DNA of 64,000 bases from Monocercomonoides exilis PA203 (lineage: Eukaryota > Protista > Preaxostyla). The notes beneath the pieces were generated by a model that was not told the origin of the DNA, searched no databases, and was given only the letters and a program-made list of their open reading frames with translations. This document shows positions 1 through 64,000 of the stretch, in pieces (position 1 is the stretch's first letter; every line of letters begins with the position of its first letter). The stretch covers positions 496,001-560,000 of the forward strand of contig LSRY02000049.1 of the NCBI GenBank assembly GCA_001643675.2, written 5' to 3'. The translations under genes and the position numbers were made by a program.

Positions 1-310
1 CGTTAAATATTGAATTGAAGAAACTGAGAGATCTGGTTCAAAAAGTTCAGGAAGAAGGGTCTGCATTTGTTTGACAATAAAAAGCGTTCCTCTCCATAAA
101 TTTTCATCTGAAAGCAAAGATTTTGCAAGAGGTGATATAACTTTTATTTCATTTTCAGCTGTTGTCTCCGCATTTAAAAATTCTCGCTTTGTTTCTGAGT
201 GTGGAATACGTTGTTCCAAATAAAACGTTTCATCGCAAGAGCAACTCTTCTGATATGAAGTTTTTATTTTTGATTTTGTATTAACGCTTTGATTTGCTGT
301 GCAATCTATT
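1..310 (-). CDS. Partial exon of a hypothetical protein running off the window start
   Basis: Stop-free minus-strand frame (IDCTANQSVNTKSKIKTSYQKSCSCDETFYLEQRIP...LFEPDLSVSSIQYLT) directly after a TTTTTTTAG acceptor at 311; no recognisable domain; not in the ORF track (no ATG). Confidence 0.35.
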
Positions 311-655
311 CTAAAAAAATGAATAAAATTTTTTTGTTTCAAAAAATTACAAAAAATTTGGATATAACATTTCGCGAGGATCTTCATAAATAACTGAGCC
401 ACTTCCATTCAGCTTTTCCCTCACAATGGACAAAGTTGACATTTGTTGATAAAAAGATTTTTTTATCCTGAAATGTCTGATCTTGTGATTCTGTACTTAC
501 AGGTTTGATCACAACAAACTGAGAAGGGAACAAAAAACTCATGAAATGGAAATATCTTCAAAATGGAACGTCACAAACATTTATTTTGAAGCAAGTGCTA
601 TTTGAAAAATTTGATAAAAAGAAAGAAAAAAAAAAGAAAAAATTGATTGAATAGA

Positions 656-660
<5 letters not shown>

Positions 661-712
<52 letters not shown>
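661..712. repeat. (TA)n microsatellite, ~26 units
   Basis: Directly visible. Confidence 0.97.
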
Positions 713-714
<2 letters not shown>

Positions 715-2012
715 AAAAGATGTTATATTTCAGCATAGCTGTGCAACTTGAAAAAGAGTGTGTCTTCATGTCAACAAGTTTTAAATATCAAGTTCAGTGA
801 TTTTTATTTTTTTTATTTTTTTTGAATAAATTTTTTTTCAAAAATATTATTAAACTTTTTCATTTTGCAATATCAAACATACATGAAATGAAAATGTTTA
901 TGAAATAAATGCTGATGACTTTGAAGGATTTTCAAACTCAAGAATTAGCTCATATTTTCTTTTCGTTCTTTATAACAATTCCACATTAAAGAAAGACTTA
1001 AGAATATGCCAAAAAATGAGACATAAAAATTCCAAGAAAAAATAATCACTCAAAAACCATCAGATTGAATCAAAAAACATTGAAAAATCGAGAGAAATAA
1101 TTGTTAACAAAATTATCGACTCAGCTTTCATCATTTATAAAAAAAAGACTCTTTATTCGAGAAGCAAAACACAAACAACGATTATCGAACACGTTTTCAT
1201 TGTTGTTCTCTCTCGTCAAATAGCTCTCAAATCACAAGTTTTCATTTCTCTTCTCTCATTCGCGATAACACAAAAAACTGCTTTCAACAGAAACGTTGAA
1301 TACAGAAAAACATTTTCACTTTTCTTTCCAATAATAATTCACCTGATAAAAACTTCGTTTTTCCACCCGTGATAAACTTCTTTTTTTTCCCAATAATCCA
1401 AACGAACAATTTTATTGCTTTGAATAAAATGTGAAAATAATTTGTGAATCTTTTTGAAACAACAAATGATTCATAATAATTCAAAAATGCCTTCTCAATC
1501 AATTTATTGGTGTGATGTGTGTCGAAGATGATTTTGTTAAAAAAACAGAAAACTACATATTAACATGAACGAAGAAATATGGAGAAGAATTCAACAGAAG
1601 CCAGTTGCATTGTGCAAACTGGCATTGTTAAAAAAAAAACAATGGTTAATATTCTCGGATGAGAAAAACAAAATTCTACATACAAATGTTTCAAAAATAC
1701 TAATCTTACTGAAAAAATTGAAACAAAAAACTATTACTCAATTCATAATAGTTCACATGATAAATACATATTCACATGACATCCACAAAACAGCTCACAT
1801 GATCGCGATGAAATGTAATTGCTGGATTATTGCATATCAACATATCAACAAAATGTTCAAGCAGCCATTCGAACTTTTGCTTTGCTGTAATCTGAAAATC
1901 CCAAACGAAAAACTTCATTCAGCAACAAGCAATTAATGCTTTGACAATAATTGCACAGACAATACATACATAATTTGATTGTTCTTTTTTTTCTTTCCAA
2001 TTTTATCTTCTT

Positions 2013-5000
2013 TCATTGATTTGATCCAGAGCAAGATGCAAGGCGTCGAAGCTCAGAAACATTCACATTCGAATCTCCATCGTATGTGATCGCATCCGAA
2101 ACGGTGAATATCACAGCTCCAGCCGGAAAGTTCTCGAACAGCTCCCGCTTCATCCCAATCAGCGTCGGCCTGGCTTTCTTGTCTTCTGAAAGCGCTTCCA
2201 GGACCACTTCGTCATACGACGAGCTCGCCTTCGAGCAGTTCGGCCTCTCCCCATTCAGAATCTTCTGCCCCGCCACCACTGCCTCATACTCCCCAAACGG
2301 GATCTTCAGCGTCACACACTCCCACAGCATCATCCCAATCGAAAACACAACCGTCTTCTTCGTCGCATGCTTCGTTGTTCCATTCAGCAGCTCTGGCGCC
2401 TTCCACCTCATGCACTCCTTCCTGTTGTCTTCCTCATCCTCAAAGGCAGACGAGGGCAGTGAGTCTCTGTCATCATCATCACTTGTTGATGTGACAACAG
2501 TTGACGAAGAAATGGATGATGAATCAGAGCCGTCTGATAAAAGGTCTGAGTGCATCACAATGCAGATGACCATGTGTTCTGAGAAGAGAACAATGTGAGG
2601 ACTCAGATTGGAAAGTGACTGAAGCTTGTTTTCCATTTCATCAAATGAATGAAGAGCTCCATTCGCCACCCAGAACAGGATCTGTGCAGCTGTCTGCTCC
2701 CGCTCCTGCAGAGTGCCTATCGCCATCTCTTTTTTCTCATTCTTTCCATGAAGCAACATAAACAGTGAATCCCTCAAGTCAACAATCAATTTCTCATGGG
2801 GAGACGAGCAGGCCATTGCATCCACCAGATTCGACATTGATGAGGTTGTTGGACATAGATCCTCCCCTCGAACAAAAGTTGAATCAGAATCGGTCGTTGA
2901 AGTGGATGAGATGGATGGAGAAGGAGTTCTCTTTCTAATTTCTTCTTCTTCATCTTTCTCCAGAATCCATTGAGGGATCTTGTCTGAATCTCTTCCAAGG
3001 ATATATTCAGTCGATCCGCTCTCAGATAGAAGATGCTCTGATGATTCTGAATGCCCAAAGCTTTTCTCATACACCCTCTTCTTTATTCTCTCTTCATTCT
3101 TCTTCTCTGCTCTCCTCCACTGCTCCTCAGGAGACATCTCCATCGTCACCATTTCAAACGCCTTCGGATCTTTCTTCACAGTCTCATTCACAATCTCTTC
3201 TAATTCCCTTGTTCTTCTCTTTTGCTTTTTCCATCGAACAACAAACAGAATAAATCCAATGAGAACAATCAAAAACAAAACAGTTAATACAACAACAATA
3301 ATTGTCCATATTGACTTTCCTTTCTTTCCTCCTTCAACAATCCTTTCATCTCCATTAACCTTCGGCTCACTTTTATTTTTGATGATGAACGATTCTGTCG
3401 ATGAAGGAGAATCTGCTTTCCCAAACACAATGCATACGCTTACTTCTGTCTCTTCTCTCACTTTCTCCAGTTCTGAACATGAAATAATTGTTGATATTTC
3501 ATTCTCTGACACAAACCCTTCTTCTTCAACCCCCTTTCTCACAATCTCCTCTTCACCCCCATTTTTCATGCTCATCTTCACTGACAAATCACATGGCAAA
3601 AGCAGCTTCCCATGAATCATCAACTCCGCATTCCCATTTGGCAGATTAATATTTTTCACCTCTTCCAAAACAGGGATGAAATACGATGATCCTCTTTCTC
3701 CTGCTATCCCTCCCAATTCGCATCCCTCATCCAATATCCACAATGATGAGTTATCCTTCCATCCATCTCCCCCTTTCACACTCACAACATTCAACTCCCC
3801 ATTCCCTTCACAAATCACATTCCTTCGGGCTGATGGATATCCCTCAATCAATGGGTTGTTGTTCTCAAACTTTCCATTTTCAATCTTCACACTTCCTCCA
3901 CTCGCCCACAGCCCCCCTGCCTTGCTCTGCATAATCATTGTTTCTTTCATCTCCACTTTGCTGTTTTCAACATCAACCAATGACCCATTCCATTTGCACA
4001 ATTCCTCATTTTTTCTTTCAACTTCCTCATTGATAATCTCATCTTCTTTTTCTCCATCAAACACACATGCCTCAACCTTCACTTCCTTGGATCGTCTTAT
4101 CTGCATCATGCTTCCCTTGTCAACTGAATTCACACATTTTCCAAATGAGCAATTCAGCACACTCTCCTCTTGTTCAGCATCTTCCATTGAAACAACACAT
4201 CTTTCTGACAACAGAGTTACATTCTCAATCATCATGATCTTCATCTCCACCTTCGCTTTTCCTCCAACACTCGCAACATCTTCCTCACATTTGATATTCA
4301 AAATACTCGTTTCAAGCAACATCACATTTGACTCTTCATGGAATGAAAGAACTGATAATATTGAATTCAAATCCCTGAATGTTGTTTCTGATATCTTCAG
4401 TTCTCCTTTTTCAATACTCACAACAGAACTGTTCAGCTTCATATCAACCGCTGTTGCTGAGAAGAAGAATTCACATTTTTGGATCTCCATCGACCCGTTT
4501 GTCACTTTCATGATGCAGCTGTGAGTTGCCTCAAACGAATCTTCAAACTGAAATGAGCACCTCTCCACTGAACATTCATTCACAAACTCCATGATGCAAT
4601 CCTTCTCACCTGACTTCTCAATCTTGGAATTCAATTTCACAATTGCCTGTGTCTTTTTGAATGAACTCACAACAAGGTCTCCAATCACACACTCCTTCCT
4701 CACAGTCCCTTCTCCATCAATCAGAATCGCATTCATCACCCCTTCCTGGATGTGCCCAACTCCACAGTTGATGCTGGAACAAGAGTTGCTCTGTGCCCCA
4801 CACCCCCTCCCATCTGTCCCTCTCCTACTCACAAACACCTGTGCCAAATAATAGAATGTGATCAGCGGAATCAGATCAACATCTTCCTCGCTCTCAATAT
4901 TCCTCCCGCAGATAGAGTTGTTCGAGTTCAGTGACTCCTGATTGTAGTTCAAAATAAATAGTGTTTCGTTGATTTGATGAGCAATCGAGAGGCATCTGAC

Positions 5001-8000
5001 AAATATGTCTTTTCCAGAAAATGCATCATTCATCACGAACAGCATGTTCACAATCTTGAAATTCAGAGGTGGAATCTGAGTTTCATCATCATAATTGGCA
5101 TTTGGATCAGACCCATCGATAAACAGCCCTCCACCTCGCCCAGTTTCACTCGAACATTTGCAAGTCGAAAATGAGCTCCCATTCACTTTCAACACTGATT
5201 CTTCACTCTTCAGCACCACTTTCACTCCTCCTCCTTCATCACTCAAACTGCTCTTGCAACTCGACATCGAACACTCATCTATCACACATTCCACTCCATG
5301 CTCAAATGATCCCACTTCAATACCACTTGCTCCATTCCCTTCATTTGTGATGTTCGCAAATGAACACCCAACAACCCTCAAAATTGGTTTGTTACCATTT
5401 GAATGAGTGCTTTTATCTCCGCTCATCAGGTTTCCCTCTTCTATCATCGAAATCAGGCTTCTTTCTTTCACACTTGCAAACGAAATGTTCACATTCTGAA
5501 GTGTCACCTCAGCTGCACTTGGGCTGAAGGCGATCAATCCTTTCAACTCTGAAATCAAGCTCAACGAACACCTCTCAATCACAACATCCCCTCCATTCAC
5601 TCTCATCACACAATATCCTGCTGTCTCTGTCAACCCGGCCAATGAACCAAATGAGCAATCAGAAACAGACAATAAGGTGTTTGCTCCAGAGGATTCAATA
5701 AATACTTCATGCTGTGTGGTCATGGTTAGCTTGGTGAATGACACATTCACAATTGACAAACTCACATTCGAGGATATCATTGAACAACCATCCAAATCAT
5801 TCTCATCTTCATCACTTATCGTTACAGCTGTCCCTTTCTTTGTTCCTTCAATCACCACTTTTGATGAATCTGAAATTGATGATGAAAATAATATAGAGTG
5901 GCTCAGCAACCCTGATACCACAATGGCAATATGTGTTTCCCCTTCTCCAAGTGTTGGATATCTCAGTGAAATCAAATGATCAATTGATGAGCATGGTGCT
6001 TCAGAATATCCACACCCACTGAAGTCTCCTCCTTTCTCTTTCGACACAAACCCATCCCCACTCCAGTTCCTCCACAAATACACAACCAATGGAATCACAT
6101 ATCCCTCCTCTCCTGTTGTCTTCCTCTCCCACCCACACAGTTCATCCAATGATCCCAGCTCCTCTGAACTCATCTCCCATTTGAAATGCTCCTTGTTCAC
6201 AATCTCACTCAGATCCCATCCCGAAACAAACACATTCTTCCCTTTCCAGGCATAGCATCCCTCAAATATCATTCCTTCAAGAACAAATGATCCCATTTGC
6301 TCGGACAATTTCACAAACGTCCCTCCTCCCACTCCTCTTCCTCCATCCTCTCTATCTTCTGTTGGCACTTCACACCCAGACAAATTCACCTTTTTCATTT
6401 CCAAACTCCCTCCCTTTCCCACTGATATCTTCATTCCTCCCCCTTTCATCCCACTCCCCCCTGAACACACTGATGACAAATTGCATCCTTCAATATTCAC
6501 ACCCCCTCCTTCCTTCATCTCCACATTCAAACATCCCCCTCCAATTCCACCTGTCACTTCCATTCCACTCATTCTGCTGTCATTCATCTCCAATTCAACT
6601 CCGTTTGTGATCTCTATTGGTGATTTCTCATTCATTCTCACTCCCAATTCCATCACAAATCCATTAGCAATCAGCCTTCCTCCCTCAATACAAATCACAT
6701 TGAATCCAATCAATTCATCGTCTCCAAATGAGATTGAACAGCTGGTCATTGTGATGGTCGATGAGGAGGAGGAGTGGATAAATGCACGTCTCCTCCCATT
6801 CATTTGTTCATTCAACACAAATGCCAATTTTCCAATCTCAAATGATTTTGAACATTCAATAAGGTTGTTTTGGGAAAACGATCCTTCATCTCTCACCGAC
6901 ACTCTCATCCCCTCTTCTTTCCCTGAAACACAAACCTCAAATGAAACAACTTTCATTTCACTGTTTATCCATGATTCTGAAACAACTTCAATTTCATTCA
7001 CAGTGCTGCTCGCTCTCTTGTTCACACAATAGTCAATCGTCACACACCCAAACTCCTCAAACCCACAATAATCATGATCCAGTGCCCTCTCTCCTTTCCC
7101 GTCAACTCTCAATTTTGAGCCAATTGAACACAAATACACAAACAGTGGAATCACTTCCTCTTCTCTCCCATCCTCACTCCCACACAACTTCAGAATATCT
7201 GACGGAATCACACTTGACTCAAAAAACTCAAATGAACTCCCATTCACTTTCGACTCCAACAACACTCCTCTTCCACAATCAACAAACACATCCTTCCCAT
7301 TTTCAGCTTCAATATTTCCTCCAAACAAATCCTGTGTTCCTGATTCAATCTTCAATGAACCATCCCTGCTCTCCATCACAATCATCATCCCTCCCCCTCT
7401 TCCTTCACTTCCACCTGAACTCTCCCTTGAACCCTTCGCCTCACACCCATCAATCACACAACCCCCATTCACAACAACACTCCCTTCCCCCTTCACAACA
7501 ACACTCATCCCTCCTCCCCTTCCACAAACACACCTGCACCCCTTCACAACACACGATTCAATCACAATCATCCCATTCTTCTCCTCATCCCCTTCTGCTC
7601 CAACCACCCCACTCACCCATCCTCCATCTCCTCTTCTCTTCTCAATGTTGTTCACCTCACATCCACAAACCACAACTGATTCCACCCCTTCACCAAACTC
7701 GACCAGTGAATGTTCTCCAAATCTCAAGGTCTCTGTGATCACCAATCCCTCCACTTTCACTTTTCACCCAATCACATTCACAAAACAATATCCAATGGAA
7801 TTCTCTGATGAACAAACAACAGAACAGTCAGTGAGCGTGAGGAGTGTGGAGTTGGATGTGATCAGAGATGATGATGATGCACCAGACAGAGCAGATGGAA
7901 TACTGAACTTGATGTTTCTCATTGAACACTTGCTCTGAACATCAATCAGACATGACGACTCAAAATTCTCTGGTGCTTTCACCCCAACCTCCACCCCTTT

Positions 8001-11000
8001 TCTCGCACAGGAAATCTCCCATTCATTGCCATCTGTCATTCCAACTGCCTCACAAAGCTCAAATCCTGAATCCAATTCGATCTTCTTGTTTGTGTCTGCA
8101 TATCTCACCTGCGCTGCATGCGTGATGGTGGCACACGGATAATAGTCAAATCCACAGAACCACGAGTCATATCCACCCAGCCCATCCTTCCCCTTCCCCA
8201 CATGTGCTGCATCTGGATATGAATCCAAATACACATTCAGTGGGAACAGCCCCATCGTTGTGTCGCTCCGATCATATCCCACCAGCTCATTGTAATTTGA
8301 ATCGTCATGTTGGACATTCAGCTTTTCTCTTGTTATTCCCCAATTCACCGAATTGCTCCCATTCACAAACACATAATTCCCCCCCAATGAAGCAGAACAC
8401 CCTGAAAAGTCAACTGACACAATCGAGAAGTCAATTGAGTTGTCAGCCAAATACAACATCATCCCTCCTCCATATTTCCAACTTGTGCATCTCTTGATTG
8501 TTGTTGTTGCTTCAACCTGGAGCTTGCTTGTATCTGTTTCCAACTCAACATTGATCCCTCCTCCACTGCCATCCTCACACTTGCAATCTTCGATTGTCAC
8601 ATTCTGAACAACAAATGTCTCCCCTTCTGCCACACTCTTTGCCACAGCCACTCCATCTCCTTCAGTCAACTTCACATTCTTCACAGACAAGTTCACAATC
8701 ATGCTTTCTCCAGATACTGTGGATGACAAAAACAGGGCAGATGAGGAGGAAGAAGAAGAAGACAAATCAGGTTCAGAGAACAATGATTTTGAGACATTCA
8801 TATTTATGATCTCCACATCGGTCATCAACAGCTGCGACAGCGGCACCACAAACACTGACGACGATATCACATAGTTTCCTGAAGAAATACTCGTGGTGAT
8901 CACAACATCTTCCAATGAGAGTGACCCACCTCCATCAGACACCACAACCACACTCGGCGAAGGATTTGCACTTGAGTTGCAATCAACCTTCATGTGCAAA
9001 AAACCAAGATAACCTGTTGTCACACTGAACAGTGTTCCTACCGATGAAAGTGTCCCTGTTCCAATCGAACTTGCTTCCCTTCCCTTCCCAATGACTGAAA
9101 TCTTCTTTATCCCAATCTCAATCGTTGTTGTCTCGCTTGTGTGATTCCCGTCCATCAGTGTGATTGTTAAGCAAATCTGTACCTCACACATCTCAAGCGC
9201 CTTCTTCACTGTCAGACATGGGCATGACTCGTTTGCCCCACATTGCTCATTTGAGTCATTTCCATTCACAGAAACAAAAACCGTCTTTTCTATCAGCCAA
9301 TCCTTCTTTTCTGTTTGTTTATATGACCAGTTGTTATCAGTGTAATTATATCCGTAGCACACTCTATGTTCATTTGCGTTTGTTGTGAAGCATTCAAAGA
9401 ACGGATTTCCAGAAGAATGAAAAAGATCATAGTGCACATAAAACATTACATCATGCCCATATGGAGTGGATGTTGTTCTGCATATGCATTCATGAAAGAA
9501 GAGGAAATAACAATAAATGCCATCACTTGGAGCTATTGATTTGTCTGGATACATCCACAATGCCCCTCCACATGAAAATGCTGAGCATGAAAAAAACTGA
9601 ATGCTTCTCATTTTGAATTGTTCAGGTGCGTATCTGCAAAAAAGACCTCCTCCATGATTTGTTGAAATTGAGCATAAGGTGAAACGGCAGTCAAACACGC
9701 ACACACTCTCCCCTTCTCCTTTTTCATTTCCAATGCGATCTGTTCCTGAAAACTGAAATAATTCAAGATAAAGTCCTCCTCCCCAGCTGATTGCCTTGCA
9801 GTTCTCAAAGTTACATAAGCTGATCCGAACGCACGATGAAATCGAATAAGCATACAATCCTCCTCCATATTGATTTTGAGCATTGCAAGAGCTGAATGAG
9901 TTGTTTTCAATTTTAATCGACTTGATTGAACGGCACATGATCCCGCCTCCGCGACTGAATGCAAAACAATTGTTAAACAAACAATGTGAAACAGAGAGCT
10001 CTCCGTTTCCAAGATTGTGCATGTAGATGGCACCTCCACTTGACACTCCATCTTCATATGAATCACTTTTTCCAGTTGTCTTCGATCCGTTCCATTCACA
10101 CCAAGTGAATGAATTCGCTCCATTATCTGTTTCGTTCCGTCTTCCTGGAGTCAACTTTCCATCTGCATTTCCTTCACATACAACATTTCTTGTCCGACAA
10201 CACCCAACGAATGAGGTGTTTGAGGCTATTAAGGAAGCCAAGGGGTCATTGAGGGAATGAACAATACCTCCATCATATGCATCACAAACTGATGAAAATG
10301 AGCAGCTGCTCATAAAATATGTGGTTTGGTTTGATGTAATTGTTGGAGATGGACAATCTGAAGGTGCTGTTGAGATGTTGAAAAACGTCAAATGAGAGAG
10401 AGATGCAAGATGAATGGAGGGTGATGAAAGGAATGGAGCAGCTGATAGACAAAACGAAGAAAAGCTGGATTTCGTCAAGGAAATAATGGCAGATTTCGAT
10501 TCGCCGTTTTCGATCTGTTTGGAAGTGAAAAGAGGAGGAAATGCACTCAAACCTTCATCTTTTGACCTCAGAGAAATGTTCACAAATGACCCAAAACTCC
10601 CGATCAGTTCTATCGGTGGAGAATGTTTCTCAACAAAAAGGATGCACTCTTTCATTAAAACAATGCATAGACTATTCGCAGTGAGTGTCTTTTTTGCTCC
10701 TTTTTCTCTCATCAGCAGGCCCATTTCCATGATTGACGAATTGAAACAATTAAACCACCCCTCTATTTCACAAGACTGACAACAATTTGGCTTCATCAAA
10801 ATTCCATTTTCTCTTCCATATTCTTTATTATACTTTTCTTCATCTTTGTGATAACTTCTTCCACCAATTTCACTCAACTTCATTTCCTCAATTGGTCTTC
10901 TTCCATCTTCTTCATATTCAATCAGCTCGTCATTTGAAGAATTTTTGTTTGTTTGAAGCAGATTTCCATCAACTTGAATCACTTTTTCTTCTTTCACATT

Positions 11001-11099
11001 TTCTCCATTCCAACTTGAATTATCTTTTGTGAAAGCAGTATTAATACAATGCAAACAAATACTCAAAACAATCATCCCCATTCCTGACAGTGTTCTCAT
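2013..11099 (-). CDS. Giant single-pass receptor-like protein A (signal peptide, beta-helix-like ectodomain with 5 Cys-capped modules, TM, degenerate TK/TKL-like pseudokinase); one internal in-frame TGA at 7764-7766 (possible pseudogene)
   Basis: ORFs 7764..11099 and 2013..7760 are in the same frame (..FVNVIG*KVKVEGL..), 3029 codons in total. Hydrophobic N-terminus MRTLSGMGMIVLSICLHCINTA. Repeated GGG(M/L/I), FxxC and VxVS..G.D...CG....PC.(S/T)I motifs. TM IWTIIVVVLTVLFLIVLIGFILFVV followed by RWKKQKRR. Kinase C-lobe motifs RWKAPE and VFSIGMMLWECVTLKIPF. Confidence 0.85.
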
Positions 11100-11700
11100 T
11101 TTCCTTCACGAAAACAACGAGATTTTTCTTTTCTGTGATTCACTAACTTTAATAGTGGGTGAATAATTATTTTTTTTTTCCTGCAAAATTGTTTGAAGGA
11201 TTGAAACACTACTGTTTGTTGCATTGGTTTCAAAATATTTAATAATAAAACTTTTTGTGAACTTTCATGTTATTGTATATCGCAAAAGAAAATTGAAAAA
11301 TTAATTATTAGTTGAAGGATGGAACTGTTTCAACTCCATGCAAGCATGAATCAAATAAAAAATTTTAAGAAACAAAGGTTTTTTTGTAACACATTTGCAA
11401 GATTTGTTCATCTGTATATTTTTCACTGGATAAGTATTATTATTATTTTTATTATTAGGGTGATTCATAAACCAAGACTTTTTTAAAAACCCTGACTTTT
11501 TTTAAAATTCATATTTCTCGACGAGTTTCAAAAATAAAATTATAATAATTGACACAATTATGCATTAGTGCATAACACATCTAACTATATACAAATTTTT
11601 ATTTGTTGTGTTGTATATTTTTTGGAATAAATAATTTTTATTTTTGAAAATCCGACTTTTGATGAATTTTTCTATTTTAATAAAACGATTCAGCTCATCT

Positions 11701-13887
11701 GGCAAGTTCCAAGTATATGGACCATCGATATTAAAATTTTTGTATATTAAAAACGAAATAAAATGATATGTTAATTAATACAAAATTAGTTTTTTCAGTC
11801 GAAAAAGTGTTTTCAAAAACTTTCCATTTTTCATTTGATCTATCCCATAATATTTTCTTGCTTTTTACAGGTTTGAAATTTTTGTTTATTGTTCGAAATG
11901 AACACTTTTCGAACTTTTATGTTATTGATATTGAATAGGAATCGTCAACGCTTATGCTTGTGAAAAAAGTGGAAAGAAGAATTTGTTCTGCTTATTTGCA
12001 GCACTGTTCAAGTTTTTCGACAATAAATGGATCATAACGAAGAAATAAACAAGAGATGCATATATTTATTTTGATGAGCAGCGAGAAACAAAATTTTCAA
12101 TATTGACGAGTTCGTGAAAGGAGTAGCTGTTGAACCTATTTTGAAGGAGATTTAGAGATCAACATTGTTTAAAGAAATGGCTCAAGAATGCAAGGAGTTT
12201 ATTTAACATGTTTCAAGGTGTCTGAAAGAAAAGACATTCGATGAAATGGAAAAAGAATAAATCAGAAAAAAGTGAAAACAGAAATATATTCTAAAAGATT
12301 GAAGAGAAAGGATATGATGTTGAAATTGTTTGTTCTCATGAAACATTTAATTTTTTCAAAAGAAAAATAAGTTCACCTGCTCTATCGTTGGATTTTGAAG
12401 ACGATTTTATCAATGTTTGAGTTATGAAATTCATTTGATTTTTTGACTCAAAAACTATCTTTTTCAATTTTCATCATTTGACAAATTCGCAAAAAACAAT
12501 TAATCGAATAATTATCAATAAAGCTTTTTCAACCTTCTGCAAAAAAAGAAAAATCAAAAATCCATATTTATTTCTTCTTTTTCACATAAATACACAAAGA
12601 ACAAATTATTGCCAAATGTTATCTTCAAGAAGATTCATATTATATCAGGTGTTCAATTATTCATTGGTCGCTTTGCATCCTCTCGATTGTCTTGCGTGCT
12701 CTCTATCTTTCTGCATTTTCAAACAATTTCAAGAACGAAAAGGATAAGAATGAAATGATATTTCTTTATAGGAATGCAAAAAAAAAATGAAGAAAAACTA
12801 TTTGTTGAAGAATCCATACAAAAATATCGTTTTAGTGGAATAAAACAGCAAAAAACCAGACGACGATTGAAAAACATGGGAATGCCACTCTAAAACAGCT
12901 TGGTTGAAGAAGTTACACATGATTGAATTCTCTATTTCCCTCATTATATATTTTCTCTCTTTCTCTATTTCTCTTTTGCTCGAAATATTTTTGTCAAATT
13001 CAACAAATTTATGTGTCATAAGCCTTCACTTCTATTTCATTCATCGTTTGAAAGTGATAGAATACCAATTGATCTCAGTGGCATGCAGTCATATCAAAAC
13101 AGAAGGTTTCAAAAAAAAAGGAGAACAACTTTTTGAAGTTAACTGGTTGCTGATTGTTGCACTTTATCTTTTGTGTGTGAGTGCAACGAAAAATATGAAG
13201 ATTGCACTTATCACGTATATGTATTTACAAAAAAGATAGAAATATTTTGTGAAAACAGTGATTATTTGTGGTGTCAAGGTGAGAATGAAGTGTGGGCGAA
13301 TAATTGAGAACAATAAATAAAGCGAGTTAAGAATTTCATTTCATAGGCTGATTAACGAGATTTGTTATTGATGCTTGCAAGCTATCTTTCTATAACTCCT
13401 TCTGCCTCATGGTTTTCACTGTTGTTACTGGCACTGATTCATCACCAGTTGCCTTTATTTCTATATTTTCATCCTTTTTGCAGTTCTTCACTTGAATAAA
13501 TATTCAAAAATCTTTTATTCAAAAACAAATTTTGCAAAAACAAATTAAAAATATTGAGAATAACTTAAAAATAAATAACATAAAACATGTGCATCGTTAA
13601 ACATTCATAACGTTGAAAATCCGAAAGCAACAACATGCACAAACGATTCTAATTCAACATCAATAACATTAAAGTTCGAAAAGTGTTCATTTCGAACAAT
13701 AAACAAAAATTTCAAACCTGTAAAAAGCAAGAAAATATTATGGGATAGATCAAATGAAAAATGGAAAGTTTTTGAAAACACTTTTTCGACTGAAAAAACT
13801 AATTTTGTATTAATTAACATATCATTTTATTTCGTTTTTAATATACAAAAATTTTAATATCGATGGTCCATATACTTGGAACTTGCC
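11701..13887. mobile_element. Non-autonomous long-TIR element (~245 bp terminal inverted repeats)
   Basis: 11701-~11945 (GGCAAGTTCCAAGTATATGGACCATCG...) is the near-perfect reverse complement of ~13643-13887 (...CGATGGTCCATATACTTGGAACTTGCC); no transposase inside; no TSD visible. Confidence 0.75.
11960..12420 (+). pseudogene. Decayed 3' fragment of a helical, Glu/Lys-rich protein gene enclosed by the TIRs
   Basis: Reads EKKWKEEFVLLICSTVQVFRQ*MDHNEEINKRCIYLF**AARNKIFNIDEFVKGVAVEPILKEI*RSTLFKEMAQECKEFI*HVSRCLKEKTFDEMEKE, then after a frameshift KIEEKGYDVEIVCSHETFNFF..DFEDDFINV*. From memory it resembles the C-terminus of a highly expanded Monocercomonoides family. Confidence 0.55.
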
Positions 13888-14351
13888 ACAAATTTTTTCA
13901 TTTCAGGCATTTTCATTGAAAAATTATGCTCTTTTCATTGATTTTTTATATCAAAAAACACAATAAAAAAGTGACAATAAATTGTCATTCGTGAAATGTT
14001 GGAAAACTATTTGTTTTGATTTCAACGATGCCTGTTTTCGGATCTGAAAATCAAACTTATTTTGAAATCCGAGAAAGTGAAAAATCGTTATGGATGAAGC
14101 AATTTTTTTGTGCTTTGTTCAAAAACAGCTTGAAAGTCCGTATTTTCCCCCATACGAAAAATTTTCGTCCCAAAAAAAGTTATTATTTAAAAAAATAATT
14201 ACTAAAATATTCCAAAAAAATGTTGAAAATCAAAAATTCTAATATTATTCATAAGTATTAAAACGAAAAATTGAATAACGAAATGAGTATTTGTGTTTTA
14301 TATGTTCTCACAAACTAAATTCATTTCGGAATGATTTCAAATATATTTTTT

Positions 14352-15960
14352 TCACTATTATTTTACTGTGGAAGATGAAAAAATTTCCGATGGAATTTGG
14401 AGATATGATGCTGATGTCGAAGTGAAAGGTCGTAATACAGAATTAAAAGAAGTTGATGATGATTGTCTTTGACAAAGTGACTGCACTGAACGCAGTGATG
14501 TTGCAGATGATTAAAATGTTTCACATTGTTATGTGATAGATTATTTTGAGGAAGACGGTTAGGCATTTATCGCTTATTGTTGAAAAAGATGGTGCTATGC
14601 TTGTGAATTATCACAAATAAAATCTTCTTCGAATTTATAATCTCTTTCATTATAAAAAACTTAAATTCCTTTTTCGTTTCATATTTGTGAAACTTCCATC
14701 ATGGCTTTCTCTTTATTTTCTTTTCTAATTTCCTCTGTCGTCGATCTTTGATCAATATCGGAAATCTTAGAAATACAAAATTTGTGAAAATGATGAATAA
14801 TAATAATTTTTCAAGTTCAAATAAGAAATAATAGTATTTAATGTGATAGATAAGCTTCCTGATTCATCAGAAAATGAAATCCTTGGGGAAGTCATCGCAT
14901 TTCGAAAATTAAGTTTATTCTTAATTTTTTCTAGATTTCTAACATTTACTATCTTTTTTTATTTCTTTTCTTTTCAAATACTTTTCTGTCATTTCATCCA
15001 AAAATCTCGTATTAGCTTTAGAATCTATTTCTGTAAGAGGGTTTTGAAGAATATGAAAATTTGTTAGATAACAAGCAACAGAAAAATTATCAGTAATATT
15101 TTCAAATTCAAAAACCCATGGTCTACTAAAACTATAAATAATGTTTTGAGTCGACAAAAAAATCGTTCAACAATCACTATGAGTGAAGCCAACTCCGGAG
15201 TTCCAATTGGTTTAGTGATGACTTATCCAAATTCAGGCTTATCTACAATGAAATAAGAATCTGCTAATATTTCAGCACCTCCAAATTGTGTTTGAAACGT
15301 TGGATAATTATCCTGAAAAATACTTGAAAAATTATGAGTTGAACCAAAATATATGGAACTAATCGTACTGGCTGTTCCAATTCGAGGATTCACTCCCACC
15401 TCCGCCTTTACGCAATAAATATGATGTTTGCCAGAAAAATATTTCTTTCCGAACTCTAACTTTCCCCCCGGACGATTGATTGGTATGACAGTACAATCAA
15501 CAATGATTCCTGCTTCTTCAAAACCAGCAATTCTGTCAGGACGAAAAGACAGAAATAAGTGAGCCAGTTGATTTTTGACAATCGAAATAGTTGAATGGAG
15601 AAGGCGAATTGTCGAAGATTGTGAATCTTGTTTTGGTTGTGCAAGCAAATGTGTCAAAGTGCAAGATCCATGATGAAGGAAATTCAGAAGCAAGAAAAGC
15701 TGTTCATCAAACGAGTTGATGGATTTAGTACGACCTCTTCGTGGATAATCACACGGAGAAAGAAATCGAATCAGCATATCAAACTGTACTCGTACAAATC
15801 CTGTCAGACGATAGAACCCAAAAAATGGGTCAATAAATTTTTGACAAGCAATATCGATAATTGATTTCTTTTCTTCTTCTTTTATTTTTTCAGCATGATT
15901 GGGAATAGCATTTCTTTTCTCCACTTTTTTCAAAACTTCTAACAATGGAATTTGTGACAT
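14352..15960 (-). pseudogene. Decayed ISL2EU/Harbinger-type (DDE_Tnp_4-like) transposase with a Ser/Gln-rich C-terminal tail
   Basis: Motifs IIVDCTVIPINRP, YFSGKHHIYCVKAEVGVNP, GSTHNFS, EILADS. Past the TAA at 15223-15225 the same frame continues VITKP...VIVERFFCRLKTLF (third catalytic E region). After a frameshift it reads ACYLTNFHILQNPL. The tail at 14352-14770 is less certain. Confidence 0.8.
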
Positions 15961-16236
15961 GATTGTAAATGATTATAAAAGGTGACAAACAAAAACACCC
16001 ATTTTTCATGATTTTTCTTGATGATCCTTGCACAAAGAACTGTAACTAATTGCTAAGATTCAATCAATTCAATACTCAACTGATATAAATTGCATTTAAT
16101 GAAACTTATAAGGATTTGCTTCGGAGGATGTCATGTGAAGAAATTAAATTGTTTTTGTGCTTTTGTTAAAAAATCAAAAAGATAGAATAGTTCACAATCC
16201 TGATATACATCAAAAAGGTTTGAAATCTATCTCATT

Positions 16237-16237
<1 letters not shown>

Positions 16238-16271
<34 letters not shown>
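16238..16271. repeat. Poly(A) tract, 34 nt
   Basis: Directly visible. Confidence 0.95.
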
Positions 16272-16272
<1 letters not shown>

Positions 16273-16448
16273 GAAATATTTTTAACAACGAAAGTTTAAA
16301 TTGTAATTGACAAAGAAAAACATTTTCAATTTTTAAAATAAGAAAAGGCTCAATGGATTTCATTCAGAATTAATGAAAACTGCAATTTGAAGAACAAAAT
16401 ACCCATTTGAAAGAAATAAATAATAATATTAAACGGCTTTTGTAACTT

Positions 16449-19400
16449 GCGTATCACAAATCCGGGAAACGTGGGACAAATTTTTATTATAATGTATCAA
16501 TGATCGAAAAAATATGTATTAAAACTTTTCAAATAAACAAAAGGAGAAAATGTCTCGCTTGTGATGTCATCGTGCAATTGAACTGCAGAAAGTGATTTGA
16601 AATTGGTTTGCTGTTGTTTCTAATGAAATGGGTGATTATTTATGAAATCATAACTTTTTTCGGTGTGTGCATAATTTAGAAAATTTTATGAATTCGAAAC
16701 AAAAATTTTTGTTGAAATGTTTTGTTCATCCAATTGAATCAAAAGACATTGTTTGATTTGAAAGAAAGATAGTGATGATTTTTGTTGCAGAATTTCTTTT
16801 CTGTGTTCATTGATATTAATTCAAAAAAGAAATTTTTTTACCGAAATTTTTCAACGAAAAAATATGATTTCAAAAATAATTACCCAAATATCCAAATCAA
16901 ATATTACTCTGATATTAATATTGCCTGAATATCATATTCAATCAAACTTTTTTTTTCAAGCGTGTGTTATTGGGTCAAAAACAATTGAATAATGTTATTG
17001 TCAATACGCGTTTGAGCGAATAAAAGCGTTTGAAAGTGTGAAACCTGTTTTGTTTTTCTATGAAAACGAAATGTTTCATTCACAAATAAATACCTCATTT
17101 ATTAACATATCAACAATCCTCATTGTCAAAAACAAAAAGTGAACGTGCAATATAGAAAAGTTCATTGTTATATTGTAGTATCGCTAAAAATAAGGAAATT
17201 ATTATGGCAAATTATCGATTCCATTTAATATCCAAAAAATACTTTTATAATCAAAGTTGGATTAACATTTTGATCGTTGAATATTTTGAACTTAATATTT
17301 TTTTAACAGCAAGATAGTTGTTTGAAAGTAAAATGCTCAAATGGGCAAATTTCGAGTGATGTGTAAAAATATTAAACATTTTGGAAGAAGAAGTTAGCAT
17401 TGATTAGTTTCTTTATAACTTTTTTTTTCAATTTGAATGTGATTTTTATTTTTTTTCTCTGGAATAGTGTCTTTCATCCTAGGATAATTAAAAAAAGATG
17501 AATATATAGAATAAAACAGATTCAGAGATTTAGAATGTGTGGTTTTCAAAATATCGAACAAATCAAGTGAAATTGAAAAAAAAAATGATCGAAAAATTCA
17601 GATACAAAGAATCACTATTTCATAAATCACAGTTATTGCTTTTTCGAGCTAAAAAACTGTTGTTTCAGTCATCATAAAAAAAATAAACAAACATCCTCTT
17701 GTATTTTCATTAATAAGATCCAAACTGGAGTTGAACTATTGAAGAAGGATTCCACATATTATTTGGGCATTTCCTTGTTAATTTCATATCTTTATAATGT
17801 CTTGTTTTCATTATCAAAAAGATTTCTGAATAATTTATTTTTGTTTAGTGAGAATATTACGATAACCATTATTGAAAATTACAAATAATCCCCAGATGCC
17901 CGATAAATGAAAGAAATGCAAAAATGGATGAAGTTGAATTGATGTTGATGGAAGACGATCATGATTTTATTGATGAAAAGGATATGAAATGAATCAATAC
18001 GGATGTGATTTCAATCATGTTTGAAGAATGCGAGGGCAATAGAGAAGCAATTATGAAAAAAGCACTTGATCTTGTCGAAAAAAGAGTGATAACAAAAAAA
18101 GAATTATTCGACTCAGGAATCATTCATAAAAGCAGCTTTTACAGAGCACTTTCAGCGAAATCAAAAGGAAGAGATGTATGCTCTGTTGGACGACCTCCTT
18201 TATTAAACAAACAAAACAAATCAGTTGTGAAAGAATCAATAAAGGAGGAAGTCATACAAGATGCATATCCTTGCGCAAAGCAAGTTAGAGAGATGGTACA
18301 TTGTTATATTTTTTATTGTTTTGTTATTTTTTCTTTCACTGTATTTTCAGGCTCAATTGACAATATCTGAAAGTTCAGGGAAACCAATGGATGAAATACT
18401 AATATCAAGGACATGGCCCTATAGATTTTTGAATGATCAATCAGATTTGTTTTTCATTCACCCAATTCAACTTCCAGCTGCTCGAGCAGCACACTCAACA
18501 AAAGAATGTCTTGCTCCATGGTTCGAAAAAGTTAAATCATTATATAATGAGTTCAGATTTCAACCTGAACTAATTTTTAATCTTGATGAAGTATATTTAT
18601 CTGTTTCTGATCTCAGGCCTGTCAAAGTGGTAAACACAGAAGATGCACGTGTGCCCTTTGTTCATGAACCAGTCTTGCCTCCATCAATTTCTTCTCTCTT
18701 CCTTATTTCAGCGGATGGTGTGAGGTATCCGGTTGTTACAAAAATAAAAGCAAAAAAGCTTCCCATTGAATTTAAAAAAGCAAGCGAGCCCCAGTTGAGA
18801 TTTGTTACTGATGAAACTTGCGCAATGACGAAAGAAAGCTTTCAGATGATATTTGACAGAGTAATTATACCCTCCATTGTTCACAGAAGAATTATAATAA
18901 ATGAAAAGAACTCGCACTGTTTTCTGTTTATGGATTCTCTTGCAGCCCATTTGTCCCCTCAGATTATTCAACAATCAAAAGTTCATCACATTGACTTATG
19001 CTTCCCACCATCTCACACTTCACATCTTGTCCAGCCATTGGATCTTAATGTCAACGCCACATTTAAAAATTCGCTGAGAACAATGAATTATGAAACGCCT
19101 GATCCTTCTGCGAGTGAAAAAAGAAAATCATTTCTAGACAAATTTATTAATTCATTACACGCAGCATTCAAGCCTTCAACAATAAAAGCTTCATTCAGAG
19201 ATTCAGGAATATGGCCATTCAATCCAGAAATTGTGTTATCAAAAGTGCCTGAGAAAAGACCAGAATGGGTAAAAGTTTCAGAAAAAATTATGGATCCTGC
19301 AAAGCCTTTTTTTTTCTGGAAAAATGTTTATATCGTCTCGTCCAACTGATCACATTGATGAAGATGTTCACCCTTATTTTTCTTGAGAAATTTTTTTTAT

Positions 19401-19571
19401 CTATTTGTATTTTGACAAATATTTTGCTCAAAATTTTTAGAAACATACAATATAACAAAAAAGGCTTCATTTTTTTCACAATTTATTTCATTTAATGAAC
19501 GAAAAGATTAAAAACAGCTGAAGTTTATTCATTGTCCCGGATTTGTGACATGTCCCGGATTTGTGACACAC
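16449..19571 (+). mobile_element. pogo-family (Tc1/mariner superfamily) DNA transposon, ~3.1 kb
   Basis: Left end GCGTATCACAAATCCGGGAAA (16449) matches the reverse complement of the right end GTGTGTCACAAATCCGGGACA (19571). TA follows the right end; the left flank is TT. Encloses a DDE_1 transposase. Confidence 0.75.
18017..19349 (+). CDS. pogo-like DD35D transposase (N-terminal HTH region + DDE_1), two exons, intron 18296-18350
   Basis: A GT..AG 55-nt phase-0 intron joins ORF 18005 to ORF 18261 (..QVREM|AQLTIS..). GRPPLL linker. Catalytic motifs IFNLDE, FMDSLAAH and HTSHLVQPLD, with 35 residues between the 2nd and 3rd Asp. Confidence 0.88.
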
Positions 19572-20436
19572 TAACTAATAAATTTTACAAAATTTTTCTT
19601 GAATCAGAATTTGGTATTTACTAAATTCTTTTCCGATTAATGAAATATTAACGATTTTGAATAATTATTTTCGGGATCGAATAAAAGATTTTGATTTTAA
19701 TAAACACTTTATCGATTTCGAATTCGATTTTTTCGATATTGAATAATTTTTTGTGTTTTATTCGACAGTAGTTTTTTTTTTAAAAAACAAATATTGTTTT
19801 CAATAAAAATTTCGACTTTGCTTGGAGGCAGTTCGACTGTGAATAATTTTTAGTGTGTTAATGAGGAAAATATTTCTGATTGATCCAAATTAATCAATTA
19901 ATTATCGCAATTTTCTGACACACTCCAAAAAATGAAAAATCGAAAAAACAAAAACCTTTTTAAAAATGTTGAAAATTATATCAAACAACGAAAAAAGATA
20001 CGGAACAGCGTGACACAAAAATTGAAAACAACTAAATTACAATTCAACACTGAAAAACCACTTTTTCAATGAGAAAAAATAAATAAATAAATAAAAAGAT
20101 AAGATAAGAAAAGATTAGTGTCATATTTTATTCCTTCAAATTTTTTGTTGGCTTTGTGCAAAGATTTTCCAGTAACCATCTACATTATAAAAAGATTACA
20201 ATTTAATAACGAGTTTATGTCAAAAGACAAACACATTCATCTCAATAAAGAATTAAAAAAAGTATTAAATATGCTTTTAATAAAATGTTGCATTCAAAAA
20301 AAGTAACAAAGAAAATAAAAAATCTTCAAAAAAAGAAAATATCTCTTTTTGAAAAAAAAATTTTTTTTTTTGTATGACATCGGAACTGAAATGCTAAGAT
20401 AAATTATTTAAATAACACAAAATGTGAATTGAAACA

Positions 20437-21119
20437 TTACAGTCTTTCTCCTGCATCAAAGAGCTCTTCCTTGAAAAATGCTGTAATAATTGTTCTTCCC
20501 TGAAAAGCACAACCATTAATGAGTGAAACAGCACGCTGAGCTTCTTTTGGGTCTGAATATTTCACGTAAATCTATAAGAAACATAAAAAGAAAATATGAG
20601 CACAAATATAAAATTTAAAAAATTATAAAAATTTGTAAAATATCCACACTCACTCCTCCCCTCTTCCCGCCTTTCTCTTTCTCTCTTTCATAAAATCAAT
20701 TACATTCAAAAAATCAATGATTTCTTTTTCAATGCTTTTTTCATTTCGCAATATACCCTTCCAATTGTTCCAAGCAAATGCAGTTTCGTTTGATCCCGTT
20801 CTTTCTCATCAAGTGTCAAATCAGTTATTCGCGAACGTATTGTTTCATCTGGGCGTGGAAAGACAACAGCTGTAATTGTGCCATAGCGAGCACATTCTGC
20901 TGTGAAATCACGAAGAATGCTTTCAAAATCAGCATCACTTACCAAATCGAATTCATTGCATAAATTCAAAAACAACACCACTCGAGATGAAGTTGCTGTG
21001 ACTGTACACATCATTACATGCATAAAACAATCATGTTCAAATGTTTAAAACACGCATCGCATTGATATTCGAAAACAATAATAAATAAAATGAACAACAA
21101 TCAGTGGCAAAATAAAATG

Positions 21120-21180
<61 letters not shown>

Positions 21181-22665
21181 AATAAACATGTAAAAACGAA
21201 AAAGAAAATGAATTACAGCAAACTAATAGTTCCACCACCAGTCGAAAGTGTTTGTATAAGATGCTGATCTGTCGTTACATCAGTTGATTTCTTGTTTTCC
21301 AATTTCATTTTTTTTAGAAAAAAAACATACAAATATTGAAAAGCAACAAAGCAACAATCGTAGAAAAATAAAACGAAATAATAAGTTCAATGAAATAATA
21401 AACCTTAGCACCGATTGATGCTCTCTGGGCAAAAATCGTTTTATCCTTCACAACTCGTCCAGTCAGCTGTGAGCATGCTATGTCAGTAAGCGATGGATCT
21501 TGATATTCACAAAACGCATATCCTCTGTTTAAACTAGTTCCTTGCTCTTTCACCAAATTTATAGCTTTTAAATGCCCAATTGACGAAAGCAGTTGAAGCA
21601 GCTGAAAATTTCAACATGTTAATGAAATACAAAAGCAACAAATATTTTAGTATCACATTTTCAAATAAGCATCAAAGTATAGCAAAAGCATAAGAAGATT
21701 GATTACCTCTCCATCTGTCATTGTGTGCGGTAAATTTCCAATATATATTTTATTTGGATTATCCGCTCCTGGTGCAAGAAGAGACGTGCTTGCGGGTTGC
21801 GGAATTGAATGAACAGGCATAGATGAAGCAGGAGTTGCACTGCTAACTGGTGTAGGGTGATAGCCAAAAGAAGGTTGAGACACACCCTGAGATGGTGAAA
21901 GAGAAGTGTGAGATGAAGTCGAAGCTGCACTTGCCATTAGCATTTGATAGCTCGCTGCGTCTAGAATTTTTATAAACATCAATGAATTAAAGAGTAAAAA
22001 ATTGAAAGTTTAATAAAAAGAAAACAAAAATGCAATCTTATTACCATTATCAACAGGTATGTATTCCTTTGGCCGCTTTATTTTGAGCATTACTCCTTTT
22101 AAAACACATCCGCCCAATCCCATTCCAAGTGTGGCTTGTTGAGGTTTCCGAAATTCAACGAATGCATAGCTCTTTTCATAATTTATAGAAACTTCAACAA
22201 CTGGATCTCCCTCTCCTCCTTCGGGGGTCCACCATCCTCGTCTATGAAATTCATCTCTGAAAAAAGCTCGAATATCAGGCTAAAAATAAAAGCAATATAA
22301 AAGACTTCAACAGAGCGCAATCACACATCAGTTGTTCCGGGTAATATACCCCCAACGTACAATCGCTTTGCTTGTTTTTGTTGTTGAAATGTTGCAGAAG
22401 AATAAGATGGAGGTAGAGTTGGAATAACAGCAGTAAGAGTGCTTAATGGATTTGAAGAAGTTGCTGCAACTTCAATTGGCGTATCCCAAAGACTCTTTTT
22501 TTTTGGTTTATCTTCTTTTGGCTCATCTATTGGTGTTTTTGTATGTTTATGCTTTCTTCGATCGTCATCACTTGAATCAGATGTCCTACTCCTATGTCGA
22601 TGTCTATGTCTTCTACTATCATCATCACGATCACGCCTTCTATCTCTTCGACGATCTCTATCCAT
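20437..22665 (-). CDS. U2AF2: Splicing factor U2AF large subunit (U2AF65), 7 exons, ~490 aa
   Basis: Exons 22665-22327, 22279-22045, 21960-21707, 21601-21404, 21290-21224, 21001-20757, 20571-20437 splice in frame. RD/RS N-terminus, ULM KKKSLWDTP, RRM1 (KRLYVGGI..SYAFVEFR..LKIKRPKEY), RRM2 (NKIYIGNLP..RGYAFCEY), UHM (LNLC..ECARYG..GRIYVKY..INGCAFQGRTI). Exon 5 boundaries are the least certain. Confidence 0.93.
21120..21179. repeat. Poly(A) tract, 60 nt (poly-U in U2AF2 intron 5 pre-mRNA)
   Basis: Directly visible. Confidence 0.95.
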
Positions 22666-22797
22666 GGAAAATGAGATAGAAAAAAAAATCTTGATCAATA
22701 AATAATTCGTTTTATTAAATAAACTTGAATGAAAAATTATCTTTAATTATGTACAAATCAATTTTTATTTATCATAAAATAAAAGGAAATGACAAAA

Positions 22798-25161
22798 TTA
22801 CAACATTTTTTTCTTTACACTATGTTTTTTCTTCTTTAACTCAGGCTCAAACCAATCAAACACCCATGGATGTCTGGTGTATGAAGCCATAAGATGAAAC
22901 TGCCTTCCTCCCCATATAACTTTATTCCATTCATGAAAATCTCGATACCATTTTCTGCGTTTCCCCATAATTTTGGAGAATATACTGCAAATTGCATTTT
23001 GGGCCGATATCGATGGTACACAAGCCTTTGAATGAGAATGAGCAACTGAATATTTTAGTTGCAGACAGCAAGAAAAATTCGAAACAAGAGGATGAAACGT
23101 GTATCTTCGTTTTATTTGTATTTCATCAGGAATGTTGAAACCAGTATTTTCCTTTTGACGGTAGGATTTAGAAAACTTCTCCATCTTATCGATATTCAAT
23201 GCTTCAATCAAAGTCGAGTTTCCATTTTGAAACCGTTTTGATAGAACAAAAGCAGCTTCGCTGTTTTCTTCATCTATTGAGGAACAACACTCAGAAAACA
23301 CATTGTCGCACGAAAAAGGCTCATTAACTCGAGAAGAACTCACAGAAGACGTATTTTCTGCTAATCCAACAAAAAGCTGTTGTATTTTTAACTTTGAAGA
23401 ATTGTCAAAAAGAGATCTGTTTGCAGAAGAAAATCGTTGAGTAGATGTCGAGTTCTTCTGTCGTTTCGGTTCTAATTGCAGTTGCACTGGTCTTCGAAAA
23501 GGAGCACTTGAAGTTGGCGAAAAAGTGGAAGATGGCAACATGCTCTTTGAATCATAACAAAGAACAGGATTGGATTCAGCCGGCTTTTCAAAAGAAAATG
23601 AAACGAATGACTGCTGTTGAAGCGGAGGTGAAGGCTGTGTGGATGGCTTTATTTCTTTTATTGAGATTAATGAAGCGGAACAACCGTCTCCGCAGTTTTT
23701 AATAGTTTGAGCTGGTAAATTGTCATGTGCCTTCGACTCTGCATCATTCACTTTTGTAGAATCAGATGAACTGTCATTTGAAATAGGGTCGAATGTTATA
23801 TCATCTTTGAAACCTTTTAGCTTTTTACATTTTTTCTCTTCTTGTTCTTGTAGATAAAGTCGAAGTCTTTCTAAATGACTCAAAGAACTTAATGTTTCTT
23901 CCTTTTCTTCTTTCGCTTTCATGCTGTTCAGTTTGAATTTCAGTACTTCCACTTTTGAATCTTCTTCATCTAAATTGCAACTGCTATCTTTCAAATACGA
24001 CTTTAGTTCTTCCACTGTCATTTTTTGTTTCTCTTGGAGATCGTTTGCATCTCTTTCATCATCTTCATCTTCATCTGGATGCTTCAGTATCTTCTGCTCT
24101 GCATTGTTCCATAAAACTTCTTCATCATCTTTTAGATTCCCCTTTTTAATCCAGATTCCAAAACATCTCTTGAACTCTATTGCCTCTCGTATTTGCTTTT
24201 TGATCTTTCTCCTCCTCCTTTTGGCTTCTTTATCAAGACGCTCTTCGCTTCCACATTTCTCCTGATTCGACTTATCTTCAGGGACAATTTCCTTTTCTCT
24301 ATTAAGCTCTTTGATGTCTGCCATTTCCCAACGATTAATCATTTTCTCTGCTTCCCACTCTGCTATTTTAGACTCCAGCTTTCCGTTGATTTCAAAGTCG
24401 TGGTCAAATGCCAGATCCTGAAATTTCTTCTTTGCCGTTGTCCATCGAACAATGGTCTCCTCAATGTCTTCATCTGACGAATCACTTTCTATTTGCTCAG
24501 GTAATTCTTGTGATGCTGTTGGCTTTGCGGCTGAACTTTCTGATGGAGCGTCGCAATGAACAATGGGAACATTTGATTCCATTGATGGGATTTCAACAGC
24601 TGATTTTTGGCTGCTTTTATTTTCTTGATCCTGCTTTGTCTTTTCTCTCTCTTCTGGGTTTTCCAACAGATCTTTTTCTTTTTGATGAAAAGACAGCTGT
24701 TGACTGGAACTTGATGTCGTTTCAACATGTCCCTGATCCTTCTGTTTATACTGTTTTCCAAGTTGAAGCAAAAATTCTAGTTGGCTAATCCTTTCTACAG
24801 TTTCAACAGAAGTGTTACGTGAGGAATTCATTTCTTTATCAGAAATATTATCTGCATGGTCAGATTTACAACAAGATTCCATAATATCTCGAGGTAGAAC
24901 AGATGACTTTATGACATCATTACGAACCCGACTTTGATCTCCTTTAGAATTTAATGACGAACAACTTTCAGACTTTATGGAAAAACTTCCTTGTTGATTT
25001 GAAAATGCAAAGCAAGACGATGGATCAAAACTTTCTTCCAATGAACTTATTGATCTCGCAAAACCCGTCAATCTTCCATTGCTCATTGATGGCAAATACG
25101 ATTGATGATGAACAAAAGTTGGATTTACTAAATTTGAGGATAGTGATCTTTCTAAGCTCAT
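22798..25161 (-). CDS. Hypothetical protein, paralogue 1 of the local QIKxA-W-W-TIEEL family
   Basis: Single ORF of 787 aa from the first ATG; central block ..RRKIKKQIREAIEFKRCFGIWIKK..EEVLWNNAEQKI..TVEELK is shared with three nearby ORFs. Confidence 0.85.
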   Translation of the reverse strand: MSLERSLSSNLVNPTFVHHQSYLPSMSNGRLTGFARSISSLEESFDPSSCFAFSNQQGSFSIKSESCSSLNSKGDQSRVRNDVIKSSVLPRDIMESCCKSDHADNISDKEMNSSRNTSVETVERISQLEFLLQLGKQYKQKDQGHVETTSSSSQQLSFHQKEKDLLENPEEREKTKQDQENKSSQKSAVEIPSMESNVPIVHCDAPSESSAAKPTASQELPEQIESDSSDEDIEETIVRWTTAKKKFQDLAFDHDFEINGKLESKIAEWEAEKMINRWEMADIKELNREKEIVPEDKSNQEKCGSEERLDKEAKRRRRKIKKQIREAIEFKRCFGIWIKKGNLKDDEEVLWNNAEQKILKHPDEDEDDERDANDLQEKQKMTVEELKSYLKDSSCNLDEEDSKVEVLKFKLNSMKAKEEKEETLSSLSHLERLRLYLQEQEEKKCKKLKGFKDDITFDPISNDSSSDSTKVNDAESKAHDNLPAQTIKNCGDGCSASLISIKEIKPSTQPSPPLQQQSFVSFSFEKPAESNPVLCYDSKSMLPSSTFSPTSSAPFRRPVQLQLEPKRQKNSTSTQRFSSANRSLFDNSSKLKIQQLFVGLAENTSSVSSSRVNEPFSCDNVFSECCSSIDEENSEAAFVLSKRFQNGNSTLIEALNIDKMEKFSKSYRQKENTGFNIPDEIQIKRRYTFHPLVSNFSCCLQLKYSVAHSHSKACVPSISAQNAICSIFSKIMGKRRKWYRDFHEWNKVIWGGRQFHLMASYTRHPWVFDWFEPELKKKKHSVKKKML

Positions 25162-25714
25162 CAAAAATGGAGACGATGTGCAAGATGAAGCTTTCGCGAA
25201 TGATTTTCTCGAACTTTTCGATTCTAAAAATCATTTATAGTATTAATTCAGATTATAACAAAAATTCATTGTAAACGTACAAAATAAAGATTAAAATTGA
25301 AAGAAAATATTAACGAATTAAAAACTGTACCTTGAAATCTTTTGGAAAATTCACATTCTGCATTTTCTATTTTAGAACTAGATAAATACTTTTAGCAAAG
25401 TTTGAGATAATATTATGATAGAAAAATCATGATAAAAGAGAAAAATAAAACTTCATTAAAAATTGAATGAAACAAGTGTTTTAAATTCACACCTCATGCG
25501 AAAATAAAATTTCTGTTACAATGGTCATGACGACATTTTAAAAAAAGAAATTAACAGCACTTAATCGAAAAATTAAACAAGTTCACAAATATATTAAGGT
25601 TTGTCTGCGAAATATTTTGAAGACGTTTATTTTGTGATTGTTTAAAAGATTCTTGCTTCTTATCGAAAAGCTTTTGACAATTTATACAAATTTTATTCTT
25701 CATAATTAACAGCT

Positions 25715-26900
25715 ATGGAATGGATTGATTCGTTGAGCAAAGCGCGCCTTCGAGATATGATTAGAGAATGGTCCATCGATGATCCAAGTATTAACCTTGT
25801 AATTAGAGCATCTGCACAGCAGCCAATAGATATTTCCAAAGAAAAATTTCTTTTGACTTCAAAAGACGATGGCCTTCCCCCAAACATCCCGGTTATGTTA
25901 AAGAAGAAAAAAACAGAAGAATGGATCAAAAACTGTGAATCATTTACATTACCAAATACAGTACGAATTTTAAGAGCAATTTCTCAAGCTGTATGCGAAT
26001 CGATTTTGAATGGATTTAGACCAGAAGGAGAATTGTTTGTTTTTCAAATTTTGTTAAAAAAAATGACAAATGCTCTTTTATTTAACATTAAGGTTGTTTA
26101 ACTTACTAGATGCATGGGAAAGAGTTGTTATATCTAAATTTAAATATCATTCAGAAGAACAAAAGCTTGCGTTAAGACTTGAATTACTGAAATATCATTC
26201 TGTTATTGGTATTATTGAATATGAACCAGAAGAAGAAGGGGAAGAGGAGGAAGAGGAAGAAGAAGAAGAAGAAAAAGCACAAGATTCTTCTTCAAGTTCA
26301 CAACCCGAACAGGCAGATTCCGCAACAACAGAAAAAGATGAAGAAGAGGAAGAAGGCTGGGAAATTTCAAATAGTTTTCTGTGTCTTGCCGAAATGATGA
26401 CAAGTGCAATAGGAGACGATATGCCCCCAATTCCACCATCCCAAGTTCCAGCGGAACATGCAAACTCGTCTTTGTCTCTAACTGTTGCATTAACCCAAAT
26501 GGATGCTCAAATGAAACCAGAGCATACTTCCCCAAATTCAGAATCTTTACCAACGACATCACACCCAAAACCAAAAACAAGAACTTCAAGCAACATTAAA
26601 AATACCTCACCATCGACATCTCAAAAATCCCGTATTGCTACTTCATCTTCTGCTCCCTCTCGGCATCATCCACTTTTGGCTGGCCCATCACCTTCTTCAC
26701 TCGCAAAAAAGCCTTCAAGACCAATTTCCCCTTCTTCTCCATTTGCACCCAAAGGGTCATCATCTTCATCTTCCATGACGACTTCCAATGCCTCCACATC
26801 AGTTAATCGTGGAAGATCACCAGTTCAACATAAAGAGCATACAAATGTATTTTACACAGCCCAAAAACCAGTTACCCCTCCAGTTGTAAAACCAAAGTGA
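25715..26900 (+). CDS. Hypothetical protein (~375 aa), helical N-half, acidic tract, Ser/Pro-rich tail; intron 26035-26092
   Basis: A GTTTG..TAAG 58-nt intron joins ORF 25715 and ORF 26070 in frame (..RPEGEL|LFNLLDAW..); 5' end uncertain. Confidence 0.7.
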
Positions 26901-27168
26901 AAATAATCTATAACCTACACAATAGACGAAAAATATTATCTCAAAACAATATTTATTGATATTTATTTGAGAAAATTATTCTAGTTCCATATTTAATTTT
27001 TTATTATTATTTTATGGATTGTTTTATATTCCTGAGATGAATGCCGATAATTTTAAGACAACAACAGTATATTCAATATTTTAAAAAATTGCGACACTGA
27101 TTGTCTTGTATTTTTATTCATTTAATTGAACTTTTTTCTTTTCTTTTTTAAAATAGCAACATAAGGTC

Positions 27169-29976
27169 ATGACAGATCATAATACAAATGAACAATATTA
27201 TTTTTGCCGAGATAACAATGACTTTGCATCAATTGATCCAATTTCAAAAGAATTGACTGGCTTTCAGTCACGAATATCTCAATCGACTGATCAACCTTTT
27301 TTTCGAAAATTCGCTCATTCAATACCATTTTCATCGGAAAAGAATTCATTTTCTGTAACTCATTTATCTTCTCAGACATCTTTTCCCTTTATTAAGCAAC
27401 TTACTCAAGGAGCCTATTCAAATTCTCTTTTGACTCAAGAATCAAGATGTTTCCAAGCTCATAACGAAAAGTCTACAGATTTTGGCAAACGTCAAAGTGA
27501 AAATGCTTTCTTATATATTTCGAATCCAAAGAAATTTCTTCATGATGATAAAGAAAAGCTTTTTAACGATGATTCAATAGAGTTAAATGCACAACAATTT
27601 TCATCAGAAAAATCATTGCTTCAAAGTAAAATTCAAGTGCCTTATTCGCATGCCATTGATTCTACTCTTTCGCAAACATCTTCTCCTCATCAGTTGCTAT
27701 CTGTTGAAGATCAGATGAAGCTAACAAATTGCTCATTTTCAAACAGTTCATCTTCATCTTCAAAAGACTGCTCCAGTTATCCCAAAGAAAATGTTTTGAG
27801 AGAAGTGGAACATAAAGGAAAAAGTGACTCGAGCTTCATTTTATGCCCATCTGATGAAGTGCCACCCATTTATCCTTTAATACCAATAGAACAAAAGAAA
27901 TTACTCAAGCCTCAAGAGCCAAAAGAGAAAGCTCTTTATGACAATTACCCAATTAATGATATCATTTCTCCCTCGCTATCAAAAAGTGAAAATAACTTTT
28001 TATCTCTTCTCGATCACTTCGAGAGAGCTGATGAAATAGAAGATGCAGTATCAATCGTATCAGAAGTGAAACGCAAAGCTTCAACTGTTCCTTGCAACGA
28101 TGAAGATCTTCCATACTCTATAAAACATGCAGACATCCTATCTGTTAACTATGCGAAGGAGATTCGGGCAATGTTTGGCGAAAAATTGAGAAAGATTGAA
28201 GAAGAGCGAAAAAATCAAAACGATAAACCGTTCAGACACGAACAATCTTTTGAGCTTTCCTCAAAAGAAGCTTCACATTCTGTTACTTCATCTGAATTCT
28301 CAAAAGAAAACCCGCAAAAATCTTCTTTGCAATGTTCGACATTTGAGCCACCAAAGCAACCTCTAACAAGGCCAGATTCTGTTGGCTCCTTATCATCTGC
28401 ATCTTCAATCACTTCGCAGGATTCGTTGTCGTCTCTGTCTTCCTCTTTGTCAATTGACCAGCACACTGCAGATTCTATAGCTGGGTGGGTGTTTGGAGGA
28501 ATCAGCGTTCAGCCCGTGGCTATTGGGGTACGACTGGAAGACGCAGCGCTCAAACAGACTGAGAACATTGCCAAAGCCGAGGCGCGAATGCTGCTGAACT
28601 GGAAAAGCGAAGACGAGAGAGACGAGCAAAGGGCAGTGGAGCTGAAAGAGGCGAGAAGCAAATTGAAGGAGAAACTGGAGCAGGAAGAGCTGTTTTTTGG
28701 AAAGGGAGACAATTGGCGCTTTCTTCAGCAGGAAATGGAAGAATTGAAAGCAGAAGAGTCAAAATTCAGGGCGAGGCGAAGGAGCATCATCAAATCCCAA
28801 ATCAAAGACGCTGCAAGATTTGCGAAAGAAAAAGGGAAGTGGGTTGAAAAGAACTGGGAGACAAGGAAAGAAGAGCGAATGCTGTGGAACGCTGCGCACA
28901 AGAAATTCGTTGAGAAGATGCTTTTGAAGGACGAAGAGCTCAGCAGAGAAAAAGGAGAGACGATTGAAGAGCTGATTGCACAGTACAAAGACGCAGAGGA
29001 CTTGGGCAACGAAAGCGAGGCTGCGAAATTGAAGCAAAGGATCGCGCAGAAGATGAGAAAGCTCGAAAAGGCAAAGAAGAAGCAGATGATGTCGAGGTGG
29101 GAGAATTTCCTAAAGCACTTCAGGAAGCAGCAGGAGAGGAGATGTAATGAGAATCTGTTGGTTTCGGATTCAGCTGCACAAAACGTATCATATTGCGATG
29201 CACTGACAGACAGTTCCTTGGAATATTTTCAACAAGATGCTCCTTTGTCGTGTTTGTTGTCTGATTCTCATAGTGAAGCAGCTTCTTCAAACAGCAGTTA
29301 TCTTTCACCAACCGGCCAGATTTCTGAGGCACGTGTCGAATCTCAAAATGACTCATTCTTTTTAACTGATGCTACTCCTTCAGAAATCACACAGTTTAAC
29401 GATCAATTTGATTATCCTCATTCAAATTCCACATTATTTTCCGATCAGTGTACTTCAGATAAACCAGAAAATGTTACCGCAGACATGAATATGATTAATG
29501 ATTCGAATGATGAAGATGATCTTCAGCTTCCTTCTCCTCCAAAAACTCCTCCGCCTGCCTTGCCTCCTCAAGCACTGGACGACTGCGCTTCTTTTAATCA
29601 GTCCCTTTCTCCACCAGAAAACACAGCACAAGCTGTTTTGCTGCCTCCCAAGCTGGATCCTCCTCTTCTAACAACACCTTCTGTTCCAAAGATTGATTTG
29701 CCTGTGAAGCCAAAAGAGGAATATGACCCATCTCAGGGACTTCTCCCCACGCCTGCCCAGCCACTACCCCCAGAAAAGTTGGTTGTTTCCTATTCTGCAT
29801 CGAAGCCTGTGGTAATTCCCAAGTCATCGTTTATTGCGTCTCTGAAAGCAGGAATTCATATTCCAGTATTATATCCACCAAACGTGGTGCTGATGAAACC
29901 AAAAGAAGAAGCTCCTCTTTTTTCTGCTCCGTCTCTTTCTCGGGTACCACTTCCTTCCAACTCTGTTACTGATTGA
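27169..29976 (+). CDS. Hypothetical protein, paralogue 2 of the local QIKxA-W-W-TIEEL family; Pro-rich C-terminus
   Basis: 935-aa ORF containing ..RRRSIIKSQIKDAARFAKEKGKWVEKNW..EERMLWNAAHKK..TIEELI. Confidence 0.88.
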   Translation: MTDHNTNEQYYFCRDNNDFASIDPISKELTGFQSRISQSTDQPFFRKFAHSIPFSSEKNSFSVTHLSSQTSFPFIKQLTQGAYSNSLLTQESRCFQAHNEKSTDFGKRQSENAFLYISNPKKFLHDDKEKLFNDDSIELNAQQFSSEKSLLQSKIQVPYSHAIDSTLSQTSSPHQLLSVEDQMKLTNCSFSNSSSSSSKDCSSYPKENVLREVEHKGKSDSSFILCPSDEVPPIYPLIPIEQKKLLKPQEPKEKALYDNYPINDIISPSLSKSENNFLSLLDHFERADEIEDAVSIVSEVKRKASTVPCNDEDLPYSIKHADILSVNYAKEIRAMFGEKLRKIEEERKNQNDKPFRHEQSFELSSKEASHSVTSSEFSKENPQKSSLQCSTFEPPKQPLTRPDSVGSLSSASSITSQDSLSSLSSSLSIDQHTADSIAGWVFGGISVQPVAIGVRLEDAALKQTENIAKAEARMLLNWKSEDERDEQRAVELKEARSKLKEKLEQEELFFGKGDNWRFLQQEMEELKAEESKFRARRRSIIKSQIKDAARFAKEKGKWVEKNWETRKEERMLWNAAHKKFVEKMLLKDEELSREKGETIEELIAQYKDAEDLGNESEAAKLKQRIAQKMRKLEKAKKKQMMSRWENFLKHFRKQQERRCNENLLVSDSAAQNVSYCDALTDSSLEYFQQDAPLSCLLSDSHSEAASSNSSYLSPTGQISEARVESQNDSFFLTDATPSEITQFNDQFDYPHSNSTLFSDQCTSDKPENVTADMNMINDSNDEDDLQLPSPPKTPPPALPPQALDDCASFNQSLSPPENTAQAVLLPPKLDPPLLTTPSVPKIDLPVKPKEEYDPSQGLLPTPAQPLPPEKLVVSYSASKPVVIPKSSFIASLKAGIHIPVLYPPNVVLMKPKEEAPLFSAPSLSRVPLPSNSVTD

Positions 29977-30257
29977 CCAAAAAAATATGCGTTCTTCTAT
30001 ATCATTCGACTTCGTTTATTTTAAATAATTTTCTGTAAAAAAAGAAAATTTTTGATTTTCGCTTTATTTTGCTTAAATACCAATTCAATTGCTCAAATTT
30101 TACAAATAAATCTTGTAATAACTTTAAGCAAATTTTAGGGATGAATCACTTTTAAAAATGAAAAGTTGGACCTTTTTTTAATTTTTTTGAATGTTTTTCA
30201 AATGAAAAGTTGATCTGAAGTATACTTTAAACAAGAACAGTTATCTTTAAACACAAA

Positions 30258-31498
30258 ATGGCAGAAGAAGAAGAACAAGAAGAAATTGACCCGCAAAAAA
30301 AGTTGGGCGTTTATGAAGGAGGAAGAGATGAGGGTACAGGAGGTTTGATACGGATTACAGTTTCCTATTTTTAAAAAAAAATAATTTTCCTTGACTCTTT
30401 TCACGAACTGTCAAATCAAACAGAAAGGCAAGGATATGGCATAAATAGATTTCCAAATGGAGATATATTTAAGGGAGAATATGTTAAGGGGAAGAGAGAG
30501 GGGCCAGGAAAGTATTTCTGGAAAGATCCAATTGCAAAGTACACCGGTACGTATTCTGCACACAAAAAGGAAGGCTACGGTGTTATGAAATATCCAGATG
30601 GATCTATATATGATGGTTAGCTTCTTTTTTTGCAAAATTGTTTAGAAATTAACAATCATATTTCAGGATACTTCCATGAAGGAAAAAGGCATGGCCAAGG
30701 AAAATATACTTATCCAAATGGAGACACATATGAAGGCGACTGGGAAAATGGAAAGAAACACGGAAAAGGAGTTTTCACGATTAAGTCTGAAAACAGCAAG
30801 GTTTGAAAAACTTAAATTTTTTGATATTCACATTTTTTTTTGAAATGATACCGTTATAAGTATATTGGAATCTGGAAAGTTGGACAAATAATACGTGGGG
30901 TTTGGGAAATAAAGGACGGAACGTACTATGCAGGAAAATTTGAAAAGCAACGACCAAACATTGAGGGGAAATATGTGATGGTGAGCGGAAATGTTGTTTC
31001 TGGTTCATTCAAGGAAGAAACAAAAACCATCGAAGTTCCTGTTTGCACTTTATTTTATGACTTTAGTTTAAAAAAGATTTTTTTTCCATTTCTCATTCAA
31101 GGTTGAGGAGGAGAAAAAACTGACAGCAGAAGAAGGTGGCGAAGAAGAAGAGGAAGAAAGGAGAGAGCCAACAATGAAAAAAGTTGAAAAGATAACGCTA
31201 AGGCAATTCATTCCTAGCGGATTTTCAATGGCAACTCAAGAAGTGTGAGAATTCATTTATTCGGCATTGGTTAAATGTTAAATTTTTTCGACATTTTCAT
31301 TGAATGAAAAAACGACTTTTCTTATTTGACTTTGCTTTTGCTTCTTCTTTTCTTTCAATTTTATTTTAGTCAATCGCAGCCGATCACGACATTGAGGTTG
31401 TTGAAGGAGAACTGTACGTCCCTCCAGAAGAGACTAAACCGAAAAGAGAAGGTGAAGAAGGAGAGGAAGAGGAAGAAGGAGCAGAAGAAGAATCTTAA
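30258..31498 (+). CDS. RSPH1: MORN-repeat radial spoke head protein 1 homologue, 6 exons, ~286 aa (missed by the ORF track)
   Basis: Exons 30258-30342, 30424-30615, 30667-30800, 30861-31040, 31102-31242, 31370-31498 splice in frame: MAEEEEQEEIDPQKKLGVYEGGRDEGTGERQGYGINRFPNGDIFKGEYVKGKREGPG..YPDGSIYDGYFHEGKRHGQGKYTYPNGDTYEGDWENGKKHGKG; acidic tail. The YEGGR.E.GER.G.G...PNGD opening is typical of RSPH1. Confidence 0.85.
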
Positions 31499-31793
31499 AA
31501 AGATTATATTAAATTCACGTTAAATTTTAATTTAAGTTTATATAATATTAAATAATAATATTTTTAAACTAATTGAATTTTTTTTAAAAAAATATTTTTG
31601 TGAAAAAAGTTTAAACGTTTAAATAGACGCGGAACAAAACGCCTAACAATTAGTATACAAAAAGGGTAAATAATTGAAAATTTCAGATGAACAGTTTATT
31701 TCCTAAATCTGGTCTTGAAGAGCAGTAATGGGATTGGTATGATCATTTCCCTTTACATATTTATTCTCAGGTTAACTCAGAAAAAGACTTGAA

Positions 31794-32597
31794 ATGTTCG
31801 GACAAGTGGAAACATATGTTGAAAAAGATTGCGAGATATGTTCTTTTTCGTCCAATGCAGAGGAGCAGTGCGCATTGAGAAGGTGTGGATGTTTTGCTTT
31901 TCTGTGACCATTTTTCAATTTGAAATGGCTTTTGTGTTTTGATTGTTTTTTATCTTAAAAATGCTTGTTTGCGCAATTGCTCGCTGCGTTTACGTGGATT
32001 ATTGTGGCTGGTGCTTTCTTCTCCATTTTTTGTAGAAAGGAGCTTTTTGCAGATAAAGAGCGAAAAGAGGGTTTGCAAGCGAAGTGGACGGCCACAGTCG
32101 AGCGCGCTGCAGGGGAAGAGGAGATCAGGAGAACGAGCAAGGCGATGATGGAGACACTGGGGAGGAGTGTTGGGGAGTATGTGGAGAAGGACGGGACGCT
32201 GAGTGCGGCAGGAGAGGAAGAGCTGAAGCGCGTGGAGCAGTTCCTGCGGTTTGTGCGGGGGATGTCGGGGCTGACGTCAGGGGAGCTGGCGCAGGGGCTG
32301 GTTCTCCTGGAGCGGGTGGTGGAGTGGGATATAGCGGAGAAGGCGGAGCAGCGGACAGGGTCTGTGGCGATAAGCACAGTTGGGACACTCCTTCTGTGCT
32401 GTGTGGTGGTGGCTGAGAAGATGAACAGGGATCGACCGCTGTCGAACGGGGCATTCAGTCGGAGCCTGGGGCTGGAGTGCAGCGTGCTGAATGCGTCAGA
32501 GCGGATCTTCCTGGGGTGTGTTGGGCATCGGTGTGTTGTGGAGGCAGAGGAGTTCTGGGAGGAGTGCCACAGAGTGTTCGGGTGGGACTGTGCTTAA
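31794..32597 (+). CDS. PHO80/cyclin U(P)-like cyclin; probable intron 31883-32035
   Basis: Cyclin-box pattern FLRFVRGMSGLT..LVLLERV..TLLLCCVVVAEKMNRDRPLSNGAFSRSLGLECSVLNASERIFL; upstream ATG exon splices in frame (GT..TAG); 5' structure tentative. Confidence 0.75.
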
Positions 32598-33553
32598 GAC
32601 TCCGCTGTGCTGGTGCCTTGGCTAATAAGAACAAATGCCGACTGTTGGATGATTTTGTGAAGCATGTTGGGTGCAAATCAACTCATTGCTGTGAAATCTG
32701 TAAAGTCAAACCAGAAAAAGGATGTGAGTGTTGGAAGCATAGCAGTCATTCCAGCATCACTCTGGAGCTGTAGATTTGGCTCAGGCTTCAAAGAGCACCG
32801 TGCCGTGAAGCATACTTATATGTTCGCTCCTTTTCGCATTGTTATTTATAAAAATTGAAATTATTATTATTATTGAAATTATGTTTGGATTTGTATTAGA
32901 GTTTATGTTTTGTTATTGTGTTTGTATTTGCGTTTGCTTTTGTGGTTGAGGGGGTTTATTCATTAGATTTCGAATCTTTATTTGATTTGAGTGTATTATT
33001 ATGTTATGTTATGTTATGTTGTGTTATGTTGTGTTTTCTTCTGAATATCATTTTGCGTGTTCTGTTTCGATGCAATTGTGCTTTCAGTTCATTTGCATCA
33101 GACTTTCTCCATTTGAATTGTTTTGTTTTGTTTTTTTTGTTCAGTTTAAGCTTTTGCGTTTTTGCATTGCTTTTTCTTCAGTTTTTATGGACGCTTTATG
33201 TTTTTTTGTGTGCTTCCATTTTTCTTTGCTTTGGGCTTTTATCAACAAGCTTTTTGTTTACAAAATAATGAATTTTACATATTGCATCCATAAGCAAAAA
33301 ATCTCAGAGTTTTTCAAAATAGTTTTCACTATTAAACGATTATTTAAACAAAAGGAGAATGAAAACATTATCGAATAATTAATGCATCTTTTTTGGGTCT
33401 TGCACAATGGTTGATAAAAAGAGATCAATTTTCGAAGAGAAAACGCATTCTCATTGACTCGTTGAAATATGAAAAACAATTAGTTATTGTTACAATCATC
33501 AAAATGAAAAGATACCGATTATAGAAGAAGCTATTCAAGATGAATTAATGAGA

Positions 33554-36079
33554 TTAATAAGCGATATTTATTAATTGTTTCATCCACATTGATTTTTCAA
33601 ATAAGAATGTCGATTTCTTTTGATTCTTCCATTGAATAAAAGAAATCACTGACACTCTCAATGAGGATACAGATTTTGAAGATGGATCACTTGAGATAAA
33701 ATGAGGATCAATTATCACAAAAACAGTTTTTCCGTTCGTTATATTCCTCGCATATGAGCAATCCCCGTTAATTCTTTCAGAAAAATGCTCAAATTGTGCA
33801 AAAGGTGTAACGATTGAATGTTGAAGTTGAATCCGCTTTATTAATATTGCGCTTTCATCAATCAAAACAGCGTTGATCCCTTTTCTTCGCAACCTCTTTT
33901 CTTTTCTTTGATTCGAGGTTTTATCGCAGAATCTTTGCCCTAATTCCATTGGATCAATGATGTAATCAGAAACATCATGAATGTCAAATGTATCACTTTT
34001 TGGTTGAGGAAGAAAGACAACCGCATTTTCTTCTTCGTTCCCTTCCATTGAAAAATCTATTTAAAAAATGAGAAAAATAAGGATTAATTAAAAAATTTGA
34101 TGCATCATACCAAAAGATGAAAAATATTCGCTCGGTAATGTTGATAATTTTTGACGTTGATATGAATAAGAGCGAATAGCATGGGATAATTTCGCAGAAT
34201 CATCCACAGTCTTTGCAAGCGCTAAAAAATTTGAAGTTGGAAAGGACGATTCTGTTGCAGACAAAGCTCTATGAAATAATGACCCTTTTGAAAGCTGTTC
34301 ATTGACTGCTTGATTTTCTGATTTTCGCACAGAATAAGAAGGATTTTCAATCACACTTGAAAAAGCTCCAAAGCGAATGGATTGATTTGGATATGGAAAT
34401 TCAAGATAATTATTCTCTAACAAAGCTTTGCCCGTAAACATTTTCGAGCTGTAAGATGGAAGATAACGTCCATCCTTCACATTTGTAGAAGACGAAGAAA
34501 AACAATCTTCTGAAACTGTTTGATTATTCTTTTCACATGTCGAATTATCAAAATCACAGTAATGTCCTTTGCTTTCATTGTGTAATTTTTCATTCCGTAA
34601 TGAGATGCTATCGTCTTCGTTGTAATATACACCATTTTTGAACATTGCGTCATATCGCTCAATATCTGTCATTTCATGTTCTCGCTCTTTCTTATCAATT
34701 TTCTTTTCTTTCTTGATAATTAGCTTTTCGAGTTCTTCTTTCTTTTGTCCTTCCAATCCACACTCCAACATCTCCAACAACATTCTTTTCAACTCTTCTA
34801 TCGTCTGACTGCTTTGATTATTCTTCATAATATCTTCATTTTCTTCTGTATTTTCGTTTTTTATTGTGACCCTTTTTTCTGCTTCTTTCCACATTCTTTC
34901 TTCTTCATCATCAATAATCCAATCTTTACTCACCCATTCTCTAAATACCTTCCAAAATTGCTTAGCTTCTTTTATTTGATGCCTGACAACTTCTTTGCGA
35001 TAAGAATCAATTGCCTTTTTTGAAGTACTGTCCTTTGATCGATCATTATGTTCGCAAGTGCTTTCAGATCCTTCAACTTCTGCTTCCTTTTCTGTAATTG
35101 TCTTTGCTATAGCCTCGCTTTTGTTTGTCTTTCGTATCATGTTTCTATGCATATCGGCCATGTCTTGTTCTTTCCACTTTATCAAAAGTCCTTCTTTTGT
35201 AACGTCACGAATACGAGATGTTAATCTGCCATCCTCTTCAAAATCAATGTCAAATGAAATTTTTTGACTTTTGAGGGAAATAGGGTTCCATTTAACAACA
35301 TCTATTTCAGTAAGTAGCTCAGGATGCAATGTTTGTTGAATGCCAATACCATTTTGATTAAAATTATTTTGTTGATTTTTTTCTTGTGATGCTGTTTTTT
35401 CTTTGTTCGGGCACGTTTTTTTGTGTTCAATCATCAAGTTTTTATCATTCGAAAATTTAAATTCCAAATATTCAACATTATCAGATTTTTCACATTCAGA
35501 TAAAAAGGATTTTCCGTATTCTTCCATTTTCCCTTCTAAATGCAATAATTTTTCGTCTGAAGCAATTTTCTCAATTTCTAAGAAAGTTGAATGCGGTTTA
35601 TGCAAATACATAGAATCGACTATTGACGTGTATTTCATTTGAGAGCAACTGTCTCCTAATGATGATTTTTTTTCTAAATAAACAATATCATCATTAGCTG
35701 TCTTCTCTTGAATCGATGGATAAGATTTTGTTGGGGGATTGCCCTTGCAATTAATTGAACAAAAACTTTTGCTTCCATTTTTATGAAAAGTTTTTATTAT
35801 TCTTTGGGTTATTTTTGGAAAGGACGAAGGAATTTCTGTTGATTTAACATTTTTTGTAAATTGAGAGAAATGCTTTGTATTAGCAGCTGCTCCAAAATAT
35901 CTCAAAGATTTGTTGTTAGCTGCATCATCGCAAGCATCAAAAGGAATTGAAGAAATTGATGAAGAGTTCCAAGAAGAAATTGCTTTGTGATGATTTGAAT
36001 CACCGCTTGTGAAAGTTGTAGGAAAAGATTCTACATCTTTATAATAAAGTGCACTGGATGCGCAAAGTGAAGACTCCAT
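33554..36079 (-). CDS. Hypothetical protein, paralogue 3 of the local QIKxA-W-W-TIEEL family; intron 34110-34057
   Basis: ORF 34088..36079 joins ORF 33554..34048 through a GTATG..ATAG 54-nt intron (..FSSF|DFSMEG..); contains QIKEAKQFWKVFREWVSKDW..EEERMWKEAEKR..TIEELK. Confidence 0.82.
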
Positions 36080-36572
36080 GCTCTTTTCTGAAAGTAATAA
36101 AACAAATATTTAATAATTAATGAAATTTCATCAAATAATATTAAGGGGCAAAAAATCTTGTCAATCATTTGGAACAAAATTTTTTGTTTTATGAATTTTG
36201 TTCCACACAGTTCTTTAAAAGATTTTTTTCGATTTTTTAAATTTCAATATGAAATATTGCACGATAATGTTAGAATGATAATCATTCGATTGCAGAAAAT
36301 GTTTGGAACAAATCTTTGAATTTTATATAAATGAAAAAATTTTGTCCCATTTATCAAAAAATAATTGTTATTAAGTTTGCTATATTAATCGAGAATAACA
36401 ATGAAGAAACAAACAAACAAATATAAAAAGAAATCATTAGAGCAATTCTCACAAAAATTATTCAAAGTGATTTCAAATCAGAGCAAAGATAAAAAATACA
36501 AATTAATTTTTATTAAACAATGAAGTTCTTAACAAATAATGATGATATAAAGATAAATCAAAAATCATTTAT

Positions 36573-38746
36573 TTACTTTCTAAATTGTTTTCTACTCGTC
36601 AAAATTGGATTTAACCAAATAACGATTGATTGTATTCTCTTGACTTCTTCAACCAACTGAATGTGATTTTGCAGCCGATGGTTATTCTTCCGAGAGCTGA
36701 AAAATCGATTATCAAACCTTCTCAGCACTTCGGCCTCGTCAATTTTGAGTCCTCTTTCAATGTTGCTATCATGCTCCAAAAGATTTTCAACATTAATAAC
36801 TTTCACCAAAGAAGCATCATCCTCATGATTTTCACGAATTGTTGAAAGAAGTGAATGACTTATGAAAGAAATACTTTCCTCATTTGGCTTGTTCCTTGAA
36901 TCAAAACATGGTGCCTCATGATCAGACAAAGAATGTGAAGAAGGTGGAATTAACAAAGATTGGCGAAATTTTTGAACGCTTGAATGCAATTTTGACGATG
37001 AATGAGGAGATGACTGAATATTCACTGAGAATGGAAAGGGAATATCAAGTGAAGATTCCTTCTCAACAGAAGAAGCCATCGCAGGTGTTGACGTTTGCTG
37101 ACAAAAGACAGGAAATATTGAGGCATGCTCGTTCTGAGATACGTTCTCTAAGTTGTGAAGAAATAAGAAAGGCGATGTGTTTTTCTCTTGTGAAGGAACA
37201 ATTTCTTCATTTGAATGCGGATATTGTGAAATATTTAACTGATTCAGTGGTTCATTTTTCGATCTTTCTTCAAGCTCATCAACCGCATCACAGCTCATAT
37301 CTCCTTCACATTCAGCATAATGATCCAGCATGCTTGCTTGTGAGCTAAATCTTTTATCTCCGTTTTTTTGCTTGTTAACATTTACATCTGGAAACCAGCC
37401 ATATCGTTTCTTCCCTTTCGCACTGCGCTTCTGGTCTTCTTCCAAATAACGATCCAAAACAGAAACAGCTTCATTCTTTTCTCCTTTCTCTTGTCTTCGC
37501 TCTATTCTGGCAATTTCCTTTTCGAGTTCCTCTTTCTCTTTTCCATCCAAGCCATGCTCAGATATTTCTAAAAGCATCCCTTTCAGTTCTTCAATTGTGT
37601 GATTGCTTTGTTGAATTTCTATGCCTTCCTCTTGAGCTTCAACATTTTCCTTCACCACAATCTTCTTCTCTGCCTCTTCCCACATTTTCTCTTCCTCTTC
37701 ATCTATCATCCAGCTCTTTTTGACCCATTCCCCAAACAACCTTTGGTGATCTTTAGCTGCTTTGATCTGCATTTTTGTAAGTGTTCTCCTCTTTTTCTTC
37801 CATCTATCCATTTTTTCAATGTCTTCCTGAATTACTTCGTTGCAACTGCTTTTAATTATTTCTTTGTTTTCGCTTTTTTCATTATTCCCACTGTCATCTG
37901 CATTTAAGTTCCCGCTTTGATGATTCAATGGAATTGCGAAAGTTGGTTTTGAGGCTGATAGTATCGCATCTTCTTCTTGCCAAAAAGAAAGAAGCGCATT
38001 TTTCTTTGCTTCTGCAATGCGCGAATGTTTGACGCCTTCCCTTTCGACCTGCACATCATATGATAATTCTCTGTCAGGCGGAAGCAAAGTGTAATAAGAA
38101 ACTGGTCTCTCAAAACAAGTGTTTAGCGTAGAATGAACAGAAATTGAAGACGCAGAAGAAGCATCTGATTCACAATCGTTTTCTTTAATATCGCAATCAA
38201 TATTCACGTCATTTTTTAGCGAGTGGCTTGACTCTGAAATGATCTCGGAACTGTGCGCCTGCGAAGAAAAGTCTAAATATTCTGATTTCAAATAATTGGA
38301 TGAAGGTTGATGAATTTTAAAGATTCTCTGAGTCCTCACGCTTGAAGTATTATTTTTTGAAGATGTAGCTTCATCCTTTATGATGGTTGAAAAAAATATG
38401 TTTTGCTTTAGCTTTTTATGTAGTGTTGATTTTTTGCTTTCAAAAGCAATCCGAGATTCTGCATTCTTTTCAATAGATGAAAATTGAAACTGTGGAAACG
38501 AATGCTTATTGACTTTAATTGCATTTACGTAAAAAGGAGAAGAGGATTTTGTTGGTGAAATAACTGAAAAATGTTCTGGTTGATAAACATCTGACTGGGA
38601 AGTATAGTGTGCTGTTGAACTTTCAGCACTTTGCGTTTGAAATTTAATTAAAGTATTTTTTGAAAAATCCTTTGAAAAAATTGTCCTTTCCTGAATATTC
38701 TAATAAATATCAAGAAAAACAACGAAAAAACAATCAGACGTTTCAT
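36573..38746 (-). CDS. Hypothetical protein, paralogue 4 of the local QIKxA-W-W-TIEEL family
   Basis: The frame of ORF 36573..38339 stays open up to a TAG acceptor at 38700; possible micro-exon MKRLI from ATG 38746 (tentative). Contains QIKAAKDHQRLFGEWVKKSW..EEEKMWEEAEKK..TIEELK. Confidence 0.8.
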
Positions 38747-38972
38747 AAAAACAATAATATTTAAATATTAACGAAAAGAAGTAGTAAATAAAAAGGCAAA
38801 CATTACAAAAATTCTGCATGCAACAAAATTCTCCACAAATCATTTTAATCGAAAAAAGCTTTTTTTCGCTTTTTTCATGATCAATTATGGTATTCTAAAT
38901 AACTCACACAAAAACATAAAAAGGCCATATATGCTTTTATAAATATTATAAACAACTTCCTTGCAATGTTTA

Positions 38973-41900
38973 TCATTCTTTCTGCTCGTTTTCGTTTTTG
39001 ATATCTGAATCATGAGATTCATCTTTTTGAGGTTGACCAATATTTTCATTTCCCAATCTTTCTAAGAAGTTAAAGAAACCTGCTGCTGATTGCAATCTTA
39101 AATCTGGTTCAGCATTTTGACTTTCTTCCTGTTGCGTGTTGTTATTAGCAACGATTTGACTGTTCAAAGCATCAACAGACCCTAATTCATCGTTTCCCTC
39201 AGATGACTCCATTCTAATTTCAGATTCATTTCTGGCTGAGACACCTTCATCCTGTCCAGTCTGTACTGTTTCATTTGCTTCTGTCATTGCAGAAGGAGGC
39301 TGCAAAAGCTGTTGTTGTTGTGGGTTCAAATCAGATTGCTTCGCTGGTGTGCCAGGCGGCGATGGATCGCTTGATAGGAAGGATGAGTCTGTAAGTTCGT
39401 CATTTTCGTTTGCAGTTGCAACTTCCTTCTCCCTTTCAGCTAGCACTTCAGCCACTTTCACTTCATTCTGCGCAGCTTTCTTCTCTTTCTTCACAGATGG
39501 ATGTTTGCGTTTGCTGTGACTGCTGCTGTTGCTATTGTTGTGCTTCGCTTTCTCGCTGTGTCTGTTTTGCAGGCTTGTCTTCATCGGCTTCAGTGGCTTG
39601 AAAACAGGTGGAGTGGGCAGAGTAAACTCAGGTGACTGGGTGAATGGCGAGGCGGTTGGAGACAAACTGGATGGAGACGGGAAGGAGGCGCTTCCAAAGG
39701 AGGATGGGAGGATGGATGGCTGGGAAGAGAAGGAAGAAAGAGTGGAAGGAGAGGAAGAAGGAGATGAAATGGGAGAAGCAGAGAAAGAAGAGGAAATTGC
39801 AGCAGTTGAAGAAGAAGACAAGGAAGAAGGAAGAGGAGGATGCGAAGTGGAAGGAAATGACGGAGATGAATAAAGCGTGCGTGAGTTGCTCAGGGGAGAT
39901 GGGGATGAAATGGTGAAGTGTGTGAGCGATGGAGAAACAGAACGGCTTGTTCCAACAAACACAATGTCATCTCCATCATCATCACCATCACCATCATCAT
40001 CATCATCAACGACAACATCCACACTCGCTTTATCTTCCCTCCCGTTCATTCCGAAGCTTTCGCTCATCCTCCGAGAATTCACAGCAACCTGCTGTGTAAT
40101 TCCAGATGCTGCTGTGTTGTTGTGTCTCAATGAAATATCATCATCAAAAAACGAAAGCTCCTGTGAAAATTGTGGCATGTCCTTCGCATTTTCAAACAAC
40201 CCAACTTCTAAAAGGTGCCTCTTACGCGGTTGCAACGCCCTGATTTCGTCGCTGTCGTCCTCATCATCAGCTGAATCATCGTCTGTTGCTGACATTCCTT
40301 CTTCCCCATTCTCATCTCCTCCAACAAGATTGGCTGCATTCTGTCCATTTCCTATCAACGCTTTTGGTCGGTGCAGTGTGTGATGATGTCTGTTCATTGC
40401 TTGTCTCATCTGTTTTTGGCTGGAGCTGAGTCGCTGATTCAGCTGCATGTTTTGCTTGAGACCAGCTTTTCCAAACGGAAAGCTTTCCAGCAAAGAGTTT
40501 CTCTCTTCTGCTCCTTCGCCATTCACTTCGAATGTTCCATCGCCTTCAGCTGTGATAAGTTGTGTGTCAGTTCTTTCTTTTATCTGCCCATTCACTCCGT
40601 CTTGCTCTCCTTCTTCATAAGCTGACGGCTCTAGTGAATCTGCTATATGTGTTCCATTTGCCGTCATTGGCATTCGCTTTTCAATGTTGCTATGTTCAGG
40701 CTGATTTGACTGATAAGAGTGATGATGATGCTGATGCTGGTGATGATGATGATGTCTGTGAAAGCCATTTTGCATTTGTTTAGTTTCAGTGTTTGTACTC
40801 TGTCCTTCATTAAACACGTTTTCTCCTTCTCCTTCTCCTTCTCCTTCTTCCTCTGCTTCTTCGCCTTCTTCGACAGTTATGGCGTTCTTTTCCGTCTTCC
40901 CCATCATCTGTAGTGGATGAATCTTCACAGACTCTTCCACAATCGGATGGGGCAACGACAAAGCCAGACGAACTTGGCGAGGAAGAAGCGAAAGACGAGA
41001 AGAAGAAGAGGAGGAGGAGGAGGAAGATGTTGAAGAATAGCCACTCGAAGATGCATTCAGGTGAAATGTTGGGTTGAGGAAGAAGTGTTTCAGATGGGAG
41101 AAGATGGTCACTGGCGGAGATTGGCTCTCAAATGAAGCAGTGAGCTCATCAAACAGCGCAGAAGAAGAAGAAGAAGAAGAAGAAGAGTTAGAAGAAGGTA
41201 GTGAAGTGGATGAAATGTTGGATGAAATGTCAGATGAAATGCGATGTGCTGATGAAATGGAAGAAGAAGAGGAGGAGGAAGAGGAGGATGACGATGATTG
41301 AGCAAAAGATGGAGAAGAAGGTGATTGTGAAGGTGAAGGTGACGGTGTAAGTGATGGCGATGAAGACGATAGAGTCAAAGGAGACGAAGAAGGGGAGAAA
41401 GCAGGAGTAAGATTAGAATAAGAAGGGGAATGAGCAGCAGACACAGAATGGGAAAGAAGATCTGTCAGTGACTTCTGAAAGGGTGTGGTGTCTGGAATGA
41501 ACTCTTTCTCAATCTCTCCTTCTGGCCCGTCGTCTCCCTCGTCGTTGGACTCGGTTTCAGACTCGCTTATTTCTGACAGGTTTTCTTCGCTCTCTTCGTC
41601 AATCTCAATCGCCTTCACTGCATTTTCTGGTTGGGATGCAGAAACTGTTGTTGAATTATGACTGGAAGAAGGCAAAGAAGTGGTTGTGGTTTTGTTTTCT
41701 TCTTCTTTCTGAGCATCGCTGCTTTCTTTTCCTTCTTTTCCATCTTTTCCTTCTGTGCTATTTTGCCCTTCCAAATCAGTTTTTGGTTCTTTCTGTTCTT
41801 TCGGTTCATTCTGCTCTTTCTTATCAGTTGTTTCATTTCCACTCTGTTTATCTGAACCCGCTGAATCTGCCTCGTTCTTCCTGACAAGCTGTGCAATTCT

Positions 41901-43904
41901 TTCGTCTTCCTCTTTTTTCTTCTGCAGCCTCGCCATCTCCTTCCTCACTCTTCTTGCAATTCTCCGCTTTCTGTACCTCTCCATCGACGACAGCGCAGCA
42001 ATCGAGTCCTTTTGCGTGACAGCCGCCTCCACGTCCTTCAGCGACGGCGCCTGATGCACCACAATCGTTGTGTTCACTGGATTTGATGCAGCAGATGCTG
42101 AAAGGCTGTCAGCTAAAGAAGAAGAAGAGTTTCCAGGTGAATGCGACGGGGTAGGATAAGCCGAGTGCAGAGCTGCTGCTGCTGCTGCTGCTTGTAGTGT
42201 TGGTGGTGGTGGTGGTGGCTGGTTGTGGGGATAAGGTGACACCAGCTGTCCAGAATAGGGAAACCTCTCAAAGTATTCGCCCAGCATCTCGTCGAGGTGT
42301 GCCTGGTATTGGCTGAGTGCAGCAGAGTCGAAGCGGATCTCCATTGCCGAGTTGCGCAGGATCGGCAGCTCAGCGCTCGGCAGGAACGGCACAAACCGCC
42401 CGACCGCTCTGTCGCCAAAGCCCGAGACACCAAAAGCAGCAGTTGCAGAAGAAGAAGAAGAGGAACTGGACACCCACCGAAACGCAGGCTGCCCGCCCAT
42501 CCCGTTTGCAAACGCCACATCGTAGCCTGCTCCCCGCTGCCCTCTTCCGCCTCCGCCTCTCCTTCCGCGTGCTCTGCCCCCGTAGTTCCCAGTGCCTCCT
42601 GCCCGGGAATTGTGCTGTGTGCCTCCGTCGTCCTTGCGTATCTCGACGAAAGGAGACCAGTAGCGCATCATCGAGTCGAAAGACTTGAGGTAGTGGCGAG
42701 GGCGTTTCAGGGCGAAGGCGGCGGCGTGGGAGAGCTCGCGGATGAAGATGAACACAAACGAAGACGGAATGGGCGAAGGTGGGTGGAATGCAAAAGGTGA
42801 AGCTTCTCTTTCTTCGCAGGAGATTTCAGCAGCAGCAGCAGCAGCAGCAGCTGTAGAAGAAGAAGAAGAAGAAGCGGATGCAAAGTTGGCCTCTGACGAA
42901 GAAGACGATGTGCCAGGCGCAGAAATAGAATCAGATGCGCTGCTTTGTGGAACCTGCTGTACAGTTTGAGACTTTTTAAATGGCTGTTGATGGAACTTTG
43001 CCATTGGAGATTTTGGCTCAGATTGATTCACATATGAAAATGATAAATCTTGTGAATCAAACGACGTGGAAGCAGATGATAGTATGTTTTTAATATGTCT
43101 TGCTGTATGAAGCGAATATAACCCATAACTAATTCCAATAAATATGTACAAAAGAAAATTTGAACGTAAAAAAAAGTGAATGAAAAAATACTTGTCAATG
43201 ACTCCAATAATCATATCAACGTGCATATCCACATTAGGCGTTTGAAGAATTACTTGAAGTTCTCTCTTAATCCAGGGTTTTGCCAATTCAAGAAGCGTTG
43301 AACGCAATTCAGAAAAATCTTTAAATAATTACGAAAGCATTGCAAAAAAATGTGTTAACTTTAAAGAATGCAAATGGTGATTGAAAAAAGTCATACTAAT
43401 CATTTGTAATGTTGTATCTGAAAATGTATCAACAATAAAAAGATTATGAACGTATATGTTTCTTCGATATTTTTGTATTGGAGTAAAAAACCCAGTTTTA
43501 TCTTTCATAACTCCACGCACCAGCGAAGTGGGTACGTTTAAATGTGTGGACTGCTGAGAAACAAGACGATTGTAAATCCTTTTTTGAGCAAGTTCATAGT
43601 TTTGTGGATCTAAATCTCGAAGAATGGTACTGTGATTCTGAGCATCTGTCAAATCAAAAACGCTACATGTATGAGTCAATGGATTAAAATCAAAAAAAAG
43701 TAAAGACATTGGAGCCCGGCAAATTGGGCACTTTTTCAAAGAATTATCAAGCTCTGAAGCTTGAACGATGCATGCAAGATCTAAAAGCAATATCAAATTT
43801 TTATACACAATAATGCGAATCACACCAAATACATGTAAGCAATTGCTTAGCATCGCAGGTTGAGTCATTTTTTCAAGACATATCGGGCATTTACTTGAAG
43901 ACAT
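38973..43904 (-). CDS. TOPORS: TOPORS-like RING E3 ubiquitin/SUMO ligase with very long low-complexity tail (~1580 aa); introns 43825-43781, 43396-43319, 43191-43129
   Basis: RING CPICLEK..SNCLHVF|DLAC..KCPICRAP; then YRRNIY, KPWIKRELQVIL and FIREL blocks in TOPORS order; SIM-like DDIVFVGT and VDVVVDDD. Confidence 0.72.
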
Positions 43905-44079
43905 AATTATTTCAATATATCTTGAGGGTTGATCTTAATATTGAAATGCTAAATAATTGCTTCCTTTTATTTATTTCTACTTGATGCTCTTTCATTTGAT
44001 TTCAAAAGTTTTTTTTAATGTCTAATAACTATTCAATATTTTTAAAATATGAAATTTTTAATTCTGTTTGATTTTGTTG

Positions 44080-45920
44080 TGGACAAAACAAGTGAAAGGG
44101 ACAAAACATGGGAATGACAAATTTATTAAGTTGTTTTTCAGCAATTGATTCCATTTTTTTATTTTCATAAATAAAGAATTAACTTAAATAATATTTTGTT
44201 TGAAAAACACTCTCAAACAATGTTTTTTAATAAGTTTTCTTGATTGTGGCATGAAATGAGCATTCAAAATTATGATCGAAAAGAAACATTCTCTGATATG
44301 AGACAGTGTGAAAATTATTCAACATACAGATATCGCATAAAAAACACCGGACATCGCACAAAATACCGGACAAGATCGATATTTCAATAACCGAAAGAAG
44401 AAAAATTTTGTTAATATTCCTCAAAATATATCTCATTGATACAAGCTCATTTGATATATAAAACTTTCAAAATAGCTTCATTTGCGCTCAGAAAAATTAT
44501 ACGTCGAAATCTCGGAGAAATTCAAAATCCTATTTTTCCGAAAATTTCAAAATTATTTTTTCTGAGCACAAATGAAGCTATTTTGAAGGTTTAGTATATC
44601 AAATGAGTTTGTATTGACGAGGTATGTTTCGAGGAAAAATAACAGAATTATTCCACTTGCAGTTATTGAGATATCGATCTTATCCGGTATTTTATGCGAT
44701 ATCTGTATTTAGAAAAAAATTCAAACTAATAATAAAAAACAAAATTGATAGAAAAGGAAAGATGCTTAAAGCTGAAATAAAATTTCTTTCCCCTATTTGT
44801 TTTTGAAATTTGTATTCGTTGGTAGTAATTCACATTATTTCTTTACAGCTCTTTTTTTTAATACACTATCTTCCATCGATAAAAATTTTCAAAATTACGA
44901 AGCCAAAAAGAAATATGATCTTTGAAGACTGTTTTTAAAAGCCGTTGCATCACTTTTCTGATTAAAGGGCCTCAGCAAACACTCCAAATACTAAAGTTGC
45001 CTTGGGCTGGAGTTGTTGCGAGTAAGTCATTGGTATTTTTTCTGATCAGTTTGTGTTTTGACGTAATTATCATTGGATTATCAAATACATATTCCAGTTT
45101 CATCATATTTTAACATCCGATCTGAACTGATTTTTTTGGTTCTTTTTTTGATTAACAAAAATGAAAACCATGTCGCAATCTTTGTTGAGGATGCGAAGAG
45201 CCTTTGAATGTCCATTGATTTCGGTTTTCATTCTTGAAAAGTGTAACTTCATTTTGTTAACCGTCTAGCTAATTTTTCATTGATTTCATTCCTTTCGCTG
45301 TTGTCATCTTCCTTTCGACTTTTTCGCTTCATCTCATTCTCGGTCTGATTTCATAATGTGAAAAAAGTTCAAAGATAATAATTTTATATTAGGCAAACAA
45401 TTCTTATGCAGTTTTTGAATGTTGTTTTTTTTTTTTGAAGAAAGAAATAGAGTCTTTGCACAGTCTTTTGTTTCTTCTTTTTTTTTCGATATTGAATTAA
45501 TATGGCTTTTCATTATGCTGTGGATCTTTTTCCTTCTTCAATGAAGAGATATGTCGATATAGCGCAGAAGATTGAAGAAAAACAGAAAAATAATTCTTTT
45601 GTGTAATATATCATATCTTGAAAGAAGAAAATTTTTTTTTCAACTATTGATTTCAACCGAAGAAACTTTGCTGTTGTGAAAACTTTTGAAAGTTCCGATG
45701 AAGAAGGAAAAGAAGACAAATTGCAAGGAAAAGCAAACATAATGGCTTTATGATCCTTATATTCTTTTAAATAAATTCTGAAATATCTAATTTTCAAAAA
45801 AGATAGCATCGAAAAATTGAAAAGCAATATGAAAGTGTTTGCTGTTTTCAATATTTATTTCATCAATTCACTTTTTCTTTTTTGAGTTTAACAATGGACA
45901 TTCCAGGGTTTTGTCCATGA
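44080..45920 (-). mobile_element. Heavily decayed second pogo-family element
   Basis: Minus-strand 45090-45230 reads KPKSMDIQRLFASSTKIATWFSFLLIKKRTKKISSDRMLKYDETGI (pogo WF...DETG block), later LLRPFNQKSDATAFKNSL. Imperfect inverted ends GGACAAAAC-3nt-GGAATG at ~44099 and ~45915. Confidence 0.55.
44324..44710. repeat. ~390 bp imperfect palindrome (fold-back / MITE-like)
   Basis: Left arm (ATACAGATATCGCATAAAA..CTCATTTGATATA..TTCAAAATAGCTTCATTTGCGCTCAGAAAAA) pairs with right arm (TTTTTCTGAGCACAAATGAAGCTATTTTGAA..TATATCAAATGAG..TTTTATGCGATATCTGTAT) around a centre near 44525. Confidence 0.85.
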
Positions 45921-46354
45921 CTATATTTAGAGAGACAGTTTCTGTTGTTTTTGAATTGTTGTTTATTTGTCAATTTTGTTATATTAACAATAACCATTTT
46001 ATCTCTTTAATATTCCACTGCAAAATACAGTTCTGGCAGATCCTTTCTGCAATCATTCTTTCGTTTAAGTTGAAAACAAAATAAATAAATAAATAAATAA
46101 TATAAATAAAAATAAAAAAAAATTAAAATAAAGTTCTCAACATAGTTAGTATCAAAAGAAATTTGTGTCCAAAACAGCATCATAATAAACTGTGAGTTTC
46201 AACCTTTCTGGTATTATCATAACTCCCGTTTGATCTTTTTCGAATCAAACAGAAAATAATCAAAAAATTTTGATGTTATGAATTGGAAAAAATTCGTTTA
46301 ATTCGATTTATCTAATCAGATTCTACTTAACAAGAATCTTGATCACTTTTTGTT

Positions 46355-46356
<2 letters not shown>

Positions 46357-46387
<31 letters not shown>
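46357..46387. repeat. Poly(T) tract, 31 nt
   Basis: Directly visible. Confidence 0.95.
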
Positions 46388-46388
<1 letters not shown>

Positions 46389-46740
46389 TTATCATTCGAT
46401 ATTCCATTGAAAAAGAATTTTTGATTATTTCAATCAAAACTGGAAAAAATCACAGAAAGTTTTGAACGACTTTTTGTGACTATCTCCAATTGCAATTATG
46501 ATCGAAGTGACTTTTCAAAAAAAAATATGAATTATTAAAATATAAAAAATAATTATTATGGGTTTTGCTTTTCATTTGTGGAAATTCTTCATTAAAATGT
46601 GTGATTCGAAAGTGATCAGAATTTTTATCAGGAAGACAAAACATGTGATACAGAAGAAAAAAAGATTTTGTGACATCTTTCAGTTATTGAAAATCCACAA
46701 AAGCATTTATTTTTCTAAAAAAATATTTATTTTTTCTGGT

Positions 46741-46756
46741 AATTATAATTATTATA

Positions 46757-46816
<60 letters not shown>

Positions 46817-46905
46817 ATTATTATAGTTATAATAATTATTATAGTTATTATAATAATTATTATTATTATAATTAACATAATTATTATAATTATTATAATT
46901 ATTAT
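46741..46905. repeat. (ATT)n/(AATTAT)n compound microsatellite
   Basis: Directly visible. Confidence 0.95.
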
Positions 46906-47771
46906 GATTATGGAATTCATGAAATAAGTCAATATCTATTTATTCATTTTTTTTTTTTTTTATTCTTCAAACTGAACTTTGTTTCACACACACACACAAA
47001 GAAAAAATAAATAAATAAAATTTCCCTACCAGACACTGACTCTATTGACAGTCACTGACTTCACTGACGATTCAATGGTCAAAAAATTCCAAATATTATT
47101 TTTTGTCAATATCCTTTTTGATAAACGTTTTTTTTTCCAACTTCACTAATTTGTATTGACATTAAATGATATTTGCATTTTAAAATTTCATATTAAAAAT
47201 TGAGGTTCTGACGTGAAAACTATATCTCAATCCGTCAGGAAACCAATTTTATTTGTTAATATTCACAAAGTTACACTATTTGATCTGTATTATTTGATCT
47301 GATCTCAATGAAAGTGTTGTTTTCAAATAAGTGGGGATTATTTTTGAGATCGTAACATTTTTTGGAATGGATATTTCAATTAGAATTCATTGTTATTTGT
47401 TTTGCAATTCCCATTCTCATATAAAATGTTTATCTCTCGTTTTAAAAGCAATTGTTTTACTTTTAAATATAGAGAAGGCGTCAAAAAATTGATCTTTCAC
47501 TTTCCAGGATTCATTTTTGAATGTTCATAAGAATTATTCAAAAAAATTTTTTTATCAGAAAAAATGTGATTTCAATAACTATCACCTATGTCAACAATAA
47601 TATAATTTAATATAATTAAAAATTATGATATAATGTATTGAATTGCATTATGTTAAATTCATCACTTATTTTGAAATAAAAATATGATTTAATTTATCTT
47701 TTATCAAAAAATATTATATAATGCAAACAGATCAAAAATTATATTTTTCGTAGAAGAAAGCAAATTAGCCA

Positions 47772-50700
47772 ATGATCACATTTTGCCTTGTTGTCCAAAT
47801 TGGCTTTGTCTTTTCGGAACAAACAAAACACCTCAACTTGTTTCTTTCTCAGAATGAAAATGGAAGTGATAGGGCATTTGGAATTGGAATGATGCAATCC
47901 CAAAATGGCAACAGACAATCCCCACTGTCTGAAGACAACCGTTCTCGCATCCAATCCAACATCTGCACTTTCCCTCCAAACACTCACCAGGTCATTTTTG
48001 AGTCAATCAATTCCACTCTCTGTTTGAGAGATGTTCAAGTTTCGGTGATTGAAAACGCACACATTGCCCAGCTTGATGAGCTCTCGATGTGTTCATTTTG
48101 TGCTTGTGTGATTGATGTTTTGCATTTGGATGTTCCTCTGTTCGATGTGAAGGGTGGGCTGCTGGAGATGAAGAACTGCTCGCTGCAGCCATTTGGCTTG
48201 GCACGTTGGCAGATGGGATCGCTGTGCTCGTGTGAAGAAGGAAGTTGCCTGTTTCTGGGTCGCACTTCATTTTCATCGTTTTGTGTGGCAGGCAGCAAGC
48301 CGCTGATTGGGTCGTGCAGATGCGAATGGGTGAGGCTTGACAACTGCCATTTCAGAAACATCACATGGGAAGGGTGGCGTGATGAGCAAGGGACAAGGAG
48401 AGAGGGTGGGGGCAAAAGCACAACTGCTTGTGGATGCAGTTTTGAAGAGGTGTGGAACCCGATCAATGGAGGCATTCTGGCAGACTTCAATGCTGGTGGC
48501 TCGACAAGTGTTTTCAACTCGACATTCTTCAGATGCAAACAGAAATACAGCGAAGGAAAAATGGAAAGGATCGAAGGTAATGACACAGTGAGCTTTGAAA
48601 ATGTCGAATGGAACTCAATACAAACAGATGGGAATGAAGGTGCAATATTTATAAATAAAGTCAATACAGTGTCAATTATTTCATGTTATTTTTATCAATG
48701 TTCTGGCAGCCATGGAGGTGGCACCTATATCACCTCCTGCAAGAATATCAAAATTGAAAACACAAATTTTGAAAAATGTGAAACAACACCTTATTTGGGT
48801 GGTGGACTTTTTATATATTTTTTGACCTCAAATTCAGTTCTTTCCATTTCAAAATGTTCATTTTCAAATTGTGAAGCAAGATCGTGCGGAGGAGGTATTT
48901 GTTTGTGTAAGTATATTCCAAATTCAGAAATTATTGACTGTCGCTTTGAAGCATGCACATCACAAAGTGGGGGAGGTGGATTGATGATTGGAGAAGACAT
49001 CAATGTGAAAATCAAAGAAACGTTATTTTGTGCTTGTTCCACAAAGACAAACATTGGAGGAGGAGGTTTGATCCTTCGAAATTATCAATATTCAATAACA
49101 TTCTGTTCAGCAAGTTTTGCATTTTGTTTCTTTGAGAGCAATTCAGGAAACAATGGGGATTTGAGTGTGAGAGGATGCGATGTGTATGGGTCACCAGATT
49201 GGAATGGGTTTGTGAAAGAGGGAGACTTCAGATACTGTGTGTCTGTGAGTGAGGGAGCAGTGAAGCTGTATCTGTCAGATCTGGGAGACAAGAGCAAGTG
49301 GCTGGAGCCGTGCCACAACCCGATTGTGGTGAGCAGCAGCACAGGGACAGACCATGTGACATGTGGGCATGAGAGGGATGAAGGGTCATATGCGAAGTGC
49401 AGGACAATAGGGTTCACGATTGGGGTGGTGAGAGGAGACGGCGAGACAGTGGGGAATGTGTCTGTCGAAGAAGGGGAGTATTATGAGGAGGGGATGAGGA
49501 TCGAAGGGAAGAGGCTGAGGATTGGGAGTGTGTCAGCAGAGAGGAAAGGAGTGGTGCACACGAGGGACTGCAGGGGGTGGCTGTTCTGGGTTGGGGATGG
49601 GTGGCTGGGGCTGCTGGATCTGGCGATTGTGCATGATGGGGCAGAGGGGTCGAGCAGTGGAGTGTGCTGTGTGAGCGGGGCCAGTGGGCAGCTGGAAGTG
49701 AGTGGATGCGAGATCAGTGGGGGTGTGGCAGGAAGAGTGGCGAAGGAGTGTGTGATGGAGATCTCGGAAGGGGAGGCGGTGCTGAGGAACAGCTCGATGA
49801 GAGATCTGCAGATGGACGGGAAATGCGCAGTGTGGGTGAACCGTGCGAGGCAGATGAGGATGGAGGAGGTGAACATGACGTCGATGGGGAGGGTGTCAGG
49901 GAGCGGGGCGGTGGTGGAAGGGGTGCTGTCTGGGGGTGGGGAGATGGGTGTGTCGGGGGTTGTGGTGGAAGACTGCAGCGCCATGTGTGGGAATGGAGGC
50001 TGGATGAGTGTGGAGGTGGAGGAAGGGAGCAGACTTGTGGTTGGGGAGGGAGAAGCACCAACAAGGCTGACCAGATGCCGAGCAGAGAGAGGGGATGGGA
50101 GTGAGTGCGCAAACACTGGCACAGATGCAGGCACAGGGCGAGGAGGAGGGATCCACATGTGTGTGGCAGGCGTGAAGGCAGAATATGGGTTCAAGAATGT
50201 GGAGTTTGTGGGGAATGAAGCAGCACATGGAAAGGATGTGTTTGTGGTGTCGCCGTTGCTGGGGGAGTGTGTGATGCGAGAGCGATTTGGATTCTTCAGT
50301 GTGGCGAATCCGTTTGGAGAGGAGTGTGCAGAAGGGGTTGACACGAGGTGGGGGTCGGTGGTGATCCCGCTGGTGTATTATCTGAAGGAGCGAGAGGGGA
50401 AGGTGAGTGTGGGGAACAATGGGCATGATGTGCCGGCGTGTGGGTTTTACGAGTATGAGTGCCTGAGTGTGGGATACTCGAAGAGGCAGGCGAAGAGCAG
50501 GTGGGATGTGAGGGTGAAAGGGCGATACGACTTTGTTGAGAGCGTGAGGGTTGCGCCAGGGGAGGAGCTGATGATTGGGGGAGTGGATGGTGAGGAGTGT
50601 GGGATGGTGATGAAAGGGGACGGGAGCGGGGACAATGGGATGGTTGAAGTGAGTGGGACAGGAGTGGTGGCGATGGTGGAGCTGGTGATGGAAGAGGGGC

Positions 50701-53700
50701 TGAAGGGGGACGAGTGGTGTGTGTTCCATGTGGAGGGGAGTGGAGATCTGTCGGTGGATGAGTGCAGAGTGTGTGGAGATGGGTCAGTGGAGAAGGTGGG
50801 GTATGGGGTGTTCTGTGTGAGTGGAGGGGGTGTGACAGTGACGAATGTGGTGCTGGACGGGCTGGGGTTCACAGAGCGAGGGTTTGTGGAGGTGAGTGGG
50901 GAGACAGCGGGAGGGACGATTGTGGGGCTGAATGTGACGGGTGGGGCAGGGAGCAGAAAGGGGGTGATTGTGAGCAAAGGGGCGAAGAAGATGGAGGTGA
51001 AGAAGATGAATGCGAGCGGGGTGTGTGCGAGGGAAGGGAGCGGGGCAGTGATGGAAGCAGTTGTGAAGGATGGGTGCAGGCTGACAGTGGATGGGGGTGT
51101 GTTGGAAGGGGTGTGTGAGAAAGGGGATGGGGGAGGGATGATGGTGGTGATGGAAGGCGGGGGCGTGTGGAGGTGGGGAAGAGCGAGAGTGTGGGTTTTG
51201 AGGGGTGCAGTGCACAGAGGAAGGACGGGGCAGGAGGGCATGGAGGAGGGATGATGATGAGAATAGAAGGGTCGGATGGAGACTTCAGGCTGGAGAGACT
51301 GAGGTTCAGCGGGTGCCAGGCGAGTGTTGGGGGAAAGAATGTGTTTGTGTGCGGGGCAGACTTTTCGCAGGAGATTGAAAGAGCAAAGTTTGGGTTTGTA
51401 GAATCGTATGAGAACACAGAGGAGATTGGGGGTTATGAAGACGGGGACGAGACATGGGTGGTTCCGGTTGTTCTGTACTTGCGGGATGCCCCAGAGGAAA
51501 TCCGGGTGGGGGCGAGAGGAGCAGGGACTTTGGCCGATGTGGGTATGAAGGGTTTGAGTGCCAGTCAGTGGACTATGGGGTGGGGCTGTGGGGCAGAGGA
51601 GCAGGTGTGAATTGCGTGGTGACATCGCCTTCGTGCGTGAAAGGAGAGATGGTTCTGGAAGAAGGAGAATACAGAATACGAGGAATGGGAGTGGGCAGTG
51701 AGGTGGAAATGATGCAGAGCGAGGGTGCTGGGGCAGAGGGCACTGTGGAGAGCAGCGCACAAGTGACAATCGAAAAAGTGGTGTTTGTGGCTCCAGCGCA
51801 GAAAAAGGCGAAGGATGCGCTGATCCACACGACTGGTGGGGAGATCAACATCCGGTTGTGCTCGGTGGGTGTCTGCAGTGGCGGGAGCAGCGAGCAGAGC
51901 AGAGAGCTGAAGCACACATTCCTGTGCATCTCGGGTGGCCGGCTGGTGCTGGAGGAGTTCGAGCTCACAGCCATTGCCGCAGCATCGGTGCCAGTTGTTG
52001 TTGTTGAGGATTCTGGATGTGGGACGATTGAGCAGTGTCTGTTCAGTGGGGTGGGCAAGGCACATGCTGATGGGCTGATATTGAATGGGGCACAGGGGAT
52101 GTGCGAAGTGAGCAACACGACGATGTCGGGGCTGTCCCTTTCAGAGGGGTGCGGGATATGTGACCGTGGGGGGAAAAACATGGTTGTGAGGAATTGCACA
52201 ATGAGCGAGGTGACAGCCACAAAGGGGAACGGATGCTGTGTGCGAGGTGTGGTGTCGAGTGGCTGTGCGCTGGAGATGTTTGATGTGCAGATGGTGGGGT
52301 GCTGGACAGAGCGTGGGAATGGTGGAGGAATACATGTGGAAATGGAGGGAGACGGCAGTGTGCAAGTTGGGAAAGTGGGGAAAGTGGGGATGAAGACATT
52401 GTTTGAAGGGTGCTGTGCAAGGGATGGGAATGAGATTGGGGGATATGGAGGCGGGGTGGCGCTGGTCAGCAAGGGGAACCTGTCGTCGTTTGTTGTTGCC
52501 GATGTTGTGTTTGGGGTGAACGAAAAGGCAAACCACGCATCGAAAGGCGGGGACAATGTGTTTGTCCGGGGAGAGAATCTGTCGCGGCTGATAACAGACG
52601 AGTCGATGCAGTTTGGGTTTGACCGAGAGACGAAGGCCACGTTCAGGGAACTGGAAGGGGAGGAGGTGGGGGAGGGAGGGGAGGTGAGCGCTTTTGTGCC
52701 GCTGGCTGTGCTTGTGGTGGAGTTCAGAGGAAGTGTGCATGTGGGGGGAGAGAGCGGAGTGGATTATCGGATATGCGGGCTGGAGGTGTATCCATGCTCG
52801 ACAATCAGGTATGGGTGCGCGCTGAGGTTTGGGGCAGCACAGGCATCGGTGAGGCTGATGCCCACGTTTGTCTTCAACAGCAAGCTCACGCTGGCTGAGC
52901 GGAGCATCGAGTTTGAAGCAGCTGTGGCGGAAGAGGCCATCCAGATAGACACATCTGGGATTGGGGCAGAGGGGTGGTTGGTCGAGACGAGCAGCGCCAT
53001 ATCATTCTCGCGAATACACTTCTCGGTAAGTTCTTCAGGTGCACGTTGCTCGAGTGCGGGGCTGAACCAGCACACTGGGGTTGCAGCAGAAAGAGCGGAA
53101 CACGAAGGGATGCCCAACACAGGTGGCCACAAATGTGTGTTTGTGTGTGCGGGGTCTTCGCTGACAATATGCAGCTGCTCGGTACAGATGAAAACGGCAG
53201 ATGCAGTGCTGGATGCACAGCTGATCAGATGTGTTGGGGGCACACTGAGCATCAGCGGGCTGAGCATGAGTTCGATGACCACAAGAGAGCCGCTTGTGGT
53301 GATTGACGGAGATGAGTGTGCAGGGGTGATGGAGGGGCTGGAGATATATGGATCGAAAAACGAAGGAGAAGGAGGAGGCAGCCTGGTGGAGATAAAGCGC
53401 ACAAAGAAGATGGAGATGAAGCACTGGAGAATGAGCGGGTGTGTGCAGGAGGACAGCAGCGGGCTGAAGATAAGCGGAGGGATGCTGGTTGAGGTGTGGA
53501 ATGTGACGGTTGAGGAGCTGCAGAGGACGAGGGGGAATGGCGGGGTTGTGGTGTGCATGGTTGGGGAAGGGGAGACAAGGAGAATGCGGAACTGCACGTT
53601 CTGGAACAGCAGCTGCGAGGAAAGCGGGTCGAAGGGAGGCGGGGTGTGGGTGAAGACAAGCGGAAGGAGCACGATGATTTTTGAGAAGAACAAGGTGGGG

Positions 53701-56700
53701 TGGTGCAAGACGCCGGGAGGGAGTGGAGTTGGGGGAGGGGTGTATTTGTGGTTTGGAGGGCTGGAGGCGGTGTACTCGATGAAGGATTTGGAGTTCAGCG
53801 AGAACAGTGCGTACCAAGGGCGGGATGTGTATGTGGTGTGCGAAAAGCCGCGGCTGATGATGAATGCGATATACTGGAGCGGGACGGCGTCGAGCGAGGA
53901 GAGCAGCGAGGAGCAGAAGCGGCTGTGGGTGGTGGACAAGGAGCCTCACGAATATGTGAGCACAAGCCTGTTTGAGTACTTGTTTGCGAGTGTTGCAGAA
54001 ATTGTGTTTGTGAACAAGGACGGGTGGAGCGAAAGCGAATGCGGGTTCGAGGACACGCCGTGCAGCAGTGTCGAAACGGGGCTTGGGCAGATGGAAGCAG
54101 CGCAGTCGATCATCCACATCAAGAAGGAGGCGCCGCTGAACGGGACAGTGAACAGAGGGAGCGAGCCGCTGACGATCCGAGGGAACAGCGAGAAGGGGAA
54201 GATGAGCGTTGGGAGCGGAGCGCACCTGGAGGTGACAGAGGGTGTGGCACGAACAACGCTGATGCTGTCGAATGTTGTTGTTGCCCTTGGGGAAGGGCTG
54301 GCAGAGGCAGAATTGGTGGAGCTGAGGTGTGGAATGGCTGTGGTGATTGACAGCGAGATTGTGGATGAGAGCGCAGCAGGGCATGGAGGCGGGTGGAGGA
54401 TCGCGTCGATTCATGGGGGAGAGCTGGATATGAGCAGGGTGAGGATCGGGAAGATGGATGTGATTGGAGAAGGGGAATTGTTTTTGGTGTGCGGAGGGTC
54501 GCTGAAGATGGAGGACAGCTGTGCGAATGGGGTGTGTGGGAGAGGGAATGGGATGATTGCTGGGAAGGAAGGAAGGATTGTGGAGATGTTGAATGTGAGC
54601 ATTGCCGAATGCGATTTTGAGAACGGGCATGTTGCGACAATTTGGAGCGGGATTGGGAATGCAACGATATCAAACTGCACATTCACAGATTGCTCGTCGA
54701 TGTCGGATGGTGCATGTGTGAGCGGAAAGATAGGAGGGGACATGGAGTTTTGTGTTGAAGAGACGGAAATGAGCGGATGCCGATGCACAAAGGAAGGAGA
54801 AGGAAAAGGGGGTGGGATGTTGATGGACATGAGGAGCGGGCGGGTGCAGAAGTATCTGGTGCGGGATGTCAGTTTTGAGGGAAACGATGCGTGCTTTGGG
54901 AGAAATGTGTTTGTGGAGTGCTTGAGCCTGAACGAGAGTGTCACAGCAGACCGAATGGTGTTGAGGTGGGGCTCAGCGGAAGATGATGGGAACGGATATG
55001 TTGGGGCAGACAGCACATTTGAGCTGATCACACTGGAGCTGTTTCTGGTCAGATACGACGGCGGTGTGGTTGCTGTGTCGAATGCAGGATACGACATGAT
55101 TGGGTGTGGAGGGGAGCAGCATCCGTGTTTTTCGTTCTGGCAAGGGTATCGGAACTTGGGAGCAGATTATGAAGAGCGGAAGATGGCTGTTGAGAACGGG
55201 TGCGAGATTGCAGGCGAGTTTGATGTTTCGGCGATGACAGTGGAATCAGCCAGTGCAGAAGCAGAGGCTGCCTTATCGTTTTCGGAGCAGTGGGCAGACG
55301 GCCAGGTGGAATGGGTTCTGGGAACAAGCAGCAAAACTGTTCTGAGCCTGTTGCACTTGTGTGTGCCACAATCGCTAAGTGAGCCCCACAGAACACTGAT
55401 ATGCTGCACCGCACCATCTGGCGCATTGAACATCAGCCATTGCTCGTTTTCTGCAGAGCATGCAAAGCGCATATCGTTTTCGCTGATCACAGTGAACGGC
55501 GGGCACATGACGATGAGCGACTGCACAATGGAGCACGTGACCGGAGCAGCACCGCCGATTGTTTCGTGTGGCGGCACAGCAATATCGAATTGCACAATAA
55601 AGGAGATTAAGTGCAGCGAGAGCAAGGAAGGAGGGGCTGTGCATGCGGTTTTGAAAGGAGACTGGAGACTTGTGATGAGCGAGTGCAAGATGAGCAGTTG
55701 CAGCTGCTCGGTGGAGGAAGGAAAAGGGGGTGGACTGTTTGTGGATGGAAGCGAATCGGAGGATGATGAGCCGTTTTTGTTCACAGATGTTGAAGTGTCC
55801 CTGAATGCTGCACACATGGGTGTGAATGCGTTTGTTGTTGCAAGAGACCTGAACAGCTCGATAACGAGAGCAACGTTTGGGTTTAAGAGCAGCAGAGGGG
55901 AAGAAGAAGGGAACGACTTTGTGGGAAGGGATGGGGTGTTTGGGGAGACGGATCTGTATCGGTTTGTGAGGGAGTACAGGAGCACAGTGATTCACATCTC
56001 GTCAGTTGGGGGATTCGATGTGATGCGGTGTGGGAGCGCAGCAGAGCCGTGCAGCACATTCTGGATGGGGATGCAGAAGTTGGAGAAGGAGACGAAAATG
56101 AGATCGGTGAGGGTGCAGGGAGAGCTGAGGATTGCAGATGGATTTGATCTGACGAACTGCAGCGTCGAATGCGAGGGCAGCGCGGCAGGGGAAGATGCAG
56201 CATGCAACATGGTATTTGACATGGAGGGAGACAGCGAGTGGGATGGTGTCATGTGCAACAAGGGAGAGCTGGTGCTTGATGGAATATGCATGAGTGTGAA
56301 GAAGATGGGCGAGGAAAGGGAAGCAAATGTGGTTGTGAACGAGCAAGGCAGCCTTTGGATTCGCAGATGCAAGATGACTTCGGCGAGCGCGGGAGAAGGC
56401 CAGCACAAGAGCCGGTTCAACTATGTGGCGATGCGAGAGGGGACACTGAATGTGGCAGGGCTCGAGGTGTGTGAAGTGAAGTTCGAAGGGTGTGTTGTGC
56501 AGGTTGGCGGTGGGTGTGATTGTGTTCTGGAGAATGTTGTTGTGAACTCGATTGGGATGCAAAGTGGGTGTGTGCTCTGTGCAGTTGATGGGGCAGGAGG
56601 AAGGGATGGCATGAACAGCAAGATAGGGGTGAGAGTGAACGGATCGAAAGTGTCGTCGGTGGGGGCAGAGGGAGAGAAAAGCAGTGTGGTGTGGTGTGGA

Positions 56701-59700
56701 GGGCAGGGGGTGTGGAGTGTGGAGGTATATGAAAGTGTGTTTGAGCTGTGCAAAGCAAGCGGTTCGCAAAACGGAGGGGCAGTGCTGTTTGGGCTGAACG
56801 AAGAAGGGAGGCTGACGATAAGGGACAGCACGCTGCTTCAGTGCAGCTGCAGCCTGGACAGCGGGAGAGGCGGTGGCGTGTGCATCAGAACGAAGAACCA
56901 CGGGGATCTTCCGTTTTTGTTTTCGCGGGTGGTGTTCAAGGGCAATGCAGCGCATGTGGGGAACGATGTGTTTATCGAGTGCTATCGGATCGACAAGCAG
57001 ATCAACGAGAGCCAGTTCAAGATGGATGTGCAGGAAGGGGTGTACAACCGGATCAACGCGATCTACGGGATCGACACAGTGAGCACGAGCCCGGTGGATT
57101 TGGTGTCGCTGATTACTGTGCACTACTCTTCGACTGTGGTTGTGTCGTCGAGCAGCGGCAAAGGGGCAAACACAAGGCAGTGTGGCGCAGCAGAGCTGCC
57201 ATGCCGTTCGCTGGACTATGGGCTGGGCCACTTGTCAGGGGGCATGTTCTTGACGGCTGTTGTGGACGAAGAAAGTGCAGCAGGTGGGGAATGCGACCTG
57301 AGGGATGTGGAGCTGAAGTCCAGGTGGGAGACGCGTTCGACGATATCGTTTGACAGCATCGCAACACAAACGCGCGAGCATGTGCTCAGCGTCGATGGGG
57401 GAGTGGGGTGAAGCTCATCCTGTTTTCGTATCCTGTGCCATTCCCGTCGGCACACGAAACCCTGATGCGTATGGAAACGGGGACTGTGTCTTTGGTGTTG
57501 TGCATTTTTGAGTCGAGCAGTGGTATCTCAGAGGGGAGATGCATGACTTTGATGGAGTGCGAAAATACGAGATGCTCTTTTGATCAATGCAAGATAAGAA
57601 ACACAAGGGCGCAAAAGCTGATTGCATGCCGGAACAGCTCGCTGAATGTGTCGCATCTTGCTGTGCAAAACGCAGACATCGAAGCAGATGGGATAAGCGT
57701 GGCAGACGATGTTTCGATGATGCTGTTCAATTATTCGGCATCGCATGTGCGACTGAGAAGTGGATGCATGATGGTGATGGGCAGCCAGGTGCAAGGGCAA
57801 GGGCAAATACAAGGTGAGCAGAGCAATGGTGCAGATCACAACTTCTCGATCATTTTCTCGTCATTCAGCAACATTTCCAGTGCTGCCCACAAGCCGAGCA
57901 TTCTGTCCATATCAAACAGCAACAATTGCATCTGTGTGGACAACTGCTTGTTCGATTCATGTTCATCATCATCATTTGTTTCGGAAGTTTCTTCATCGGC
58001 TTCAAATATTGGAACAGTGATGTTATTTGTATCATGCACAAACATTGTGTGCTCGAGTTGTGTTGTTGATGGGGGTTGGGGCAACGAAACGCAGGGGAGC
58101 CCTCTTGATCAAGGGGAGGAGGTCTGCTGGTGGAATGGATCGCAGATTTGTGGGGTCAACAGCACAGTTGTGGTGAAGGACTCAACAATCTGCAACTCGG
58201 AGGCTGGGGCGCTGTCTGTCGCAGGGGGAAGCGCAAGGATCGAAAGAGGGGAGTTTTGGAACAACAAGGGGAGTTCTGCGAAATATGTGTCAGCTCGGCG
58301 GAATGTGATGTGCACAGAAGGTGGGAGAGTGGATGTGGTGAGTCTGAAAGGAGGAGATGGGTGGAAGGAAGATGACTCGCTGTGGATGGTGGGGAAGGGG
58401 TGCCAGATGGGAGGGCTTGCCTCGGAAAGGAAGTCGGCATTCTTCATCCCGCATCTGAGCGAGGTGGAAACAGAGGAGACAGAGGATGTGGGAGGCATGG
58501 TGAAGCTGAGGTTCAAGGGGTGGGTGCTGCTGCCGTGCTCCCTGGGGTTTGAGGTGGTGGGGGTGGTGGGGGATGTGGAGTATGTGGAGAAGCACATGTT
58601 TGAGGAAGAGGATTTCGAGAGCGAAAGGGAGGTGAGGCACTGGGCAGAAATGGAGAAGGTGGGATGGGGAGGAGAGGAGGCAGAGGTGAGGGTGAGCATT
58701 CTGTTTGGGAACACGTCTGCGCCGTCGCACACAGAGGCATTCATTTTGCAGAACAAGAGTGAGCCGAAAGGAAATGGAGACGAAAGGACTGTTGAAGGAG
58801 GAAATGGAAAGTTTTCTTCTTCAACCGTGATAATAATTATTTTGGTTGTAATTTTATTTATTGTTCTCATCGTCGCAATATCCTTTATTGTTCGTTGGAA
58901 AAAGCAAAAGAGAAGAACAAAAGAGCTTGAAGTGATTGTGGAAGACACAGTGAGGAAAGATCCGAAGGCGTTTGAAATGGTGACGATGGAGATGTCTCCT
59001 GAGGAGCAGTGGAGGAGAGCAGAGAGGGAGGCAGAGAAGAAGAATGAAGAGAGGATAAAGAAGAGAGTGTATGAAAAAAGTTTGGGACACTCAGAGTCAT
59101 CAGAGCATTTGTTGAGCGAGAGTGGCTCCACAGAATACATTTTGGGAAGAGATTCAGACAAGATCCCTCAATGGATGCTGGAGAAGGTTGATGAGGAAGA
59201 AGATGATATATCGAGGAAGAGAACACCATCGCCATCCATTTCATCCACTTCGACCACAGACACATCAGACACAGAATCCACATTTGTTCGTGGGGAAGAT
59301 TTGTGCCCAACCACATCGTCGATGTCAAATCTGGTGGATGCAATGGCCTGCTCATCTCCCCATGAGAAGCTGATTGTGGATCTGAGGGATTCGCTGTTCA
59401 TGCTTCTTCATGGAAAGAATGAGAAGAAAGAGATGGCAATCGGAACTCTCCAGGAGAGGGAGGTGACGGCTGCTCAGATCCTGTTCTGGGTGGCCAATCT
59501 TGCACTTCACTCGTTTGATGAAATGAACAATCCACTTCAGTCGCTGACAAATCTGAGTCCCCACATTGTGTTGTTCTCAGAACATATGGTCATCTGCATT
59601 GCGATGCACTCTGACTGCTCTTCTTCAGATTCTGATTCATCCTCCATCTCTTCGTCAACTGTTGTGACATCTGCCAGTGGTGATGATGATGATGACTCTC

Positions 59701-60242
59701 TTCCATCATCTGCATTTGAGGATGAGGAAGACAGCAAGAACGAGTGCATGAGGTGGAAGGCGCCAGAGCTGCTGAATGGAACAACGAAGCATGCGACGAA
59801 GAAAACGGTTGTGTTTTCTGTTGGGATGATGGTGTGGGAGTGTGTAACGCTGCAGATCCCGTTTGGGGAGTGTTCGGGAGAGGCAGCAGGGAGCATGATT
59901 GTGCGAGGAGAGAAGGTGGGGATGGGTGTTGCGAAGGGGTCGCGTGTGAGGGGAGTTGTGGGTGGGTGCCTGCGTTATGAGGCAGAGGATCGGATGACGC
60001 TGGGAGATGTGAAGCGGGAGCTGATCAAACTGTTCCCTCCGGGTGCGGCAGTGCTCACGATGACAGATGCGATCGGGTACGAAGAGGAGTCGGAGGAGGC
60101 CTGCAGTACCAGCTTGGCCATCATGGCCAGTGGAGCCAGCATGAACAGCACGACATGCATGACAAGCATGACAGATATTGGCAACAGATCCAGAGACATA
60201 AAGAAGCAAGAGGAAGTGAAGGATGAGGCGAATGGCAAATGA
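47772..60242 (+). CDS. Giant single-pass receptor-like protein B (~4,157 aa if repaired; 8 Cys-capped modules, TM, pseudokinase), split by three single-base frameshifts (~51165, ~51510, ~57407)
   Basis: ORFs 47772, 51167, 51454 and 57408 each step by -1 and read on as one paralogue of gene A. TM TVIIIILVVILFIVLIVAISFIV then RWKKQKRR. Cytoplasmic region near-identical to gene A. Confidence 0.85.
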
Positions 60243-61711
60243 TGAGGAGAGCAGAGCAGAGCAGAGCAGAATAATGAAATAAAAAAATCAGACAAGAGAA
60301 GTTGGAGCATTCATTGGAAAACTTTGAACGTGTTCAACATTTTTGAACAGTACAGAAATAGAGTTGATTCAGAAAAAGAAAAAAGATAATGAAAAATGAA
60401 AAAGAAAAAAAGAAACCCTGGTGCAGACAACACAATGGCCATTGGAGGACGAGTGAAGCCAGAAGGCTTCTCTGAACCCGTGGGAGCAATGATTGGTTGT
60501 TGCCCATTGTGTTGTGGATGCTTGGCCAGGTGCATGCTTCATGGTGCATGCTGGGAAAAGCGGCAATGCCCACATGGCCGAACTCTGATCAGCACAGCAT
60601 CGCTTCAGACAAAACATTTCATATTCCATTTTCAGTTGTTGTTGGAATAATTTTGTTTATTTTATATGTATATTTTTGTATAGTTGAATCCATCTTCACA
60701 ACATGAAGCATTTGCATGATGGGACAAGTACTGCCCAGCTGCTGCTGTTTCATTTCCTCTTTTTTTTCCATTTCAAAGAAAAACAAGAAGAAGACTCGAT
60801 ATTCAGCATCTGTAAAAGCAGTCGAAGTCATTCATGTTTTTGTGGTGCTTTGTGTCTGGAGTGCCCATTGACCACGAAAGAAGCACGGGGAGGGCAAAAG
60901 AGTTGGATGTATTTGCTGGAGAGCTGTCGTGCTGCTGCTTGGGTGCTATCAGCCAAGTCTGTTTCTGAGTAGCCAGGCAAGGCTCAACACATTCCCACAA
61001 AAGTTGGGAAAGATATTTTCTGCATCTTGTCTCCTCCTGATGAATGGCCATCATCAGTCGTCCAACTGCTTCAAATACCGTTCCAATCAAGAATGCAATC
61101 GAATTAACATGAGAAAGAAAGAAATATTCTTTTATTGGCATTTCTTCTTCTTCTTTTTTTTTTTTTCCAGCTGAGAGAAGATATTCTTTTTCCAAAGCAG
61201 GGAAACATCTTGTTGTTTGTGCCATTGCACACACACACATACACACATTATTGTGAGTTGTTGAATCTGTGGTTGAGTGTGTTTGCCCGCATGAGCTTCC
61301 TGTCAAAGGCCACTGAGCATGAGAATGCCAGATGAATGTGAATGATTGCTGTTGTTTGTTGATTTTGTGGGAGTTGTATCGCTAACACAATGGAACAAAT
61401 GCTCATTGCCAAGCAAAATTAGCACACACAATAAATATGAATCGAATTATTCAGGATTCGTGATGGTCCCCAATGGTATTGATAAGTGTGTCATTTGCTT
61501 TTATCGCTTCTGAGGGAAAAAAAAACATTGGCAAAAATTTGTTATTCCATTTCTTCAACTGAAGAGACAATTTGACAAAGCGTTTTCAATGTGGGATAAG
61601 AACATATTCCTCAATAGTCAATGTGTTTGTTATAATGTCATAACAATAATTGGCTGAAAAATGTCCTTCCAATGACAGCATTTGTCAATGGAAACACATT
61701 TAAAAAACGCC

Positions 61712-64000
61712 ACATTTTGCCACATATGCCCACAATAGGGAAGTGCAGTTGAACTTCTATCTTAGCTGTTTGAGGGCAATCACCAATATGTGAGCAATAC
61801 TTTTATTTGTCTTCTTTATTCATTGGGGCTCTTGTTCTTATTTATTTTGTTTATTCAAATCAATTCAAACAATAAAAAAAATATATTTTTTTTGAAATTA
61901 TTTGTGATTTTTAATAAAAGCTGGACTTTGACAAAATCTTTTTATTTTCAAAAAAAGACGAAAATACCTCTTTTGAAGAAATAACTCAAAATTTTCCACT
62001 CTTTGTTTTTTGATCGATAATTTTCTTGTTTATTTTTTTTTTTCTTATCGAAGAACGTCTGAGACAAAAACATAGCACTTCAATCATTTTCTTCAAAATT
62101 AACTGCGCTGTGGATAAACTTTTTGGGTAATTTACAATAAATAAAAAATACCCGTTTGATGGATGGATTTTTTAAAAATATATATAATGAATGAGACAAA
62201 TCAACAAAGTTACTGCATCAATGGTATTTTCAAACAAATGGGACAAATTTTGATTGATTCACTGCAATTTGTTGGTGTTGCCATTTTATTGAAGGAAATG
62301 ATACACTTATGCATCAAGAAAAGAAGCTTGAAAATCCAGTTCCTCTTCCAACATATTTGTTGTTGTGTTTTTCTTTTTCACACTGTTTTTTTGTTATTCT
62401 TTGCTTGATTCTTTTCATGTTTGGTGATTGGTTTTGAAATCATAACTGTTTTCGGAATGTGGATAATTTGTTCTATCTCTTTTATGATGAGCACATTTTT
62501 TTTTGAATTCTAAATATTCAATTCACTGAATTCATAGTTGCAACAAACAAACAAACAAGTGTTCAACAAAATCCACAATGTTTTGCATTCACTTCAGGGA
62601 GAGAAACATTTGTGAAATATCATCAGACAATTATTGTTATAATTTTTCTGTTTGAATAATAATGAATATAACAATATTTGACAATCTCATCATTTGTCTC
62701 AAAAATTCAAGAACACTTCTTCCCACTTCGTTTTTCTTTTTTTGATTAAAATTCCAATTAATAATACATGAATGTGACTTCGTTATTTTGATAAATTCTG
62801 ATTATTTGTTTTTCCACAGTGTGATTGTTATAATTTCAATTTTTGCAAATATATCTTCAGTATATTTCAATTTATTATTTTCATTCAAAAAAGAATTGAC
62901 AAAAATTTCAATAATCATTTTATTCGAAAAAATTAATCAAAAATGATTCCAAAAACGAAGTCACATTCATGTATTATTAATTGCAATCAAAAAAGAAAAA
63001 ACGAAGTGGGAAGAAGTGTTCTTGAATTTTTGAGACAAATGATGAGATTGTCAAATATTGTTATATTCATTATTATTCAAACAGAAAAACTATAACAATA
63101 ATTGTCTGATGATATTTCACAAATGTTTCTCTCCCTGAAGTGAATGCAAACATTGTGGATTTTGTTGAACACTTGTTTGTTTGTTTGTTGCAACTATGAA
63201 TTCAGTGAATTGAATATTTAGAATTCAAAAAAATGTGCTCATCATAAAAGAGATAGAACAAATTATCCACATTCCGAAAACAGTTATGATTTCAAAAACA
63301 ATCACCAAACATGAAAAGAATCAAGCAAAGAATAACAAAAAATCAGTGTGAAATAGGAAGACACAACAACAAATATGTTGGAAGAGGAAATGGATTTTCA
63401 AACTTCTTTCTTGATGCATAAACGTGTCATTTCCTTCAATAAAATGGCAACACCAACAAATTGCAGTGAATCAATCAAATTTGTCCCATTTGTTTGAAAA
63501 CACCATTGATGCAGTAATTTTGTTGATTTGTCACATTCATTATATATTTTTATAAAAAACCAATCCATCAAACGGGTTTTTTATTTATTGTAAATTACCC
63601 AAAAAGTTTATCCACAGTGCAGTTAATTTTGAAGAAAATGATTGAAGTGCTATATTTTTGCCTCAGACGTTTTCGATAAGAAAAAAAAATAAACAAGAAA
63701 ATTATCGATCAAAAACAAAGACTGGAAAATTTTCAGTTATTTCTTCAAAAGAGATATTTTCATCTTTTTGATAATAAAAGATTTTGTCAAAGTCCAGCTT
63801 TTATTAAAAATCACAAATAATTTCAAAAAAAATTTTTTTATTGTTTGAAATGATTTGAATAAAAAATAAATAAGAACAAGTGCCCCAATGAAAAAGGAGA
63901 CAAATAAAAGTATTGCTCACATATGTTGGTGATTGCCCTCAAACAGTTGAGATCGAAGTTCAACTGCACTTCCTTGTTGTGGGCATATGTGGCAAAATGT
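61712..64000. repeat. Long palindrome: arms of ~1.05 kb or more (61712-~62790 and ~62950-64000, probably continuing beyond the window), spacer ~160 bp
   Basis: The window's last bases ..GGGCATATGTGGCAAAATGT are the reverse complement of 61712 ACATTTTGCCACATATGCCC..; pairing can be followed inward to GTGACTTCGTT / AACGAAGTCAC, with scattered substitutions and small indels. Confidence 0.95.

Follow-up and report, generated by a model that had tools for sequence, protein, structure and literature searches.

We propose, with a probability of roughly 0.6, that two giant genes in a 64,000-nucleotide window of the Monocercomonoides exilis PA203 genome (contig LSRY02000049.1, positions 496,001 to 560,000) belong to the largest gene family of this organism, and that the members of this family are single-pass surface proteins with a beta-helix ectodomain and a catalytically dead tail, derived from a TKL kinase, which acts by non-catalytic docking. 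The family proteins comprise 2,500 to 4,200 residues, and in each a nearly invariant juxtamembrane segment is followed by the kinase remnant. The features of the two genes, here called A and B, are listed in Table 1.

Table 1. Features of genes A and B, in positions of the window
Feature	Position	Strand	Basis or remark
Gene A (NCBI MONOS_7619)	2013..11099	-	3028 codons, one in-frame TGA among them
Gene A, hydrophobic, signal-peptide-like N terminus (residues 1-24)	11028..11099	-	By eye from translation
Gene A, head with GGAIY/GGGLY turns (residues 195-524)	9528..10517	-	Partial match to beta-helix module profile
Gene A, four full beta-helix modules of about 360-400 residues each	4731..9299	-	Self-matches and module profile
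Gene A, in-frame TGA (codon 1112) within conserved module motif	7761..7763	-	GGA in five paralogues
Gene A, folded module (residues 1300-1720), right-handed parallel beta-helix	5940..7202	-	AlphaFold
Gene A, partial module 5 (residues 2084-2417), running into stalk	3849..4850	-	Module profile
Gene A, membrane span (residues 2596-2621), then basic RWKKQKRR	3237..3314	-	Hydrophobicity, translation
Gene A, juxtamembrane region: charged helix and nearly invariant Ser/acid-rich motifs	2877..3236	-	dN/dS 0.07
Gene A, predicted dead half-kinase (FVRGED... to ...TVSDAI)	2079..2876	-	PF07714 positions 159-258, hhalign
Gene B	47772..60242	+	4157 codons with three one-G-short runs read through as X
Gene B, about 8 beta-helix modules (codons 508-3431)	49293..58060	+	Module profile
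Gene B, frame break 1	51158	+	G5 here, G6 in 5/5 close paralogues
Gene B, frame break 2	51507	+	G5 here, G6 in 5/5 close paralogues
Gene B, frame break 3	57404	+	G4 here, G5 in 3/5 close paralogues
Gene B, membrane span (codons 3682-3708), then RWKKQKRR	58812..58892	+	Hydrophobicity, translation
Gene B, predicted dead half-kinase	59280..60100	+	Pfam PF07714, paralogue comparison

The original prediction that A and B share one architecture, running from an ectodomain through one membrane span, a basic stop-transfer sequence, and an acidic Ser/Thr-rich juxtamembrane region to kinase C-lobe motifs, was borne out at the predicted coordinates. Each protein has a single hydrophobic span of 26 to 27 residues with basic residues after it, and the whole cytoplasmic tail of B (58956-60239) is 77% identical to that of A, which in turn is 100% identical to entry P0001. 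The signal peptides predicted for both proteins correspond to hydrophobic N termini that are indeed present, as judged by eye alone; the NCBI model of gene A starts later, at residue 124.

The ectodomains are built from Cys-rich modules of about 360 residues in tandem, each of which opens with a CG...PC cap and contains GGG/GGAI-type turns and an FxxN-like motif. Self-matches in the gene A ectodomain recur with a period of about 360 residues, and a module profile placed its full modules at residues 601-975, 956-1323, 1319-1719, and 1718-2123 (2e-47 to 9e-146); about five or six modules are found in A and about eight or nine in B. The description of the ectodomain as a beta-helix is supported by a confident AlphaFold model of one gene A module (pLDDT 92.7, pTM 0.90), a right-handed parallel beta-helix, and by its fold matches. 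With VIA-align, the module matched PL6 lyases, polygalacturonases, tailspikes, and adhesins (Z 16 to 22.5 over 235 to 300 residues), including the PL6 alginate lyase 5gkd (Z 22.5, 259 residues, rmsd 2.9) and the beta-helix adhesins PfbA, SRRP, and Vag8. Besides, it showed TM values of 0.53 to 0.65 to Beta_helix/NosD/Chlam_PMP clusters in the ESM Atlas, the rows of which carry PF13229. A Foldseek search of the module against the PDB gave no row at an E value of 0.001 or below and weak rows only, the best at 0.011. Among profiles, the ectodomain had no Pfam match at E values up to 10, the head region of gene A had neither a Pfam nor an NCBIfam match, and the NCBIfam profile TIGR03804 matched in the head of B only, with 14.5 bits, below its cutoff of 19.45. 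Chained in this way, the modules would add up to a rod with a length of tens of nanometres. The beta-helix fold is common to enzymes, adhesins, and phage tailspikes, and it is uninformative on the ligand.

By sequence homology, the cytoplasmic tail is related to the C-lobe of TKL kinases, and we infer its C-lobe fold from this homology. Pfam PF07714 matched A and B with 32.5 and 29.1 bits, respectively (cutoff 23.1), over profile positions 159-258 only, and it matched 24/24 diverse tails. The tail was aligned by hhalign with active kinase domains from helix αE to αI (99.8%, E 3e-29), and a PDB profile search with the tail retrieved the TKL and TK kinases TAK1, ZAK, ILK, BTK, and CTR1 over the stretch from APE to αI. 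Furthermore, protein language-model features of the tail led to kinase clusters, and the APE Glu, helices αF to αI, and the subdomain XI Arg are retained. The AlphaFold model of the tail, computed from a shallow alignment of 23 tails that are 76 to 92% identical to that of A, has helices and strands in C-lobe order and was unusable, with a pLDDT of 35. The kinase C-lobe originally predicted was therefore upheld as regards sequence homology, and its fold was not confirmed by AlphaFold.

The motifs from which the kinase origin had been read (DSLFMLLH, LSNLSPHIVL, RWKAPE, and TVVFSIG) are all present, and profile-profile alignment backed the equivalences suggested for the catalytic loop, DFG, APE, and helix αF. 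In the hhalign mapping, HRD corresponds to L-S-N, the catalytic Lys to Ser, the catalytic Asn to Ile, and DFG to M-H-S, and in gene A an acidic Ser/Asp insert sits where the activation loop would be. No N-lobe was detectable: neither Pfam nor the PDB gave an alignment before profile position 150, template positions 1-110 were unaligned in hhalign, where a greedy run added a low-confidence β4/β5 extension only, and the GxGxxG loop, the VAIK Lys, and the αC Glu are absent from the tail. Since the catalytic loop and DFG are replaced and no N-lobe residues are found, the tail lacks all residues that canonical phosphotransfer requires and is predicted to be unable to act as an enzyme, in accordance with the catalytically dead half-kinase envisaged from the motifs. 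These replacements, here called the dead state, are common to all 30 paralogous tails read (29 further loci, gene A's own, and B). Active full-length kinase domains are encoded at other loci of the M. exilis genome. Four giant open frames with active kinase domains were considered as active relatives and rejected, as neither a beta-helix module nor a membrane span is present in them.

A and B had been presented as a special pair, an idea that did not hold, for they are two among at least 883 copies. This minimum comes from one invariant 12-residue tail peptide, DLRDSLFMLLHG: 883 places in the genome encode it, and none encodes the reversed control. A protein search of the organism's own genome gave 1359 candidates, and all 105 that were scored had E values below 1e-185; 103 of these 105 tails are free of stops, and most of the scored copies lie in open frames of 2,500 to 4,200 residues. 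The best 120 database matches all come from M. exilis and are named "uncharacterized" or "putative protein tyrosine and serine/threonine kinase." Based on these NCBI names, the Pfam hits, and the wording of the papers, we equate this family with the largest gene family of M. exilis, which appears in the literature only under the name "protein tyrosine kinases" (PMC6759080, PMC8767320), as the largest "tyrosine kinase" family. M. exilis, a gut flagellate, is the model for mitochondrion-less life, and if the family consists of non-enzymatic giant receptors, the published kinome count is misleading. In addition, kinase genes of M. exilis overlap unclassified repeats (Treitli et al. 2021), and much of the 35% "unclassified repeats" may be one surface-protein family.

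The half-kinase core is under strong purifying selection: at a dS of about 1, dN/dS is 0.085 in the core and 0.07 in the juxtamembrane segment, whereas the stalk has 0.35 and the C terminus 0.8. Because the dead state is shared by all tails read and the core is under purifying selection, the tails are not decayed copies of active kinases, and the retention of HRD and DFG in most paralogues, which would have spoken against the original prediction, did not occur. The dead state also recurs in distant relatives from other samples. It is likewise present in the tail of Blattamonas nauphoetae BLNAU_17738, and it is found in about 12 JGI metagenome fragments and in a complete 1792-residue protein from SRR13490893, which has a hydrophobic N terminus, beta-helix modules, and a membrane span as well. 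Such strong conservation of the tail across paralogues and oxymonad genera implies a non-catalytic function. Strong selection has, moreover, kept this half-kinase in hundreds of copies and in more than one genus, which makes it a natural experiment on a lone kinase C-lobe.

As to what the proteins might do, the more likely reading is that glycans or particles, for example, bacteria or mucus, would be the ligands of the variable beta-helix rod, and that the constant tail would serve as a docking platform in the manner of the KIND domain, ILK, or HER3. The scaffold or phospho-acceptor role and the sensing of bacteria or glycans that had originally been suggested are likewise putative. The tail could recruit cytosolic partners such as the active kinases encoded elsewhere in the genome, and the conserved acidic Ser-rich insert and the juxtamembrane motifs would be likely phosphorylation or binding sites.

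Alternatively, these proteins might be a variant surface coat or adhesin family, similar to the Giardia VSPs, Trichomonas BspA, and Pmp-like proteins, in which variable ectodomains serve variation or attachment and the tail serves mainly sorting, anchoring, or turnover and not signalling. In keeping with such a family, a constant tail is combined with highly variable ectodomains in hundreds of copies, the fold matches include beta-helix adhesins, and the close paralogues of B diverge more in the tail than in the ectodomain, which suggests an exchange of segments. However, the tail comprises about 390 residues, has dN/dS values of 0.07 to 0.085, and includes a kinase remnant kept across genera, which far exceeds the known needs of a sorting signal; we therefore regard this alternative as doubtful.

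It is unlikely that A and B are pseudogenes and that a large part of the family consists of repeat DNA in decay. Neither A nor B is a single open frame in assembly LSRY02, a point absent from the original prediction, with a nonsense codon in A and three frame breaks in B, all six copies of the B subfamily are broken in the assembly, and the genes are reported to overlap unclassified repeats (Treitli et al. 2021). Nevertheless, most of the scored copies lie in long open frames with tails almost always free of stops, purifying selection is strong, and the subfamily sequence is present in RNA libraries.

The stop in gene A is a GGA-to-TGA substitution and not an error of homopolymer length. The NCBI model omits positions 7758-7952 as a GT..AG intron, an explanation that we rejected because TGA replaces GGA in a conserved module motif and the skipped stretch is coding in the paralogues. 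Another genetic code was likewise rejected, as there is a single stop in the 3028 codons of A. The model with the skipped stretch is filed identically at NCBI and EukProt; if the older 454-based annotation is taken to be the source of the EukProt set, the stop is older than the nanopore assembly. The nonsense codon may be real or erroneous, and A may be a recent pseudogene.

The three breaks in gene B are private one-G deletions in G-runs relative to five close paralogues, which are 95 to 98% identical and each have their own private indels in G-runs. We read each copy of the subfamily by alignment columns with X at gaps, a procedure that replaced the misleading majority-consensus frame of the six copies. 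Over the 4157 codons, no nonsense substitution was found except in the divergent 5' end of one copy; the breaks are short frame-shifting indels, mostly of a single G in G-runs and private to one copy, and there are also a few changes by multiples of three bases, which keep the frame. Private single-G indels with no nonsense substitutions in the shared part are the usual signature of nanopore error and argue against pseudogenes. B is thus probably intact, its breaks being homopolymer errors of the nanopore assembly. The dN/dS values within the subfamily are 0.35 in the ectodomain and 0.09 to 0.2 in the tail. A comparison of B with DNA and RNA contigs covered 6,000 letters, including the breaks at 51507 and 57404. 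At 51507, the extra G is found in both DNA and RNA contigs, which carry paralogue variants, and is missing from part of the DNA depth, and at 57404, it is found in every contig compared, these contigs being indistinguishable from the copy at C46:675k. Since the contigs over B carry paralogue variants, they do not show the intactness of B itself. The private one-G indels further suggest that G-rich family members are systematically frameshifted in LSRY02, which affects both gene counts and pseudogene calls.

That the tail is still enzymatic, through an unconventional mechanism or with an N-lobe supplied by another protein, is highly improbable. Some proteins formerly classed as pseudokinases proved active, and the genome contains N-lobe-only PF07714 matches, although these look like exons of normal kinase genes. 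However, the Asp, Lys, and Asn of the catalytic loop and the Asp of DFG belong to the retained half, and no member, distant ones included, has kept any of them, so that an external N-lobe would be unable to restore them.

For a tail that docks without catalysis, the closest precedent for how it may work is the KIND domain, a protein-interaction module that is kinase derived, consists of the C-lobe only, and has lost catalysis (PMC2064798, PMC5338823, PMC11231147). The likeness is one of design and not of membership. The KIND profile PF16474 matched 1 of the 24 tails, at an E value of 0.078, and neither A nor B, and the nearest solved relatives of the tail are TKL kinases such as TAK1, ZAK, and ILK. 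KIND proteins are cytosolic, animal, and non-receptor, and we take their resemblance to the tail to be of independent origin.

Docking without catalysis is also seen in ILK, which was among the best PDB sequence matches, and in HER3/ErbB3, ROR/RYK/PTK7, and BIR2-type plant receptor pseudokinases. The receptor pseudokinases share with A and B the layout of an ectodomain, one membrane span, and a dead kinase. Receptor and scaffold pseudokinases keep the complete bilobal fold, whereas the tails of A and B have no detectable N-lobe, and the present family also differs from them in its acidic Ser-rich insert in place of the activation loop and in its ectodomain of chained beta-helices. The transmembrane kinases of Entamoeba histolytica are another expanded receptor-kinase-like family of an anaerobic gut protist, some members of which are predicted to be inactive and some are tied to phagocytosis. 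They number about 90 genes and have complete kinase domains and Cys-rich ectodomains of the CXXC type, in contrast to the at least 883 copies, beta-helix rods, and half-kinase of the family described here.

It is possible, and we put this forward tentatively, that the family represents an unrecognized class of oxymonad receptors, in which recombination-shuffled chains of glycan-binding beta-helices are joined to a C-lobe-only docking module derived from TKL kinases independently of KIND. With about 900 genes in M. exilis, plausibly 8 to 13% of the genome, this class would provide an innate repertoire for the recognition of bacteria or of host glycans.

In fold, with Z values of 17 to 22, the modules resemble the chlamydial Pmp proteins, autotransporter passengers, Trichomonas Pmp-like proteins, phage tailspikes, and polysaccharide lyases. 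They differ from known beta-helix surface proteins in having no Pfam or NCBIfam match over the cutoff and in being tandem, Cys-rich, and capped by CG...PC, and their anchor is a eukaryotic membrane span in place of a beta-barrel.

The layout claimed for genes A and B by the original prediction is real and is common to the C-terminal ends of both. Gene A, translated from 2013-11099 of the minus strand, gave 3028 codons with one internal stop, and gene B, translated from 47772-60242 of the plus strand, gave three long open frames and a short fourth stretch. Each possesses a single hydrophobic span near the C-terminal part (residues 2596-2621 in A and codons 3682-3708 in B), followed in the same order by RWKKQKRR, a charged, Ser-rich juxtamembrane stretch, and the kinase motifs that had been listed. 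The tails of A and B, i.e., the juxtamembrane segment and kinase remnant, were 77% identical to each other; that of A matched NCBI protein MONOS_7619 at 100% identity, and its best 120 database matches were all M. exilis proteins. What had been overlooked is that each gene is interrupted in the assembly, so that the architecture holds and the continuity does not.

The tail had been described as a catalytically dead kinase half-domain, and the profile comparisons agree with this. The Pfam kinase profile PF07714 matched A and B above its curated cutoff at profile positions 159 to 258 only. A profile of 23 tails matched solved structures of TKL and TK kinases (TAK1, ZAK, ILK, TNNI3K, CTR1, and BTK) only from APE to αI, and hhalign of 24 diverse dead tails against 15 active kinase domains drawn from the profile search extended the match from αE to αI (99.8% probability; E value, 3e-29). 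Both Pfam and hhalign cover only the C-lobe part, in which the HRD, the catalytic Asn, and the DFG are all replaced: the hhalign equivalents are L-S-N for HRD, Ser for the catalytic-loop Lys, Ile for the catalytic Asn, and M-H-S for DFG, and a conserved Ser/Asp/Glu insert stands in place of the activation loop. Two residues that pair with each other in kinases, the Glu of APE and the Arg of subdomain XI, were invariant. As for the N-lobe, template positions 1 to 110 had no partner in hhalign, and a greedy run gave a weak extension, maybe β4/β5. Besides, protein language-model features of the tail led to kinase clusters. Judged from sequence, the tail represents a dead half-kinase, although AlphaFold with a shallow alignment did not bear out the fold (pLDDT, 35).

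In the ectodomain, gene A gave self-matches spaced about 360 residues apart. From 387 modules found in members of the family, a set of 153 with less than 55% mutual identity was retained, and 63 of these were aligned with residues 1300 to 1720 of A. AlphaFold modeled this region as all-beta with short stacked strands (pLDDT, 92.7; pTM, 0.90). VIA-align related the model to PL6 alginate lyases, polygalacturonases, phage tailspikes, and the adhesins PfbA, SRRP, and Vag8 (Z, 22.5 to 16 over 235 to 300 residues), and the ESM Atlas related it to Beta_helix, NosD, and Chlam_PMP clusters (TM, 0.53 to 0.65). Foldseek returned weak rows only, every one a beta-helix protein, and no Pfam or NCBIfam model reached its cutoff on the ectodomain. 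The model and these fold matches bear out the beta-helix reading; the fold is seen in the model of one module, to which the remaining modules are homologous. Besides its head region, gene A carries four full modules and a partial one, and gene B carries about eight modules; both ectodomains contain 4.3 to 4.6% Cys and 40 N-glycosylation sequons each.

A and B are not decayed copies of active kinases. In all 30 paralogous tails inspected, which came from 29 further loci, gene A itself, and B, the dead residues recurred. There are 883 places in the M. exilis genome that encode the invariant peptide DLRDSLFMLLHG (reversed control, 0), with wide variation at synonymous positions. Across 29 paralogues, the kinase remnant and the juxtamembrane segment had dN/dS values of 0.085 and 0.07 at a dS of about 1; the values were 0.35 for the ectodomain stalk and about 0.8 for the extreme C terminus. 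We estimate that the family would occupy 8 to 13% of the genome (82.3-Mb nanopore assembly) if its 883 copies measured 7.5 to 12.5 kb, sizes suggested by open frames; this is an upper limit, given that fragments are among the copies. Outside M. exilis, an exhaustive profile search found the dead design in Blattamonas nauphoetae BLNAU_17738, in roughly twelve short fragments of JGI metagenomes, and in a complete 1792-residue protein from SRR13490893 with a hydrophobic N terminus, beta-helix modules, one membrane span, and a dead tail. These relatives share PTTSS...VDxRDS...LxxLxP...RWxAPE...GERP, and HRD, DFG, and VAIK were absent in all of them. Ordinary full-length kinase domains are encoded elsewhere in the M. 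exilis genome. Four complete, apparently active ones in giant open frames were checked as possible kin and lacked both beta-helix module and membrane span; they are unrelated to the beta-helix family.

Protein tyrosine kinases are known as the largest M. exilis family, with 320 of 332 in the tyrosine-kinase-like group (Karnkowska et al. 2019), and these kinase genes overlap unclassified repeats (Treitli et al. 2021). Neither the beta-helix ectodomain nor the dead half-kinase of the M. exilis family is described in any paper found by our literature search. The nearest precedent for a kinase derivative consisting of the C-lobe only is the KIND domain, whose Pfam model touched just 1 of 24 tails (E value, 0.078). 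Beyond the observed architecture, loss of all catalytic residues, and purifying selection on the tail, we infer that the beta-helix rod may bind glycans or particles and that the tail might serve cytosolic partners as a docking or phospho-acceptor platform. The main rival explanation is a variant surface coat, in which the tail would function in trafficking.

As assembled, the stop in gene A is a TGA at 7761-7763 (att ggg TGA aaa) within a conserved beta-helix motif. It is a substitution, not a run-length error, and five paralogues, 95 to 98% identical across about 130 surrounding bases, have GGA at this site. The NCBI model MONOS_7619 (2841 residues, beginning at residue 124 of the full reading) bypasses the stop by cutting out residues 1050 to 1114 (7758-7952; 65 codons) as a GT..AG intron. 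Because this conserved beta-helix stretch is coding in the paralogues, we read the intron as a gene-predictor device to get past the stop. The identical model is present in EukProt, whose M. exilis set presumably comes from the older 454-based annotation; if so, the TGA is older than the nanopore assembly. An in-frame ATG with a hydrophobic, signal-like stretch behind it lies 123 codons upstream of the model's start.

Gene B was compared at its three breaks with five paralogues of 95 to 98% identity. Each of the six B-like copies (loci L034-L043 and B) has private frame-shifting indels, from 1 to more than 10 per paralogue, nearly all of a single G in G4 to G6 runs, and none of the six forms one open frame in the assembly. 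When they were translated by alignment columns with gaps as X, all six read through 4157 codons, and the only nonsense substitution lay in a single copy, within its divergent 5' end; dN/dS was 0.35 in the ectodomain and 0.09 to 0.2 in the tail. Residual nanopore homopolymer errors in a multicopy, G-rich gene are a better match to this pattern than six independent decays, and LSRY02 looks like an assembly with systematic errors of this kind in such genes. Alignment to 51441-57440 of contigs from a 2016 DNA run and from three RNA runs of 2024 showed the extra G at 51507 and 57404. Since these contigs carry variants of the paralogue group or are identical to the copy at about 675k of contig C46 (LSRY02000049.1), B's own state is not settled by them. 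The RNA libraries do contain sequence of the B subfamily.

Frame breaks in gene B and other open frames and kinase domains (window positions, or contig:position in the M. exilis genome, G000)
Feature	Position	Strand	Remarks
Frame break 1, gene B	51158	+	G-run one G short vs 5/5 paralogues
Frame break 2, gene B	51507	+	G-run one G short vs 5/5 paralogues
Frame break 3, gene B	57404	+	G-run one G short vs 3/5 paralogues
Open frame, 362 residues, DDE_1 (pogo-type) transposase domain	18261-19349	+	E 4e-12; AT-rich stretch between A and B
Open frame, 935 residues, FIMAH domain	27169-29976	+	28.6 bits (cutoff 24.8)
Four additional long frames lying between A and B	22798-25164, 34088-36079, 36573-38339, 38973-43307		no Pfam match, no beta-helix module
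Complete, apparently active kinase domains in open frames of 4,000-6,900 residues	G000:C52:244016, C23:935922, C47:332771, C28:950606

Between B and its paralogues, dS was higher in the tail (58956-60239 in B; 0.18 to 0.26) than in the ectodomain (0.08), and tails were identical inside three pairs of B-like copies, which suggests that tails and ectodomains have had separate histories via recombination or gene conversion. Four further copies of B, at 95 to 98% identity, lie near C46:675k, C75:90k, C75:7k, and C30:2k, the first of which has a -G/+G pair with 187 bases between. Another copy, 95.5% identical, lies just beyond the window end (C46:561463-573938), inverted, with about 5.2 kb of spacer between its tail and that of B.
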